A stretch of DNA of 64,000 nt from Candidatus Caldarchaeales archaeon. GTDB taxonomy: Archaea; Thermoproteota; Nitrososphaeria_A; Caldarchaeales; Wolframiiraptoraceae. Location of the stretch: positions 1 to 64,000 of the forward strand of contig JBCNVN010000004.1 of NCBI GenBank assembly GCA_039630055.1, given 5' to 3'. The notes under the pieces were generated by a model. The model did not search any database. It was not told the origin of the DNA and saw nothing but the letters and a program-made list of their open reading frames with translations. Shown in pieces: positions 1 through 64,000 of this stretch. Numbering within the stretch: the stretch's first letter is position 1; every line of letters starts with the position of its first letter. Both the position numbers and the translations under genes were made by a program.

Positions 1-74
1 CCTATGAAGTTTACGAGATGGTTTCTGAAGAGACAGGGAGAACTCACAGGATATATCTCTACCTTGTAAAATAG
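1..74 (+). CDS. 3' end of a gene truncated by the window edge (..YEVYEMVSEETGRTHRIYLYLVK*)
   Basis: Open frame from base 3 to TAG at 72-74, followed by a T-rich tract at ~84-92. Confidence 0.35.
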   Translation, partial: YEVYEMVSEETGRTHRIYLYLVK

Positions 75-172
75 GCAAGTCAATTTCTTTTTAGCTGATA
101 TACTCTAAAATAACACCAATCGTTTGTTGATGGGTTAGTTTATTAAATACGGTTAGCCTAGAGTTGTAGAGG

Positions 173-1345
173 ATGGAGCTAATTGATCCATCAATAGCTC
201 TATTGGTCTCAGTAACACTCGTCATACTGCTTGTATTTAGAAAGGTAAATGTTGGAGTCTCTCTTGGAGTTGGAGCCATGCTTTATGGATTTCTCTCTCT
301 CGGATTAGATACATCACACATAGTTTTAGAGGCATTCAACATACAGATGATCCAGACATTAGTAGCATTAACACTATCAATGCTCTTGGCAGATATATAC
401 AATTCTGTTGGAGCCTCCAGCAAACTTATCGAGAGCTTTGAGGTTGTCGGTCCCAGATTTGCAGCATTCTCTACTCCCGCGGTTATAGGCTTGCTTCCTA
501 TGCCTGGAGGAGCATACGTCTCAGCCGTGGTTGTAGATCCCCTATATGAGAGTATGGGTTTAGGGAGAGAATTGAAGACATTCATAAACTACTGGTTTAG
601 ACATTTATGGTTAACCACTTGGCCCCTCTATCAAGGAGTGATCCTTGCATCAGGTCTACTAGGACTGTCTACAAGCTACATAATGGTCTTGAACATGCCG
701 ATTACTCTAGCTGCTCTTATCTCAGGTCTCATAATAGGACTTAAAGAGATCAAAAAGAATGAGAACGTACTAGGTAGAGCTTCAAACCGAGACCTTAAAA
801 AGTTAATCCATATATGGCCTTTCCCTCTTATAGCCATCTTAACCGTCGCCTTAAACTTAAACATCGTTTTCTCCATAGCCCTGACAACGATCCTATTCAT
901 ATTATTTTATAGACCAGGTGGCAGCAAGCTGTTACATGCTTTAAAGTATTCGGTCAACCCAACGTTTATTGGAGTAATAATCTTCTCATTTATATTTAGT
1001 GAATTTATTGAAAAAAGTAATGTTGCATATCATTTGACAGAGATCCTATCGGGATATGCTGAGATAGCCGTCTTTCTAATACCTCTAGTAATCGTTATGG
1101 GTACTGGAATAGAGTTCACATACATTGCATTGGCCTTTCCACCATTGATCCAGCTCTTTAATTCTGAAAGGCTCTTACTATCATTTACAGGAGGATTTAT
1201 AGGAGCTATGCTTACCCCCGCACATGCATGCCTCGTCATGTCCTCAGATTACTACAAGTCAGAACTACCAAAGACGTATAGATATATTATTCCATCTACA
1301 ATATTTACGACAGCTCTGATATTTTTATACGTATTCTTAATCTGA
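173..1345 (+). CDS. DUF401-family polytopic membrane protein (putative transporter)
   Basis: 390 aa, many hydrophobic segments, motifs IGLLPMPGGA and NYWFRH typical of DUF401. Confidence 0.75.
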   Translation: MELIDPSIALLVSVTLVILLVFRKVNVGVSLGVGAMLYGFLSLGLDTSHIVLEAFNIQMIQTLVALTLSMLLADIYNSVGASSKLIESFEVVGPRFAAFSTPAVIGLLPMPGGAYVSAVVVDPLYESMGLGRELKTFINYWFRHLWLTTWPLYQGVILASGLLGLSTSYIMVLNMPITLAALISGLIIGLKEIKKNENVLGRASNRDLKKLIHIWPFPLIAILTVALNLNIVFSIALTTILFILFYRPGGSKLLHALKYSVNPTFIGVIIFSFIFSEFIEKSNVAYHLTEILSGYAEIAVFLIPLVIVMGTGIEFTYIALAFPPLIQLFNSERLLLSFTGGFIGAMLTPAHACLVMSSDYYKSELPKTYRYIIPSTIFTTALIFLYVFLI

Positions 1346-1431
1346 AGGATAGAGTATAAATTTCTTCGACCTACCTCAAAATACTATAAATGCTGAAAAT
1401 AGTTATTAATCAACTGAATCCATCCTATAGT

Positions 1432-1806
1432 ATGAGTATTCAAGTAGGACTATCCTTTCGAGAAAAATATACTGTTACATCTGATCATACTGCTAAACAT
1501 ATAGGTTCTGGAAGTGTAGAGGTTTTAGCCACCCCTGCGATGATCATGTTTATGGAACGTACCTGCCGAGTTAACTTAGACAATCTCCTCACACCGGACC
1601 AGACCACCGTCGGAGTACATGTAGATGTTTACCATGTAAAACCTGCACCAGTCAATTCAGAGATCACGGTAGAAGCTAGACTGTTACATGTAGATGGAAG
1701 GAAACTTGTCTTCTATGTTATAGCATATTGGGGAGACACAGTGATAGGTTATGGATTACATGAAAGATATATTGTGAATAAGATAGAGTTTGCTAAGAAG
1801 GTTTAA
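1432..1806 (+). CDS. Hotdog-fold thioesterase, fluoroacetyl-CoA thioesterase (FlK)-like
   Basis: GSGSVEVLATPAMIMFME and TTVGVHVDVYH motifs; start placed at Met15 of the ORF-track frame. Confidence 0.8.
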   Translation: MSIQVGLSFREKYTVTSDHTAKHIGSGSVEVLATPAMIMFMERTCRVNLDNLLTPDQTTVGVHVDVYHVKPAPVNSEITVEARLLHVDGRKLVFYVIAYWGDTVIGYGLHERYIVNKIEFAKKV

Positions 1807-1811
1807 GGCTG

Positions 1812-3389
1812 TTATTCTACAACGGTTCTACTCTGCTCTCTAATAAATGTTAACAGGTAATGTGGTCCACCAACTCCTTTGCCAGTGGCTCCACTAGACT
1901 TCCATCCAACGAAAGTCTGTGCACCAGGCCATGCACCTGTCGTGGCCCCTCCACTCCTATTCGCATATAATACTCCAGACTCGATTCCTTCAAAGAAGTA
2001 TCTTATCTCCTCTTGATCCTCTGAGAATATCCCAGCGGTTAGACCATAGTCAGTATTGTTCGCTTCTCTTATAGCTTCATCCAGACTATCAAAAGTATCA
2101 ACTAATAATATTGGTAAGAATAACTCATTCTTAAACAGTTGATGATCTCTCCTTAGACCGGTAACAATAGTTGGTTGGACATAGTAACCTCTACTGTACT
2201 CACCTTCACTTAAGACTTCTCCACCATAGAGGATCTGACCCCCATCCTTCTTAGCGGTCTCAATATACTTCTTATAGTTCTCGTATGCCCGCTTATTGAT
2301 CACTGGGCCGAGGAATACTTCACGTTCACGTGGATCTCCTAACTTCAATTTTCCAACCTCTTTGACCAACTCTTCTAAAAACCTATCCTTGATATCCTTC
2401 TGGACATAAACTCTAGAGGTAGCAGAACATTTCTGCCCTCCATATCCAAAGGCAGCCCTAATAATCCCGCTTACGGCTTTTCTTAAATCTGCTTTATTAG
2501 TTACAATGGTTGGATTCTTACTTCCCATCTCTAGTATAATCGGTTTCGGGTATGGTTGAGAAGAGGTAAAACGCTTGTAAAGACGCATACCCACTTCTCT
2601 TGAACCTGTGAAGGCTATACCCGCAACATCTACATTTGTCACTATCTCATCCTCAAAGACATCTCCAGGACCTGTCAGATAATTTATCGCTTCTTTGGGT
2701 ACGCCTGCATCTATGTATACTTTGTAGAGTAGTAATCCAGTTAGAGGTGCATCGCTACTAGGCTTAAAGACTACTGTATTACCTGTGATTAGAGCTCCCT
2801 GTATCATACCATTAGCCAACATTAGTGGAAAATTGAATGGAGAGATTACCATCCATACACCGTAGGGTTTGGCCACCATTCTACATATCTCTCCAGGGCT
2901 TCCGGGGCCAAGCTCTAGCTCGTATCCATTCTTCTCCTCCATAATATTAGCATAATAATTCAATGCATCTATCGCTTCCCAACATTCTGCCAATGCTTCT
3001 AATCTATTCTTCCCAACCTCATATGTTATAACTGATGCTATCTCAAATTTTCTCTTATCGATCAGTTCAGCCGCTCTCCTCATTATCTTAACCCTCTCAC
3101 GCCAATTCTTCCTAGACCATCTTTCAAAACCTTGTTTAGCTATAGATACTGCTTCTCTAACATGTTCCCTAGTCGACTTCTGGAAATATCCAATCATGAT
3201 CGATGTATCTATAGGACTTCTATCTTCAAATTCTCCATCAGATGAGAAAAGTTCCCTATAGCCTATATGTATCGGATAATGCTTTCCAAAGTATTTTTCT
3301 GAGACTTTTCCCAGTGCTTCATCATACATTCGATGCATATCTTCATCAATCGTTAGAGAAGTATACATTATCTTCTTAGATGTATGCAT
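1812..3389 (-). CDS. Aldehyde dehydrogenase, P5C-dehydrogenase (RocA/PruA)-like
   Basis: ISPFNFP, FTGS, LEMGSKN, catalytic GQKCSA, ELFLP, YGLTAG motifs. Confidence 0.85.
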   Translation of the reverse strand: MHTSKKIMYTSLTIDEDMHRMYDEALGKVSEKYFGKHYPIHIGYRELFSSDGEFEDRSPIDTSIMIGYFQKSTREHVREAVSIAKQGFERWSRKNWRERVKIMRRAAELIDKRKFEIASVITYEVGKNRLEALAECWEAIDALNYYANIMEEKNGYELELGPGSPGEICRMVAKPYGVWMVISPFNFPLMLANGMIQGALITGNTVVFKPSSDAPLTGLLLYKVYIDAGVPKEAINYLTGPGDVFEDEIVTNVDVAGIAFTGSREVGMRLYKRFTSSQPYPKPIILEMGSKNPTIVTNKADLRKAVSGIIRAAFGYGGQKCSATSRVYVQKDIKDRFLEELVKEVGKLKLGDPREREVFLGPVINKRAYENYKKYIETAKKDGGQILYGGEVLSEGEYSRGYYVQPTIVTGLRRDHQLFKNELFLPILLVDTFDSLDEAIREANNTDYGLTAGIFSEDQEEIRYFFEGIESGVLYANRSGGATTGAWPGAQTFVGWKSSGATGKGVGGPHYLLTFIREQSRTVVE

Positions 3390-3528
3390 TTATTGTCGAT
3401 AGAATTTTCCCCCAGTATCTTATTAGTCTCCTCCAACTACTTAAGAAAATGTAGTCCGATAGATCTATCCAGTAATCATAGAATATCTCCTTTCCAATAT
3501 TTCAGAATATTTGTTATAACGATTATTA

Positions 3529-6021
3529 TTAGAAGAATTTTTCTAAGCTCGTTACACCGATTATCTTCTCAAAATCTATGTCTAATGCATCGAATACTTG
3601 TTCGAATGTTGAAGTAAGATATTCTACATATTTCTCTACATCCACGTTCTCTTTTCTAGCGAATTGGAGTGGTGTTACACCATCTCTATCCTTCGTCTTG
3701 ACATATTCGATTATATCTCCAGAGCCGACCTGTATTCCTTTCTGTATAAGTTTTCTGGCCGCCTTTACATGTGGAGGGGTTGTCTTGACATATCTCTCCA
3801 CACCTCTTGAGAGCATTATCTTAAAAGATAGGTCTTGTAATTCAAACTCACCATTCTTCAGTTTGTTATACCAGTTCCTAACAATCTCGTTTATAGTCTT
3901 CTTCGCTCTATCTAGATCTTCTTCATCTCTTACTTCTTTGAGAACTCTGACCATCTCATCGAAAGCTTCTTTAATGAACTTAGGTATGTGACGCTTCTTA
4001 CCTGTAAGCCCCTTGACATCGACTACTCCCTTATCTGTTACTCCGAGATAATTCTTCTTCCTCATAGAAAATACGATGTAGTTATATTTCTTATCTATCT
4101 CTAGGTCTAGACGTAGTTCTCTCCTAGCCCAGTAGAGCATCTCATCTATCATCTTTTCATCATTAGCTTTCAGGAAGATTGAATCAGTATCTCCATAGAT
4201 CACTTTTACATCCATAGATCTAGCTTTTTCTATAGTCTTAGAGAAAACATGTCTTGCGATAGCTGTAGTGCTCTCAGCTACAGGTGGACAGTATATTGGA
4301 AAGTTTTCGAAGCCGAAGACTCCGTAAGCTGCATTCAAGAAGACTTTTAAAGCTCTCTGAACAACAGAATACCATCTTCTCTGAGAATCGGTTAGAGAGG
4401 GATCGCTACTAAGTGGCTTATATACTTTCACCCTTATATCTCTTAGACATCCTATCAGCTCGCTCTGAATACCCTTCCTCTTACTGCATAGCCAATGGCT
4501 GGTCTCAGGTATAAGGTTGCCTTCACACTCTTTATGCGGGCATCTAACGGTCTCATAGCTAAGATTCCATTCTTTCAAGATCGAGGGATAGAGTGAGGCA
4601 AAGTCCAATACTATCACATCAAAATGAACTCCAGATATAGGTTCAACAACTATCGCACCCCTATACTTCTTCCCTTCTATTACAGGTTTTGTAGAGATTA
4701 CACCCTTCTCTTTTATCAACTCATCCGACCTAGGTATTAGGTATCCTCTTCTCCTATGCTCATAGTAGAGTAGGCTCTTAATCCATCCTGATACACCATG
4801 CCTACAGACATCCTCGATGGGAAGCCTGCTGATCCTAGATATAACTATGAGGAGTTTTAGGAGGAGTTCATCATCGAACGTTAAGAGTTCATGTACTAAT
4901 AAAGCATCATAGAAGCTATATTCTGCAAGCTCTCTACTGGTTAACTGACTGATTGGCTTCTCTATCACAACCTTTCCTTTACCTAAGATCGCTTGAGCGA
5001 TCGCCTCAAGGGTGTGCTCTCTATACTTATTGTCGAATGCATATATCTGGACACTCTTATTATTGAAGAACTTGTAGAGATCTATATGTACTCCTCTTCT
5101 TAAAGTTGCACCTTCTCTTCCCAGTGTTATAGGGATCTTATCTCTAGGGATATTAAGCTGCTCCCCTCTATGTCTCAGATAAGGCATATCGAAATCATCC
5201 CCATTAAATGTGGCCACTATAGGATATTCTTCCAAAACTTCATACACCTTCTTTAACATCTCTATCTCATCTTCAAATAAGACCACCTTGAATCCATCTA
5301 CTCTGACCTCATCATTATCTTGAGTCTTCAATAAGTAGACCTCTCTTCTACCATCACTCCCAATTAGAGATACTGCGACGACTTTATCACGAGCTTTTTC
5401 TGGCGAGGGGATGCGTGTAGCTATAGGTGACAAGACCTCTATATCTATAGAGATATGTTTGAGTCTCGGCTGCTCAGCCTCCATCAAAGCTACCCACTCT
5501 TCGATCGTCTTCTTCTCATCGAAGTCCAAGTCTTGAAAATATCTTTCTACCTTCTTTCTTATCTTTCCTCTATCTACTTCATATGGAATTATCTTTCCAT
5601 CGACTATTTGGTAGGATATGCTGGGTATAAGCCTTGTATCGTATAGGTAGCAGAGATGATACGGTATATCAGCCTCCCAAGCTTTTATCTTTTCTCGTAT
5701 AGAATTTGGTGTACCTCCTATAGTGAGAGGGTCATCCGCTATAATCTTTGTCATTTCAACCTCCTTGTCTCTAAGCAGGTCATATTTCTTCTCAACTTCA
5801 ATCCTTGAGACTCCATGCAATCTTAGATTCTCCACTTCTTCAACACTCTCTTTTACGTAACAGTATGGTTTATGTCCAGTCGAATCATAAACTATCTCTA
5901 CATGGTTATTCTCAATATCCAATAGTTTTAGGTAGGCTTTTCCCTGTCTTCCATCATAGCTACATCCTAGTAAGAAGTAGTTTTTGAGTTGTATGTGATC
6001 GTCGAGGATTGTCTGACTCAT
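3529..6021 (-). CDS. polB: Family B DNA polymerase (PolB1 type)
   Basis: ExoI DIEV, ExoII FNGDDFD, DFASLYPS, KVFLNAAYG, YGDTDS; N-terminal YD..GHKPY as in crenarchaeal/thaumarchaeal PolB1. Confidence 0.95.
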   Translation of the reverse strand: MSQTILDDHIQLKNYFLLGCSYDGRQGKAYLKLLDIENNHVEIVYDSTGHKPYCYVKESVEEVENLRLHGVSRIEVEKKYDLLRDKEVEMTKIIADDPLTIGGTPNSIREKIKAWEADIPYHLCYLYDTRLIPSISYQIVDGKIIPYEVDRGKIRKKVERYFQDLDFDEKKTIEEWVALMEAEQPRLKHISIDIEVLSPIATRIPSPEKARDKVVAVSLIGSDGRREVYLLKTQDNDEVRVDGFKVVLFEDEIEMLKKVYEVLEEYPIVATFNGDDFDMPYLRHRGEQLNIPRDKIPITLGREGATLRRGVHIDLYKFFNNKSVQIYAFDNKYREHTLEAIAQAILGKGKVVIEKPISQLTSRELAEYSFYDALLVHELLTFDDELLLKLLIVISRISRLPIEDVCRHGVSGWIKSLLYYEHRRRGYLIPRSDELIKEKGVISTKPVIEGKKYRGAIVVEPISGVHFDVIVLDFASLYPSILKEWNLSYETVRCPHKECEGNLIPETSHWLCSKRKGIQSELIGCLRDIRVKVYKPLSSDPSLTDSQRRWYSVVQRALKVFLNAAYGVFGFENFPIYCPPVAESTTAIARHVFSKTIEKARSMDVKVIYGDTDSIFLKANDEKMIDEMLYWARRELRLDLEIDKKYNYIVFSMRKKNYLGVTDKGVVDVKGLTGKKRHIPKFIKEAFDEMVRVLKEVRDEEDLDRAKKTINEIVRNWYNKLKNGEFELQDLSFKIMLSRGVERYVKTTPPHVKAARKLIQKGIQVGSGDIIEYVKTKDRDGVTPLQFARKENVDVEKYVEYLTSTFEQVFDALDIDFEKIIGVTSLEKFF

Positions 6022-6494
6022 CCCAGAATATCTATAACTGCCCTACTTATTTCCTTTACAATAATCATGTAGGTAGATACGTAATACAATAGAGAATTCA
6101 CTAAAAATTGTTGGCTTTAGAGAGCTAAATCTAGGTATCGATAGAGTATTTTAAACCAACATTTTGATAAAATTTTTAAATATCTATTTTCGCAGTTTTA
6201 CCTTATCGGGAAAATCTTTGATGATGTATGGAAAAATGAGAGAACTCTTCACCACTGGATAGTTGAAAAGATACATATCTTCATTTCTAGAATATCTTTG
6301 AGAGTTAATAGATTGTAGGGGCTCGCATACTCCATGATTATTATTCGAGGATTAGTGGACTGGGATTGGCCATTATAGTATAGAATCTACATTTATTATC
6401 ATTTAAGGATTAGCGTAGGTAACATTCTATAGGGTGGACTCGTAGAGATGGTGATAAGTTAATCGTAATATATTGTATCTTTCGTCTCTCTACA

Positions 6495-6992
6495 GTGAGT
6501 TTGATAGGCGATATCTATAGGAGGATAAGATCGATGTTTGAGGATTCACCTCATAGATTTAGCTGGATAGATGAAAATGTTGCAGGATGTGGAAGACCGG
6601 CAAGCTTCAATCAGGTTAAATGGGTTAAAGAAAGAGGAATAACGATGATAATATCTCTTACCGAGTCCCGGCTACCAGAAGAGTGGATAGAACCTTTAAA
6701 TATAAAATACCTGCACATCCCTATAAAAGACCATACAGCTCCAGAACCCGATACAATTAAAAAGATAGTTGAAGAAGTTATAAAAGAGGTAGATAGTGGA
6801 GGTAAAGTTTTAGTACATTGTGCTGCAGGTCTGGGAAGGACTGGGGTTATACTCGCCTCATATCTTTTAGTTAAGAAGAGGGTTCCACCGGAGGAGGGAA
6901 TAAGGATGGTTAGAGAGATGAGGCCAGGGTCTATTGAGCCACAACAAGAGAGATCGATCTACGAGTTCTACAGAAGGATAGGACAAGAATGA
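6495..6992 (+). CDS. Dual-specificity protein phosphatase (CX5R family)
   Basis: HCAAGLGRTG active site, IKDH general-acid loop, RPGSIE..Q motif; GTG start. Confidence 0.9.
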   Translation: MSLIGDIYRRIRSMFEDSPHRFSWIDENVAGCGRPASFNQVKWVKERGITMIISLTESRLPEEWIEPLNIKYLHIPIKDHTAPEPDTIKKIVEEVIKEVDSGGKVLVHCAAGLGRTGVILASYLLVKKRVPPEEGIRMVREMRPGSIEPQQERSIYEFYRRIGQE

Positions 6993-7006
6993 TGTCTCCT
7001 ATAATT

Positions 7007-9142
7007 TTAGAGCTGTTCAAGTATCTTCTCAGCGGTGCTTTTTCCAACACCTAAAACTCTCGCAATATCATCTAATGTCGCTGTTCTAAGTTTTTCCAGA
7101 GAAGTATAGCCAGACCTATACAGTGCCCTCGCTCTGACCCTTCCTATCCCCTTAAGCCTCGTCAAAGGTATCAACTCTTCCCTAACACCATATTTTATCC
7201 TCTCACTAAGTCTTTCAAATAGACTGACATAGAGACTGAACCCTCCAACCTTTGAGATCTGCGAAGCAGAGTATGCAATCCACTCGGATGCTTCTCTCAA
7301 GGCAAACATATCCCCAGGCTGTATTCCAAACTTGTCATATAATTCAGCTTCTGAAACTTCTTCAATCCAAGCTTCAAGCACCATCGCCAGCCTCACAGCT
7401 TCCAGATATTCTTCATATTCTTCATCTTCAGGATCCGGTATCGGTATAACCATCCCCTTTCTCTCTTTTTCTAATCGCTCCTCGAGGATATTTGGGTTCA
7501 ACTTCTTCATAGGGACTCTGGGAACCTCAGGCGTCGACACGATTAGATGTAATAACCCGAATGTGTTTGGGGATAAATGGTTTCTAGAGATGCTCCTGAT
7601 TATTATGTTCGCGGTTAATGGATCGATGTATAACTGTGCAACTCTCGCTCCAAGTTTCGTTGCTCGTAGACTCTGTCCATCAACCTCGATGAATCCACTT
7701 GATTCTAAAAATCTTATAGTCGACCTGATCTTATCTTTAATTATCGATGAACCATATAGATAACCTAAATATGTTTCTTGGAAGAACTTTAGAAGGCTGG
7801 AGATACTATCAACCTCAGCTGAAGATATTATTGCTAAGGTGTGCATCCTCAGATGCTTCTCTGAGGCTAGCCTTGAAGTTATCTTCTCAAGCTCTCCCCT
7901 AAGATATTCTTCAAATAGATATTCTTTCTCTTCATCTGTCCTAGAGATCGTAACAGCATATCCAACATCATCATACATCGGTCTACCTGCTCTTCCACAG
8001 AACTGTTTATACTCTATTACTGGTATCTTCTGGTATCCGTATCCAGGAACATACCTTTTAACCTCAGTTATCAATACTAGTCTAGCCGGAAGGTTTACCC
8101 CGGCTGCAAGGGTTGGAGTGGCCACTACAACCTTTAAGACTCTAGATTTAAAAGCTTCTTCAACTATTCTACGATGATGATATGAGAGTCCAGCATGATG
8201 GAATGCTACTCCTACCTCTACAAGCTTAGCTAGATTCTCTGTAAAACTACTCCTCTCTTCCAGTAACAGTTCTGTAGCATGTTCCCTAAGCTTCTCCCTA
8301 TCTTCCCAGTTTAAAGTGTCAAGCCTCTCTACAAAGGCTTGAGCTATCTTGAATGCATAATCTTCAGCCTTCTTCCTAGTTGAAGCAAAGACCAATGCTT
8401 GACCGCCTTCTTCAACAATATTCAACACAGCGTTGACCACTAAATTTTTACTTAATGGTTTTAACTCTTTTATCTCACCATTCTCGAACTCGATTATATT
8501 GTCTTTTAAGATACCTTCCCTCAATGGTACAGGTCTCCAATCTAATTGAATAACTTCTGCATCCAGCCATCTTCCAAGATCTTGTGCATTGCTTATAGTT
8601 GCGCTGAGACCTATATACTGGGCTCTAGGAATGATTCTCTTAAGTCTCGTTATAACCATCTCAAGCGTTGGACCCCGCTCATTATCACTTATCAAATGTA
8701 GCTCATCTAAGATTACAATTGTAACGTCTTTGATCCATGGCGCTCCATGTCTCAGAAGGCTGTCAGCCTTCTCATTTGTAGCGATTATTATATCGAATGC
8801 TTTAAGCCAGGGATCTGATGAATCGTAGTCGCCTGTCGAGACGGCCACCCTAAACCCAGTATCCAAACAAAGCACTTCATCTATCTCTACCATTTTTTCA
8901 GATGCTAATGCTCTCAAAGGTACTAGGTAAAGTACTTTACCCCCTCTGGAAAGATGTAGTGAGGCGGTTAGTAAAGCTATGAGAGTCTTACCTGAAGCTG
9001 TAGGCGTTGATATTATCATGTTTTTACCCTCTAAGATGCCTGCATTTATTGCTTCAACCTGAGGTGGATACAATTTTCTAATATTCTTATTACTTAGATT
9101 GTTGATTATGTATCTAGGCAACGGTAAATCTTCAATATTCAA
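7007..9142 (-). CDS. hel308: Hel308/Ski2-like SF2 DNA helicase
   Basis: PTASGKT, DELH, SAT, HHAGL, TLAAGVNLPA, GRAGRP, C-terminal HhH (GIGRVRARALY). Confidence 0.92.
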   Translation of the reverse strand: MNIEDLPLPRYIINNLSNKNIRKLYPPQVEAINAGILEGKNMIISTPTASGKTLIALLTASLHLSRGGKVLYLVPLRALASEKMVEIDEVLCLDTGFRVAVSTGDYDSSDPWLKAFDIIIATNEKADSLLRHGAPWIKDVTIVILDELHLISDNERGPTLEMVITRLKRIIPRAQYIGLSATISNAQDLGRWLDAEVIQLDWRPVPLREGILKDNIIEFENGEIKELKPLSKNLVVNAVLNIVEEGGQALVFASTRKKAEDYAFKIAQAFVERLDTLNWEDREKLREHATELLLEERSSFTENLAKLVEVGVAFHHAGLSYHHRRIVEEAFKSRVLKVVVATPTLAAGVNLPARLVLITEVKRYVPGYGYQKIPVIEYKQFCGRAGRPMYDDVGYAVTISRTDEEKEYLFEEYLRGELEKITSRLASEKHLRMHTLAIISSAEVDSISSLLKFFQETYLGYLYGSSIIKDKIRSTIRFLESSGFIEVDGQSLRATKLGARVAQLYIDPLTANIIIRSISRNHLSPNTFGLLHLIVSTPEVPRVPMKKLNPNILEERLEKERKGMVIPIPDPEDEEYEEYLEAVRLAMVLEAWIEEVSEAELYDKFGIQPGDMFALREASEWIAYSASQISKVGGFSLYVSLFERLSERIKYGVREELIPLTRLKGIGRVRARALYRSGYTSLEKLRTATLDDIARVLGVGKSTAEKILEQL

Positions 9143-9226
9143 TCTTCATCAACCTACTTAATATACTGAGATAAATTATTAAAATCTATATTTTGGCGTT
9201 GGACTAAGACCTTCAACATGATTCTG

Positions 9227-11896
9227 TTATACTAGTCGGTATACTCCAGGTTTAGGCGTGTATAGTTTTCCATCGCTTAGTAGCCTGTTTAAGAGCATCT
9301 TGATCTCATGATCCTCGATTCCCTGTTCTCTTAGTGCTTCTCTAAGTTCAGCATCTTCTACATATCCTTTCTTCTCTTGAATCTCTCCAATAATCTTCAA
9401 GACTGTGGCGAATTTATCTCTCATACTTTTAGGCTTGCCAGTCAGTATCACATCTATATCCAGTTTCCCTGTCTCAATATCTATCCCAACCTCTGAAAGA
9501 CTTCTCTTCATCAATTCTATCACATCTAATACATCCTCCTCTGTTACATAATCTCTTAAAGCTGCTCGAGCTCTCGCTTCCGCCATCCTAATCAAAGACT
9601 CAAGCTGTCGAGCCGTGATAGTTATAGTTGAAGTCTGCTGGTAAAGATTTCTCATCTGGAGATAGAAGCCTTCTATCAATTTAGCTGCTCTCGGAGTTAG
9701 CTCTGGCTGGATTCTCTTCGAGTATGCTATATATTTCCTCAGTATTTCAGGTTTCAAGATTGGTTCTGTGGGAGATACCGATCTACTTTGAAGACTGAGA
9801 ATATGTGATGCAATCTTTTGATCTTGCTCTGGAATAGGTTCATCTCTTAAAACAAATATTAAGTCGAATCTAGATAGAATGGTGATTGGAAGATTAACGT
9901 TGACGGTGAATGATTCGTAAGGGTTATATCTTCCGAGCTCTGGATTAGCGGCTGCAAGTATCGAGGTTCTAGCATTTAGAGTAGCGACTATTCCACCTTT
10001 TGCTATACTAACCGTCTGCTGAGCCATCGCCTCATGAATTGCAACCCTATCCTCAGGTCTCATCTTGTCAATCTCATCTATACAGTTATGTACTATGATC
10101 CCGTTGGCCACAAAGTTATGGTATACTGGAACATAAAGATCGTAAACATAGCCATCATAATCTTCTCCCCATATATCGACTATCTCATCAAGGAGAAGGT
10201 CTCTAGGATTATCGATATCGATCTCTAATCTATCATTACCTTCTCTCAAGTCTTCTACACTTTGTGCTAGTATTAAGGCTGAGGGGTTTGCTCCGACTAG
10301 GCCGTTATTATATTTTCTACCTTCATATTTCTCTGAGATCGTTCTCCAAAAACTTGTAGATTCATAACTAGATGAAAGTTTAATCAATGAAATAAGTTTT
10401 TCACCGACTTGAAACTCTTCTGCTGTTCTCCATCTTAAAGAGACGCCATCTAAGAGTAGGTGTTCAGGGGTCAACCTTATGGTGTTACCTGACTTCATTA
10501 TCAAGTTTAAAACTCTCCCTCTATACAACTTTCTTCGTATCAGAGTAGACTTAGCCATAACTACTCTCATACCCTCTAGATCCAAGCATGGTACCTTACA
10601 TTGGAGAGGTGCCAATTCAACGGGTACACCATTAGCTATGGCTGGAGAGAATCTCACTTGTTCAGCCAATTTTTGAAGGGTAACGATACCTCTGTCAGAT
10701 ATGATTTTAGTCTCAGGGGCTAGACAGCATAGCCCCATATCCGCCAAGACTAATGCACCAGCTTCCAAGATCATGTTCCCACCCTTATCTCTAACGACCG
10801 CCGCCGTTAATCCTGCAGCTGTAGATCCTCTCCCCGAAGTGTATATACCTCTAGGAGCTATCTGTGCAGCATATCTTAGTAGTTGGCTCTTTCCCGTTCC
10901 AGGATCTCCTACGAGTAGTATATGTATATCGCCTCTAACCTTTACACCATCTGGAAACTGTTTTGTCCTTCCACCGAATAGTAAAAGCATTATAGCTTTC
11001 TTTATATGGTTGAGTCCGTATATGGATGGAGCTATACTCTCTATGATTTTCTGATGTATATCTGGTTTGCTGGCCATCTCTCTAAACATCTTCTCTTCTT
11101 CAAGTGTTATCTGGAGAGTTTCAGGCTCTTTCCCAGCTGTCTCTATACTTACCGCCTCCAGATACATCTTGGATGTTCTCAGCGGTGCCTCACCAGTCTT
11201 TTCTTGTACTGCATACAACACACCGGTGACTATCACTCTATCACCTGGTCTTGCTCTATCAACCAGATCTCCTTTGAGACCTGCCTCGATACTTCTCGGC
11301 AGCTGACCCGGGGGAAGATCTTCAGGTTTCTCTTGAATCCCTATAACTTGATAATCATAATATTCGCTCTTCTCTTCTATTAGTTCAAATCTCTGCCTCT
11401 TCCCCCTACACTTTATGCTATTACATGATTCGGGGAGTACGAGCCTCTGACCATTCTGAGGTATGGTCTGTTCACTTCCACATACTCTACACTTGAATAC
11501 TGCTGTTCTAATTATTGGTTTAACGGCTGTAGCTCTAACTATTAAGCCATCTACTGCTATAAGTTTCCTAAGATGGGAGGCTCTGATATCTCTGATCAGT
11601 ATAACTTCTGGTAGATTGTATATCCTGAGTTTGAATTCTTTAACCTCTCCTGCATAAACTGGATCTTCTATCCTTAATTGGTCCCATGCAGCTTTCTCGA
11701 GTAAAGGTATATACTTTAATGGTTCATCTACTATTAAGTGGCTTAACCTTTCATCGAATATCATCAAGTCGCTAAAGTCTAGAGGTATGCTAGTCGATCT
11801 CTGTGCAGCAGATCTACCGATTAGAGATCTATATTTCTCTTGTTTAAAGAATTCGGCCATTCTATCCTCGATCTGTGGTATGTTCTCCATCTTCAT
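9227..11896 (-). CDS. mcm: MCM replicative helicase containing one intein
   Basis: Zn finger CRVC..CNSIKC, GDPGTGKSQ, (C)CIDEIDKM, SRFD; probable start at 11896 or 11890, overlapping or just after the GINS stop behind a GGAGG. Confidence 0.95.
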   Translation of the reverse strand: MKMENIPQIEDRMAEFFKQEKYRSLIGRSAAQRSTSIPLDFSDLMIFDERLSHLIVDEPLKYIPLLEKAAWDQLRIEDPVYAGEVKEFKLRIYNLPEVILIRDIRASHLRKLIAVDGLIVRATAVKPIIRTAVFKCRVCGSEQTIPQNGQRLVLPESCNSIKCRGKRQRFELIEEKSEYYDYQVIGIQEKPEDLPPGQLPRSIEAGLKGDLVDRARPGDRVIVTGVLYAVQEKTGEAPLRTSKMYLEAVSIETAGKEPETLQITLEEEKMFREMASKPDIHQKIIESIAPSIYGLNHIKKAIMLLLFGGRTKQFPDGVKVRGDIHILLVGDPGTGKSQLLRYAAQIAPRGIYTSGRGSTAAGLTAAVVRDKGGNMILEAGALVLADMGLCCLAPETKIISDRGIVTLQKLAEQVRFSPAIANGVPVELAPLQCKVPCLDLEGMRVVMAKSTLIRRKLYRGRVLNLIMKSGNTIRLTPEHLLLDGVSLRWRTAEEFQVGEKLISLIKLSSSYESTSFWRTISEKYEGRKYNNGLVGANPSALILAQSVEDLREGNDRLEIDIDNPRDLLLDEIVDIWGEDYDGYVYDLYVPVYHNFVANGIIVHNCIDEIDKMRPEDRVAIHEAMAQQTVSIAKGGIVATLNARTSILAAANPELGRYNPYESFTVNVNLPITILSRFDLIFVLRDEPIPEQDQKIASHILSLQSRSVSPTEPILKPEILRKYIAYSKRIQPELTPRAAKLIEGFYLQMRNLYQQTSTITITARQLESLIRMAEARARAALRDYVTEEDVLDVIELMKRSLSEVGIDIETGKLDIDVILTGKPKSMRDKFATVLKIIGEIQEKKGYVEDAELREALREQGIEDHEIKMLLNRLLSDGKLYTPKPGVYRLV
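10085..10726 (-). mobile_element. Mini-intein (214 aa) in MCM, no recognisable homing endonuclease
   Basis: Starts CLAPETKI, block B LTPEH, ends VYDL..NFVANGIIVHN/C; removal restores ADMGLC-CIDEIDKM. Confidence 0.92.
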
Positions 11897-12426
11897 CCTC
11901 CTCCAGATGGAACGATGTATCTTATCCACTCTTCTATTATGTTCTTCAAAACTTTGTATAGGATCTCTTCTTCTCTACTTAGATTCTCAACTAGGCTTGG
12001 ATCAACTCTCTTCGCTGCTAATACCAAGATCTTGTTAACTCTCAGAGAGATTATGTCCATAATTACACTTCTCGAGGCATGGTCGAGTTTAGGATCTTCT
12101 CTAATGGATAAATAAAAGAATCTTGGAACTTCTTGAAGTTGCCTTGGATTATTCTTCTCCTTCCACTCTAGTTGGACTAGATTCTTCATATCTATTATTT
12201 TTTCTTCAAACTCGACTATTCCTTCTTCATATAGTTTTGAGGCAGCCCATTTAACTATAGATAATATAGTTCCCTTCCTTAGATTCTCGAAAGATTGACC
12301 TGGTAAGAAAATCCTCTGTATGTCCCTACTTAAGATTACCTTCTTCTCAGAATTTTCATACTCTAACTCGACAAGCCTAAGGAGTTTCTTAAATTCTTCA
12401 ACGACTGCCTCTACACCCATCTCCAT
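11893..12426 (-). CDS. gins23: GINS subunit, Gins23 type
   Basis: 177 aa immediately upstream of mcm; WAASKL..EG, PRFFY, LRVNKI..LA, NLSREE features. Confidence 0.75.
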   Translation of the reverse strand: MEMGVEAVVEEFKKLLRLVELEYENSEKKVILSRDIQRIFLPGQSFENLRKGTILSIVKWAASKLYEEGIVEFEEKIIDMKNLVQLEWKEKNNPRQLQEVPRFFYLSIREDPKLDHASRSVIMDIISLRVNKILVLAAKRVDPSLVENLSREEEILYKVLKNIIEEWIRYIVPSGGG

Positions 12427-12601
12427 CTAGGTTTGAAATATTCATAGTCGAATTTATCTGAGAGAGACTTATCTAAAAATGGGGCAGACTCAAGAAATCT
12501 CCCAAAACATACATGGAAAAGACATAACAAATTAAAGATTAGCAACTGGGGTTAGATTATAAAGTTAAGCAAAAATACAACCAAGAATTATATTATAGGC
12601 G

Positions 12602-12693
12602 GCGGCCGTCGTCTAGTCTGGAAGGACACTGGCCTTCCGAGAACCATTTTCAAAGAAAGCCAGTGGTCGCGGGTTCAAATCCCGCCGGCCGCA
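12602..12693 (+). tRNA. tRNA-Gly(TCC) with 18-nt intron at 37/38 (12640-12657); CCA not encoded
   Basis: Acceptor stem GCGGCCG/CGGCCGC, anticodon stem CTGGC/GCCAG, TCC at 12636-12638, T arm GCGGG-TTCAAAT-CCCGC. Confidence 0.93.
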
Positions 12694-12870
12694 TAATCTA
12701 ATAATAATTTTTATAAATCAAACATGATTTATCACAATATGTATAGAAAGGCGTTATCGGATGTCTGGATCTTACTTTAAAGATGTGGCTAAGATTGATG
12801 TACTTCTCATTGGTATAGCCTTAATTATTCAGGCATCGATCGCACTCCACTCTCAATAACCTATTATTGT

Positions 12871-13143
12871 ATGGCTTTTAGGAGCACCTACATGGAGATA
12901 CCATTCACATCCTACTCCTCTCCGAGTAGAGTAATTATAATAGAAGCAAATCAAGAACTGGAGAAAGTGAGAGTACTTGATAATAGTTCAAATATTCTCT
13001 GCTTATTCGATAAGATACCAAGGAACTCGGAAGAGATTTGTAATGTGAAAGAATATGAGGTATATCTAGTTCAGTATAACGGACTTAAGGATGCTGTTGA
13101 GTGTATGAAGCCGGAAATAATCGAGCCGAGACCGATCGACTAA
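12871..13143 (+). CDS. Hypothetical protein, possibly the 3' part of a disrupted exported-protein gene
   Basis: 90-aa ORF; hydrophobic leader-like fragments lie upstream, separated by stops or a frameshift. Confidence 0.35.
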   Translation: MAFRSTYMEIPFTSYSSPSRVIIIEANQELEKVRVLDNSSNILCLFDKIPRNSEEICNVKEYEVYLVQYNGLKDAVECMKPEIIEPRPID

Positions 13144-13220
13144 GATAAGTAGATCTCCAAGATAATCTATTCATTCAAGATGAAGTTTCTAGATCACGAC
13201 TACCCATAGTAGATATAATA

Positions 13221-13257
13221 TATTTAAATATTATCGATAACGATATCGAGATCGATA
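13221..13257 (+). promoter_or_regulatory. TATA box plus 26-bp palindromic operator of the PadR operon
   Basis: TATTTAAATA at 13221-13230, then TATCGAT-aa-CGATATCG-ag-ATCGATA at 13232-13257 just before the TTG start. Confidence 0.6.
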
Positions 13258-13260
13258 CTA

Positions 13261-13818
13261 TTGAACCTACAGTATCGTCTTAATAGACACTGGATGAAGC
13301 ATATGGCTATCGTGCCAAAAGGTCTTCTAAGATATTACGTACTCGAACTCATATCTAAAAAACCAATCTCAGGCTCTGAGATAATGAATGAGATTGAAGA
13401 GGCGAGCGGAGGCTTGTGGAGACCAAGCCCTGGATCTATCTATCCATTACTTGAATGGTTGAGAGATAGAGGATGCATTAAGGAAGCTACAGTTAGAGAA
13501 ACTGGTATAAAAAAGTATGTATTGACTTATAAGGGTAGGAAGCTTTTAGAAGAGCAGAGAGAGATAAAGAATACTCTGAAGAAGTCTTGGAAATTCTTTG
13601 CCCCACACTTTCTAAACTTGTTCTATGTCGGAGATGTTAGTGATGAAAAACGTGAATTGATCAGAAGTGTCAAATACTTCATGCAATCATTTGTAGATTT
13701 GGAGGATAAGATATTGGAGAAAAATTATAAAGATTGTATAGAAGATGTTGTAAAGATTCTGAAGAATGCAGCCGAGGAGCTTAATGAAGTAAGGAGGAGA
13801 CTTGAGAAGGTGGGATAG
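13261..13818 (+). CDS. PadR-family transcriptional regulator
   Basis: KGLLRYYVL, SGSEI, WRPSPGSIYPLL, KKYVLTYKG. Confidence 0.88.
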   Translation: MNLQYRLNRHWMKHMAIVPKGLLRYYVLELISKKPISGSEIMNEIEEASGGLWRPSPGSIYPLLEWLRDRGCIKEATVRETGIKKYVLTYKGRKLLEEQREIKNTLKKSWKFFAPHFLNLFYVGDVSDEKRELIRSVKYFMQSFVDLEDKILEKNYKDCIEDVVKILKNAAEELNEVRRRLEKVG

Positions 13819-14823
13819 ATGAAGAATGATGTGATAATCGTTGAGGGTTTGACCAAGATCTTCGACAGAAACTTTGTTGCTGTAGATCACATTAACTTTA
13901 CCGTTAAAGAGATGGAGATATTCGGATTATTAGGACCTAACGGTGCAGGTAAAACGACCACGATCAATATGTTGACAACCGTCTTGAAGCCTACGGAGGG
14001 TAGAGCATCTATACTTGGATATGATGTAGTCAAACAAGCTAATATAGTTAGGAGGCTTGTAGGGGTGGTCCCACAAGATTACACGGCTGATGAAGACTTG
14101 ACAGGATACGAGAACATCATCTTATGCGGTGACCTTTATGGAATACCAAGAGAAGTATCTGAGAAGGTTGCTATCGAACTTTTAGAATTTTTAGAGCTAT
14201 CGAAGTTTAAAGACAAGAAGGTAGAGACCTATTCTGGAGGTATGAGGAGGAGGCTTGAACTAGCATGTGGTTTAATAAATAGACCGAAAGTATTATTTTT
14301 AGATGAGCCGACGCTAGGTCTAGACGTTCAGACTAGGGCCGCCATATGGAGTTATATCAAGAAGTTGAGAGAAGAATATAATATGACTATCCTCATGACG
14401 ACTCATTATATGGAGGAGGCAGATAACCTATGTGATAGAATAGCCATAATAGACCATGGAAAGATTGTGATCGTCGGATCACCGGAAGAATTAAAGAATA
14501 GTATTGGAAGCGATGTTATAGAAGTTGTGGTCAAAGAGAGACAGGATATTACGAATCTAATTCAGACAATAGATTATGTAAAAGACGTAAATAGGATAAG
14601 TGATTCATCATACTTGATTAGATTAGAGAATGGGGAGAGCATAGCACCTTCGATCATTGAGACGATTAGGAATAATGGATATCATATATTAAAGTTATCC
14701 TTTAGGAAGCCTACTCTAGACGAGGTCTTTCTAACCTATACTGGTAAGACTCTGAGAGATGTAACAGAGGGTAGAGAATTTCACATGGCCCGTAGGATCC
14801 TCTTAAGGAGGGCTAGAAGATGA
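13819..14823 (+). CDS. ABC-2 exporter ATPase (DrrA-like)
   Basis: GPNGAGKT, YSGGMRRRL, LFLDEPT, TTHYMEEA, C-terminal PTLDEVFL. Confidence 0.92.
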   Translation: MKNDVIIVEGLTKIFDRNFVAVDHINFTVKEMEIFGLLGPNGAGKTTTINMLTTVLKPTEGRASILGYDVVKQANIVRRLVGVVPQDYTADEDLTGYENIILCGDLYGIPREVSEKVAIELLEFLELSKFKDKKVETYSGGMRRRLELACGLINRPKVLFLDEPTLGLDVQTRAAIWSYIKKLREEYNMTILMTTHYMEEADNLCDRIAIIDHGKIVIVGSPEELKNSIGSDVIEVVVKERQDITNLIQTIDYVKDVNRISDSSYLIRLENGESIAPSIIETIRNNGYHILKLSFRKPTLDEVFLTYTGKTLRDVTEGREFHMARRILLRRARR

Positions 14824-15785
14824 AGATCGAAACAACATATCAATCGGGTTTCAAGATAATGCTTCAAGGACTCTTTGCATTGTTGGGTAGAGAACTTAAG
14901 AAATGGGTGAAGGAACCGATAATACTACTTATGGCTATAATACAGCCTGTAATGTGGATGGTCTTATTTGGGAAATCTATGAATCTGGGAGCCATCTTTT
15001 CGACAAATGCTTTAAAGAATCTCAAAGTTCCAGACATAACTATACCGGGGAACTTGGTAAACCCATCAGTAGATGGATTGATAGTCATTCCAGGATCGGT
15101 TCTCTCAGAAAATCTCCGTAATGTCTTCTCAAGTATCGGTATACAAGCTATGGAGAACGTTTTCGGGATCTCAGATTATTTCAGTTACCTAGCGATCGGT
15201 ATGATGTCGATGATAACGATATTTACATCAACCTTCGCAGGAATGTCTATAGTCTGGGATAGAAGACTTGGGTTTCTCTATAAGGTTCTAAGTACCCCTG
15301 TTCCCAGGTCTGCCATAATACTTTCAAAAGTCTTGAATGCTGCCCTCAGGTCTATCTTCCAATCAACCATCATCCTCACTCTAGCGATTATATTAGGGGT
15401 AAGATTTAGTCCTACATTTAGCTTAGTAAACTTATTAGGGATCTATTTTGCAATCTTTCTCTTCTCTGTAGGGTTATCTTCTCTATTCATAGCTTTTGCA
15501 TTGAGATCTACTAGACATGAAACTCAGATCGCTATAGTTAACTTGGTAACGATGCCGCTTATGTTCACTAGTAACACGTTTTTCCCCATATCTATAATGC
15601 CGGACTGGCTTCAAGCAGTAGCAAAAATAAATCCAGTCAGCTATATGACAGATGCTCTACGTCAACTTACAGTCTACCAGATAGACGTATCCATGCTACT
15701 CCTCGACTTAATTTATCTAACATTATTTGCGATCTCTCTTTCCTTACTAGGGATCACCTTAGCATGGAAATATCTCGTAAAATAG
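14820..15785 (+). CDS. ABC-2 exporter permease (DrrB-like)
   Basis: Hydrophobic, DRRLGFL and MPDWLQAVAKINPVSY motifs; ATGA overlap with the ATPase. Confidence 0.88.
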   Translation: MKIETTYQSGFKIMLQGLFALLGRELKKWVKEPIILLMAIIQPVMWMVLFGKSMNLGAIFSTNALKNLKVPDITIPGNLVNPSVDGLIVIPGSVLSENLRNVFSSIGIQAMENVFGISDYFSYLAIGMMSMITIFTSTFAGMSIVWDRRLGFLYKVLSTPVPRSAIILSKVLNAALRSIFQSTIILTLAIILGVRFSPTFSLVNLLGIYFAIFLFSVGLSSLFIAFALRSTRHETQIAIVNLVTMPLMFTSNTFFPISIMPDWLQAVAKINPVSYMTDALRQLTVYQIDVSMLLLDLIYLTLFAISLSLLGITLAWKYLVK

Positions 15786-15982
15786 AAATTTGAATAACCG
15801 TTAAAAATTCTCATCTTTGAGTTTATTTTATATCTTCAAATAATTCGTGGAACAAGATTACGTTATTCTATTGTATTCTGGCTGGTGAGGAGGTTTCGGT
15901 CAAAGAAAATAATCCATCCTTAATAATAGGTTGCACGATATAGTGATAATGTTTATATCTTCAATACTTTGGTAAAAAGGTT

Positions 15983-17521
15983 GTGATAAAAGTGAAGGCT
16001 GGAACTCCTATTCTCGAAGTGAGAGGAATAACGAAAAGATTTCCTGGAGGTGTTGTAGCTTTAGACCATGTAGATATCGAGATAAGGGCAGGTGAGATTC
16101 ATGCTATTCTAGGCGAGAATGGTGCTGGAAAAACTACCTTGATGAATATCTTGTTCGGAGTTCTACAACCCGATGAAGGAGAGATCTACGTTAATGGAAA
16201 AAAGGTCAGGTTTAAGTCTCCACTGGATGCCATGAATGTGGGAATAGGGATGGTTCATCAGTTCAGAAAGCTGATCCCAGCTCACACTGTAATTGAGAAT
16301 ATAATTCTTGGACATCCAAAGACGAAAAGCATCATCAACATGAAGAAGGCTAGGGATGAAGTTGAAGAACTATGTAAAAAATATGGTTTCAAAGTAGATC
16401 TTGATGCAAGAGTCTGGCAATTATCTGCTGGTGAGCAACAGGTGGTAGAGATATTGAGAGCACTTTATCGTGGTTCAAGAATACTTATCCTTGATGAGCC
16501 GACCTCTGTGCTAACCCCTCTAGAAATTGATGCTTTCTTGAACTCTCTGAAAGCCATGTCTAAGGAAGAGATCGCAACTATTCCATTCGTAACCCACAAG
16601 TTGCCTGAGGTATTCGCTGTAAGCGATAAGATCACGGTATTGAGGAGGGGAAAGGTCATTAAACATATTGAGACTAAGGATGCTACGATGAAAACTTTAG
16701 CAGAGTATATGGTTGGAAGAGAAGTACTATTCAAATTGGAGAAGCCGAGAGTAAGAATAGGAGAAGAAGTATTGAGAGTTGAGAAGCTTTCAGCTCTGAG
16801 TGATAAGGGGATTCCAGCTATCAAGGATGTATCATTCTCTATAAGGGAAGGAGAGATATTTGGGATCGCGGGCGTCAGTGGTAATGGTCAACAAGAATTG
16901 GCCGAAGTCATAGCTGGTCTCCGAAAACCAATCCAAGGAAGGGTTATATTCCGAGGTCAAGACATCACTAATGCATCTGTCTTGGATCGTATGAAGATGG
17001 GGATAGGATATATCCCGCCAGAACGTTTAGGAGTCGGAGTTATTGGAAGTTTTTCACTAGCTGATAATATCTTGATGAGCATCTATTTCGATAGCGAATT
17101 TTCCAGATTGGGTTTCTTAAAATATAGAGAAATAAGGAGATATGCTGAAAAGATCATCTCCGAGTATGAAATAGTGGCCCCAAGCATTTATACAAAAGCT
17201 GCACATCTATCGGGAGGAAATCTTCAAAGACTGATCTTGGGCAGAGTCATTCCTAGAACTTTGAAACTTCTAATTGCTAACTCGCCTACCGTCGGTCTAG
17301 ATATAGCTGCAACAGAAGATGTTAGAAGGAGGTTACTAGCATGTAAAGAAAAGGGCATGAGCATCCTCTTGATCTCTGAAGATCTAGAAGAGGTTTTAGA
17401 GTTGAGCGATAGAGTTGCGCCAATATATGAGGGAAGGTTTGTTAAGGTTCTTTCAGCTGAGGAGGCTAGAAAAGAAGAGGTGGGAGCGATGATGGCGGGC
17501 GCTCTTTCAGGAGGTGGATAG
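15983..17521 (+). CDS. Nucleoside/sugar (CUT2) ABC importer, double-domain ATPase
   Basis: GENGAGKT, GMVHQ, LDEPT, second domain GVSGNGQ and LSGGNLQ. Confidence 0.9.
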   Translation: MIKVKAGTPILEVRGITKRFPGGVVALDHVDIEIRAGEIHAILGENGAGKTTLMNILFGVLQPDEGEIYVNGKKVRFKSPLDAMNVGIGMVHQFRKLIPAHTVIENIILGHPKTKSIINMKKARDEVEELCKKYGFKVDLDARVWQLSAGEQQVVEILRALYRGSRILILDEPTSVLTPLEIDAFLNSLKAMSKEEIATIPFVTHKLPEVFAVSDKITVLRRGKVIKHIETKDATMKTLAEYMVGREVLFKLEKPRVRIGEEVLRVEKLSALSDKGIPAIKDVSFSIREGEIFGIAGVSGNGQQELAEVIAGLRKPIQGRVIFRGQDITNASVLDRMKMGIGYIPPERLGVGVIGSFSLADNILMSIYFDSEFSRLGFLKYREIRRYAEKIISEYEIVAPSIYTKAAHLSGGNLQRLILGRVIPRTLKLLIANSPTVGLDIAATEDVRRRLLACKEKGMSILLISEDLEEVLELSDRVAPIYEGRFVKVLSAEEARKEEVGAMMAGALSGGG

Positions 17522-18607
17522 ATGGTCTCTATACAGATTACAAAATTGAAACGTGAAAGAATAGTAGTATTGACAGGTAGAGAAGCTGTCTTAATATCTA
17601 TTTCTTCGCTTATTGTAGCTTTCATCATATTTAGTGGCTTCTTACTATTCGAGGGTGCTATGCCGACTGAAGCATATGGAAACATATTCGCATTTGCTTT
17701 CGATCCCAAGCTTGGGCTATCTACAACCCTCCACAGAGGATTCTTCATACTCTTCTCAACCTTAGCCTTTATAATCCCGATGTCAGCGGGGCTCTGGAAT
17801 ATTGGAATGGAAGGACAATTCTATCTTGGAACTATTGGAGCTTTCGCAGTCGCTTATAGTCTACCCAACCTCCACCCTGCACTTCTAATTTCATTGATGT
17901 TAATTGTAGGAGCGGTTTTCGGAGCGGGGTATGGTGCACTAGCAGGTTTCTTGAAAGGAAAGTTGAATGTAAATGAAGTCGTAGCAACTTTGATGTTAAA
18001 TAATATAGCCTTCTGGCTAGTCTACTTATTGACGGTTGGAGGTCCTTGGGCAGGTATTGCTGAATCGACTAGCCGTCCTCTTCCAGCCTCTGCCCATGCA
18101 CCAGTAATCTGGAATACGACTTTCACAGGATTCCTCGTAATCGGAATAGCTATACTACTCTATATCTTCCTAAAGTATTCTTCTATCGGATACCAGATCC
18201 GTGTTCTAGGGAATAGCCCAGTTGCAGCTAAACATATTGGAATAAGTGCTCCTAGATTATCGGTTCTAGTGATGGCGGTTGGTGGAGCGATAGCTGGACT
18301 CTCAGGATACCATATGTGGGCTGGAGATCCTGCCTTCTACATGATACCGAGGCCAGAGGCCTACAAAGCTATCGGCGACCTCACATACTGGGGGATACTG
18401 ATAGGATTAGTCTGTCTACTCAATCCCCTCGCAGCGATCCCATTCTCGATATTCATCGGCTCGATCTTGATAGGATCCACTGTCTTGGTTAGACGTCTAC
18501 GTCTACCCTTCGGTCTAGACGTCCTATTTCTAGGAATTATCTCTCTAACGTTTGTGGCCTTCCAATTCTTCCACAACTATAGAATTAGAAGGGTGAAGAG
18601 GGTGTAA
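17522..18607 (+). CDS. Nucleoside-type ABC permease 1
   Basis: GLWNIGMEGQ and NEVVATLMLN motifs. Confidence 0.88.
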   Translation: MVSIQITKLKRERIVVLTGREAVLISISSLIVAFIIFSGFLLFEGAMPTEAYGNIFAFAFDPKLGLSTTLHRGFFILFSTLAFIIPMSAGLWNIGMEGQFYLGTIGAFAVAYSLPNLHPALLISLMLIVGAVFGAGYGALAGFLKGKLNVNEVVATLMLNNIAFWLVYLLTVGGPWAGIAESTSRPLPASAHAPVIWNTTFTGFLVIGIAILLYIFLKYSSIGYQIRVLGNSPVAAKHIGISAPRLSVLVMAVGGAIAGLSGYHMWAGDPAFYMIPRPEAYKAIGDLTYWGILIGLVCLLNPLAAIPFSIFIGSILIGSTVLVRRLRLPFGLDVLFLGIISLTFVAFQFFHNYRIRRVKRV

Positions 18608-18610
18608 AAT

Positions 18611-19489
18611 ATGTGGCCATTTATAGTTAGATCGCTTGAGGTGGCCACGATTCTTCTACTTGCATCCATCGGAGAACTTTTAACTCAAAGATCGGGCGTT
18701 ATCAATGTCGGTATAGAAGGATTGATGCTACTAGGAGCAGCCTCTGGATTTCTAGCGGCCATAATTTGGGGCATTATCCCAGGATACCTAATAGGACTTC
18801 TTGTCGGAGCCTTATTCGGTCTACTTCACGCAATCTTCTCGATAACTCTGAGGGTAAACCAAGTGGTAAGCGGGATGGGTGTATGGCTCTTCGCCATGGG
18901 TTTCGTAACCTATTGGGCGGATAGATACTCTGGTCCACTACCGCCAGGGGTTGTTTCTATCCGTATCTACGGACTCTCACCGATATTCTTCATCGCTATC
19001 GCAATAGTCTTTATCATCTGGTTCATACTAACTAAAACCCACCTAGGGCTGAAGATAAGGTCTACCGGTGAGAATCCATTCGCAGCCGAGGTATCTGGAG
19101 TAAAAGTGATAAGAATAAGATACATGTGTACGATTATTGGTGGAGCGTTATCAGGCCTCGCGGGAGCATTTCTATCTCTAACCTATCTAGGAGTTTGGAG
19201 TCATCTCCCAACAAAAGGGTTAGGATGGATCGCATTTGCTCTCGTTATGTTCTCCCTATGGAGACCCTCAATACTTTCAGGCGGGGCCATACTCTTCGGC
19301 TTCGTATGGCAGTTCGCTATCTCACCTGAGACAATATATGCTGGGATACCGGCTCCTCTCCCGATACTAAGGATGCTTCCATTCATCATTACAATAATAC
19401 TTTTGATCATAATATCTTCAGAGAGATTTAGGAGAAGATGGTGGCTGGCTAAACCAGAAGCATTAGGTGTACCATATATAAAAGAATAG
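18611..19489 (+). CDS. Nucleoside-type ABC permease 2
   Basis: RSGVINVGIEG, NQVVSG, GENPFAA, GLGWIA, PEALGVPY motifs. Confidence 0.88.
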   Translation: MWPFIVRSLEVATILLLASIGELLTQRSGVINVGIEGLMLLGAASGFLAAIIWGIIPGYLIGLLVGALFGLLHAIFSITLRVNQVVSGMGVWLFAMGFVTYWADRYSGPLPPGVVSIRIYGLSPIFFIAIAIVFIIWFILTKTHLGLKIRSTGENPFAAEVSGVKVIRIRYMCTIIGGALSGLAGAFLSLTYLGVWSHLPTKGLGWIAFALVMFSLWRPSILSGGAILFGFVWQFAISPETIYAGIPAPLPILRMLPFIITIILLIIISSERFRRRWWLAKPEALGVPYIKE

Positions 19490-19591
19490 GAAACTATTCC
19501 ATAAATACATTAATTTATCTTCTTTAAATAATTCAACATCAGGAAGTTTATAAAATTATAAAATAAAAAATAGAAGATATGAGAAGATATT

Positions 19592-21037
19592 CTACTTGAC
19601 GAGTACTATACCATCTAGCTGGAAGTTGAGCTTTCCGAGAAGCCAATCATCTGTCGGCATAACTCCCGCCGGCTTAACAACTGTACCTTTTGGTGGTACA
19701 TCTAAACCTAGCTCAGGTATCGGCAGCCCTTCCCCACTACTGACTAGAGCATGTTCTGAGAATGGATCCCATGCACCGATAAGCATCTGCGTCCTCCTCG
19801 TCTCGATCATCTTCAATATATTCTCAGGGATCAAACGTTTGGCCTTCGGGCTTATGGCTTCAAGACCTATCTTGTTATCATTCTGAAGATCAACGGCAGG
19901 TAAGATCGTTTGTCCTGGGACAAATGGATTATCGGGTGGGAGAGAGATGTGATGATTCATTCCTAAGAAGATTAGTCTATCAGGATGCTTTGTACCTGCT
20001 AGATACTCCTTCAATATATGATAGAATAATACCTCCCATCTCGTATCAAATGAGACTGCTACTGTATCGGTAGTTCCCCAACCATAAAGCCCAACTATAT
20101 CAGAGTCTTTTCCAACGAACCATATCTTTCTTTCTTCAGCAACTTTGAGGGGTTCGACAGAGTCTGTGTAATGTGTGAGAACGTCGACTCCGAGATCAAC
20201 CAATGCATGTGAGACCTCTCTCTCCTTCGGTGGATCATACCACTCTCCAACGTATTTGATGTAAAGGGTAGCATCTGGATTAGCATCTTTTATCCCGAGA
20301 TTGAATGCCGCCATTCTTCTCCAATTCTGGACGCATGCTGGACCTACTGCAATTCCAATCTTGTTACTCTCAGTTATCGCTCCCGCAATCAATCCTTCTA
20401 GATACATTGCTTGATATTGTCTTATGAAGACTCTCAAGAAATTCCTTTGAGATGATATATCGCTTCCCACTATTCCGAGGAAATATACATCTGGATATTC
20501 TGGAGCTACTCTATGGAAAGATGGGACTGCTGCAGGCTCCCAGCTACCGAAAATAATGTTTGCTCCACCTACTGCTATCAAATCTTTAGCGGAAGAGATC
20601 GGGTCCTTACCCTTCAATACAACGCCTTCATCATATATATAATCAAACCATGGATAAAGTGTCTTCAACCTTTCTACTGCCTTTATCTGTCTACCATCCC
20701 ATGTCGAACCCTCTATATACCCACCTAGAACCATGCCCATGACAACCTTTAACCCCTTTGGAACCTCAGTTATCTTAGTCTCAGTACGCGTAACAGTACT
20801 AGTTACTGTAGTTGGTACAGTTACCGTAGTCGGTACAGTTACTGTGGCAGCGCCTACTGTGACTGTTCTTGTCTCCGTAAGAGTAGCAGGCGCCGCGGCG
20901 GTACTCCCTGCATAGTATCCTCCGACTCCTGCTACTATACCGGCGACGACTACTCCTGCAGCAACTTTTCCAGCTGTTGAGATAGCTTTCCTACGGGAAA
21001 GTTTTCTTAGTAATATTCTATCATCGCCTTCCTTCAT
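19592..21037 (-). CDS. BMP-family (nucleoside/nucleobase) substrate-binding protein with twin-arginine leader and Thr/Val-rich linker
   Basis: SRRKAI plus hydrophobic segment, TVTVPT repeats, YLEGLIAG..T..NKIG, AFNLG...NPDA, WYDP.KE. Confidence 0.8.
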   Translation of the reverse strand: MKEGDDRILLRKLSRRKAISTAGKVAAGVVVAGIVAGVGGYYAGSTAAAPATLTETRTVTVGAATVTVPTTVTVPTTVTSTVTRTETKITEVPKGLKVVMGMVLGGYIEGSTWDGRQIKAVERLKTLYPWFDYIYDEGVVLKGKDPISSAKDLIAVGGANIIFGSWEPAAVPSFHRVAPEYPDVYFLGIVGSDISSQRNFLRVFIRQYQAMYLEGLIAGAITESNKIGIAVGPACVQNWRRMAAFNLGIKDANPDATLYIKYVGEWYDPPKEREVSHALVDLGVDVLTHYTDSVEPLKVAEERKIWFVGKDSDIVGLYGWGTTDTVAVSFDTRWEVLFYHILKEYLAGTKHPDRLIFLGMNHHISLPPDNPFVPGQTILPAVDLQNDNKIGLEAISPKAKRLIPENILKMIETRRTQMLIGAWDPFSEHALVSSGEGLPIPELGLDVPPKGTVVKPAGVMPTDDWLLGKLNFQLDGIVLVK

Positions 21038-21278
21038 GACCTTTATTAAAGATGATGGGTAATATAAACGTTAACCATACATATTGTGATTTTTTCCCCT
21101 AGAAAACCCTTTCTTTAAACTCTATCTCTAACATGTCTATAGTTATGGAGTTAGAATTAGTAAGATGCAAAGATAATAAATACAGTTTTAGATACTATAA
21201 AGAGACCTGAAGATACAGGCTTTATCTTAGAAATAATTATTTTTATATTAATTTCATGGTATTTTGGAAGCTAGAAGT

Positions 21279-22094
21279 TTACTTTTCGTTTGCGAAAGCT
21301 ACTATTCTAGCAAAGGCAGATTCGCCATCTTGGAACTTGAATGGGAAGGCTCCTATTATACATCTTCTATTGACTACTTTGCTTATCTCTCCACCCAGGT
21401 TCTCAGCATGTAGCACCATGTCAGGGAAAAGTTCAAGATGCATCAACTGGTAGTTCTTAGGCCATGGCAGTACCTCATCTATCTTCTTCCCCCACTTCTT
21501 CTCAGCTTCAGCCACCAGGTCAGGCCTAGCTCTCCTGATAACTGTGTTGAGAGGATGGTCTGCAGACATTGCATCTACACCTATCCATTTTATCTTCATA
21601 TCTATACACCATCTTGCAAAGCTCTCATCGGGACCTGGATGCTTCACCATATATCTAACTTCATCTGGCTCTGTTCCACACCAAGCATACTTATGATATC
21701 CAGTATGTATTATGAGAATATCTCCCTTTTTGACCTCTATGCCTCCTTCTTTGGCAGCCTTCTTTATGGTCTCCGATGTATAGATATCGTAGTCTCCTAC
21801 GTAAGGAGATATATCTACTATTACTCCTTCTCCTACGAGATAGTCTTCGAGGGGGAGGCTTGCTATATCTTTTCCACCCGTTACGAAGTGCATTTGGCTA
21901 TCGAAGTGAGTCCCAAAGTGTAGTGAGGTCTCTATATATTGTGCGTTTACACCATGTTCTCCAAGCGTCTTTATCCAGTAGACCTTCATAGGTGGATACC
22001 ACATGAAGGGTGGTTGCTTCCAGCTCGTCGGTTGAGATAAGTCGTAAATCCTAACCCTGCTCCAATCTACTATCTTACTCCAATCCAAAACCAT
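21279..22094 (-). CDS. Cyclase-family metal-dependent amidohydrolase (kynurenine formamidase-like fold)
   Basis: HFGTHFD...H, GDILIIHTG, GVDAMSAD, ENL motifs. Confidence 0.85.
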   Translation of the reverse strand: MVLDWSKIVDWSRVRIYDLSQPTSWKQPPFMWYPPMKVYWIKTLGEHGVNAQYIETSLHFGTHFDSQMHFVTGGKDIASLPLEDYLVGEGVIVDISPYVGDYDIYTSETIKKAAKEGGIEVKKGDILIIHTGYHKYAWCGTEPDEVRYMVKHPGPDESFARWCIDMKIKWIGVDAMSADHPLNTVIRRARPDLVAEAEKKWGKKIDEVLPWPKNYQLMHLELFPDMVLHAENLGGEISKVVNRRCIIGAFPFKFQDGESAFARIVAFANEK

Positions 22095-22191
22095 TCGAGA
22101 TCACAAAATACTTTACACTCTACATAATATAAATCTATTTTTTATACAGATAGAATAAAGTAGAAATAGTGAAGACAGGGTAAGTTATGTG

Positions 22192-22210
22192 AATCTCACA
22201 TGTTGAGATT
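22192..22210. promoter_or_regulatory. Inverted repeat in the divergent cyclase/coxG promoter region
   Basis: AATCTCA-catgt-TGAGATT, just upstream of a TATA-like CTTAAAA before coxG. Confidence 0.4.
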
Positions 22211-22248
22211 TGATTAAACTTAAAATCAACGATGAGTTTTATTAAAAC

Positions 22249-22698
22249 ATGAAGTTTGAAGGTAAACTAAATTTGAGATCTCGGAGAGAGGATGTCTGGA
22301 ACTTTATATCAGAACCTGCTAAAGTTATTGAATGTGTCCCAGGCGTCGAAGAATACTCTCTCTCTGAAGGTAAGAGGATAACAGCAAGAGTTAAAGTATC
22401 TATCGGATTTATTAAAGGAACTTTCCATACCTCTAGCAGTGTAGTTGAAGAAGACCATAGTAACTATACCGCCAAGTTGAAATTAGGTGGTTCAGGTGCA
22501 GGAAGCGGTTTTGATGCTTTAGTAGACATAAAGCTAAACGATATAGATGGTGGTACTGAGATGGTCTGGAAGGCTGATGTAAATGTTTCAGGACCACTAG
22601 GAAGCTTAGCTAAACCTATGCTAGAAGGTTATGTAAAAAAGCTTGTAGATCAGCTTTTCGACTGTATTAAACAGAGAGTTGTAAGCTCAAGTATTTAA
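22249..22698 (+). CDS. coxG: CoxG/SRPBCC-family accessory protein
   Basis: VWNFISEP....CVPG, KVSIGFIKG; directly precedes the Mo-hydroxylase operon. Confidence 0.8.
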   Translation: MKFEGKLNLRSRREDVWNFISEPAKVIECVPGVEEYSLSEGKRITARVKVSIGFIKGTFHTSSSVVEEDHSNYTAKLKLGGSGAGSGFDALVDIKLNDIDGGTEMVWKADVNVSGPLGSLAKPMLEGYVKKLVDQLFDCIKQRVVSSSI

Positions 22699-22752
22699 GA
22701 AATAGATTTAAGTAAGGCTAGGTTTTTATCACGATGCAGGAGGAGAAAAAAA

Positions 22753-25149
22753 TTGTCCTACAAGTATATTGGAAAACCCATTCCCCCTCAAGATGCATTC
22801 TATAAAGTTACTGGAACCGCCCAATATACTCTAGATATAGACCTTCCAGGAATGCTTTATTCTAAACTAGTTACCAGCACCGTACCCCATGCGAAGATAA
22901 AGAGGATTGATATAAGTAAGGCTGAAAAAGTTCCAGGAGTAGTCAAAGTCGTAGTAGGAAGAGATTTCCCTTACAGAGTTGGGATGTATGCTGGAGATAG
23001 AGATCTTCTAGCGATTGATAAGGTTAGATGGGTTGGCCACCCAGTAGCAGCCGTTATTGCAGAAGATCTAGAGGCTGCCGAGAAAGCAATAGATCTTGTT
23101 GATGTAGAATATGAAGAGCTGCCAGCAGTATTCGATCCATTAGAAGCTCTTAGACCTGATGCACCTTTAATCCATGAGAAGATGGAAGAATATAGACATT
23201 CTCCTGCGTTTAGACCCATACCTGGAACGAATATTGCAAATAAGTTCACGTTAGTTAAAGGTGATGTGGAGAAGGGTTTCAGAGAAGCGGACATAGTAAT
23301 CGAGGGACAATTTTACATACCTCATGTAAGTCATTCATACATGGAGGTTCAAAACGTTATTGCACATTATCATTTAGACGGAACCATAGAGATATGGACA
23401 AGCTGGCAGAATGTTGCTCCTATCAGGCAGATCATGGCCCTATCTCTAGGAATACCACACAACAAGATTATAGTTAGGATCCCTTATGTTGGAGGAGGGT
23501 TTGGAGGTAAAGCTGGTCTAGGATGGGAAGCTCTAGTGGCCATACTCTCTAAAGAGGCTGGATACAGACCTGTAAAACTTATCTTATCAAGAAGAGAACA
23601 GTTTACATCAGCTGCAGTTAGAGAAGGATTCTACGGATTTGCTAAAGCTGGATTCAAGAAAGATGGCAAGTTTATCGCTTACGATGTTAAATTCATATTA
23701 GATGCTGGAGCATACGGAGACTACACTGTTAACGTTGGTAGAGCAGTCGGCTACTCTGCTGATGGAAGCTACGAGATACCTAACATCAAAGTTGAATCTC
23801 TAACTGTTTACACGAATAAGATACCTACAACAGCTCTAAGAGGCTTTGGGTACCCTGAAAGCCACTGGGTTCTCGAACAGATTATGGATAGAGCAGCACA
23901 GAAGATCGGCTTGGATCCTGCAGAGATCAGGAGGATCAATCTAGTCAAGCCAGGTGTATCGGAGACGTGTACAGGTGAGAGGCTTAGAGAAGATGTTGGA
24001 GATCCTCAGAAAGTATTACAAACTTTACTAGAGGGGATAGAATGGGATAAGCCGATCGAAAGTCTGAAAGAACCATGGAGGATAAGGTCTAAAGGTTTAG
24101 CCCTATTCGTTAAAGGTCCAGCTCAGCCTCCGAATGCTTCCGCCTCGGCCATCTTAAAGTTTAATGAAGATGCTAGCGTAGACCTATTAGTCTCTACCGG
24201 TAACTTTGGGCAGGGAACTGTAACCGCTTTGATCCAGATCGTTGCAGAAGAGTTTGGACTACCATTAGAGAAGGTGAGGGTAGATTATATTAGAGATACC
24301 CATAAATCGGCTTATACTTGGCAGACTGTGGGAAGTAGAGGATTGTTCACAGATGGCATAGCTGTCTTGAGAGCTGTTGAAGATGCTAAGAAACAGATAT
24401 TCAAAGTGGCCTCTGAAGTCTTGAGGTGTCCAGAAGAACATCTTGAACTTGTAGATGGAGAAGTAAGAGTAAAGGGGAGACCATGGGAGAGGATACCTCT
24501 AAAAGATATAGTGATGGGCTATACTTATCCTAACGGCAACTCTATTGGAGGTCCGGTAATAGGTAGAGGCGTATTCATGTCCACCCATACCACATATCTC
24601 GATCCTGAAACAGGACAAGGAAATCCGACGATATTCCATACTTTTGGAGGTACAGCAGTAGAGGTTGAAATAAACTTGCTCACAGGAGAAGTCGAGGTGT
24701 TAAAGGCGGTACAGGTACTCGACCTGGGAAGAGTGATTAACCCACTACTAGTCAAACAACAGGTAAATGGAGGACTTCTAATGGGTTTAAGCATAGGATT
24801 ATATGAGCAGATAAAATTCGATGAGAGAGGATGGGTTATAAATCCCAACTTTACAAATTACTACCTAGTAAGAATAAAGGATATTCCTAGAGAAGTTATT
24901 AGAAAGTTTATTGAAACACCCCAGCTGGACGGTCCATATGGGGCGAGAGGGATCGGTGAGTTAACAATGATAGGGGTTGCTCCTGCTATAGCGAATGCAA
25001 TATTTAGAGCAACAGGTGTAAAAATAGATCGGCTTCCATTAAATCCGGAAAATGTTTGGAAGGCTCTCAATGAGCAGAGACCCGACCTAGTTAGTGAAGC
25101 TATGAATAAGTTTCTAAAATTGGAAGAGAAGGTAGAGGTGAGAATTTGA
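22753..25149 (+). CDS. Xanthine-dehydrogenase-family molybdopterin subunit (L), paralog 1
   Basis: KVTGTAQY, GGGFGGK, ALRGFG, QTVGSR, GARGIGE. Confidence 0.92.
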   Translation: MSYKYIGKPIPPQDAFYKVTGTAQYTLDIDLPGMLYSKLVTSTVPHAKIKRIDISKAEKVPGVVKVVVGRDFPYRVGMYAGDRDLLAIDKVRWVGHPVAAVIAEDLEAAEKAIDLVDVEYEELPAVFDPLEALRPDAPLIHEKMEEYRHSPAFRPIPGTNIANKFTLVKGDVEKGFREADIVIEGQFYIPHVSHSYMEVQNVIAHYHLDGTIEIWTSWQNVAPIRQIMALSLGIPHNKIIVRIPYVGGGFGGKAGLGWEALVAILSKEAGYRPVKLILSRREQFTSAAVREGFYGFAKAGFKKDGKFIAYDVKFILDAGAYGDYTVNVGRAVGYSADGSYEIPNIKVESLTVYTNKIPTTALRGFGYPESHWVLEQIMDRAAQKIGLDPAEIRRINLVKPGVSETCTGERLREDVGDPQKVLQTLLEGIEWDKPIESLKEPWRIRSKGLALFVKGPAQPPNASASAILKFNEDASVDLLVSTGNFGQGTVTALIQIVAEEFGLPLEKVRVDYIRDTHKSAYTWQTVGSRGLFTDGIAVLRAVEDAKKQIFKVASEVLRCPEEHLELVDGEVRVKGRPWERIPLKDIVMGYTYPNGNSIGGPVIGRGVFMSTHTTYLDPETGQGNPTIFHTFGGTAVEVEINLLTGEVEVLKAVQVLDLGRVINPLLVKQQVNGGLLMGLSIGLYEQIKFDERGWVINPNFTNYYLVRIKDIPREVIRKFIETPQLDGPYGARGIGELTMIGVAPAIANAIFRATGVKIDRLPLNPENVWKALNEQRPDLVSEAMNKFLKLEEKVEVRI

Positions 25150-26024
25150 GCTTCGGTTCTCCATACTTTACTCTACCGGAGTTTACCTATCATAAACCGA
25201 AGACTCTCAGTGAGGTCCTTGAGCTATTAGAGAGATATGGTGATGAAGCAAAGATCTTAGCTGGTGGAGTAGGCTTAATACCGTTTATGAAAGAAAGGCT
25301 TATCTCCCCTACACATGTCATAGATATAAAAGAGATATCTGAGTTGAAAAAACTTGAATATAGAAGAGGGGAAGGATTAACTATTGGCGCCACTATCACA
25401 TTCTCAGAGCTAGAATCATATCAGATAGTTAGGGAGAAGTACAAAGCTTTGTATCAAGCGGTAAAAATAGCTTCAGACAGTATAATAAGAAATAGAGCTA
25501 CATTGGTAGGAAATATATGCGAGGCTATACCATGGGTTGATGGCCCACCTCCATTAATAGCCTATGATGCTGAAGTCGAGATTAGAAGCTTGGATAAGGT
25601 TAGAAGAGTGTTAGTCGCAGACTTCATTAAAGGCCCAGTAGAGACCGATCTAAAACCTGGAGAGATCGTTACCTCTATAAAGATACCTGATATACCTGAT
25701 GATGCAAGAAGTGGATTCATAAAATTTAACACAGGATCGGAGTTCGCTCTAGCAACTATCTCTGCTTATTTGGTGATGAAGAAGGAGAAGAGAGATGTGA
25801 GGCTAGTCTATGGAGCCATCTCTACTAAACCTATAAGAGCTTTTGAAGCTGAGAAAATCCTTCAAGGCGAAGACGACATAAGAAATCTTATACGTTTAGC
25901 AGCTGTAAAGGCTTCTGAGGAGGTTGAAGTCGTCTCAGACGTACTGGCTTCTGAAGAATATAGAAGACATCTCGTCAAAGTACTTACCATGAAGATTTTG
26001 ATGGATTTGGTGGAGGATGATTAA
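25146..26024 (+). CDS. Xanthine-dehydrogenase-family FAD subunit (M), paralog 1
   Basis: AKILAGG, IRNRATLVGN, SEEYRRHL. Confidence 0.9.
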   Translation: MSFGSPYFTLPEFTYHKPKTLSEVLELLERYGDEAKILAGGVGLIPFMKERLISPTHVIDIKEISELKKLEYRRGEGLTIGATITFSELESYQIVREKYKALYQAVKIASDSIIRNRATLVGNICEAIPWVDGPPPLIAYDAEVEIRSLDKVRRVLVADFIKGPVETDLKPGEIVTSIKIPDIPDDARSGFIKFNTGSEFALATISAYLVMKKEKRDVRLVYGAISTKPIRAFEAEKILQGEDDIRNLIRLAAVKASEEVEVVSDVLASEEYRRHLVKVLTMKILMDLVEDD

Positions 26025-26026
26025 GG

Positions 26027-26515
26027 ATGGTTCGAAGAATAAATCTAAAAGTAAATGGATATAGAAGAAGCGTTGAAGTAAAAGATAATGAACTGCTTCT
26101 AGATGTATTAAGAGATAAACTGAAGATAAAGGGTTTGAAGCCAGCTTGCTGGCGTGGTGAATGCGGTCTATGCACAGTTATACTGAATGGAAAACTTGTA
26201 AAGTCTTGTCTTGTTCTTGCTGTTGAGGTTGATGGTTCTGAGATTGTTACCGTTGAGGGTTTGGCTAGGGATGGTGAGCTAACACCATTACAGAGAGCAT
26301 TCATAGAGCATGGAGCACTACAATGCGGATTCTGTACACCAGCGTTCGTCCTCGCCTCCCATCAACTGCTACTCGAAAATCCCGATCCATCCGATGAAGA
26401 GATAAAAGAGAGATTAAGCGGAATACTCTGTAGATGCGGTACATATTATGAGATTATAGAGGCGATTAAGAGTGCATCAAAGTATTATCGAAAAGATGTT
26501 ACTGATCGGTCATAA
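26027..26515 (+). CDS. Xanthine-dehydrogenase-family 2x[2Fe-2S] subunit (S), paralog 1
   Basis: C..GECGLC..SC and QCGFC..CRC. Confidence 0.92.
   Translation: MVRRINLKVNGYRRSVEVKDNELLLDVLRDKLKIKGLKPACWRGECGLCTVILNGKLVKSCLVLAVEVDGSEIVTVEGLARDGELTPLQRAFIEHGALQCGFCTPAFVLASHQLLLENPDPSDEEIKERLSGILCRCGTYYEIIEAIKSASKYYRKDVTDRS
26197..26347 (+). repeat. 151-bp perfect inverted repeat, copy A (inside S subunit 1)
   Basis: Base-by-base identical to the reverse complement of 38876-39026. Confidence 0.95.
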
Positions 26516-26683
26516 GATCTTATCCAATTTTTCTTTTAATTTCTTCTCTAGACTTGGAGGCGGCTGCCAATTTACTTGGACCACTCTTACCCCCTGGTCT
26601 CTTAGAGAGAGATAGAATATCTCTAAACCAATGTTTACTGCTTTAATCTCTCCCTTAAATAGATTTAATATTTTCTCACTCAT
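26510..26683 (-). CDS. 57-aa stand-alone FdrA C-terminal domain protein (below the ORF-track cutoff)
   Basis: MSEKILNLFKGEIKAVNIGLEIFYLSLRDQGVRVVQVNWQPPPSLEKKLKEKLDKIL; NIGL..F...L...VV...W.P matches the tail of bacterial FdrA; starts 12 nt after the fdrA stop. Confidence 0.75.
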   Translation of the reverse strand: MSEKILNLFKGEIKAVNIGLEIFYLSLRDQGVRVVQVNWQPPPSLEKKLKEKLDKIL

Positions 26684-26694
26684 CTTTTATCCCC

Positions 26695-28332
26695 CTATAC
26701 TTCTATGAACTCTCTGAAAACCCTCTTCAACTTTTCATCAGATATCCTACAATGTTTTGCTATTATAGCCGATGTAAAAGCCATCAAGGCATTCGTTGGA
26801 AAGACCAGTACACCCAAATTCTTCAACTTCTCTTCTTGTACCATTGAGTTCTGAGGATCTGCCTCTGTACCACACACATGTCCTAGAATAACTATCTGCC
26901 TAGAGTCTTTCTCAGCTATCTTCCTAGCCTCAATTATAGAGTCCTGCATTGCTCCAACTGGGTCTGGATGAGCACCATAACCTAGAACAAAGTCTAAGGT
27001 TATTACTGCAACTTCAGGATCTTTCGCCTCTTCTATCAATCTTATCTTTCTTATTGTTGGGTCGATCATCGGATGGGGTCTACCGGCTGTAAACTCTTCC
27101 TCACCAAGATCTACTACTGTGTGCATTCGGCTCTTGTAAGAGTCTTCTAGCTTATACTTTAAGTCTAGAGGAGCATTACTGTATACATCTTTACCTATAA
27201 GTTCACGATATATTAGAAGCGATTCATACATTAGTGTTCCTCCAGTGTAGAGTGCTCTCAAATATCTCTGATCTGCTTTCAAATTCTTTGAAAGGTTTCT
27301 ACAGAGTTTCTTTAACTCGGATAGCTTTAGAGAGATCTTTGATCTAGCTTCTCTGTATTTCTCTGGACTGTTCATTTTGACCATGTCTAATACTGCTAAT
27401 TGGAGGCTTCTAACTGAATGTATCCTTTTAGCTAATTTCTTTGGAGGAATATACTTTCTAGTCCCCAGGAAACATAAGACGAATGGTTTCCTAGTCTCTC
27501 CCTCAATAAATTGGATGATCTTCTTTAGTACAGAAGAATCTGGAGGCTTTGAAATAACCATTATAGATTTTGTATCTTCATCTGCTTCGAGAGCCTTAAT
27601 ACAATCTATAGTCATTATTCCTCCCACTGCCTCCTTTACATCATTTCCACCTACACCGAGACCTTGTGAGATCCCTAGACCAACCTTATCTAAGAGCACG
27701 CTAACTTCTTGAAGTCCGGTTCCGGCTGCTGCAACCACACCGATAGGACCAGTTCTAACTTTGTTAGCGAAGGCTATGGCTTTACCGTTTATGATCGATG
27801 TTCCCGCTCCAGGTCCTAGAACCAGTAAGCCTCTCTCACTAGCATACTTCTTTAATTCTACTTCATCTTCTATTGGAACATGGTCACTAAACAGATGAAT
27901 ATGTATATTTTTCTCAAGTATTTTTAGGGCTAATTCTTTAACGTACTGACCAGGTATAGAGATTACTGCTAGATTGACGTCTGGCATGTCTTCCAATGCG
28001 GAATCAAGAGAAAAGTATGTCTTCTCTATAGATGGTTGGAGGCTGATAGAGGGCTTAGTCAACATGTCTTCTATATTTGAGATTATATTTGGAAGGAGGT
28101 TTTCATCTCTCGCTTTAATGGCTAATACTAGATCGTTAGGTGTGGCCGCTCTCCCCTCATCTGTTAGAAGACCCAACCTTTCCAAGATTTCCTTGTTTGT
28201 GCTAGTCCCCATTACTAGAGCTGCATCAACCACTCCATCTATCTTCTTAACCTCTTCAGATAACTGCATCAGCTGCAATGAATCTCTGAAGAAATTCTCC
28301 TTAACTACATTCTTTACGACATCCATGATCAA
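26695..28332 (-). CDS. fdrA: FdrA (AllF)-like succinyl-CoA-synthetase-related protein
   Basis: FRDSLQLM, ISIPG, FSDHV..EDE..LK, LGPGAGT, AAGTGLQEV, ISKPP, GRPHPMIDP, VCGT..DPQ. Confidence 0.88.
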   Translation of the reverse strand: MIMDVVKNVVKENFFRDSLQLMQLSEEVKKIDGVVDAALVMGTSTNKEILERLGLLTDEGRAATPNDLVLAIKARDENLLPNIISNIEDMLTKPSISLQPSIEKTYFSLDSALEDMPDVNLAVISIPGQYVKELALKILEKNIHIHLFSDHVPIEDEVELKKYASERGLLVLGPGAGTSIINGKAIAFANKVRTGPIGVVAAAGTGLQEVSVLLDKVGLGISQGLGVGGNDVKEAVGGIMTIDCIKALEADEDTKSIMVISKPPDSSVLKKIIQFIEGETRKPFVLCFLGTRKYIPPKKLAKRIHSVRSLQLAVLDMVKMNSPEKYREARSKISLKLSELKKLCRNLSKNLKADQRYLRALYTGGTLMYESLLIYRELIGKDVYSNAPLDLKYKLEDSYKSRMHTVVDLGEEEFTAGRPHPMIDPTIRKIRLIEEAKDPEVAVITLDFVLGYGAHPDPVGAMQDSIIEARKIAEKDSRQIVILGHVCGTEADPQNSMVQEEKLKNLGVLVFPTNALMAFTSAIIAKHCRISDEKLKRVFREFIEV

Positions 28333-28444
28333 TCGTCTTAGATTGGATTACGCTATGGAATAAATATTTCTAAGACATAGTCTTAATTCAGATCCCATTT
28401 ACATGAGATATAAAGTCTTTTAACTCTAGAAGAATGATGAGGGC

Positions 28445-28738
28445 CTATCCTCCACCTATGATCTCTACCAAGTCTATTACGTCAATCGATATACTGTCAT
28501 TCTCTCTGAGCGGTGTCTCAACCCCCTTCAAAAGCTTGATACTATGCCCATTAACCAAGACCATTAAATTATCCCTCAACCTACCTTCATGATACAATGT
28601 CTTCGTAAAATCTTCTCCCAAGATTCTTGAAATATCTTCTATCAGCTCTCTAACATTTTTGGGGGTCTTGTCCAGTATGATCTCATCCCGGTTAGCAATC
28701 TCTTTTAATCTAGAGTATAATCTAACTCTAATACCCAT
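28445..28738 (-). CDS. MoaD/ThiS/SAMP-like ubiquitin-fold protein
   Basis: VRLY..LKEI, VLVNG.SI, TPLREND, C-terminal GGG; start moved to Met32 of the ORF-track frame. Confidence 0.8.
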   Translation of the reverse strand: MGIRVRLYSRLKEIANRDEIILDKTPKNVRELIEDISRILGEDFTKTLYHEGRLRDNLMVLVNGHSIKLLKGVETPLRENDSISIDVIDLVEIIGGG

Positions 28739-28785
28739 CTCATATTTTTGATATAGATGACCAGCATAAATATTTTCTATCGCTA

Positions 28786-29715
28786 CTATGAAAGACCTGT
28801 AATTAGGTTTATCAGCTTCTCGGTAAGACATGTATTCTTTACATAGTCTAGGAAGGATGATAAGCCGGTCAATACTCCTAAAGTTATATCTAAACCAGAA
28901 GTATGTCCTCTTCTCGCAAGATTGAGGATCGAGTCTATAAAAACTCCTTCATCTCTTGAAGCTATAGAATACAGTAATTGATGTAAGTGCTCATCATAAA
29001 AACCATCTTCTGCATATTTTAAAAACATTGCACTCTCCCAACTAGTATGGCTAAAGAGAAATTCATCATCTAGCATTATCTTGGGAATTTGGAATTCTTC
29101 ACCTATTATATTTAAGAAGCTGATGAATCCGATCAAGAAATCATCGCCTGAGGGTGTGAATCCACCACCTACACCGATGAGATCCCTATAATTTTCAACT
29201 TTCCTTAATGGTTCCAAGTCTCCCCTCGAAAATGGATAGACTACTTCTATCAAGAATCTTCTCAACTGCTCTATCTCTAAGATAGGTATAATGCTAGAAG
29301 GTATCGAGTAAAGGATGATTATAGTGTTCAATCCTTTAATAAACATTTTCTCGTATATCTTCTCTCGGAGATCGTCTAGATGATTGATATTTCCAATCGG
29401 TAGAGATGAGTATCGCTGAGCATTCCTTAAATCGATCTCGATTCTTCCAATCCTAATTTTACTCTCTTCAATATCAATACGATCTCGTAGTTCGATTTGT
29501 AGGTAGAATGGTGTTTCGAGAGTTTTTTGAGAAATGTTTATGGTGTATGGAGACCGGACATTCTTCTGTGTTATTATTATCATATCTCTACATACTTTAA
29601 CGTATATCGTATTAGCGAATATATGATGGATTGAAAACTCACCATAATAATTATCTAAAATCTCTATAGCCTTCTCTCCAATACTTGATGCATATAATTT
29701 ATATCCCATACTCAT
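28786..29715 (-). CDS. ylbF: DUF2877 / YlbF (AllH)-like protein
   Basis: LIGVGGGFTPSGDDFLIG and GHTSGLD motifs. Confidence 0.8.
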   Translation of the reverse strand: MSMGYKLYASSIGEKAIEILDNYYGEFSIHHIFANTIYVKVCRDMIIITQKNVRSPYTINISQKTLETPFYLQIELRDRIDIEESKIRIGRIEIDLRNAQRYSSLPIGNINHLDDLREKIYEKMFIKGLNTIIILYSIPSSIIPILEIEQLRRFLIEVVYPFSRGDLEPLRKVENYRDLIGVGGGFTPSGDDFLIGFISFLNIIGEEFQIPKIMLDDEFLFSHTSWESAMFLKYAEDGFYDEHLHQLLYSIASRDEGVFIDSILNLARRGHTSGLDITLGVLTGLSSFLDYVKNTCLTEKLINLITGLS

Positions 29716-30967
29716 CTACATATGCTTCGAACGCGCTCTTGAATACTTCGAATGGAAAGGAAACTATGCCCGCGCCTATCTGGCCTACCCCTGCCTCCTT
29801 ATGAGCTATACCTGTATTGATTGTAGGGACTATCCCAGTCTTTAAAATCTTTCTGATATCTATTCCAGTAGGGGTTCCCTGAAAGTTCAGGTAAGGTATC
29901 TGGAAATACTTATGCTTAGTATAAGTAATCTCATACATCTTATTTGTTATCTCGATAGCCATCTGGACGCTTCCACCTACCCATGAGACGATCGCTGGAG
30001 CTGCTGCCATAGCAAATCCTCCGAACCCCGCGGTCTCGGTGATCGAGCTGTCCCCTAAGTCAGGGTTAGCATCTGACTCTGAGTATCCTGGAAACCATAC
30101 TCCCTTAGGGATTGGAGCAGGAGAGGTGAACCATCTACTACCTAACCCACTAACCCATATCCCAGTCTCGGTTCCATTTCTAGACATAACCGTTACTATT
30201 GTGCTATACTTGATGTTGTGAGCGGTTAAAGTCATCGCCTTCGCAGCCGCCATCCCCAAGTTCAAAGTTGTAAAATTGTTTCCAGCTAGGAAACTGTATA
30301 CTTCTCTTATCGTCTGTATGTTGAATCCTGTGTTGATCATGTATGGGGTCATCTCTTTTAAGAGGAGGGCCGTGGCCGCGTTGTACCTATTATGGCAGTC
30401 ATCACCCATCTGTAATGCTTGCGTTATGATGCTCTTCAAAGATACTCCACCTTTATCTTTTACTATCTCTCTTATCGTTGCTTGGAGGAGGGGTGCAACA
30501 GTCGACTCAATCCATCTAAGCCTATCTATTACATCACTACTATAAGCTCCATATCTTAGAACTTTCCCTATCCCTTCATTAAAATTGGTATATGTTCTAT
30601 TCCCATATTTTTTATCATATACTTCGTATATAGGCATTCTTGGAGATATGATCCCTGACATTGGTCCGACAGCATAGTGAATATGAGTAGGTTCTAGAGT
30701 GACTTGACCAGATTTAACAAGCTTCTCAGCTTCTTCGGGGGTATCCGCCCATCCCTCATATATTATAGCACCTATTACCGCACCCTTCATAGGTCCGCTG
30801 GCCTTCTCCCATTTTAGAGGTGGACCAGCATGGAGAAGTAGATAGTCTTTCATCCCAGGTATCTTTTCTTTTGCTGTACCTACATCAACCCATACGGGAT
30901 CAGACTCCATCATTCTTTCAACAGCTTCTCTATTAGCCTTCTCAATCTCATCTTTTATCATAGACAT
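29699..30967 (-). CDS. ylbE: DUF1116 / YlbE (AllG)-like protein
   Basis: LLHAGPP, VGPMSG, MGDDCHNR, MSRNG, DLGDSSITE, INTGIAH....GQIGAG. Confidence 0.88.
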   Translation of the reverse strand: MSMIKDEIEKANREAVERMMESDPVWVDVGTAKEKIPGMKDYLLLHAGPPLKWEKASGPMKGAVIGAIIYEGWADTPEEAEKLVKSGQVTLEPTHIHYAVGPMSGIISPRMPIYEVYDKKYGNRTYTNFNEGIGKVLRYGAYSSDVIDRLRWIESTVAPLLQATIREIVKDKGGVSLKSIITQALQMGDDCHNRYNAATALLLKEMTPYMINTGFNIQTIREVYSFLAGNNFTTLNLGMAAAKAMTLTAHNIKYSTIVTVMSRNGTETGIWVSGLGSRWFTSPAPIPKGVWFPGYSESDANPDLGDSSITETAGFGGFAMAAAPAIVSWVGGSVQMAIEITNKMYEITYTKHKYFQIPYLNFQGTPTGIDIRKILKTGIVPTINTGIAHKEAGVGQIGAGIVSFPFEVFKSAFEAYVDEYGI

Positions 30968-31153
30968 ATTTGATCAACTTTTTAGAAAGCTCAGCTATTA
31001 AAAAACCTTGATCATGTAGCAATAGAGTGAAGAGTATAATAGAGAGACCCTACTAAAGCTTTTGATCTGATAGATTCTCTATATATGGAAATGTTTTAAG
31101 ATTGTTCTTCGAATCCTATGGTATGGTGAAGAGTGATGGTGGGTGCTGTTATC

Positions 31154-32062
31154 ATGAAGAAGAGAGGCGAGACTTCTAGACTTCTACGTGAAGAACTGGA
31201 GAGGAAGGGGATAATAGTTACACCCGGAGTATTCAATCCTTTATCTGCGATGCTTGCAGAGAAGATGGGGTTTAGAGCAGTATATATCTCGGGGGCAGCT
31301 ATAACAGCTTCGCTCGGCCTACCGGATATCGGCTTGATAACTATGGATGAGATGGTTAGAATGGTCAAGTATATTACAGATGCTGTTGATATACCTGTTA
31401 TAGTTGATGCAGATACTGGATATGGTGAGGCTTTAAACGTGGTTAGAGCTGTTGGAGAATTTGAGAAGGTAGGGGCGGCAGCTATACAGATAGAAGATCA
31501 GATTCTTCCAAAGAAGTGTGGACATCTCTCTGGTAAAAAGCTTATAGAGCCGATAGATATGGCTAAGAAGATTAGGGCTGCAGTAGATGCAAGAAAGAAT
31601 CCAGATCTCGTAATTATTGCTAGAACAGATGCTAGAGGTGTGAACGGTTTTGAAGATGCTGTAGAGAGGGCGAAGATTTATCTAGAAGCTGGAGCGGACG
31701 TCATCTTTCCAGAGGCATTAGAGTCTGAAGAAGAGTTTATAGAGTTCGCTGAGAGGATAGACAGCCCCCTTCTAGCTAACATGACCGAGTTCGGCAAGTC
31801 TCCAATAATATCCTATAAGAGATTGGAAGAGATAGGATACAAGTTCGTCATCTATCCTGTAACTTTGCTGAGGCTTGCCATGGCCGCTATCAGAGAAGGT
31901 TTAACAACCTTGATAGAAGATGGATCCCAAGAGAAGATGATCTCGAAGATGTTCACTCGGAAAGAACTGTATGAACTAATCCACTATGATGAATATGAAG
32001 ATTTTGATAAAAGAGTATCTGAAGAAGTTGAGGCAAAGGTTGGTAGAGTATGGATAAGATAA
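31154..32062 (+). CDS. prpB: 2-methylisocitrate lyase (ICL/PEP-mutase superfamily)
   Basis: VDADTGYG, EDQ..PKKCGH, ARTDAR, LANMTEFGKS. Confidence 0.85.
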   Translation: MKKRGETSRLLREELERKGIIVTPGVFNPLSAMLAEKMGFRAVYISGAAITASLGLPDIGLITMDEMVRMVKYITDAVDIPVIVDADTGYGEALNVVRAVGEFEKVGAAAIQIEDQILPKKCGHLSGKKLIEPIDMAKKIRAAVDARKNPDLVIIARTDARGVNGFEDAVERAKIYLEAGADVIFPEALESEEEFIEFAERIDSPLLANMTEFGKSPIISYKRLEEIGYKFVIYPVTLLRLAMAAIREGLTTLIEDGSQEKMISKMFTRKELYELIHYDEYEDFDKRVSEEVEAKVGRVWIR

Positions 32063-33411
32063 CTCGAATCTTAGCAGCATATGCTTATGATATAGATTAC
32101 GGGAAGCTAGCCTCGGAGACGATCCACGAGGTTAAGAGGAGGATAATAGATTCTCTCGGAGTGGCTTTTGCTGCTTACTATTCTGAGCCAGTCATCAAGA
32201 GCCGTAGACTTGCATCACTATACTCTACAGAAAGAGGTGGACGTATAATAGGCACTAGATATAGGGTTTCACCCGACTGGGCTTCATTCATAGATGGGAT
32301 AATGATAAGATACCATGATTACAATGATACGTATCTATCTAAAGAGCCTCTACATCCTAGTGATATGATCGCTGCCGCATTCGGTCTAGGAGATACATTA
32401 AATTCTTCAGGAATGGACATAATTACAAGCATAGCTATCGGCTACGAGATAGCTGTAACCCTTTGTGATGCTGGAAGCTTAAGGAGGAGAGGATGGGATC
32501 ATGTAAACTTTCTAGGAATAGGTAGTAACATTCTCTCATGTAAACTTTTAGGATTAGACCTAGAAAAGATACAACATTCTCTCTCCATATATGTCGTCCC
32601 CCACGCTTCGATGAGGCAGACTAGGGTTGGAGAACTCAGCATGTGGAAAGGGTCTGCCGCGGCGAACTCGACTAGAAACGCTGTATTCAGCGCTTTAATT
32701 GCAAGAGAAGGATTTACAGGTCCCTTCAAACCATTTGAGGGAGAGATGGGCTTCATAAAACAGCTCCTACAAGGGGATTTCGATATGAAGGCATTCACAT
32801 CATTAGAGGATAAGAAGACTCCCCTGAGGATCCTCGATACTTACATAAAGAAGTATCCGGTAGAATATCATGCTCAAACAGCTGTAGATGCAGCTTTGAA
32901 GCTGAGAGAGCAGGTTCACGTAAAAGATATAGAGAAGATCTTGATAGAGACCTTTCAGGCAGCTTACGATATTATTGGTCCTAAAGATCCTGAGAAATGG
33001 GATCCTCACACTAAAGAGACCGCAGACCATTCTTTAATGTGGATAGTGGCCGCTACTCTAGCATGGGGAAACATTACGATCGAAAAGTATCAAGATATAA
33101 GAAATCCCCAAGTACTCTCTTTGATGAAGCTTATGGAGGTCAAGGTTGACCCAGAGATAGATGAGAAGTATCCAAGATCCTTTCCAAATAGGATAACGAT
33201 AAAAACCAGAGATGGGAGGAGATTTACAGAAGAGGTAGAGTATGCTAGAGGACATCCAAAAAATCCTATGTCAGATGAAGAAGTTGAGAAAAAATTCAAT
33301 GAGCTAACAGAGAATATTATTCCAAGAGATCAGAGGAGGAGATTGTTGGAAAAAATCTGGAGACTGGAAAATTACAATATAGAAGAGATCATTGATGATA
33401 CAGTAATATAG
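32050..33411 (+). CDS. prpD: 2-methylcitrate dehydratase (MmgE/PrpD family)
   Basis: RYHDYNDT, HPSD, GWDHV, LSMWKG, ETADHS, GHPKNP. Confidence 0.88.
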   Translation: MDKITRILAAYAYDIDYGKLASETIHEVKRRIIDSLGVAFAAYYSEPVIKSRRLASLYSTERGGRIIGTRYRVSPDWASFIDGIMIRYHDYNDTYLSKEPLHPSDMIAAAFGLGDTLNSSGMDIITSIAIGYEIAVTLCDAGSLRRRGWDHVNFLGIGSNILSCKLLGLDLEKIQHSLSIYVVPHASMRQTRVGELSMWKGSAAANSTRNAVFSALIAREGFTGPFKPFEGEMGFIKQLLQGDFDMKAFTSLEDKKTPLRILDTYIKKYPVEYHAQTAVDAALKLREQVHVKDIEKILIETFQAAYDIIGPKDPEKWDPHTKETADHSLMWIVAATLAWGNITIEKYQDIRNPQVLSLMKLMEVKVDPEIDEKYPRSFPNRITIKTRDGRRFTEEVEYARGHPKNPMSDEEVEKKFNELTENIIPRDQRRRLLEKIWRLENYNIEEIIDDTVI

Positions 33412-33768
33412 ATTCTATGCTATTGAGTGATCTTAAAATAAAATATGGGATAAGCTTGAAGATACGCTGGAGAAAGAGCACATTTCTCCATTCAGATACT
33501 GTTGAGAAGTGGAAGACTCTACTTTGCTTAGATGAGAGAGTTAATTTCTCAATATTAAGAATAAGAGGTTAAGACTATAGTCGATCTTAAATTTAGTTGA
33601 TGAAAATGGCCTAGTTTAAAATTTGATCAATGTGATGAGGATTCTTGACAATAGATAAAAGAAGCTTCCAGATTAGAGACGTAGACATTAAAAGAGCTCT
33701 ATATTTTTTCCTGATATATGACCTATCCTTAAATACATCTTACATTTTAAGAGTGTCTGTGAGCGTGA

Positions 33769-35352
33769 ATGGGTGAGAAAGCTCATAGAACTATTGAAGA
33801 GTTGATTAATGAACTAAACGATATGAGGAGGAAGGCTTTAATCGGTGGAGGACTGGAAGCTATAGAGAAACAGCATCAAGCTGGAAAATTAACGGCCAGA
33901 GAGAGGATTAACATATTGTTGGACAAAGATAGCTTCATAGAATTAGATGCCTTCATGATGCATCGAGCCACCGAATTCGGGATGGATAAGAGAAAAGTTT
34001 TAGGAGATGGAATAGTTACTGGTCTCGGAAGAATAGATGGTAGATTGGTCGCTGTCTTCGCTCAAGATGCTACTTTTATGGGAGGCTCAATAGGAGAAGT
34101 ACATGCCAACAAGATCTCTAGAACACTCGACCGAGCAATGGAGCTAGGGATACCAATAATAGCTTTAAACGATTCTGGGGGTGCACGGATTCAAGAAGGT
34201 GTTACATCACTTCATGCCATAGGAGAATATTTTGCAAGAAATGTTAGAGCGTCAGGAGTAATCCCTCAAATTACTGTAATGATGGGGCCGTGTGCAGGTG
34301 GTGCTGTATATTCGCCAGCACTCGGAGACTTCATAATAATGGTAGAAAAGACTAGCTACATGTTTATCACGGGGCCACGAGTGGTAAAAGCCGTAATGGG
34401 TGAAGATGTTTCTTTCGAGGAGCTAGGTGGACCATACGTTCATGCACAAACTTCTGGGGTGGCTGATTTCATCGTACCAAACGATGTTGAAGCCTTGAAT
34501 CTTGTGAGGAGACTGATATCCTATCTTCCATCGAATAGTCTTGAAGAGCCGCCGATAATAGACGTCGGAGACCCTGCAGATAGAATAAATGAAGAATTAA
34601 ATTATATCGTACCCTCCGATCCGAAGAAAAGCTATGACGTGAAAGAATTGATAAATCTGGTCTTTGATAAGGATAGTTTCCTAGAGGTTAAGAGAGATTT
34701 CGCACCGAATGTTGTAGTAGGTTTTGCAAGGCTTGCCGGAATATCTGTAGGAGTTGTAGCGAACCAGCCAGCTTCACTGGCAGGCGTCCTAGATATAGAT
34801 TCTTCTGATAAGATCGCTCGATTCGTAAGATTCTGCGACTGCTTTAATATCCCACTTATAACCTTCGTCGATGTTCCTGGATACCTACCTGGAACTAGAC
34901 AAGAACATGGAGGAATAATCAGACATGGAGCCAAAGTAATATATGCTTATGTCGAGGCCACGGTTCCGAAGATCTCAGTCATAGTTAGGAAAGCATATGG
35001 TGGAGCCTATATAGCGATGTGCAGTAAAAGTTTGGGGGCTGACATGGTCTTCGCCTATCCCACTGCTGAGATAGCGGTCATGGGACCCGAGGGGGCAGTA
35101 GAAATAATATATAGAAAGGAGATCGATTCTGCTAAACCAGAGGAGAGGGAGGATATTATATCTAGGCTGATTAGAGAGTATAGATTAAAGTTTGCAAATC
35201 CATACATAGCTGCGAGCTATGGATACATCAACATGGTAATCGAGCCTAAGGAGACTAGACCGATGCTTGCCAAAGCTTTAAAGATGCTTATGAATGGTAA
35301 GAGAACACTTGTATCTAGGCTTCCGAAGAAACATGGAAACATGCCATTATGA
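33769..35352 (+). CDS. mmdA: Acyl-CoA carboxyltransferase, probable methylmalonyl-CoA decarboxylase alpha subunit
   Basis: GKLTARERI, DSGGARIQEG, GPCAGGAVYSP, VDVPGYLPG, RKAYGGAY, KKHGNMPL; no biotin carboxylase in the window. Confidence 0.8.
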   Translation: MGEKAHRTIEELINELNDMRRKALIGGGLEAIEKQHQAGKLTARERINILLDKDSFIELDAFMMHRATEFGMDKRKVLGDGIVTGLGRIDGRLVAVFAQDATFMGGSIGEVHANKISRTLDRAMELGIPIIALNDSGGARIQEGVTSLHAIGEYFARNVRASGVIPQITVMMGPCAGGAVYSPALGDFIIMVEKTSYMFITGPRVVKAVMGEDVSFEELGGPYVHAQTSGVADFIVPNDVEALNLVRRLISYLPSNSLEEPPIIDVGDPADRINEELNYIVPSDPKKSYDVKELINLVFDKDSFLEVKRDFAPNVVVGFARLAGISVGVVANQPASLAGVLDIDSSDKIARFVRFCDCFNIPLITFVDVPGYLPGTRQEHGGIIRHGAKVIYAYVEATVPKISVIVRKAYGGAYIAMCSKSLGADMVFAYPTAEIAVMGPEGAVEIIYRKEIDSAKPEEREDIISRLIREYRLKFANPYIAASYGYINMVIEPKETRPMLAKALKMLMNGKRTLVSRLPKKHGNMPL

Positions 35353-36450
35353 TCCGAGAAACTGTGGTAGAAGAGATAGTACGACGGCTCCAGCTATGAC
35401 AGATGTTATCTGACCACCTGTATTTGTTGCTATCGTATGCATCAGTATCCAGTTATCTGGATCTTCTTGACGAGCGATTAAATGAGCTGTCCTCGCGGCC
35501 ATGGGGAATGCTGAGATACCTGTAGCTCCAATCAAAGGGTTTATCTTTCCTCCAGTTAGATAGTATGCTAGCTTTGCTGCTAGTAGCCCGAAAGATATGT
35601 CCGTTATGAAGGCTATGACTCCGAGCCCGAAGACCATAAGGGTTGAGAGATTTATGAATTTCTCTGCAAGCATGGTTCCACCAATACTCAAACCTAGTAA
35701 TAGAGTCACAATATTCGATAGTTCATTCTGGGCAGATTTTGACAGCCTCTCCACTACACCACACTCTTTTAAGAAGTTTCCAAACATCAAGGCCCCTATC
35801 AAAGGTAACCCTTTCGGAGCTATCAAACCTATTACGATCGTTACAATTATTGGGAAGATGACTTTTAATGTTTTAGGGTATCTTCCCGGCTTATAATACA
35901 TTCGGGCTCGTCGCTCTCTTCTACTTAAAAGTAGCTTTGAGATTGGTACGAGGAGCAGCGGGGCGATAGAGATATACATGTAGGCTGAGACAGCTATAGG
36001 TCCAAGTAAATCCTTTGCATATTTAGAGGCTACATATATTGCTGTCGGCCCATCCATGGCGCCTATTACGCCTATACTGGCGGCTCTCTCAGGTGTGAAC
36101 CCTAGGGCCAAAGCTAAGGTGATTGTTAGGGGTATCCCTATCTGTGCAGGGATGGTCATAAGAAGAACCCATGGCATCTCAAAAAGGGGGCCGAAGTCTA
36201 TCATGGCTCCAATACCGATGAAGATGAGGATTGGGAATATCTCTGTAAGTATACCGTAATCGTAAAGATATCTGATGAATCCTCCGACCTCCATCAACTC
36301 TCCGTATGGTATGTTTACTAAGACTGCTCCAAACCCTATCGGGATCAAGAGTAGAGGTTCATACCCTTTCTTAACCGCTAAGTAGATGAGTACAAACCCG
36401 ACAGCAATCATAATTATATTGCCTGCATGTCCCAGTAAAAACTCCATCAT
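35347..36450 (-). CDS. mmdB: Na+-translocating decarboxylase beta subunit (OadB/MmdB family)
   Basis: YEPLLLIPIGFG, GAMIDFGP, GAMDGPTAI, NPLIGATGISAFPMAAR. Confidence 0.9.
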   Translation of the reverse strand: MMEFLLGHAGNIIMIAVGFVLIYLAVKKGYEPLLLIPIGFGAVLVNIPYGELMEVGGFIRYLYDYGILTEIFPILIFIGIGAMIDFGPLFEMPWVLLMTIPAQIGIPLTITLALALGFTPERAASIGVIGAMDGPTAIYVASKYAKDLLGPIAVSAYMYISIAPLLLVPISKLLLSRRERRARMYYKPGRYPKTLKVIFPIIVTIVIGLIAPKGLPLIGALMFGNFLKECGVVERLSKSAQNELSNIVTLLLGLSIGGTMLAEKFINLSTLMVFGLGVIAFITDISFGLLAAKLAYYLTGGKINPLIGATGISAFPMAARTAHLIARQEDPDNWILMHTIATNTGGQITSVIAGAVVLSLLPQFLGS

Positions 36451-36459
36451 TAATCCACC

Positions 36460-36867
36460 CTACTCAATCTCTATTAAACTATCGCCTGCATTAACAGAAG
36501 CTCCTTCTTGAACATATATCCGCTTCACTCTACCAGATGTAGGAGAATATATCATATTCTCCATCTTCATACTCTCCAATACTATTACAGGATCTCCAGC
36601 TTTAACCGGATCACCTTCCCTACATTTTATCGATACTATAGTTCCGGGGATCGGTGCCCTCACCAGACCTCGTGCTTTTACTGTCTCAACCCTTGCCTCT
36701 GGAATAGGAGTTGGAGATATTCTCTTTTCCTCTCGTTGGGTTGGAATAACTGTAGGTGGAGGTGTCATAGCTACTTCTTCTACGCCAACCTCCTCAACCT
36801 CAACTTCGAATACTTTACCTTCTACTGTCACTCGGAACCTTCTCTTCAATTCAATGCACCTCTCCAT
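36460..36867 (-). CDS. mmdC: Biotin carrier protein (decarboxylase gamma subunit)
   Basis: LESMKMEN biotinylation motif, Pro-rich linker, N-terminal FRVTVEGKVFEVEVEE. Confidence 0.88.
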   Translation of the reverse strand: MERCIELKRRFRVTVEGKVFEVEVEEVGVEEVAMTPPPTVIPTQREEKRISPTPIPEARVETVKARGLVRAPIPGTIVSIKCREGDPVKAGDPVIVLESMKMENMIYSPTSGRVKRIYVQEGASVNAGDSLIEIE

Positions 36868-37183
36868 CCCGTAAAGAATTTAGGATACTTGAAATCTTCC
36901 ATATTGATGGAGGAGTTGGTGAGCCCTCTTTTATATGAACAGTTTTTGTAGTCTGAGATAAAGATGCGATTACAGCGCTAATTCCTGCGATTACTTCAAG
37001 GCTTTCTCCGACGATCTTCTTTACTTCGATTTCAGGTTTTTCTTTGATTTCTACCGGTCTATGATATGTGGATCGTCGAAGTAGATAGATCATTATTAGT
37101 AGGATAAGGACCCCTCCTGATACGTATAGCAGCCAGTTCAAGGTAAAGACTAGACTTAAATCGATATAATTAGTTGAGACCAC
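36851..37183 (-). CDS. Decarboxylase membrane-anchor subunit (OadG/MmdD-like)
   Basis: Single N-terminal TM, IAGISAVIA helix, SIWK motif; first gene of the unit with mmdC and mmdB. Confidence 0.65.
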   Translation of the reverse strand: MVSTNYIDLSLVFTLNWLLYVSGGVLILLIMIYLLRRSTYHRPVEIKEKPEIEVKKIVGESLEVIAGISAVIASLSQTTKTVHIKEGSPTPPSIWKISSILNSLRDGEVH

Positions 37184-37384
37184 GTAATGAATGAAAAAGA
37201 CGTTCTATTTTAGTATTGCATATATTGGGATTCAATCTTCTATGTACTCATTAGAGGCGAACTTTAGCAGTCCACTTCTATTCAAGGTTCCAACATATTC
37301 AAGAGATAATAACATAGTATATGGAAGAATAAGATTCATATATGAATTTTACATTAATACATTAATAACAATAAATGATCTTAA

Positions 37385-38152
37385 ATGTATGAAAACGTGA
37401 TGGAAGAAGTAGGATTAAGAGATTCAAAGATCTATTTTTACGACGTTGTCAATTCCACTCAAGACTTAGCAAAAAGTCTCGGGTCGGTTGAAGAATTCAC
37501 CGTGGTGGTAGCTAGAGAGCAACGCAGAGGTCGAGGGAGGATGGGGAGAGAATGGTACTCTCCTCTAGGTGGCCTATGGTTTACGATAATCCTATACCCT
37601 AAAACGCCTATCTCAACTTATGCCATCCTTTCCTTATTAAGCTCATTATCGGTAGTCAGAACAATTGAAGACGTTACTGGACTTAAACCTTATATTAAGT
37701 GGCCAAATGACGTATATTTGAATGGAAAGAAGGTTGCAGGAGTACTTGTAGAGTCAGATGTTATTGGAGAACTGATGATGAAAGCTTTTGTCGGGATAGG
37801 AGTGAACCTGAATTTTCGAATAGAATCAATACCTGAAAGACTTAGAGAAAGTGCAACAACAATCTTTGAAGAATATGGCAAGATGGTAGATACTGGAACC
37901 TTCTTATTAAAAATCCTACAAGAGTTAAAGAAGTATTATGGAGTATATAGAATCGGTTCCCATCAAAGATTAATCGAAGAGGTAAAGAGTAAGATGAACA
38001 TGATTGGAAGAAAGGTCATAGTCTCTCTGGGTCATAGAGAATTGGTGGGCATGGTGAGAGACCTTGAGATGAATGGAAACCTAATCATCGAATCTTCAAA
38101 TGTAAAGAATATTTTAAATCCCTCAGAGATCAAAAGACTAGAACTTATCTAG
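37385..38152 (+). CDS. birA: Biotin protein ligase
   Basis: STQD, Q..GRGR.GR.W.SP, KWPND, KVAGVL, GIGVN. Confidence 0.92.
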   Translation: MYENVMEEVGLRDSKIYFYDVVNSTQDLAKSLGSVEEFTVVVAREQRRGRGRMGREWYSPLGGLWFTIILYPKTPISTYAILSLLSSLSVVRTIEDVTGLKPYIKWPNDVYLNGKKVAGVLVESDVIGELMMKAFVGIGVNLNFRIESIPERLRESATTIFEEYGKMVDTGTFLLKILQELKKYYGVYRIGSHQRLIEEVKSKMNMIGRKVIVSLGHRELVGMVRDLEMNGNLIIESSNVKNILNPSEIKRLELI

Positions 38153-38712
38153 CTTCTAGCTCTATATACTATCTCTGAGAAATCTTTCCTCTTTAAGAGA
38201 TATAGTATTACTGCTATCTTCAGCCCGTCTCCTGGAAGAAATATTAACGCACCCATCGTTATCCCTCTACTTATTGCATCAGACAATACTATTCCAGAGA
38301 AATTTGATAACCAGAAGATCAACCATGGAACACCAAGTCCATATATAACCAATTCAGCGATGATACAAGCGGTCAATGCCTTGATAATCCGCTTATCACT
38401 CATCGGATCATAAAGTATACCTGTGATAGCTGCTGCTATTGGAAAAGATATTAGATATCCCGTAGTTGGACCTAAAAATGTTGTGAAACCTCCTCTAAAA
38501 CCTGCGAAGACAGGTAGGCCTGCTAAACCCATACCAAGATATATCATCTGGGATAGAAATCCAGTCTTGTATCCTCCAACTATCCCGGAAAGCATTATGA
38601 ATAATGTCTGGAGGGTTATGGGAACTGGACCGATATAGAAAGCTATCTGGGCTCCGAGGAATGTAAAGACTGCAAAGATGCTTGATAAAACGATTAGACG
38701 GGTTTTAATCAT
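38149..38712 (-). CDS. bioY: Biotin transporter BioY
   Basis: PVPITLQT, GLAGLPVFAG, GPTTGYL, PGDGLK. Confidence 0.92.
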   Translation of the reverse strand: MIKTRLIVLSSIFAVFTFLGAQIAFYIGPVPITLQTLFIMLSGIVGGYKTGFLSQMIYLGMGLAGLPVFAGFRGGFTTFLGPTTGYLISFPIAAAITGILYDPMSDKRIIKALTACIIAELVIYGLGVPWLIFWLSNFSGIVLSDAISRGITMGALIFLPGDGLKIAVILYLLKRKDFSEIVYRARS

Positions 38713-38728
38713 AGTTAAAAAAGGATGA

Positions 38729-39199
38729 TTATTTTTCTTTTTTAGCGACGCTCAATATTGCATCTATTATCGGTTTGTATCCTGTACATCTACAGAGAAG
38801 ACCATTCAAGGCTTCTACAACTTCTTCTCTTGATGGTTTTGGATTATGATTGATGAGCCAGTGACCTACTATCAAGAACGCTGGTGTACAGAATCCGCAT
38901 TGTAGTGCTCCATGCTCTATGAATGCTCTCTGTAATGGTGTTAGCTCACCATCCCTAGCCAAACCCTCAACGGTAACAATCTCAGAACCATCAACCTCAA
39001 CAGCAAGAACAAGACAAGACTTTACAGGCTCACCATCCAATAAAACTGTACATAGTCCGCAATCCCCTCTTTCGCATGCTTTCTTCGTTCCTTTCAATTT
39101 AAGCCCATCCCTAATCAACCATAAGAGTGTCTTATTTGATTCTACTTCAAAGGTCTTCTCCACCCCATTTATCTTGAAGCTTATCCTTCTTTTCTCCAA
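38729..39199 (-). CDS. Xanthine-dehydrogenase-family [2Fe-2S] subunit (S), paralog 2
   Basis: CERGDCGLC..SC, QCGFC, CRCTGY. Confidence 0.92.
   Translation of the reverse strand: MEKRRISFKINGVEKTFEVESNKTLLWLIRDGLKLKGTKKACERGDCGLCTVLLDGEPVKSCLVLAVEVDGSEIVTVEGLARDGELTPLQRAFIEHGALQCGFCTPAFLIVGHWLINHNPKPSREEVVEALNGLLCRCTGYKPIIDAILSVAKKEK
38876..39026 (-). repeat. 151-bp perfect inverted repeat, copy B (inside S subunit 2)
   Basis: Reverse complement of 26197-26347. Confidence 0.95.
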
Positions 39200-40060
39200 C
39201 TAGACCACCTCCATAATCTCTTTCAACAATCTTCTCGTCAAGACTCTCACAAGGTTCAACCTATACTCTGCACTTCCTCTAACATCTGATATAGGTGAGA
39301 CCCTTTCTGAAGCGGCCTGAACTGCTCTTTCTATCTTATCCTCCAATGTTCCCGGTTTTGCGAAAGCTTGTTCTGCTTCCCTAACCCTGAGAGGTGTCGG
39401 GGCCACACTAGCGTATGCTAGCCGGATCCTTATATCACCATCTTCCCTGTATCCCAATCCAGCTACTCCGACAACGGCTAGATCTTCACTCCAAACCCTC
39501 ATCATCTTCAAGTATCTTCCATAGTACTTTCGAGGTGGCTCAGGTATGAATACTTCCTTCACTATCTCCCATGGTTTTAACACAGTCTTCTTAACTCCTG
39601 TAAAGAAGTTTTCTAGAGGTATCTCTCGAGAATTTTCTCTACTTATGATTCTTACTTTTGCATCTAAGACTAGAAGTGAGGGTGAACTATCTCCTGCAGG
39701 GCTAGCAGTGCATATATTTCCGACGAGAGTTGCTCTATTTCTTAAGATCACATCACCGATGGTTTTCACAGCTTCCCATAAGACTGGATATTTATTCTTG
39801 ACGACCTGAGACTCTAGTATCTTCTTAAAAGTAACTGTGGCACCAATCGTTAATCCTTCTCCCTCTTTATAATCAAGTTTATTTAATTCTTTGATCTTCT
39901 TGATGTCGATTATGTGTTTAGCCTTCTCTAGTCTCTCCCTCAATGATACGATCAAGTCAGTGCCACCAGCAAGAATCTTCGCATCATCTGCATATCTCTC
40001 AAGAATCTCGAACAACTCTTCAAGAGTTCGTGGAGAAAAATAACTAAATCTTGGAAGCAT
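39200..40060 (-). CDS. Xanthine-dehydrogenase-family FAD subunit (M), paralog 2
   Basis: AGGTDL, RNRATLVGNIC.ASPAGD, PISDVRGSAEYR. Confidence 0.92.
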   Translation of the reverse strand: MLPRFSYFSPRTLEELFEILERYADDAKILAGGTDLIVSLRERLEKAKHIIDIKKIKELNKLDYKEGEGLTIGATVTFKKILESQVVKNKYPVLWEAVKTIGDVILRNRATLVGNICTASPAGDSSPSLLVLDAKVRIISRENSREIPLENFFTGVKKTVLKPWEIVKEVFIPEPPRKYYGRYLKMMRVWSEDLAVVGVAGLGYREDGDIRIRLAYASVAPTPLRVREAEQAFAKPGTLEDKIERAVQAASERVSPISDVRGSAEYRLNLVRVLTRRLLKEIMEVV

Positions 40061-40066
40061 CTTTTC

Positions 40067-42385
40067 TCACCTCTTCTTATTTATTGCTTTCCATATATTC
40101 TCGAAACTTATCGGTAGATTATTGATATTGACCCCCGTTGCGTGGAAGATTGCATTGGCGACAGCGGTCGGGACAGATAACATGGATAGTTCTCCAACCC
40201 CTCTAGCTCCATAAGGACCATCGCTTTGAGGATTCTCTATAACTACGATCTGGTGTTCTTCAGGAATATCTCCAGCTCTTGCAATCTTATAGTCTGTAAG
40301 ATTAGGGTTTAACATCTTCCCATTTCCATCATATTTATACTCTTCCCAAATACCTAGACTGAGAGATTGAATGCATCCTCCGATTATCTGCCCTTCAACT
40401 AGAAGTGGATTGATGGCTTTTCCTACATCGAATGCGGATACTAGTTTTAGGATCTTTACCTCACCTGTCTCGATATCGAGTTCGATCTCTACAGCTTGTG
40501 CTCCGAAAGTCCACTTGAGAGCAGGATATCCTTGCCCTGTCTCCGGGTCGAGATATGATAGTCTACTTCCTACATAGTATCCACGTCCAATCAGTGGACC
40601 TCCAATGGTATTTCCATTTGGATATACATATCCAGCCGCTATATCTTTTAATTGTAGGCTCCACTCAGGTCTACCCTTAACCATTATTTTCTCATCTTCT
40701 ATGACTAGGTCATCTTTAGGAACTCTAAGTACCTGGGAAGCTACCTCTAATATCTGTTCTTTAATATCTCTTGCAGCTCTAATAACCGCTCTCCCCTCCA
40801 TGAATAAGTTCCTGCTAGCTACCGTCTGCCAAGAATATGGTGTCACATCTGTATGCCTAAATGGTACAACTTTTATCTTCTCTACTGGAACGTTCAACTC
40901 TTCTGCAGCCATCTGAGCGAGAGCGGTAACCGTTCCCTGACCTATCTCGGTAACCCCGACAGAGATCAAGAAGGTTCCATCTTCATTTAATTTTATTATA
41001 GCAGAGGATGCAGCATTAGGAGGCATCGCAGGAGCCTTCCAAAGTGCAGCAACACCCTTCGCTCTCAGCTTATTTCCGCCAACTGATACTGGGCGGGTTC
41101 CCCATCCAATCTTATCAGCCACTGCTCTAATACACTGGTCTATCCTACCAGCGTCTTCTCTTAACCTCTCTCCAGTAGGCGTTGTTAGACCGGGTAGAAG
41201 AGCATTCTTTAATCTAAATTCAACCGGATCCATACCTATCTCTGCTGCTATGATCTCTATCTGTCTTTCAATAGCCCATAGGAACTCAAAGTGTCCGAAA
41301 CCTCTAAACGCTGTACCCCATGGATGGTTAGTATACACCGTTAAGGATTCGGCTTCTAGATTAGGTACGAAGTATGGTCCAGTACATGAATATCCTGCAG
41401 CTCTAGCTATGTTCACTCCATAATCTGCATAGGCTCCTGCATCGAATATGTAAAGTATCTTTTCAGCCATGATCTTTCCATCTCTGGTTACACCCGTTTT
41501 TATTCTTCCATAGAATCCCTGTCTAACTGGAGCCGTCATAAACTGCTCCTCACGTGTTAACTCAAGCATCACAGGTCTGTACCCTGCTTTCTTGGATAGG
41601 AGAACTACAAGCGGTTCAAAGTTTATTCCTGCCTTTCCTCCAAAACCTCCTCCAACATAGGGAACATAAACAGATATCTTATGTAATGGTATTCCGAGCG
41701 AGTAGCCCAGTATGTACCTAATGGCGAAAGGGCTCTGAGCAGATGTCCATATCTTGATGCTTCCATCTTTTAGATATTGACCTATGCAGACATGGGGTTC
41801 CATTGGAACATGGGAGACCTGAGGCATAAGAAACTCGTTCTCAACTATTACCTCACTCTCTCTAAAGCCTTCATCTAAGTTCCCCTTCTTCACTATAAAT
41901 CTATTAGCTATGTTTGTCCCTGGAATAGGGTTGAAGGCTGGAGAATGAGCATACTCTCCTAGTTCTTCATGAACTAGAGGAGAGTCAGGCTTTAATGCAT
42001 CCCTTACATCTAATACAGGTTTCAGCGGATCATATTCTACCTTTATCTGCATAACGGCTTCCTCTGCTGTCTCCAGATCCTCAGCGACAACTGCTGCGAC
42101 AGGTTCACCAACCCATCTAACCTTTTTCTTCGCCAAGATATTTCTATCATTTACATATAACCCTACTCGGAATGGGAAGTCTTCACCGGTGGCAATGGTT
42201 ACAACGTTTGGCATCTTCAAAGCATTACTGAAATCTATTGATTTGATCCTTGCATGGGCGTATGGGCTTAAAAGCAACTTTGCATACAGCATTCCCGGAA
42301 GCTCGATATCTCCAGTGTACTCAGCTGAACCAGTAATTTTTTCTATCGCATCTATTCTTTGAATAGGTTTGCCAACATACTTCAC
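40067..42385 (-). CDS. Xanthine-dehydrogenase-family molybdopterin subunit (L), paralog 2
   Basis: TSAQSP, GGGFGGK, AFRGFG, QTVASR, GARGVGE. Confidence 0.92.
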   Translation of the reverse strand: MKYVGKPIQRIDAIEKITGSAEYTGDIELPGMLYAKLLLSPYAHARIKSIDFSNALKMPNVVTIATGEDFPFRVGLYVNDRNILAKKKVRWVGEPVAAVVAEDLETAEEAVMQIKVEYDPLKPVLDVRDALKPDSPLVHEELGEYAHSPAFNPIPGTNIANRFIVKKGNLDEGFRESEVIVENEFLMPQVSHVPMEPHVCIGQYLKDGSIKIWTSAQSPFAIRYILGYSLGIPLHKISVYVPYVGGGFGGKAGINFEPLVVLLSKKAGYRPVMLELTREEQFMTAPVRQGFYGRIKTGVTRDGKIMAEKILYIFDAGAYADYGVNIARAAGYSCTGPYFVPNLEAESLTVYTNHPWGTAFRGFGHFEFLWAIERQIEIIAAEIGMDPVEFRLKNALLPGLTTPTGERLREDAGRIDQCIRAVADKIGWGTRPVSVGGNKLRAKGVAALWKAPAMPPNAASSAIIKLNEDGTFLISVGVTEIGQGTVTALAQMAAEELNVPVEKIKVVPFRHTDVTPYSWQTVASRNLFMEGRAVIRAARDIKEQILEVASQVLRVPKDDLVIEDEKIMVKGRPEWSLQLKDIAAGYVYPNGNTIGGPLIGRGYYVGSRLSYLDPETGQGYPALKWTFGAQAVEIELDIETGEVKILKLVSAFDVGKAINPLLVEGQIIGGCIQSLSLGIWEEYKYDGNGKMLNPNLTDYKIARAGDIPEEHQIVVIENPQSDGPYGARGVGELSMLSVPTAVANAIFHATGVNINNLPISFENIWKAINKKR

Positions 42386-42500
42386 TTATCATCACCCTCC
42401 TAATAATTTTTTACATCTTCAAATCTCTAAACCTCAATATATCTCTTCACTCTCCATATTTTATCGAAAAATAATTATAGGGTAGGATAAGATTGAGGTT

Positions 42501-43241
42501 TCAGAATTCTATCTCGAATGTTGAAGTCGGTTTTAGAGGTATAGTCTTATTGAGCAAATCTTGGGGAACAGGTCTTTCACCCATAAGACCACGTTCTAGT
42601 AGAGATGGTTTAACAGACTTGTTCCACTGTTCTTTTGTTATATAGTATACTCTTGCTCCTCCAAGCTCATGTTGTACTTCGGGCCATGGCTTTGTTACAT
42701 GTTGAAGTCTAAAGCCCATTCTAAAGCCGAAGGGACTTTCAAAAGTGGCCCACCATTCATTTACGCCAACTATATCGAATGCATGCTCTACCTTTGCTGC
42801 ATAGAGAAATATCCCAAGCCTCTCGGCACGTTTAAAGACTATCGTATGGAGGCTTATACAGATATTCTCATTATAGTATCGATGGTTGACGAGCCCCATC
42901 AATTCTCCATCTTTATTAGTTGCTACTATCACGTATCCATCCTTTAACCTATTCTGTGACCATGCCAATATCTCTGAATAAGTTCTTACGGCGACGAGGT
43001 GGTAAAAGTCTTTATCGTATTTGTGGTCGACCAATTGTTTCAGAGTTTGGAGCATAGCTGGTGCCTCATCTTTAGTTGCAGGTCGAACAATTATCGGCTC
43101 GCCACTTTTCAATCTATATATCTTGGGTGGGAAGGGTTTCTGGAATCTTTCATCGGGTGGAGCACCTCTTAGAAATTCTTCAATCTCATCTACTCCAAAC
43201 TTAAATTCTTCGAAAGAGATAGGTACAACTGGCTTAACCAT
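42501..43241 (-). CDS. GNAT-like N-acyltransferase-fold protein
   Basis: LKSGEPIIVRPAT..E, VIVA...GELMG pattern of GNAT strands; divergent family. Confidence 0.55.
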   Translation of the reverse strand: MVKPVVPISFEEFKFGVDEIEEFLRGAPPDERFQKPFPPKIYRLKSGEPIIVRPATKDEAPAMLQTLKQLVDHKYDKDFYHLVAVRTYSEILAWSQNRLKDGYVIVATNKDGELMGLVNHRYYNENICISLHTIVFKRAERLGIFLYAAKVEHAFDIVGVNEWWATFESPFGFRMGFRLQHVTKPWPEVQHELGGARVYYITKEQWNKSVKPSLLERGLMGERPVPQDLLNKTIPLKPTSTFEIEF

Positions 43242-43359
43242 GTTTAAAACTAGTTATCGTGGAGAATAAATACCTTCTTCAGAATATTCTTCCAAGATTT
43301 ATATTCTTCTAGATCTTCGAAGATGCTTATATCCATCCAATTACAAGATCCATACTGGA

Positions 43360-44523
43360 ATGAGAATATTCAAAGATGAAGAGAAGCTTTCTCCAGAATA
43401 TGTTCCACAAGAACTTCCACATCGTGAGAGTGAGCTAAGTATGTTGAGAACATTCTTTAGTAGTGTTATTTCGGGAAGCCCATCGATATCGATTAGGCTG
43501 ATAATTACGGGTTCGGTAGGAACTGGTAAAAGCGCTCTGGCCAAATTATTCGGGCAAAGAGCGGTCTCTGAAGCATCAAGAAAAGGGATAGACTTAAAAT
43601 TTCTTTACGTGAACTGTAGAATAAGCAAGACGACATTCTCTGTCTTGAGAAAACTAATAGAACAGCTTAAAGCTAGGCTACCTGAGAGAGGTCTATCTAA
43701 TGAAGAACTCATCCACAGATTTCTAGATTATCTAGAATACAAGGGATTCTATGCTATAATAGCATTAGATGAAGTCGAGACACTTTTAAGAGAGGAAGGA
43801 TCTGAACCATTCTATCTCTTTTCTAGGATCGGAGAGGAGAGAATGAAGACCCCCAGAATCTCAACGATATTCATAATGAGAAGTCTAGATGTACTAGATA
43901 TGCTGGACCAGAGTACTAGAAGCAGTCTTCTTGGAAATATAATATATCTTAAGGAATATGATTACGATCAGCTGTATGATATTGTAAAGTATAGAGCGAG
44001 TTTAGCTTTTAGACCTGATGCAATAGAAGAAGATTCGTTAAGCTTGATCGCAGAGCTAAGCAGCGAGAGAGGGGATGCTAGGTATGCTCTAGACATACTG
44101 TGGAGGGCTGGAAAGTTCGCAGAGGCGGAAGGCTTAACAACAGTAGAGCCGGAGCATGTTAGGAAGGCTGCTGCAAGCGTTTACCCAACAATAAGAAGAG
44201 AACATTTAGAATATCTTGAATATGATTCAAAATTAATCTTGCTTGCATTAGCTAATGCATTAGATGCGGAGAAATCTGGATACGTTACTTCTAGTACTTT
44301 GAATGAATATTATAGAATCGTCTGTGAAGAATATAGTGTGGAACCCAAGTCTTATACAAGTTTTTGGGGAGCGCTTCAACGACTTGACGATCTAGGAATA
44401 ATTAGGATAAGGGTGGTCAGCGAGGGCTCGAAAGGAAGAAGATCATACATTTCTCTACTAGGCATACCGACATCTATATTGAGGAAAGAGCTAGAACCTT
44501 TAATACAAAGAAATCGGACGTAG
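43360..44523 (+). CDS. cdc6: Orc1/Cdc6 initiator
   Basis: L.PEYVP..LPHRE, GSVGTGKS, YVNC, LDEVE, GDAR.ALD, C-terminal wH. Confidence 0.92.
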   Translation: MRIFKDEEKLSPEYVPQELPHRESELSMLRTFFSSVISGSPSISIRLIITGSVGTGKSALAKLFGQRAVSEASRKGIDLKFLYVNCRISKTTFSVLRKLIEQLKARLPERGLSNEELIHRFLDYLEYKGFYAIIALDEVETLLREEGSEPFYLFSRIGEERMKTPRISTIFIMRSLDVLDMLDQSTRSSLLGNIIYLKEYDYDQLYDIVKYRASLAFRPDAIEEDSLSLIAELSSERGDARYALDILWRAGKFAEAEGLTTVEPEHVRKAAASVYPTIRREHLEYLEYDSKLILLALANALDAEKSGYVTSSTLNEYYRIVCEEYSVEPKSYTSFWGALQRLDDLGIIRIRVVSEGSKGRRSYISLLGIPTSILRKELEPLIQRNRT

Positions 44524-44568
44524 ACTCGATAATATTCATAAAAATATTTCACGAAAAAATAAGGTAAG

Positions 44569-45909
44569 CTAGGATTTTTTCATATTACTGGTAGATCTCT
44601 TCTTCTTAACCTTTCCATTAGCTACTTTTTCTAGCTCCTCTTCTACTCCCCCACCCTCTTTTACATTCAAATAATTCTTTTTCAAGTATTCTACTTCTTC
44701 ATCTGTTAGTTCAAAGTATTCTATTAATTTTATTTTAGACCCACGTGCATGAGAGATTATTATCCCGACGTATGGTAGCATGAATCTAGAGGCCTTGTAT
44801 GATGAAAGATGTAGTTTTGAAGCTATCTTAAAAGCAATTCTATCTCTAATCTCTCTCTCCTCTCTGTATTGTTGTAGAAATCTAATCTTATGGGGAAAAC
44901 TAAATTTCTGAAAACCTTTAGAAGGTGTTTTTCTAGCTACTACGATCCCCCCAGTCATCAGAGGTATAGCATATCTCATCAACCTCCACATCTGAAGCTT
45001 GTTTATACGCTTAAAGTATAAGTCAGCTCTTGACATTAGGTCATAAGCTTCAGCTAGCTCTTCTATTTCAGTTATCTGTGTTGGTATGTTATCCAGAACC
45101 CAAGTATATAGTGCTTCTGGATCAATTTCCAATCCTTCAAGAGCAGCTCTAGCTCCTCTAATAGATTTTGAGTAGAAGATTATTCTTAAGGCTTCGAAGA
45201 TCTCTCTAACTCTATCTCTTTCCCCTAAGACCTTTAGATCATTCTCTGTTATGATTTTTTTACCGGACGATACTGCTTGTAAGTCCATTATAGCTGATCT
45301 GAGATCTCCTTTAGCTCCTTCAGCTATCTTGTCTATAACATCTTCTGAGACTTCTATTCCTTCTCTCTCACATATCTCTCTCAACCTTTTCGAGATTGTA
45401 GTTTTATTTAACCTCTTAAACTCAATCATGAGAGATAATTCTCTGATCTGTGAAAGCTTCTGGTCCCATGGATTGTTAGCGATCAATACTAAGGGGACTT
45501 TACTCTCACTGATTATTTTCTTTAATGCTGCTATTCCTCCAGCATCCTCTCTTCCAGCTACACCATCAACTTCATCTACTAAGATAAGTCTCTTCGCATG
45601 GCCTTCTAAAGTAGCATACTGAGAAGATTCGCCGACCACCATCTTCATCTTCTCTTCATTCCTCCAGTCGCTCGCATTCACTTCAACCACATCGTATCCA
45701 TGCTCTCTCCCATAGGCCAGGACTAGACTAGTCTTTCCGACTCCTGCTGGACCGTATAGGAGAGCAGCCTTTTTAGTAGGTTTACCTCTCTCCCAGCTTC
45801 TAATCCACTCTAAGAATTCTTCTATAGACTCTCTATTACCTACTACCTCGCTCACCTTTCTAGGCCTATATTTCTCAACCCAAAGTTGATCCATTTTCTT
45901 CCTTCCCAA
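44569..45909 (-). CDS. rfcL: Replication factor C large subunit
   Basis: WVEKYRP, GPAGVGKT, EVNASD.R, DEVDG, GDLRSA. Confidence 0.92.
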   Translation of the reverse strand: MGRKKMDQLWVEKYRPRKVSEVVGNRESIEEFLEWIRSWERGKPTKKAALLYGPAGVGKTSLVLAYGREHGYDVVEVNASDWRNEEKMKMVVGESSQYATLEGHAKRLILVDEVDGVAGREDAGGIAALKKIISESKVPLVLIANNPWDQKLSQIRELSLMIEFKRLNKTTISKRLREICEREGIEVSEDVIDKIAEGAKGDLRSAIMDLQAVSSGKKIITENDLKVLGERDRVREIFEALRIIFYSKSIRGARAALEGLEIDPEALYTWVLDNIPTQITEIEELAEAYDLMSRADLYFKRINKLQMWRLMRYAIPLMTGGIVVARKTPSKGFQKFSFPHKIRFLQQYREEREIRDRIAFKIASKLHLSSYKASRFMLPYVGIIISHARGSKIKLIEYFELTDEEVEYLKKNYLNVKEGGGVEEELEKVANGKVKKKRSTSNMKKS

Positions 45910-45911
45910 CG

Positions 45912-48224
45912 TTATTTCTTCTTAGATTTTGACGCGATCCTCGCCAAGAATGCCATAAGCTGTACTTCTTCTGTTCCTCCTTCAGCAATCCTGTAATCTA
46001 TCTCTCCTAAAAGATCAAGAAGTTCAAGTTTATCTTCTTCAGTCAAGTCTAGGTAGAATAGTTCACGGTATATTGCTGAGATTATATCTGAGCCAGACAA
46101 ACCTTGAACATAGATTAGTCTTCTCAATTCGTCTCTCGCTTGTATAAATTTTCCACTCAATGCTAGTTCGATTATCTTCCTTATCTCCCCCCTACTAACA
46201 TATCCGAGAATGTAGTAGACTGTCTTCTCATCTATTCTATTTGAGATTGTGGCGGATGCTTGTAAAATATTTATCGCTCTTCTCATATCTCCTTCCGAGA
46301 ACTCATATATAGCATCTAGAGCAGCATCCTCTACTTCCAGCTTCTCTTGCTCAGCGATCCATCTAATTCGACGTATTATATCATTCTTTGTTAATGGTCT
46401 AAACCTGAATACTGCACATCTACTCTGTATAGGCTCTATTATCCTATTACTATAATTTGCAGCTAAGATGAATCTACAAGTTGTTGAATATTGTTCCATA
46501 ACCCTTCGGAAAGCATGCTGTGCATCATCTGTCAACTGATCACTCTCATCTAGTAACAGTATCTTGAACCCTATCTCTCCACCTATAGGGATCTGCCTAG
46601 CAAACATCTTAACCTTATCTCGAATAGTCTGTATTCCTCTTTCATCACTATTATGTAGTAGGATTGGGGTTGTTCCACCCCAAAATACTTCTGATTTCGG
46701 AACTGAAACATCATAAACATATCCATCATAATCTTCGACCTCAATCGACTTTATCTCTACAGCATAAAGTGGTGATAGTGCCAATCGAATAATCTTTTCA
46801 TATATTTCTCGACCATTAGGTGAGAGACGATCTTTACGTATCGTTCGTAGAATCTCTATCAAATTCCTCTTACTGATCCTACCGAATCTCTTTGAATAGA
46901 TTTCATGTCCTAAAAGATGTCTAAGCCTTTCACATTCCCTCTCTTCTAAAAGACTATATATTATAGAGGTTGGGAGTAGATCGGATCCAATACTCGTAGA
47001 TCTCCTTTCAAGTTTACATTCATCTTTAAAGATAAAACTCTCTATTCCCATCATCCTCGCAAGCCAAGCAATATCTATTAGAGCATCGACCGATCTTGAA
47101 TTGTATCTAACTATGCCTCCCCAACATCTAGAAGCATCTCCTAGATAATCTTTAATAAATGTGATCCTATCTGATAGTGATAAGCCGCATGAGCTTTCTA
47201 GAAAATGTTCACTTTGAGTTCTTATCGGATTTATGAGGTAGAAATTTCCATCGTATAATTTTGTTGTTTGTGTATTAAGTATTAAATTTTCGGTATGGAA
47301 GAATTCGAATGAATTATTATATGAAAAATCTTCTCGAATGCATAGCATATTCTCTGGTACTCGATTATCTGTTGACAAAGTTCTACTATCTAGGGGTCCA
47401 TCATATAGCATATTGAGAGTTGAATTGGCTCCTCTACATGGATTACTGGAATCCCCATAAACTTCAGCGAGGTAGACCCTCATAGATCGGGAAGATCTAT
47501 CTATTACTTCTAATCTAGTAAGGGCTTCCCCAATTATAGGATCTATAATACTGGTTTTTCCAAATGCTAAAGACTCTGAGAAAACATGTGGTGAAAGACC
47601 TGGTTCGAGTCTTCCAAATTGTAAAGGATTCTTAAATGATATCAAGTATTCACCTACTTTGAGTTCAGATACCTTCTTAGCCACTATTTCAACACTTTTA
47701 GAGTCTATAACCATAACTGAATGGTCGAGACTTGTCCTGATCTCGCCACCTTCATATTTTATTCTAGCGATCTTCTTTACTCTATGTCTGGAGATCGCTT
47801 CAATAGGTTTGAATACAATATTAAAGAATCGATCTATTGAGAGTATTTCTGGGCCTCTTTCAAGAAATATGTATGAGGCACTAGTCGACGTAAAGTATCT
47901 ATCGGAAAGCTCTCCAATAGTAGTCCTCACGATAACCTTACCTTCTCTTATAAGTATCGGTGTTTCAGGAGTTACCGAAGCGTTTATCTCAACGAACCAT
48001 CCATCTTCAATATATCTTGGACCGTATAGATCTCTAGCGAGGGCATGAGCTGTCGCTGTCTTCCCTGTTCCCGGTGGTCCAGAGAAGAGCATATGGGGCA
48101 CTGTTTTCGTCTTTAAAATATTCATTAAACTCGTTACTACTTCTTCTTGGTTTATTATCTCGGATAAGGTTTTGGGTCTATATTTCTCAACCCATGGAAG
48201 AGTTGCCACTGCTTCAATACTCAA
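45912..48224 (-). CDS. rfcS: Replication factor C small subunit containing one intein
   Basis: PWVEKYRP, GPPGTGKT, EINA/SDERGI split by the intein, LDESD, IQSRC; spliced length 327 aa. Confidence 0.93.
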   Translation of the reverse strand: MSIEAVATLPWVEKYRPKTLSEIINQEEVVTSLMNILKTKTVPHMLFSGPPGTGKTATAHALARDLYGPRYIEDGWFVEINASVTPETPILIREGKVIVRTTIGELSDRYFTSTSASYIFLERGPEILSIDRFFNIVFKPIEAISRHRVKKIARIKYEGGEIRTSLDHSVMVIDSKSVEIVAKKVSELKVGEYLISFKNPLQFGRLEPGLSPHVFSESLAFGKTSIIDPIIGEALTRLEVIDRSSRSMRVYLAEVYGDSSNPCRGANSTLNMLYDGPLDSRTLSTDNRVPENMLCIREDFSYNNSFEFFHTENLILNTQTTKLYDGNFYLINPIRTQSEHFLESSCGLSLSDRITFIKDYLGDASRCWGGIVRYNSRSVDALIDIAWLARMMGIESFIFKDECKLERRSTSIGSDLLPTSIIYSLLEERECERLRHLLGHEIYSKRFGRISKRNLIEILRTIRKDRLSPNGREIYEKIIRLALSPLYAVEIKSIEVEDYDGYVYDVSVPKSEVFWGGTTPILLHNSDERGIQTIRDKVKMFARQIPIGGEIGFKILLLDESDQLTDDAQHAFRRVMEQYSTTCRFILAANYSNRIIEPIQSRCAVFRFRPLTKNDIIRRIRWIAEQEKLEVEDAALDAIYEFSEGDMRRAINILQASATISNRIDEKTVYYILGYVSRGEIRKIIELALSGKFIQARDELRRLIYVQGLSGSDIISAIYRELFYLDLTEEDKLELLDLLGEIDYRIAEGGTEEVQLMAFLARIASKSKKK
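46650..47978 (-). mobile_element. Intein (443 aa) in RFC small subunit with decayed LAGLIDADG remnant
   Basis: Starts SVTPETPI, block B RTSLDH, ends VYDVSVP..ILLHN/S; removal restores EINASDERG. Confidence 0.9.
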
Positions 48225-48283
48225 TCATACCACCCCAAAACTATTTCTAACCCCAACCTATTACTCTTTCGATATTCTTCCCG

Positions 48284-49030
48284 TCATACTCTCTTCAACT
48301 TTAGAATATTGAATGCATTTTCGGTAGTTATCTCTTCGATCTTCTCGATAGGTAACTTTTTCAAAATGCTTATCCAACTGACGGAAATCTTTGCGTTTGA
48401 CGGTTTATTCACTTCTCCTGGAATGGGGGAGAGGGCTGGTGAATCCGACTCGATTAATATGTTTTCTAGTGGTAGCCTTCTTACAAGATTCTGCTTCTGG
48501 GGGCTTCTAGGTATTGATGGTGGAATACTGAAGAAGTAACCTTTCTTTACAGCCTCCTCAATATGTGAAGCTGAGCCATCGTAAGCATGCATTATTACTC
48601 TTTCAGCTTTACTATTTAATAATATTTCCAGAGCATATTTCCCAGCACTCCTAGAATGCACTATTAACGGTAGGTCTAGTCTTTTAGAGAGTTCAATAAA
48701 TTCTATGAAATACTTTTTCTGCAATTCCTTATCGACACTAAGCTTGGGGTGAAAGTCTAATCCAACTTCGCCTACCGCTACTATCCTATTAGAATTTTCT
48801 TCAATCAATTCTATGACCTTATTGACATCTTCTAGGTTGTATGGCATTAAACCTAGTGATGGATAGATGTTCATATAGTCAGATATCTCTAGAACTCTAA
48901 CCGAATCTTCAAATCCTAATCCAGAGCTGACGATGACTTCGATCCCTGCTCTTCTCGCATCTTCTAATATCTCATCTAATCTTCCCTCAAAAACTTTATC
49001 GGTAAGATGACAGTGAACATCCACGATCAT
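48284..49030 (-). CDS. tatD: TatD-family nuclease
   Basis: DVHCHL, VGEVGLD, HSR, ESDSP. Confidence 0.9.
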   Translation of the reverse strand: MIVDVHCHLTDKVFEGRLDEILEDARRAGIEVIVSSGLGFEDSVRVLEISDYMNIYPSLGLMPYNLEDVNKVIELIEENSNRIVAVGEVGLDFHPKLSVDKELQKKYFIEFIELSKRLDLPLIVHSRSAGKYALEILLNSKAERVIMHAYDGSASHIEEAVKKGYFFSIPPSIPRSPQKQNLVRRLPLENILIESDSPALSPIPGEVNKPSNAKISVSWISILKKLPIEKIEEITTENAFNILKLKRV

Positions 49031-49128
49031 TCCAGTAAAGAGACAGCATCCAACTATTTAATTCATAAGAGTACTCATAGTATTGATTACTGGAGAACTT
49101 TTTAAGAAACCTTTAAACTATTTCCTAC

Positions 49129-49785
49129 ATGCCCTACGTGTATGGAGATATCGAGATAAGTTGGCTTGGGCATGATTCATTCTATGTTAAGTATGCTGAT
49201 AAAAGGCTGTACTTTGATCCATACAAGATTAGGCCAAAAGATAAAGCATCACATATATTCATATCCCATGAACATTTCGACCATTTAAGTCTAGATGATA
49301 TAAGAAAGATAGTATCCCCGGAAACCAATGTCGTAGCCTCTGAGTCTTGTATGAGGCAACTCACATCTCTAAAGATAGGATTATTGAATTATATGAGGGC
49401 GGGTGATGAACTGGTAGTCTCAGGTGTAAGAGTTAAGGCAGTTCCAGCATATAACTTAAACAAGTTTAGAGAGCCGGGTATAGTATATCATCCTAAAGCT
49501 GCTGGCGGTGTTGGTTACATAGTTGAATTAGGTGGAGTTAAAATATACCATATGGGTGATACAGATTTTATACCTGAGATGAAGAACCTATCAGCCGACA
49601 TAGTCTTCGTACCTGTTAGTGGCACTTTCGTAATGACAGCTGAAGAAGCAGCTCAAGCTGTAAATGAGATTAAGCCGAAGATAGCGATACCGATGCATTA
49701 TGGTGCAATAGTTGGAGGTAGCAAGGATGTTGAAGAATTTAAGAAGAGGGCGAATGTAGAAGTGGTCACTCTAGAGAAGGAGTGA
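49129..49785 (+). CDS. Metallo-beta-lactamase-fold hydrolase
   Basis: WLGH, SHEHFDH, YHMGDT, IPMHYG. Confidence 0.88.
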   Translation: MPYVYGDIEISWLGHDSFYVKYADKRLYFDPYKIRPKDKASHIFISHEHFDHLSLDDIRKIVSPETNVVASESCMRQLTSLKIGLLNYMRAGDELVVSGVRVKAVPAYNLNKFREPGIVYHPKAAGGVGYIVELGGVKIYHMGDTDFIPEMKNLSADIVFVPVSGTFVMTAEEAAQAVNEIKPKIAIPMHYGAIVGGSKDVEEFKKRANVEVVTLEKE

Positions 49786-49791
49786 GAGAAT

Positions 49792-50223
49792 ATGGAGAGA
49801 TGCCAACATGACTATGTTTACGGAGGTCTCTTAAATATCTTCGATGGAGAGATACTACTAAAAGTGATCGAATACTGGAAGTGTAGGAGGTGTGGAATAA
49901 TCAGAGCTAGTTTTAGGACCATGGATACAGTCTCATCTACATATGGCATGCTCCCGGAACCTACATCAGTTGAAGAAAGATGGATAGTCCTAATATGTGG
50001 ATATAAGAAAGATGCAGAACTTTATTCTATTAAGATAGGAGATGAAATTTTACATGGTTGTAGAGGTGGTGAGATAAAACTCCACGTTTATGAAGGATGG
50101 AAAATTAAGAGTATTGATGGAGAAGAGGTAGTAGGCCACTATAGCTTCCTCCTTGAGGAGGTCACTGCAGGATATATTGACCTATCGAGAGAGCCATTGA
50201 AGATTGTTGGTGTCCGGCATTAA
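49792..50223 (+). CDS. Hypothetical protein with putative Zn ribbon
   Basis: CQH..CRRCG at the N-terminus; starts 6 nt after the MBL gene. Confidence 0.55.
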   Translation: MERCQHDYVYGGLLNIFDGEILLKVIEYWKCRRCGIIRASFRTMDTVSSTYGMLPEPTSVEERWIVLICGYKKDAELYSIKIGDEILHGCRGGEIKLHVYEGWKIKSIDGEEVVGHYSFLLEEVTAGYIDLSREPLKIVGVRH

Positions 50224-50253
50224 ACAACCCCTACTTGTCCTCAGCTATCTTTT

Positions 50254-51444
50254 CTAGAGTATTACATCTTTCATCTTTATGAGCTCTGTATAGGTCTTCT
50301 CTATATCTTCATCATTATTGTAGAAGTCTACTGATATTCTAACTATACCTGGCCTAGCCGAGACCACGACCTTCTTCTTGGATAATTCTTCTACAACTTT
50401 ATACGGATCTCTTGCATATAGGCTTATTATCCCACTTCTCCTATCTTCTCTGATTGGAGAATAGATCTTAAAACCGTTATCGACTAATTCATCTATCATC
50501 ATAGAGGTCATCTTCTGTATTCTTCTCCAATTCGATTCAATGTTAAGCTTTCTAAAGTATCTGAGCGATTCTGCTAAACCTACTATGCTGGGTCCAGACC
50601 AGCTACCCCATTCATATCTAGATGCAGAACTGGAGGGTTCAGCATCCAATAGAGGTAGAGGTCTTTCGAACAATCTACCTTCACCTCTGGTCATCCTATC
50701 TACTACTGAGTCTTTTACACCAAGCCACCCTATCCAACACCTTGTAAATACTGTATCTAGTAGCTCCTTGTTTATGTATAAGAAGGCTGCACCACTAGGT
50801 GCGAGAAGCCATTTATATGAACCGCATAAAGCAATGTCTACTCCAAGTTCTTTCAAGTTTAGTGGAAATACTCCTACAGCATGGAATATATCGCTTATTA
50901 ATAATGCTCCTTTTTCATGGGTTATCTTAGAGATTTCTTTTAGATCTTCTCTATACCCACTCAGCCATCCAACCATATCTACTGATACTATGATGGTCTT
51001 ATCATCTATAAGCTTCTCATACTCTTCTAGTGGTATCGATCCATGCCTATACCTTGCTACCCTAATCTCATCAACTAATCTGTTCCTCAAAGTAGAGGAG
51101 AATACATTAAAGTTTGTTGGGAAGTTATGTTCAGCAAGTACTATATTAGAGTCATTCCTCCACTGGATAGAGGAGGCGATAGCGATTAAACCAGTAGAAG
51201 TATTCGGTATAACTGCGATTTCATCATCTTTAACTCCGATCATGTCTGCGAAGAGTTTACGAGATTCTAATACATCTTTTATTACTCTTTCCCAGTCTTC
51301 TCCATCCATTAGCCAACTATTCAAAAACTCCTCCACAACCATGTGTACATGCTTAGATATGGCCCCGCTAGAAGCAGTATCAAGATAGGTATATCTTGAG
51401 AGTAGGGGGAAATCCTTTCTTATCTCATCATAATTCATAGACAA
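50254..51444 (-). CDS. Class V PLP-dependent enzyme (cysteine desulfurase/kynureninase-like)
   Basis: YLDTASSG, NTSTG, DIFHAVG, GSYKWL PLP-lysine, RIS..FYN. Confidence 0.85.
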   Translation of the reverse strand: MSMNYDEIRKDFPLLSRYTYLDTASSGAISKHVHMVVEEFLNSWLMDGEDWERVIKDVLESRKLFADMIGVKDDEIAVIPNTSTGLIAIASSIQWRNDSNIVLAEHNFPTNFNVFSSTLRNRLVDEIRVARYRHGSIPLEEYEKLIDDKTIIVSVDMVGWLSGYREDLKEISKITHEKGALLISDIFHAVGVFPLNLKELGVDIALCGSYKWLLAPSGAAFLYINKELLDTVFTRCWIGWLGVKDSVVDRMTRGEGRLFERPLPLLDAEPSSSASRYEWGSWSGPSIVGLAESLRYFRKLNIESNWRRIQKMTSMMIDELVDNGFKIYSPIREDRRSGIISLYARDPYKVVEELSKKKVVVSARPGIVRISVDFYNNDEDIEKTYTELIKMKDVIL

Positions 51445-51496
51445 TATTTTTCAATGGTAAAAAATAAATCCTTATAGTTGTAAGGAGATAGGTATT

Positions 51497-52642
51497 TTAG
51501 GAGACTGGCTCGTAGATTATTCCGAGCATCTTTGCATAATTGTAGGCTTCTGCAATCTCCTCTCCGTACAACCTTCTAGAGATGTCTCTGTATAAGTGTG
51601 GTTTCATTACTACTCGATACTCTGGCCTATACTGTTCCATGATATTTACTAGAACCTTATCACCTATATGGTCTGCTATCCACTGAAGGATTGGTTTAGT
51701 ATCACATTCTATATGATTAGGCATTACTAGATGTCTGATTATCATATCTCCATTCTCTGAAGCTATAAGATGGTTCCTGGTTACAACCTCTCTATAACCC
51801 TTCTTTACACCTACTCTAGATAGCCTCCTCGCACATTCATTACTCCAATACTTGAAGTCAGGCAACCATATATCGATAACATCCACTAATAGCTTCATAG
51901 CTTCTTCACTCATATACATGTTACTGTTCCACAGTATCGGTACATTCACATCAAGATGCTTAAGAGATTCAAGTATTACGTGTAGGTTGGGGGTTGGTTC
52001 ACCACCCACATAGTTTATATTAGCAGCCCCCTCAAGTCTAAGCCTCTTTGCTATAGTAGCAAGTCTCCTAGCATCAGATTCAACTCCAGCTTCTTCTACC
52101 CCTCCCGCTGGCTGAGAAATATCCCAATTCTGACAGAATACACAATGGAAGTTACATGATGTAAAGAATATTGTTCCTGAGCCTCCCTTACCTTCGACAC
52201 CTATTAGAGGTGCCTCTTCACCATAATGATGGAAGAAGCTTGAGATATATGCTCTATGATCTAGCTTGCATACCCCTCTCTGACCTCTCGTTCTATCTAT
52301 ACCACATCTCCATTCACAGAAGTGGCAACTCTTCAACATCCTCCTAGCTAGCTCGATCTTCAAATCTAGGAAAGAAGGTTCGGTAAACCTAGTCTCGATA
52401 CCTCTAGATCCTTTCTCAAAATATTCCTCGAATAATCTTGATGAATCAACATGTAATTCATCGTTTAATCTCCATAATTCATCTACTGAAGCCTTATCTA
52501 GATCAATATCGACAGGGATCGTCTTTAGTATCATGAACTTGGCAGGCGTATTGTTAAGCATCACAGACCTATACCATCTCAACCTCTTTCTTACTTCATC
52601 GTTACGCCAGACCATTACCGCATCTGGTCTAAAGAGAAGCAT
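51497..52642 (-). CDS. Radical SAM protein, PflX-like
   Basis: CHFCEWRC, GSGTIFF, CNFHCVFCQN, VGGEPTP, IRHLVMP. Confidence 0.85.
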   Translation of the reverse strand: MLLFRPDAVMVWRNDEVRKRLRWYRSVMLNNTPAKFMILKTIPVDIDLDKASVDELWRLNDELHVDSSRLFEEYFEKGSRGIETRFTEPSFLDLKIELARRMLKSCHFCEWRCGIDRTRGQRGVCKLDHRAYISSFFHHYGEEAPLIGVEGKGGSGTIFFTSCNFHCVFCQNWDISQPAGGVEEAGVESDARRLATIAKRLRLEGAANINYVGGEPTPNLHVILESLKHLDVNVPILWNSNMYMSEEAMKLLVDVIDIWLPDFKYWSNECARRLSRVGVKKGYREVVTRNHLIASENGDMIIRHLVMPNHIECDTKPILQWIADHIGDKVLVNIMEQYRPEYRVVMKPHLYRDISRRLYGEEIAEAYNYAKMLGIIYEPVS

Positions 52643-52716
52643 GCTTAAGCCCTCTAATCTCTAGGTATATATCACCAAGTATTATTATAACATTTTTCTA
52701 AGACTTAATCTTTAGA

Positions 52717-53112
52717 ATGGTTATGAGTGGTGGGAGGCATAGCTACAAGGCTTTAAGATACTTTACGAAACTCTCCGATAGAGAGCATGCCATATTTGAG
52801 GCGGGAATAGCGTTAGCATCTATATTCCATCAACTTGTAGGCATGCCATTAGATATCAATTCGATCAAAGAAATAGAGAAGGCATTGAGTAATACATTCT
52901 CTTCCCAACCTTTTAGGAAAACTGTTGAGATAAGGATTAGGGAAGATTATGTTAAACGTGGATTCGAGGAGCCATACGATTATGGGGTAATCACCCCTGA
53001 GTCTCTAGATGTAAGAGTTTTAATAGAGTATGGAGAAGCGAGGGTTTTAGCTAGGCTAAATTGGATAGATGATATAGGTTATCCACTAATGTATGTTGAA
53101 AAAGTTACTTAG
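52717..53112 (+). CDS. mptD: Archaeal dihydroneopterin aldolase
   Basis: REHAIFEAGI.L..IFHQ.VG.P and YPLMYV. Confidence 0.85.
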   Translation: MVMSGGRHSYKALRYFTKLSDREHAIFEAGIALASIFHQLVGMPLDINSIKEIEKALSNTFSSQPFRKTVEIRIREDYVKRGFEEPYDYGVITPESLDVRVLIEYGEARVLARLNWIDDIGYPLMYVEKVT

Positions 53113-53300
53113 ACGTCTAGAACTCTAGAGAATTGTGAAGAGGATCTACATTATTTCCGGGCCATACTATAATGGTGAGCGTCTTTAATCTTTAAGAACC
53201 TTTTAAAGAAATAATAGAATGATTTTTTACAATCTTCATACCAATAAAGGTTCAATCTAACTCTAGGGTTGAATGTCTTGATTGTTCTCTAGATCGTAAC

Positions 53301-53822
53301 CTATTTAAAAGATGGTAGTTTTACTCCTCTCTGACCTTGATATCTTCCTTTATATGGTTTCTCAACTGCTGAAGAGAGTTTTGCGAATACTACATGTAGG
53401 AATCTATCTCCAGAATAGAGTTTTACTGGGAAATCTCCTCCAACCAGCTCTATCGTTAACTCTCCCTCAAAATTTGCATCTATAATTGTTGGAGGGATGC
53501 TTAGACCTATCCTAGCATAGCTACTCCTCAGATTAACGAACCCCATCAAGTCTACGGGTAGCTTGATGTACTCGAGTGTATGAAGTAGGACGTGTTCTCT
53601 AGGCCAGATTATGAAACTGTCTGACACTTCTATGCTATAATAATCCTCTATGTTGCTAGAGTCTCTAGTGTCCAGAGGCTTTGCAAGATTCTTCATTCTT
53701 GCTATAGTTCTACCTATCCTAAGATCGAGTCCATTCTCTCTAACGATAGATTCATGGAAAGGCTCAACGGTAAGTCTTCCATTCTTGATATATGCCCAAA
53801 GGTCGAAATCGCTCAATATCAA
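53301..53822 (-). CDS. dcd: dCTP deaminase
   Basis: MILSD, ENGLDLR, RSSYAR.G, IDANFEGELTIE, Y.GRYQGQRG. Confidence 0.9.
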   Translation of the reverse strand: MILSDFDLWAYIKNGRLTVEPFHESIVRENGLDLRIGRTIARMKNLAKPLDTRDSSNIEDYYSIEVSDSFIIWPREHVLLHTLEYIKLPVDLMGFVNLRSSYARIGLSIPPTIIDANFEGELTIELVGGDFPVKLYSGDRFLHVVFAKLSSAVEKPYKGRYQGQRGVKLPSFK

Positions 53823-53904
53823 CCTATATCACTATCTTCACCCAAGAAATACATCTTTAAAATCATGTCTTCATGATAAAGCTTGGATTCCTTTCTAGAT
53901 ATTT

Positions 53905-54693
53905 CTAGGGTTCGACTTCAATAATATCCATATCTTTTACTACGTATACTCTGCATCCAGTCTCTCTTCTAAGCTTATCTTCGAGAGGACGTTCTCTACC
54001 TTCCCAAGCGGGGTATAGATGTGTTACTAATAGTAGCTTCGGCCGTGATTTCTTCACTATGTCTACTAATTCTTCATCTGAGGTATGTTTACCTAAGAGC
54101 ATTTCTTTTGGAAACGAGCATTCATGTATTAGTATGTCAACATCCTTGGCTAGATTAATCATTCTCTCATCATAGACTGTATCTCCAGAGTAAGCTAGAC
54201 TAAGACCGTCAACCTCAAACCTATACGCAACACTATTATAGTGTTCAACTGAAGAAGAATATATTTTAAGACTTGACGATTCTACTACGGATCCATCTTC
54301 AACCTCATAAGTATAGAGGTAGTTAGAGTGCTTCATCATCTCTGAAAGATAGCTGTATGCACCGCCATGATGTATCATCTTGTCTAGAAATTCTTTCAAT
54401 CCAGATGGACCATAAACCTCTAGCTTTGGAGGATTTTGCATAGGTCTCCCAAATTCATCGAAAAGTCTAATCTTTATCATGGCGGGTAGATCTAATACAT
54501 GATCTATGTGAAGATGGGTGATAAGGATCTTACCAATGCTATTAGGGTTTACATCTCTTCTCCTCAGCTTCTCTATTGTTCCAGGTCCAGAGTCTAATAG
54601 GATCTTTCCTCCTGAGTACTCTATCAAGAATGAGGTTGAGAACCTGGATCTGGTGGGGATAATAGAGCCCGAGCCGAGTACAGTTATCTTCAG
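53905..54693 (-). CDS. RNase Z/ElaC-like MBL hydrolase; probable CTG start
   Basis: THLHIDH, YSGDT, HECSF, HTS, THLYP; frame extends upstream of the ORF-track start to (M)KITVLGSGS. Confidence 0.8.
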   Translation of the reverse strand: MKITVLGSGSIIPTRSRFSTSFLIEYSGGKILLDSGPGTIEKLRRRDVNPNSIGKILITHLHIDHVLDLPAMIKIRLFDEFGRPMQNPPKLEVYGPSGLKEFLDKMIHHGGAYSYLSEMMKHSNYLYTYEVEDGSVVESSSLKIYSSSVEHYNSVAYRFEVDGLSLAYSGDTVYDERMINLAKDVDILIHECSFPKEMLLGKHTSDEELVDIVKKSRPKLLLVTHLYPAWEGRERPLEDKLRRETGCRVYVVKDMDIIEVEP

Positions 54694-54698
54694 ATTAG

Positions 54699-55376
54699 CT
54701 ACACCCTCCTAGATAGGATCTCAACCCAAGGATTTTCTTTGATGAAGGAGGGTAAGAAAATTTTCTCATCTTTAAGGATATTTGAAGTATTCCTTTCCTC
54801 TACAAGCTTCTTTACATTATCAGTGGAGAGCTTAATCTTTTCAATCTCACTTACTCTGATAGCTATCATTTTCTGTTCTTTTTCAAGTCTATCCAGCCTA
54901 GCCTCTAGTTCTTCAAGCATCTTTATTATTCTTAAGATCTCAGATTTTATGAGGGCAAGCTCATACATGTCACGAAAATTACCATTATCCTTTATCAATT
55001 CTTTCTTCTGTTTTTTATCTTCAATCTTTGGGGGAACTATTTCTTCCGCTCCCATCGTATCATATATCACCAGACCTAATCCATGCCTTGCTAATACTCC
55101 TTCATCCACTACTTTCGAGAACTTTCTTGGAACAGCTAATACTACGCCATCGAATTCTCTTATCAGCTTCTCTGCTTCGATCAATGCTTCATGGATCGTA
55201 GACCTCGAACAGCATGATTCCTCACTGAGAATATTGACTATTATCTCTCTTCTTCCATCTGAGAGTATGAGCTGACCATCGATACATATAGACTCGTATC
55301 TTCTCCCAACTTCATGGTAGCCTTCATCTGAGAATAATGTAGATATTATGTCTTCAGAAGTTATTTTCTTACGCAT
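54699..55376 (-). CDS. Arcadin-2-like crenactin regulator
   Basis: Overlaps the crenactin stop; coiled coil; C-terminal ENPWVEILSRR resembles the actin-groove-binding tail of Pyrobaculum arcadin-2. Confidence 0.75.
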   Translation of the reverse strand: MRKKITSEDIISTLFSDEGYHEVGRRYESICIDGQLILSDGRREIIVNILSEESCCSRSTIHEALIEAEKLIREFDGVVLAVPRKFSKVVDEGVLARHGLGLVIYDTMGAEEIVPPKIEDKKQKKELIKDNGNFRDMYELALIKSEILRIIKMLEELEARLDRLEKEQKMIAIRVSEIEKIKLSTDNVKKLVEERNTSNILKDEKIFLPSFIKENPWVEILSRRV

Positions 55377-56646
55377 AGTTTACCCATCCCTCCATCCTCT
55401 CCCACCTCCATCTAAAATCGTATGGGATAGCATATCCATAAACTATGCAACCCCTCCATACCGAGAATGTTGGGTCTTTAGTGACGATCACTTGAACATT
55501 CTCGATCCCCTTCTCCTTCATCATCAGCTTGACCTTATCATCTGATGTAACTGCGACCCCTTCTAACCCTCTCGGGACTCTCCAGTTAAAGTTTCCACCT
55601 GATAGGATTATCTTTGAGAAAAGGTGGGGTTGAAGTTCTATAGAGCACTTCTCTACAGCTTCTATAATTGATTCAGCCATATCCGTCATGCCATAAAAGT
55701 ATGTATCACCTATCTTTACATCGCTAGGCTTATTCATGCCTCTCTTGAAATAGCTTTGGAAGATCTCATGTCCAGGATTTACAGTATACTCGCCTATTAG
55801 GAATCTTGTCCAGCTCTGCTCTCCTAGATCTATCTTGATCCTCGTACCCTCTATCTTTAATTCCGCTCTAACCTTCTCTGGATTCTTCTTAGCGAACTCT
55901 AGTGCTTCCTCAAGTCTTCTAGGCATGAGACCTAACTGCTCTTTCACTTTTCTTACTAGACCTTCTTCTTTCGCTAAGTCACCATAACCGGAATCCTTTA
56001 AGATCTCTGAAGTTAGTTTGTTTCCATCGGCTCCGCCTCTATTCAAAGCAACTACCGCATTCCTTATTGGGTACATTGAGATCGGACATACTTGAGTATT
56101 TCCATGCCCGCTCTCAACAACTACACATGTGGGGATTTTTTGAGAGATAGCTACAGCTAGAGGTTGTGGTATTATGGTAGCAGCTCTAACCATCATCTTT
56201 TCAGAATTCATTTCTCCAAGTATGTTGAATAACTCTTCATACATGTATCTTGGAGCTGTTATAGTCAGACTTCCCACGACGTAGAATCCTCTAAAATCTG
56301 GATCACTGGGGATGAAGTTCTCGATAGAATACTTTGTAAGTTCTCTTATTACTCTCCAGGCCTTTACATCGTTCTTCTCTATTAAACCATTCTTCATCGG
56401 GTAGATAAGCCTCTCAGATAGATCTTCTCTCGCCTCAAGGAATGATGGGAGATCTCTGCCTACCACGATATCTCTATTTACACCCATGATCCTAGACATA
56501 ACAGAACTCTTATCAATATAATACCCTCTATTCTCAACTACTTCAGGTACCTCCCCTATAGTTATAGGGCCATACTTGAAATCGCTTGTACCATAATCGA
56601 TCGCGAAGACATGTGATCGTTTATATTCTTCACTCAAATGAATCAA
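55369..56646 (-). CDS. Crenactin (archaeal actin)
   Basis: Phosphate-1 IDYGTS, YPMKNG.I, IPQPLAVA, phosphate-2 ESGHGNTQ, IILSGG, VWRG; start may be the TTG at 56637. Confidence 0.92.
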   Translation of the reverse strand: MIHLSEEYKRSHVFAIDYGTSDFKYGPITIGEVPEVVENRGYYIDKSSVMSRIMGVNRDIVVGRDLPSFLEAREDLSERLIYPMKNGLIEKNDVKAWRVIRELTKYSIENFIPSDPDFRGFYVVGSLTITAPRYMYEELFNILGEMNSEKMMVRAATIIPQPLAVAISQKIPTCVVVESGHGNTQVCPISMYPIRNAVVALNRGGADGNKLTSEILKDSGYGDLAKEEGLVRKVKEQLGLMPRRLEEALEFAKKNPEKVRAELKIEGTRIKIDLGEQSWTRFLIGEYTVNPGHEIFQSYFKRGMNKPSDVKIGDTYFYGMTDMAESIIEAVEKCSIELQPHLFSKIILSGGNFNWRVPRGLEGVAVTSDDKVKLMMKEKGIENVQVIVTKDPTFSVWRGCIVYGYAIPYDFRWRWERMEGWVNYA

Positions 56647-57176
56647 ACCTCCTTGACCATAAAGTATTCAATAAGTTTTGAGTGGATCATCTTGACAGCA
56701 TCAACATCTCTTGAACTAATCCTATATGAGGCTGTCAGTTTTCCAAAGAGTGGATAGGTCTCCAACACGATCTCTACTCCATGGATCTTTAATCTCTTAA
56801 CCTCATTCATTCTAGAGTCTAGATTTAACTTTCTCGCGACTTCCCCAAAATCAATACCTCTAAAAAAATAGTATACATCTATATACCAACATCCACCCCC
56901 GTTAACGATCTGTCTCACAACATCTTTTAGTCCAGCTGGATCTATCAATCCATCTTTATCTCTTAGAGAGAGTATAACTTCTGATCGATCCTCGCTCTCT
57001 GCAAGTGGCTCTAACTTAAACTTCTCCTTCTCTAGCATGTTATCTATCTTCTTCCATCCATGCCGAGATAATGTTGAGAGCAGGTTTTTCCATCCACCAG
57101 TGTATTGATAGAATCTACAGACTAGCCTGATATCAAGGTTGGTCATATCCAGATTACTATCTGATATCTCTGCCAT
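56643..57176 (-). CDS. Hypothetical protein translationally coupled to crenactin
   Basis: ORF ends with GGAGGT and its stop abuts the crenactin start; start uncertain (57233, 57176 or 57146). Confidence 0.65.
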   Translation of the reverse strand: MAEISDSNLDMTNLDIRLVCRFYQYTGGWKNLLSTLSRHGWKKIDNMLEKEKFKLEPLAESEDRSEVILSLRDKDGLIDPAGLKDVVRQIVNGGGCWYIDVYYFFRGIDFGEVARKLNLDSRMNEVKRLKIHGVEIVLETYPLFGKLTASYRISSRDVDAVKMIHSKLIEYFMVKEV

Positions 57177-57248
57177 CCTAGAATATATCTCTTGGAGAGA
57201 TATCTGAAAGTGGATAAAAATATAAACCACCACTTTCTTGTATCATCC

Positions 57249-57599
57249 ATGGTTAAGGTCTGGAGAAGGGGCCCATGGATAGACTTTAGAGAGAAGATCT
57301 CTATAAAGACTTTAAGCTATGGTGAGAACTGTCTTCTAGTACTTTTTAAGATAGATTCTGGTGGGCAGGTTCCATTACATAGTCATCCCCAAGACCAGTA
57401 TGGGCTAGTGATAAGTGGGAGAGGTTACTTTACTTCAAGAGATGGGAATGTAGAAGTAGCTGAGGGAGACTCCTACCATATTCGATCAAATGAAGAACAT
57501 GGATTTGCTGCTATAACGGATGTAGTCGTAATAGACATATTTGTACCACCGAGAGAAGACTATCTAAAACTAGCTCGGAGACCAGATGTCGATTACTAG
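57249..57599 (+). CDS. Cupin-domain protein
   Basis: PLHSHPQDQ..G.G and H motifs, DIFVPPREDY; TATA-like ATATAAA ~25 nt upstream. Confidence 0.85.
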   Translation: MVKVWRRGPWIDFREKISIKTLSYGENCLLVLFKIDSGGQVPLHSHPQDQYGLVISGRGYFTSRDGNVEVAEGDSYHIRSNEEHGFAAITDVVVIDIFVPPREDYLKLARRPDVDY

Positions 57600-57736
57600 T
57601 AGATGAGAGATTGAGTTTTCTGAGAGCATAGGTTATGGCCCCATCAATATTTATCGATAAATTTAATGTCTTTTCTGAAATCTAGAGTAGCGTTAAATAG
57701 GTCGTAGATCAAAAGTAGAGAAGGAGAAGGGGGAAG

Positions 57737-59923
57737 ATGCCTAGAATTAAAAAGATCTCAGAGGTGCTGGATATACTCCGTCAAAAAGACCGTATAAGGA
57801 ATATAGGGATTATCGCTCACGTCGACCATGGTAAGACGACTACAACCGATAGCCTATTGGCGGCAGCCGGACTCCTATCACCAGCACTAGCCGGTAAAGC
57901 CCTCGCTCTAGACTATCTTGAAGAGGAACAGCAGAGGCAGATGACGATTAAGGCCGCCAACATCTCTCTCTACTACGAGATGGATGGCAGCCCATACATA
58001 ATCAACATGATCGATACTCCAGGTCACGTAGATTTTAGCGGTAGAGTTACGAGAGCTCTTAGAGCTATAGATGGAGCTGTGGTTGTCGTGGATGCTGTGG
58101 AGGGGGTGATGACTCAGACTGAGACGGTGATAAGACAGGCTGTTCAAGAGAGGGTTAAACCCGTCCTTTACATAAACAAGATCGATAGATTGATCAAAGA
58201 ACTGAGATTGACACCTGAAAAGATACAGGAGACTTTAGCCAGAATCGTATTAGATGCTAATCGATTGATAGAGATGTATGCTGAGCCAGAGTATAGGGAG
58301 AAGTGGAAGGTTAGTTTTCAAGCTGGAAATGTAGCTATTGGAAGCGCAAAAGATAGATGGGGCTTCACTCTCCAGCAAGCTCAAAAGAAAGGTATAAAAT
58401 TCTCAGATGTTCTTAAAGCCTTCAGCAATAACGATCTAGACTGGCTTAGAGAGAATACGCCGCTCCATGAGGCTATACTTGAGATGGTTATCACACATCA
58501 TCCACCTCCACATATTGCTCAAAGGTATAGAATACCGAAGATATGGAGAGGAAATATAGAAGATGAGGTTGGAAAGGCGATGTTAAACTGCAGTGAAGAT
58601 GGTCCTACAGTAATGATCGTTACAGATGTTAAGGTAGATCCTCAAGCAGGGATTGTGGCCACGGGAAGATTGTTTAGCGGTACAGTAAATGAGGGGGACA
58701 ACCTTCTTATAGTCGGAAGGAATATAAAGAAGAGGATTCAGCAAGTTACGGTCTATATGGGTCCAAGTAGAGAGATAGTTGGATCTCTCCCAGCAGGCAA
58801 TATTCCAGCCCTGCTTGGAATAGAGGAGGCGAGAGCCGGGGATACTCTAGCGACCTATGATGTCGTTCCGTTCGAGTCTCTAAAGTACGTCTCTGAGCCT
58901 GTTGTAACAATATCTGTCGAGCCGAAACATAGTAGAGACCTACCCAAGCTAGTAGATTTCTTGAACAAACTTAGCATTGAGGATCCTACTCTCGTTACCA
59001 CAGTGAGACCTGAGACCGGTGAATACTTGATAAGCGGTATGGGAACTCTTCATCTAGAGATAGCTCTTACATGGATATCCAAGGCAGGATTGGATATCAT
59101 ATCAGGTAAGCCAATAATCCTCTATAGAGAAACCATACTTGAGAGGGGAAAGGTTTTCGAGGGCAAGTCACCTAATAGACATAATAAGATATACATACAG
59201 GTTGAGCCACTTGAAGAAGAGATTGTAGAATTGATTAGGAGAGGAGAATTGTTCGATGAGATGGATAAGAAGCAGATGGCGAAGATATTAAGAGACCATG
59301 GTTGGGATGCGGATATGGCTAGAGGTGTCTGGACTATTGATCCTAGGGGTAACATACTTGTAGACATGACCAAGGGAGCCCAATATCTACAAGAAAGTAA
59401 GATGATGATAATTGGTGGTTTCCAGAGAGTTGTGCAGGAGGGGCCTCTAGCTGGAGAGAATATGAGGGGAGTAAAAGCAATACTAACCCAGGTTGAACTT
59501 CATGAAGATCCAGTCCATAGAGGTTATGCACAGATAGCTCCAGCAACATGGAGAAGTATGTATGCGAGTATTCTAAGCGCAAATCCGATTCTATTAGAGC
59601 CTGTGCTGAAGATAGAGGCGAAGGTTCCTCCAGACCTCATGGGAGCAGTTACCAGCGTTGTTACTTCTAAGAGGGGTAAAATAATGGAGGTAGCTCAACA
59701 AGAATACATCACTGTGGTTACCGGAGAGATACCTGCTGCTGAAACATTCGACTTGAGCGAAGTGATGCGTGGAGCTACGGTAGGTAAAGCATTTTGGGCC
59801 ACAGAGTTCTATGCATGGAGACCAGTTCCAGCATCGATAAGAGATAAAGTAATAGAAGATATAAGGAGGAGGAAGGGTCTACCACCAAATATACCTAAGA
59901 TATCAGATTTCGTAGAAGAATAG
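57737..59923 (+). CDS. fusA: Translation elongation factor 2
   Basis: AHVDHGKTT, DTPGHVDF, NKID, GMGTLHLE, SPNRHN, HRG diphthamide loop. Confidence 0.97.
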   Translation: MPRIKKISEVLDILRQKDRIRNIGIIAHVDHGKTTTTDSLLAAAGLLSPALAGKALALDYLEEEQQRQMTIKAANISLYYEMDGSPYIINMIDTPGHVDFSGRVTRALRAIDGAVVVVDAVEGVMTQTETVIRQAVQERVKPVLYINKIDRLIKELRLTPEKIQETLARIVLDANRLIEMYAEPEYREKWKVSFQAGNVAIGSAKDRWGFTLQQAQKKGIKFSDVLKAFSNNDLDWLRENTPLHEAILEMVITHHPPPHIAQRYRIPKIWRGNIEDEVGKAMLNCSEDGPTVMIVTDVKVDPQAGIVATGRLFSGTVNEGDNLLIVGRNIKKRIQQVTVYMGPSREIVGSLPAGNIPALLGIEEARAGDTLATYDVVPFESLKYVSEPVVTISVEPKHSRDLPKLVDFLNKLSIEDPTLVTTVRPETGEYLISGMGTLHLEIALTWISKAGLDIISGKPIILYRETILERGKVFEGKSPNRHNKIYIQVEPLEEEIVELIRRGELFDEMDKKQMAKILRDHGWDADMARGVWTIDPRGNILVDMTKGAQYLQESKMMIIGGFQRVVQEGPLAGENMRGVKAILTQVELHEDPVHRGYAQIAPATWRSMYASILSANPILLEPVLKIEAKVPPDLMGAVTSVVTSKRGKIMEVAQQEYITVVTGEIPAAETFDLSEVMRGATVGKAFWATEFYAWRPVPASIRDKVIEDIRRRKGLPPNIPKISDFVEE

Positions 59924-60063
59924 ATTGTAGAGATTGATTCTTGAAGAAGAATGGAATATCTAGATTATACTGATTCTATAATCATTAATCTAATTCCCTT
60001 CATAAATCCCATACTAAAAAATCTTTATTGGTGTAAAGTACCATTATAGAATCGAGATGAAAT

Positions 60064-61209
60064 ATGGTAAAGATAGTTGTACTCGGCTATGGTAGAATAG
60101 GTTCTGCAATCGTTGATACTCTCACCTCTTCTAAGATTGTATCAGGTATCGGAGTCTGCGACTCCAATTATGACGTTATCAAAGATCTGTCTAAAGAGAA
60201 AATTGAAGTATTCCATATAGATGTCCATGACAAGAATATCTTGGTTAGGGTAATGAAAGAATATGATATTGCAGTATGTGCTCTACCAAGTTATCTAGGG
60301 TTTAAAGTCGAAGAGGCAGCGATAGAAGCTGGTGTAGATCTGGTTGATGTCTCTTATATGTCTGAAGACCCTTTCTCACTCGATGCTAGAGCTAGAGATG
60401 CTGGCATAACGATAGTCCCCGATTGTGGTGTGGCTCCAGGATTAAGCAATATGCTAATCGGCCTTGGTTTTCAAGAATTCGATAAAGTCGATTCTATTAA
60501 AATATTGGTCGGTAGCTTGCCTCAGAACCCTATACCACCATTAGAATATATTATAACGTGGTCATCTGAGGATTTACTTGAAGAATATACTAGACCTGTA
60601 AGAATTATAGAGAACGGTACTCTTAAGTATGTTAACCCTCTCACAGGTATCGAGTTGATCGATTTTGAGGGTCTAGGTGTCTTCGAAGCATTCTACACCG
60701 ATGGTTTAAGAACGTTATTAAAAACTCTAAATGGAAAGGTAGAATATATGTGTGAAAAAACATTGAGATATCCAGGACATGCAGAGAAGATTCTATTTCT
60801 TAAAGAAATAGGTATGCTCGATGAGGAGCCTTTAGATGTTGATGGTGTAAAGATGGTACCGAGAAAATTTTTGGCTAGATTGCTTGAAAAGAGACTTGGA
60901 GCCAGAGATCGTGACATGCTTCTATTGAGAGTAATGTTGAAAGGTGTTAAGAATAGTTCAACTTTTTCTAAGATATTTCAAGTTATCGATATGTATGATG
61001 TAGAGAAAAATGTTACTGCATTATCTAGAACGACAGCATACACTGCAACTGGCACCGCATTGCTCCTCGGAATGAAAATGGTTAAGGAGAAAGGTATTCT
61101 ACCACCAGAGATTATCGGTTTCAACAAGAGATATATGGAATATCTATTGAATTATCTAGAGGAAAGAAAGATATCTATAAAGGAGATGGAAAGTTTTGAA
61201 TATAAGTGA
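60064..61209 (+). CDS. Saccharopine dehydrogenase / lysine 6-dehydrogenase family oxidoreductase
   Basis: GYGRIG Rossmann motif, DCGVAPGLSN, EAFYTDGLRTL, KTLRYPGH. Confidence 0.85.
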   Translation: MVKIVVLGYGRIGSAIVDTLTSSKIVSGIGVCDSNYDVIKDLSKEKIEVFHIDVHDKNILVRVMKEYDIAVCALPSYLGFKVEEAAIEAGVDLVDVSYMSEDPFSLDARARDAGITIVPDCGVAPGLSNMLIGLGFQEFDKVDSIKILVGSLPQNPIPPLEYIITWSSEDLLEEYTRPVRIIENGTLKYVNPLTGIELIDFEGLGVFEAFYTDGLRTLLKTLNGKVEYMCEKTLRYPGHAEKILFLKEIGMLDEEPLDVDGVKMVPRKFLARLLEKRLGARDRDMLLLRVMLKGVKNSSTFSKIFQVIDMYDVEKNVTALSRTTAYTATGTALLLGMKMVKEKGILPPEIIGFNKRYMEYLLNYLEERKISIKEMESFEYK

Positions 61210-61369
61210 ATAAGAAAGTAATCTTTTGGAGTTGCATGGATAGAAAAATCATAAAAACTATGATAGAATTTTATTTAAGGATAGAGAATATATCGGGGCT
61301 GGAAGGGTTTTGTTAGATTATCCCAGTACAATAGAAACTTTTAATAACTATTAAGAATAATTGTAGTTT

Positions 61370-62281
61370 ATGCATAAGAGAATATGTACGGTTGACCCTG
61401 TTAGCGCTATTTCTAAAACAGTCGCAATACTAATCGTCATAATAATCATTCTTGGAGTAGTCGCTGCGGTAGAACCACTACTTATCCCTGCTAGAGAAGT
61501 GACTAGAACTATTACCTTCACTACTACAGTAGGGGATGTGAATTGGGAGAATATTCAAAAGAGGGGTACAATAATAATCGGTACTTCTCCTGATTGGCCT
61601 CCGTTCGAATTTCTAGACCCTAAGACAGGTAAGGTTATAGGTTATGAAGTAGAGTTGATGGAGATCATAGCACAGAGGCTTGGACTTAAAGTTGAGTGGA
61701 GGACTATGGACTTCGCCACAATCATAGTTGCAGTAAAGAATAGAGATATCGATCTTGGCGTGAGCGGTTTTTCAGTAACTCCCGAGAGATTAGAAGAGAT
61801 ACAATTTACATTGCATCATACTGTAACTGAGTCTCAATTGATAATGTTAACTAAGAGAGCTGAAGAATTAGGAATAAGGAAGCTTGAGAATATCGAGGAG
61901 ATAGCAAAGTATAAGCTAATCGTAGGTACAGGTTCTGGAACCACACAAGAAGCAGAGTTGATGGATTTAGTGAAGAGAGGCGTAATATCGATGGATCAAG
62001 CGAGATCTTATGATGATTTTGGTGTAGCTTTAGAAGATCTAAAACTTGGTAGGATAGATGCCGTATACGCTGAGACGCCTATAACTACTTGGTGGATAAT
62101 GACTGAAGAAACACCCCTAGTAGTGGTTTATAGCAGCCCATACTGGCCCGTAGCATTCGTCGCCCATAAAGACTCAGACGAGCTGGTATCGAAGATAAAC
62201 GGCGTCTTATCAGAATTGATCATGGAGGGCAAAGTTGCAGAACTATACAAAAAGTGGACTTCCCCAGAAGTATTGAAGTAA
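61370..62281 (+). CDS. Polar amino-acid ABC transporter substrate-binding protein
   Basis: N-terminal TM anchor, GTSPDWPPFE, TPER, GTTQE, GRIDAV. Confidence 0.88.
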   Translation: MHKRICTVDPVSAISKTVAILIVIIIILGVVAAVEPLLIPAREVTRTITFTTTVGDVNWENIQKRGTIIIGTSPDWPPFEFLDPKTGKVIGYEVELMEIIAQRLGLKVEWRTMDFATIIVAVKNRDIDLGVSGFSVTPERLEEIQFTLHHTVTESQLIMLTKRAEELGIRKLENIEEIAKYKLIVGTGSGTTQEAELMDLVKRGVISMDQARSYDDFGVALEDLKLGRIDAVYAETPITTWWIMTEETPLVVVYSSPYWPVAFVAHKDSDELVSKINGVLSELIMEGKVAELYKKWTSPEVLK

Positions 62282-62292
62282 AGAGATGGAAG

Positions 62293-62943
62293 ATGACTCC
62301 CGTTGAACAATTGCTCTTCCTGCTAAGCGCAGTCCCGGTAACCCTATCCATATCTATCCTATCTTTTCTATTAGGTCTAGGTCTTGGAATAATATTCTCA
62401 TTTATGAGGATCTACGGTTTAACGCCTCTAAAATATATCGCTGATGGATATGAGAAGATCTTTAGATCAGTACCCGTCCTCTCCATCATGTTCTTATTTT
62501 ACTTCGGTTTAGGCGGATACATCCCGCTCTTTAAAAATTCATATCTCACATCGATAATAGCATTAGGACTTGTGAGTGGTGCAAATCAATCACAGATATT
62601 TAGAAGCTCGATTGGAAGTGTAGGTAAAAGTCAGATGCTAGCTGCTAAATCTCTAGGACTATCTAATTTTAAAGCATTGAGATATGTTATCTTACCACAA
62701 GCGCTATTCTTAGCCGTTCCAGGTCTAGGAAGCGAGATAGCTTTACTAATAAAGGATTCTTCATACTCTTTCATAATCGGGGTGATAGAGTTGATGAAGA
62801 ATACAGATATTCTTAGAGCTGCTACAAGGTCTCTTGTCTTTCCATACGTTTCATCAGCATTAATATATGTGGCCTTAACATTCCCCTTTGCTACATATCT
62901 AGATAAGTGGGGGAGTAGAAAGAAAAGGGAGCTTGGATTATGA
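62293..62943 (+). CDS. Amino-acid ABC permease
   Basis: FRSVP, Q..AA.SLG, ILPQA, LIKDSS; start moved to Met14. Confidence 0.88.
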   Translation: MTPVEQLLFLLSAVPVTLSISILSFLLGLGLGIIFSFMRIYGLTPLKYIADGYEKIFRSVPVLSIMFLFYFGLGGYIPLFKNSYLTSIIALGLVSGANQSQIFRSSIGSVGKSQMLAAKSLGLSNFKALRYVILPQALFLAVPGLGSEIALLIKDSSYSFIIGVIELMKNTDILRAATRSLVFPYVSSALIYVALTFPFATYLDKWGSRKKRELGL

Positions 62944-63671
62944 ACATACTTGAATGTCGAAATCTGACTAAGGTTTATGGAAAGGTGACGGCGGTCAAGA
63001 ATGTTTCATTAGGTATAGGTAAAGGTGAGATCAAGGTAATCTTTGGTCCAAGCGGTTCTGGGAAATCTACACTTCTCAGATGCCTAGGACTTTTGGAGAG
63101 ACCTACTAGTGGAAGAATCTATTTTAAAAACATAGACGTCTATTCATCTAAGCAAGACCTCAATAAGCTTAGAGCAAAGATAGGTTTTGTTTTTCAAGAA
63201 CCCTCACTATTCAGACACTTGACAGCATTGAAGAATGTATCTCTGGGACTGAGACATGTCCTCGGATATTCTCAAGAAGAAGCAGAAAGTAAAGCTATGG
63301 ATGCTTTAAGATTGGTCAAGATGGAAGAATGGGCAAGATATTATCCAGCTCAACTCTCCGGGGGGCAGCAGCAAAGAGTTGGCATTGCCAGGGCGATATC
63401 TATGGATCCAGAAATTATATTATTCGATGAGCCGACGGCAGCACTCGATGTTGAGCTTAAATGGGAAGTTATCTCAGTTATGAAAGATTTAGCAGATAGG
63501 GGGATAACTATGCTTATCGCAACTCATGAATTAAGATTTGCAAAAGAGGTTGCGGACGAGATGATATTCATGGATCAAGGTGAGATAGTTGAGATTGGGG
63601 ATACGGAGCATTTCTTTACATCACCCTCGACAGAAAGAGCTAGAAAATTCATGGCTAAACTTCTAGGTTAG
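62940..63671 (+). CDS. Amino-acid ABC ATPase (GlnQ-like)
   Basis: GPSGSGKST, LSGGQQQRV, FDEPT, THE. Confidence 0.92.
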   Translation: MNILECRNLTKVYGKVTAVKNVSLGIGKGEIKVIFGPSGSGKSTLLRCLGLLERPTSGRIYFKNIDVYSSKQDLNKLRAKIGFVFQEPSLFRHLTALKNVSLGLRHVLGYSQEEAESKAMDALRLVKMEEWARYYPAQLSGGQQQRVGIARAISMDPEIILFDEPTAALDVELKWEVISVMKDLADRGITMLIATHELRFAKEVADEMIFMDQGEIVEIGDTEHFFTSPSTERARKFMAKLLG

Positions 63672-63680
63672 TAGATTGAG

Positions 63681-64000
63681 ATGTTATTCTTACTCGATTA
63701 TTCAGATTTCCTAATAAACGGCTTTATCACGACACTCCAGGTTACATTGATAGGTGTAGGGTTGGGAATGGTGTTAGGGATAGTCGCATCTTTAGGAGAT
63801 ATATATGGGGGAAGGATAGTAAAGATTATTGTAAACGTGTATGTTGAGTTCTTCCGGGGATCGCCATTAATAGCTCAACTCTTTTTAATCTATTTCACTC
63901 TGCCAGTTTTAACTGGATTAAAACTAGACGTTACCACTGCTGGATACTTAACATTAGCTTTGAATAGTGGAGCTTATCAGAAAGGCTATCTCAAAGGTGC
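63681..64000 (+). CDS. Second amino-acid ABC permease, truncated at the window end
   Basis: MLFLLDYSDFLINGFITTLQVT..YVEFFRGSPLIAQLF..LNSGAYQ, open to the edge. Confidence 0.85.
   Translation, partial: MLFLLDYSDFLINGFITTLQVTLIGVGLGMVLGIVASLGDIYGGRIVKIIVNVYVEFFRGSPLIAQLFLIYFTLPVLTGLKLDVTTAGYLTLALNSGAYQKGYLKG

Follow-up and report, generated by a model that had tools for sequence, protein, structure and literature searches.

The island at positions 15983-43241 of the window (the whole 64,000-nucleotide stretch analysed, from a hot-spring archaeon) may be a single locus that catabolises a nucleobase-type N-heterocycle after import, for which we infer uracil and/or thymine as the most plausible substrate. 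Its gene content suggests that the oxidative (barbiturate) pyrimidine pathway takes an energy-conserving form here, a reading that we hold tentatively, giving it slightly less than an even chance; if correct, the route is probably undescribed and energy-saving. Computed support covers the gene identities, their conserved linkage, the way alternative genes are distributed and the absence of further sources or sinks from the source genome. A sequence-only reading had traced thymine through methylbarbiturate and methylmalonyl-CoA to propionyl-CoA and pyruvate. All of the gene families that it named were found in the island (ORFs, Pfam, NCBIfam); the conserved module and the tie to a carboxyltransferase stood, while the direct formation of an acyl-CoA by FdrA and, outside the genus, the linkage to PrpD did not. 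CoxG, the MoaD-like gene and the last ORF (orf246) had not been singled out.

A conserved module with proposed roles in import, hydroxylation and ring opening

Candidatus Geocrenenecus MAGs are the nearest public relatives of the source archaeon (genome G000; other G numbers denote genomes of relatives and L numbers mapped loci). We mapped 118 loci and base the locus counts on the 81 AllG loci of at least 12 kb. Gene detection relied on tblastn, which misses some AllH genes, and on simple ORF calls, and relatives are non-independent samples. The full gene order of the island was repeated in five of 39 loci, all Geocrenenecus-type (L021, L022, L023, L025 and L048, retrieved a second time as L174-L178); the island is confirmed as a real gene arrangement with more than a single occurrence. 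Among the 81 AllG loci, AllF was present in 73, an adjoining cyclase in 60 and an XDH large subunit in 50, with hosts in Caldarchaeales, Nitrososphaerales, Anaerolineae, Spirochaetota, Bacillota, Thermotogota and others. The proposal of a single unit made up of importer, cyclase, XDH and AllFGH was borne out across phyla. The core consists of a BMP-type ABC importer, the cyclase, XDH with CoxG, AllF/AllG/AllH and orf246, and it also occurs in many anaerobic microbes.

The importer comprises a fused double ATPase (15983-17521) and two BPD_transp_2 permeases (17522-18607 and 18611-19489), all on the plus strand and assigned by Pfam; AllG clusters from Nitrososphaerales, Anaerolineae and other groups contain homologues. 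The BMP/PnrA-family substrate-binding protein (19592..21037, minus strand; PF02608, 98 bits) has an N-terminal membrane anchor followed by a Thr/Val-rich linker. Among solved chains, 3s99_A and AtzT 6pi5_A come nearest to it (E about 1e-20), and the crystal structure of AtzT is described with guanine bound (PMC6834077). Xan_ur_permease genes lie within the clusters of L043, L046, L051, L087, L108, L117, L123, L129, L148 and L162, and PucR-type regulators were found in 8/81 loci. From the BMP relatives and these two kinds of neighbour we infer that the module imports a nucleobase-type compound; in the island the base would be taken up by the BMP-ABC importer. A PadR regulator and an ABC-2 exporter (ATPase and permease; 13261..15785, plus strand; Pfam, NCBIfam) form a possible left extension of the island, and such a pair lies immediately upstream of cyclase-FdrA-AllG in L039.

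Two sets of XDH-family hydroxylase genes were assigned by Pfam and NCBIfam. CoxG (22249-22698) and the XDH1 L, FAD and 2Fe-2S subunits (22753-25149, 25146-26024 and 26027-26515) are on the plus strand, and the XDH2 2Fe-2S, FAD and L subunits (38729-39199, 39200-40060 and 40067-42385) on the minus strand. The two L subunits share 53% identity, have 4-hydroxybenzoyl-CoA reductase as nearest solved relative and fall under every curated equivalog cut-off. XDH1 L has orthologues (62-88% identity) adjacent to AllF/AllG in Caldarchaeales and Nitrososphaerales; those of XDH2 L (74-76%) belong to the G040 and G048 AllFGH clusters. XDH1 and/or XDH2 would use water to hydroxylate the ring, forming (5-methyl)barbiturate. 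For ring opening we propose the Cyclase-family metal amidohydrolase (21279..22094, minus strand; PF04199, 121 bits; motif HFGTHFDSQMH), whose product would be N-carbamoyl-(methyl)malonamate, that is ureido(methyl)malonate, a homologue of oxalurate longer by one carbon. The MoaD/ThiS-like small protein (28445..28831, minus strand; TIGR01687, 52.6 bits, cut-off 49.5) ends in Gly-Gly-Gly and probably starts at an internal Met near 28738; homologues occur in L069, L074, L087, L173 and L179.

Proposed carbamoyl phosphate release and amide step

The next genes, all on the minus strand, are AllF/FdrA, which resembles the succinyl-CoA synthetase alpha subunit (26695..28332; PF00549 and PF02629; NF004760, 425 bits, cut-off 433), AllH (DUF2877; 28786..29715; PF11392, 73.9 bits) and AllG (DUF1116; 29699..30967; PF06545, 284 bits). 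Their identities to E. coli FdrA, YlbF and YlbE are 33%, 27% and 44%, respectively. AllFGH is described as interconverting acyl-urea plus phosphate with carbamoyl phosphate plus amide, the E. coli enzyme acting without CoA on oxalurate and phosphate to give carbamoyl phosphate plus oxamate (PMC11326118). As the product is carbamoyl phosphate and not an acyl-CoA, the route was revised. Because of this CoA-free reaction and the recurrence of carbamate kinase (11/81 clusters, with those of L074 and L122 above the arcC cut-off), the earlier proposal that FdrA forms methylmalonyl-CoA directly is unlikely. In the revised route, AllFGH would phosphorolyse the acyl-urea to carbamoyl phosphate and (methyl)malonamate, and carbamate kinase would yield ATP, NH3 and CO2. 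G000 carries a fragment of carbamate kinase at the end of a contig, and its carbamate kinase, CoA-transferase III homologue and amidase homologue have unrelated surroundings on other contigs; urease was not found in this genome. Homologues of AllA/C/D/E were found neither in the 118 loci nor in G000, and by gene content the classical allantoin genes and oxalurate route appear to be absent from the module.

The remaining amide would have to become (methyl)malonyl-CoA, here perhaps through orf246 (42501..43241, minus strand), which matches no Pfam family. An AlphaFold2 model from a 13-sequence alignment (pLDDT 84) had GNAT acyltransferases as its top PDB matches in Foldseek (E from 4e-7), and its relatives in the Atlas are annotated as hypothetical, a minority with Acetyltransf_1. 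The model thus identifies orf246 as a predicted GNAT-fold protein, and it is a conserved member of the module, present in 22/81 loci. We know of no precedent for a GNAT protein running from amide to thioester. In the 60 cyclase-positive loci, orf246 occurred alone in 20, a CN-hydrolase alone in 16 and an amidase alone in 7, and two together in none. A CoA-transferase accompanied the hydrolase in 12/23 loci and orf246 in 0/20. Sister loci also show exchange of these genes (L049 versus L034 and L086). We propose on this distribution that the three may be alternative genes for the amide step, with a family III CoA-transferase serving in other lineages together with either an amidase or a CN-hydrolase.

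Linkage to a sodium-pumping decarboxylase

The carboxyltransferase of the PccB/MmdA family (33769..35352, plus strand; PF01039, 655 bits; TIGR01117, 782 bits, cut-off 999) has 1vrg_A and 1x0u_A as nearest solved chains. Next to it on the minus strand lie OadB, a Na+-pumping carboxybiotin decarboxylase (35347-36450; TIGR01109, 378 bits, cut-off 191), a BCCP with an SMKM motif (36460-36867) and orf110 (36851-37183), a membrane ORF of 110 residues with one hydrophobic stretch and no family match in Pfam or NCBIfam. The biotin ligase BirA (37385-38152, plus strand; TIGR00121, 172 bits, cut-off 83) precedes the biotin transporter BioY (38149-38712, minus strand; PF02632, 135 bits), the final gene of the minus-strand run orf246-XDH2-BioY. 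MmdA-BCCP-OadB would decarboxylate the thioester and pump Na+, with biotin from BirA and BioY. Biotin carboxylase was not found in G000. Because methylmalonyl-CoA mutase, a B12 domain and epimerase all went unmatched there, an alternative origin for the decarboxylase substrate is not evident in G000.

The linkage of the decarboxylase to the module exceeds chance. G000, G040, G048, G054 and G045, which represent four genera and three families, each have a sole detected Carboxyl_trans gene, and it lies beside AllFGH, within 7 kb of AllG; by our estimate, chance alone would put a single-copy gene no more than 10 kb from a given locus in about 1% of 1.6-Mb genomes. The module is genuinely tied to a carboxyltransferase of (methyl)malonyl-CoA type, as had been suggested. 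Among 61 relatives, 14 had both AllG and the carboxyltransferase, 6 AllG only, 6 the carboxyltransferase only (G044, G052 and G056 being cases of carboxyltransferase without AllG) and 35 neither; the two genes are on separate contigs in G050, G060, G051 and G053. The expected co-occurrence of OadB itself with AllFGH was seen in part. The complete OadB-BCCP-carboxyltransferase set lies about 5-6 kb from orf246-AllG-AllH-cyclase in L087, a Desulfurococcaceae-labelled MAG, and directly beside MoaD-cyclase-CoxG-XDH in L179, a Bathyarchaeia MAG, but OadB went undetected in 14/20 AllG-positive relatives. Immediately upstream of FdrA, Lutispora has a CoA-transferase and a methylmalonyl-CoA epimerase (TIGR03081, 126 bits, cut-off 115), and methylmalonyl-CoA mutase adjoins AllH in L033 and L040 and the carboxyltransferase in L074. 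When 49 MmdA loci were surveyed generally, the common companions were BCCP, OadB, mutase (15/49) and epimerase (9/49), and AllG was present in one.

PrpB methylisocitrate lyase (31133-32062; TIGR02317, 410 bits, cut-off 354) and a PrpD/MmgE-family dehydratase (32050-33411; at most 212 bits on PrpD models with cut-offs of at least 458) are divergent from AllG and share the plus strand with MmdA. The pair is missing within the genus from G002 and, unlike the rest of the Geocrenenecus-type set, from L022. In each of the six genomes outside the genus that have both PrpD and AllG, the two were unlinked, and PrpD was also found in 15 AllG-negative genomes; the claimed coupling of methylcitrate enzymes to the pathway is weak beyond the genus. 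PrpC is not in the island, and the single citrate synthase of G000 is on another contig. Propionyl-CoA could join a methylcitrate route via PrpD, PrpB and this citrate synthase.

Alternative readings and known systems

The same module, with the same coupling to an acyl-CoA carboxyltransferase, might serve a different N-heterocycle (a purine-derived ring, a hydantoin or imidazolone, or another cyclic ureide) whose acyl-urea yields a dicarboxylate monoamide; we consider this unlikely, at perhaps one chance in a few. Two dissimilar L-subunit groups accompany the module (GGGFGGKAG/RGFG versus GGGFGPKIM/RGAGR), and many bacterial clusters contain tandem cyclase pairs, which a bicyclic substrate would account for. 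PucR regulators and guanine-binding BMP relatives fit purines as well as pyrimidines, and the clustered CoA-transferases are closest to succinate-glutarate, mesaconate and oxalate enzymes, below all cut-offs. The carboxyltransferase, epimerase and mutase neighbours, however, suggest a malonyl or methylmalonyl skeleton, and no purine route to such a unit is known to us. Among nucleobases, a malonyl-type unit would come most directly from pyrimidine C4-C5-C6, as the pathway in PMC3758960 indicates.

It is more doubtful still that XDH, cyclase and AllFGH convert a purine by way of oxalurate into carbamoyl phosphate plus oxamate, with Mmd/OadB/BirA/BioY and PrpB/PrpD as unrelated housekeeping neighbours. 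Oxalurate is the sole proven AllFGH substrate, the E. coli enzyme (PMC11326118) being the only one assayed. The Mmd-BirA-BioY module is free-standing, without AllG, in G036 and G039, OadB is limited to 2/12 genera sampled, PrpD is unlinked elsewhere, and the family III CoA-transferases include oxalate enzymes, with the clostridial ones at 386 of 522 bits on the oxalate-enzyme model. Against this stand the single-copy carboxyltransferases, the pumps in two more archaeal lineages, the Lutispora epimerase, the missing AllA/C/D/E homologues and the want of another evident decarboxylase substrate in G000. Nor was an oxalyl-CoA-decarboxylase-type TPP enzyme found by Pfam in the flanking ORFs of related loci (93, 56, 18 and 89 ORFs), where the sole TPP match was a transketolase in L121. 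That three or four independent operons lie together by chance, with no shared pathway, is very improbable: operon orientation does switch back and forth, and the island is flanked by replication genes beside a tRNA, where unrelated genes can gather, but the importer, cyclase, XDH and AllFGH recur as a group across phyla, in 60/81 loci, and the carboxyltransferase linkage also speaks against chance.

The proposed pyrimidine route shares parts with several known systems. From the methylcitrate cycle (PrpC, PrpD, Acn, PrpB) the island has PrpB above its equivalog cut-off and an adjacent PrpD-family protein on the carboxyltransferase strand, but lacks PrpC, and its PrpD is below all curated cut-offs. 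Na+-translocating methylmalonyl-CoA decarboxylase is of the Veillonella/Propionigenium type, and malonate decarboxylase is found in Malonomonas; the matching parts are the alpha carboxyltransferase, an OadB-type beta subunit, a BCCP with MKM and a small membrane subunit. The alpha subunit here is nevertheless under the TIGR01117 cut-off, orf110 matches no delta or gamma family and, although bacterial MmdA loci usually include mutase and epimerase, neither was found in G000. With the E. coli AllFGH oxamic transcarbamylase and AllK, the island shares the FdrA/DUF1116/DUF2877 set, and related clusters have carbamate kinase. Its neighbours are not allB/C/D/E but cyclase, XDH, a GNAT-fold protein or amidase, and carboxyltransferase; by leaf order in the AllG tree, E. 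coli falls within a run of 11 leaves of which none is cyclase-linked.

The Rhodococcus-type oxidative pathway (uracil/thymine dehydrogenase, barbiturase, ureidomalonase) is described as leading from pyrimidines through barbiturate and 3-oxo-3-ureidopropanoate to malonate and urea (PMC3758960), and the logic proposed here is the same: barbiturate to ureidomalonate, then ureido release from a malonyl unit. The cyclase-family hydrolase occupies the position of barbiturase; no AtzD/barbiturase-family gene was found in G000, a weak negative because its control search was silent too. AllFGH and carbamate kinase would stand in for ureidomalonase and urea release, and the carbon would not leave as free malonate but would pass, in the form of a CoA thioester, to a Na+-pumping decarboxylase. 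The carriers of this module, moreover, are mostly anaerobes and thermophilic archaea.

Content and setting of the island

ORF, Pfam and NCBIfam searches recovered every gene family that the sequence-only reading had claimed for the island at 15983-43241. It holds a BMP-type ABC importer, a cyclase-family hydrolase, CoxG, the L, FAD and 2Fe-2S subunits of XDH1 (22753-26515, forward strand), FdrA/AllF with a MoaD-like gene, AllH and AllG (26695-30967, reverse strand), PrpB, a PrpD-family protein, an MmdA/PccB-type carboxyltransferase (33769-35352, forward strand), OadB, BCCP, a 110-aa membrane ORF, BirA and BioY, and it ends with XDH2 (38729-42385, reverse strand) and an ORF of 246 aa that matches no Pfam family (orf246; 42501-43241, reverse strand). 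The window sits in an 83.8-kb contig of an archaeal MAG of 1.54 Mb that is 92% complete, and the nearest public AllG relatives come from Candidatus Geocrenenecus and other Caldarchaeales hot-spring MAGs. The sequencing runs listed for 26695-36694 were all of DNA and none of RNA; two of them may derive from the source sample.

The island is flanked by Orc1/Cdc6, RFC, MCM and PolB genes: PolB, a Hel308-like helicase and an intein-containing MCM lie on one side (3529-11929), and Orc1/Cdc6, the RFC large subunit and an intein-containing RFC small subunit on the other (43360-48224). At the left border is a tRNA-Arg(CCG) of 92 nt (12602-12693), long enough for an intron. A PadR regulator and an ABC-2 exporter pair (13261-15785) lie upstream of the importer; because a comparable PadR/ABC-2 pair sits immediately upstream of cyclase-FdrA-AllG in a Desulfurococcales-labelled MAG (L039:4285-~7000), the island may start at 13261. 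Elsewhere in the window, the ORF at 55369-56646 matches the actin family weakly (PF00022, E 1.4e-12) and presumably encodes an archaeal actin homologue.

The AllFGH module and the amide step

The FdrA, DUF1116 and DUF2877 proteins make up the three AllFGH subunits: AllF carries CoA_binding and Ligase_CoA domains, AllG matches PF06545 and AllH matches PF11392. They are 33%, 44% and 27% identical, respectively, to their E. coli counterparts, and AllF scored 425 bits on NF004760, just under the cut-off of 433. Kim and Kim (PMC11326118) show that oxalurate plus phosphate and oxamate plus carbamoyl phosphate are interconverted by the E. coli AllF-AllG-AllH proteins in purified form, with a reported KM for oxamate of 36.9 mM; the E. 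coli allFGH genes share an operon with carbamate kinase, and CoA is no part of the reaction. Carbamate kinase was not found in the window; the window's own genome (G000) holds a fragment on contig C23 that is cut by the contig end, and the carbamate kinases of related clusters exceed the curated cut-off. Searches of G000 found neither urease nor homologues of AllA, AllC, AllD or AllE. FdrA is thus unlikely to form methylmalonyl-CoA directly. Since the AllFGH reaction yields carbamoyl phosphate without CoA (PMC11326118), and since kinases occur in related clusters, we kept the carbamoyl-phosphate chemistry and dropped the FdrA-to-methylmalonyl-CoA step; transcarbamoylation and then a distinct step that forms the thioester should take its place.

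We then examined the neighbours of AllG in public genomes. Two scans, each sampling a single genome per species, yielded 118 loci in all: a single-protein scan contributed 39 loci, and a profile scan listed at least 572 AllG relatives, of which the best 80 were kept. Window proteins and seeds from other loci were mapped onto the 118 loci by tblastn, and neighbours were counted over the 81 loci of at least 12 kb. AllF was beside AllG in 73 of the 81, the cyclase in 60, an XDH L subunit in 50, orf246 in 22, CoxG in 18, a CN-hydrolase in 17, a family III CoA-transferase in 15, carbamate kinase in 11, the carboxyltransferase in 9 and an amidase in 7; a homologue of E. coli AllA, AllC, AllD or AllE was beside AllG in none (0/81). 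AllH is under-detected by tblastn, and Pfam recovered it wherever checked. MAGs with the AllF-AllG-cyclase-XDH operon include ones from Anaerolineae, Spirochaetota, Bacillota and Thermotogota and Rokubacteria-labelled ones, among others; versions of it are also known from three bacteria in culture, Alkaliphilus transvaalensis ATCC 700919 (L144), Lutispora saccharofermentans m25 (L046) and Thermomicrobium sp. CFH 73360 (L100). Loci of the cyclase-XDH type formed the majority of the AllG relatives inspected from the scan, which listed at least 572.

A MoaD/SAMP-like small protein ending in Gly-Gly-Gly is encoded inside the AllFGH operon (28445-28831), and five further archaeal loci (L069, L074, L087, L173 and L179) have a homologue next to the module. 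It may serve the molybdenum cofactor as a sulfur carrier or have some other role.

For the step that follows AllFGH, orf246 is a candidate. A model built with 13 homologues (pLDDT 84) has a GNAT fold, with 299 Foldseek PDB matches at E <= 0.001, the top ones being GNAT acyltransferases at a TM (target) of 0.5-0.63. At the sequence level orf246 matched no Pfam family at E <= 1e-5, and so has no Pfam GNAT membership; Arg138 and Gly143 are invariant in the 13 sequences, and its language-model neighbours are unnamed Nitrososphaerota and Chloroflexota clusters, a minority of them with Acetyltransf_1. Among the 60 cyclase-positive loci of at least 12 kb, orf246 occurred alone in 20, the CN-hydrolase alone in 16 and the amidase alone in 7; no locus combined two of the three, and 17 had none, these 17 including four Geocrenenecus-type loci with orf246 beyond the fetched flank. 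Of the 23 loci with a hydrolase, 12 also had a CoA-transferase, compared with 0 of the 20 with orf246. The swap is visible in close Nitrososphaerota loci, with cyclase-CoA-transferase-amidase in L049 and orf246-cyclase-carboxyltransferase in L034 and L086. The simplest reading of this gene pattern is that orf246 would stand in for hydrolase and CoA-transferase jointly, making a CoA thioester from the amide that AllFGH leaves; a role as a plain amidase is equally allowed.

Five loci (L110, L116, L129, L159 and L160) also contain a thiolase-like gene (Thiolase_N plus Thiolase_C_1). It is near an orf246 homologue in L116, L129 and L160 and directly adjoins one in L159, all from Spirochaetota, and it is near a CoA-transferase in L110, from Anaerolineae. 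Its product may be a further consumer of the proposed thioester.

Linkage to the decarboxylase block

The beta subunit at the island is of the OadB type (TIGR01109, 378 bits, cut-off 190.6), and the biotin carrier matches PF00364 and has the SMKM motif. The carboxyltransferase clearly belongs to the general PccB/MmdA family, at a score under the MmdA-subfamily cut-off (TIGR01117, 782 bits vs 998.8). Across the 61 genomes of the order that we examined, AllG was present in 20 and OadB in 9; the six genomes with both are all of the window's genus, and two genomes of another genus have an Mmd-BirA-BioY module without AllG. AllG and a carboxyltransferase were both present in 14 of the 61, AllG only in 6 (one of them 59% complete, another with just a fragment), the carboxyltransferase only in 6 and neither in 35, these related genomes not being independent samples. 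In the 14 with both, the two genes were at most 10 kb apart in 10 and on separate contigs in 4. A PccB/MmdA-family carboxyltransferase lies inside the AllFGH-cyclase-XDH cluster in G040 and G048, in G054, from a third genus of the same family, and in G045, from another family; in each of these and in G000 the cluster-linked gene was the sole Carboxyl_trans gene found.

Outside the order, in a Desulfurococcaceae-labelled MAG (L087), OadB, BCCP, an OAD-gamma protein and a carboxyltransferase are about 5-6 kb from orf246-AllG-AllH-cyclase, with a xanthine/uracil permease in between. In a Bathyarchaeia MAG (L179), BirA, a carboxyltransferase, OadB and BCCP directly adjoin MoaD-cyclase-CoxG-XDH, and a carboxyltransferase adjoins the module in two Nitrososphaerota loci and one Anaerolineae locus as well. 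Gene order varies between lineages; the neighbourhood persists. As background we used 49 ordinary MmdA loci, the bacterial ones returned, besides a Caldarchaeum MAG (L173) and Geocrenenecus loci, by a scan for relatives of a short carboxyltransferase: BCCP was present in 38, OadB in 28, mutase in 15, epimerase in 9 and AllG in 1. The short form itself, found in G040, G048, G054 and L173, has 467-487 aa and is 37-43% identical to the window's carboxyltransferase. OadB was not found in these four genomes; biotin carboxylase was not found in G040 and G048 and is present in G054.

Methylmalonyl-CoA enzymes also occur next to the module. Directly upstream of FdrA-AllG-cyclase-CN-hydrolase-permease-PucR, the Lutispora locus encodes a methylmalonyl-CoA epimerase (TIGR03081, 126 bits, cut-off 115) and a family III CoA-transferase; methylmalonyl-CoA mutase adjoins AllH in L033 and L040, and in L074 it adjoins a carboxyltransferase and carbamate kinase. 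In G000 no match to methylmalonyl-CoA mutase, a B12 domain or epimerase was obtained, and biotin carboxylase was not found. Consequently, the only biotin enzyme of this genome would be a decarboxylase without its usual substrate source.

The proposed methylcitrate link held locally, within the genus. PrpB is a methylisocitrate lyase by TIGR02317 (410 bits, cut-off 354), and the PrpD-family protein matches only Pfam MmgE/PrpD domains, its best equivalog score being 212 bits against a cut-off of 950, with other models below cut-off too. AllG and the carboxyltransferase flank the pair, which shares the strand of the carboxyltransferase and is absent from L022 and from G002 (97% complete). PrpD occurred in 27 of the 61 genomes, 15 of them without AllG, and outside the genus it was unlinked to AllG in 6 of 6 genomes with both. 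In a Chloroflexota locus (L043), PrpD-PrpB adjoin the importer and AllF-AllG. On this distribution, PrpB/PrpD can be read as a sensible local sink for propionyl-CoA and no defining part of the pathway.

Substrate, alternative routes and known systems

Xanthine/uracil-family permeases often adjoin AllG clusters, and the nearest solved chains to the window's BMP protein are 3s99_A and AtzT, the latter crystallised with guanine in its site (PMC6834077). On these two grounds, the importer is likely to take up a free base or a heterocycle resembling one. The cyclase matched solved structures weakly (best E 7e-7, 1r61_A), with no hint on its substrate.

The L subunits of XDH1 and XDH2 are 53% identical to each other. 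They scored 498 and 567 bits on the xanthine dehydrogenase model (NF043082, cut-off 780) and were under the cut-off of every other curated equivalog too; among solved structures, 4-hydroxybenzoyl-CoA reductase comes closest to them. Both have Ala directly after GGGFGGK, where E. coli XdhA has Gln and PaoC has Leu. In the bovine enzyme the purine-binding active-site residues are Glu802 and Arg880. The conserved FRGFG arginine is found 109 residues past the GGGFGGK-Ala position, which in bovine numbering makes it Arg912 and not Arg880; it is therefore uninformative on purine binding. Two distinct L-subunit groups serve the module, depending on lineage. The second, in AllF-AllG-cyclase operons (L042, L043, L064, L065, L093, L094, L100, L106 and others), has a (Y/V)RGAGR motif, the signature of 'form II' CoxL proteins. 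G000 has two further XDH-family gene sets (C12:136446-138689 and C18:12829-15162), one of them with XdhC and MocA-like genes, bringing the total to four XDH-family enzymes in a 1.5-Mb genome.

Bacteria can oxidise pyrimidines to barbiturate by a known but rare pathway, in which barbiturate is opened to 3-oxo-3-ureidopropanoate and then cleaved to malonate and urea (PMC3758960). PF09663, the AtzD/TrzD-family barbiturase, had no match in G000, a weak result since the control was silent in 14 of 14 genomes. A thymine-series route would lead to methylmalonyl units, and such a pyrimidine route appears to fit the neighbour genes better than a purine-to-oxalurate route: the classical genes of the purine route were found neither in G000 nor in the mapped loci, and it offers no role for carboxyltransferase, epimerase or mutase. 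Nicotinate fermentation, which uses an XDH-type enzyme, a B12 mutase and a PrpB-like lyase, was set aside because it provides no ureide for AllFGH. A route from oxalate via the CoA-transferase was set aside as unsupported, since no oxalyl-CoA decarboxylase-type gene was among the scanned neighbours.

The literature we searched apparently does not describe the cluster. Searches on oxamate carbamoyltransferase/FdrA returned only E. coli work and a floodplain study; no cluster description was found under barbiturase, ureidomalonase and oxidative pyrimidine catabolism, under DUF1116/DUF2877, under methylbarbiturate, ureidomalonate and malonamate, or in the term-bearing passages of PMC9246946 and PMC10547907. 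PMC12625717 places allFGHK with bmpA-nupABC in nitrifier MAGs, and its supplement may bear on the nitrifier-related loci. AmoA was not found in five Nitrososphaerota genomes with the cluster, the control being silent too.

Taken together, the interpretation of the island as one nucleobase-catabolic pathway with a decarboxylase is partly supported: comparative gene linkage favours both a single pathway and the tie to a (methyl)malonyl-CoA decarboxylase, and the FdrA-to-acyl-CoA step is replaced. Its boldest form, a widespread O2-independent pyrimidine fermentation in anaerobic bacteria and thermophilic archaea, we regard as conceivable and rather improbable. In such a fermentation, oxidation of the ring with water would precede its opening by the cyclase-family hydrolase, and the ureido group would become carbamoyl phosphate, with a yield of one ATP. 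The GNAT-fold enzyme would convert (methyl)malonamate and CoA into (methyl)malonyl-CoA and ammonia without ATP, amide-to-thioester being an unusual direction for this fold, and decarboxylation of the thioester would drive the sodium pump.

If the single-pathway interpretation is true, it would assign a pathway to a module found in many genomes (at least 572 AllG relatives), let anaerobes gain energy from nucleobases, of which necromass holds plenty, account for a Na+-pumping decarboxylase that is otherwise an orphan in archaea without methylmalonyl-CoA mutase, and point to a possible new reaction of a GNAT-fold protein. With versions of the cluster present in three cultured bacteria, the idea is directly testable. 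The recently solved oxamic transcarbamylase family would then have a wider role in acyl-urea catabolism. E. coli AllFGH has its operon kinase allK and the neighbouring allantoin genes allB/C/D/E, whereas the window's AllFGH is without these neighbours; and the ureidomalonate of a pyrimidine route would be the homologue, one carbon longer, of the oxalurate used by E. coli AllFGH.
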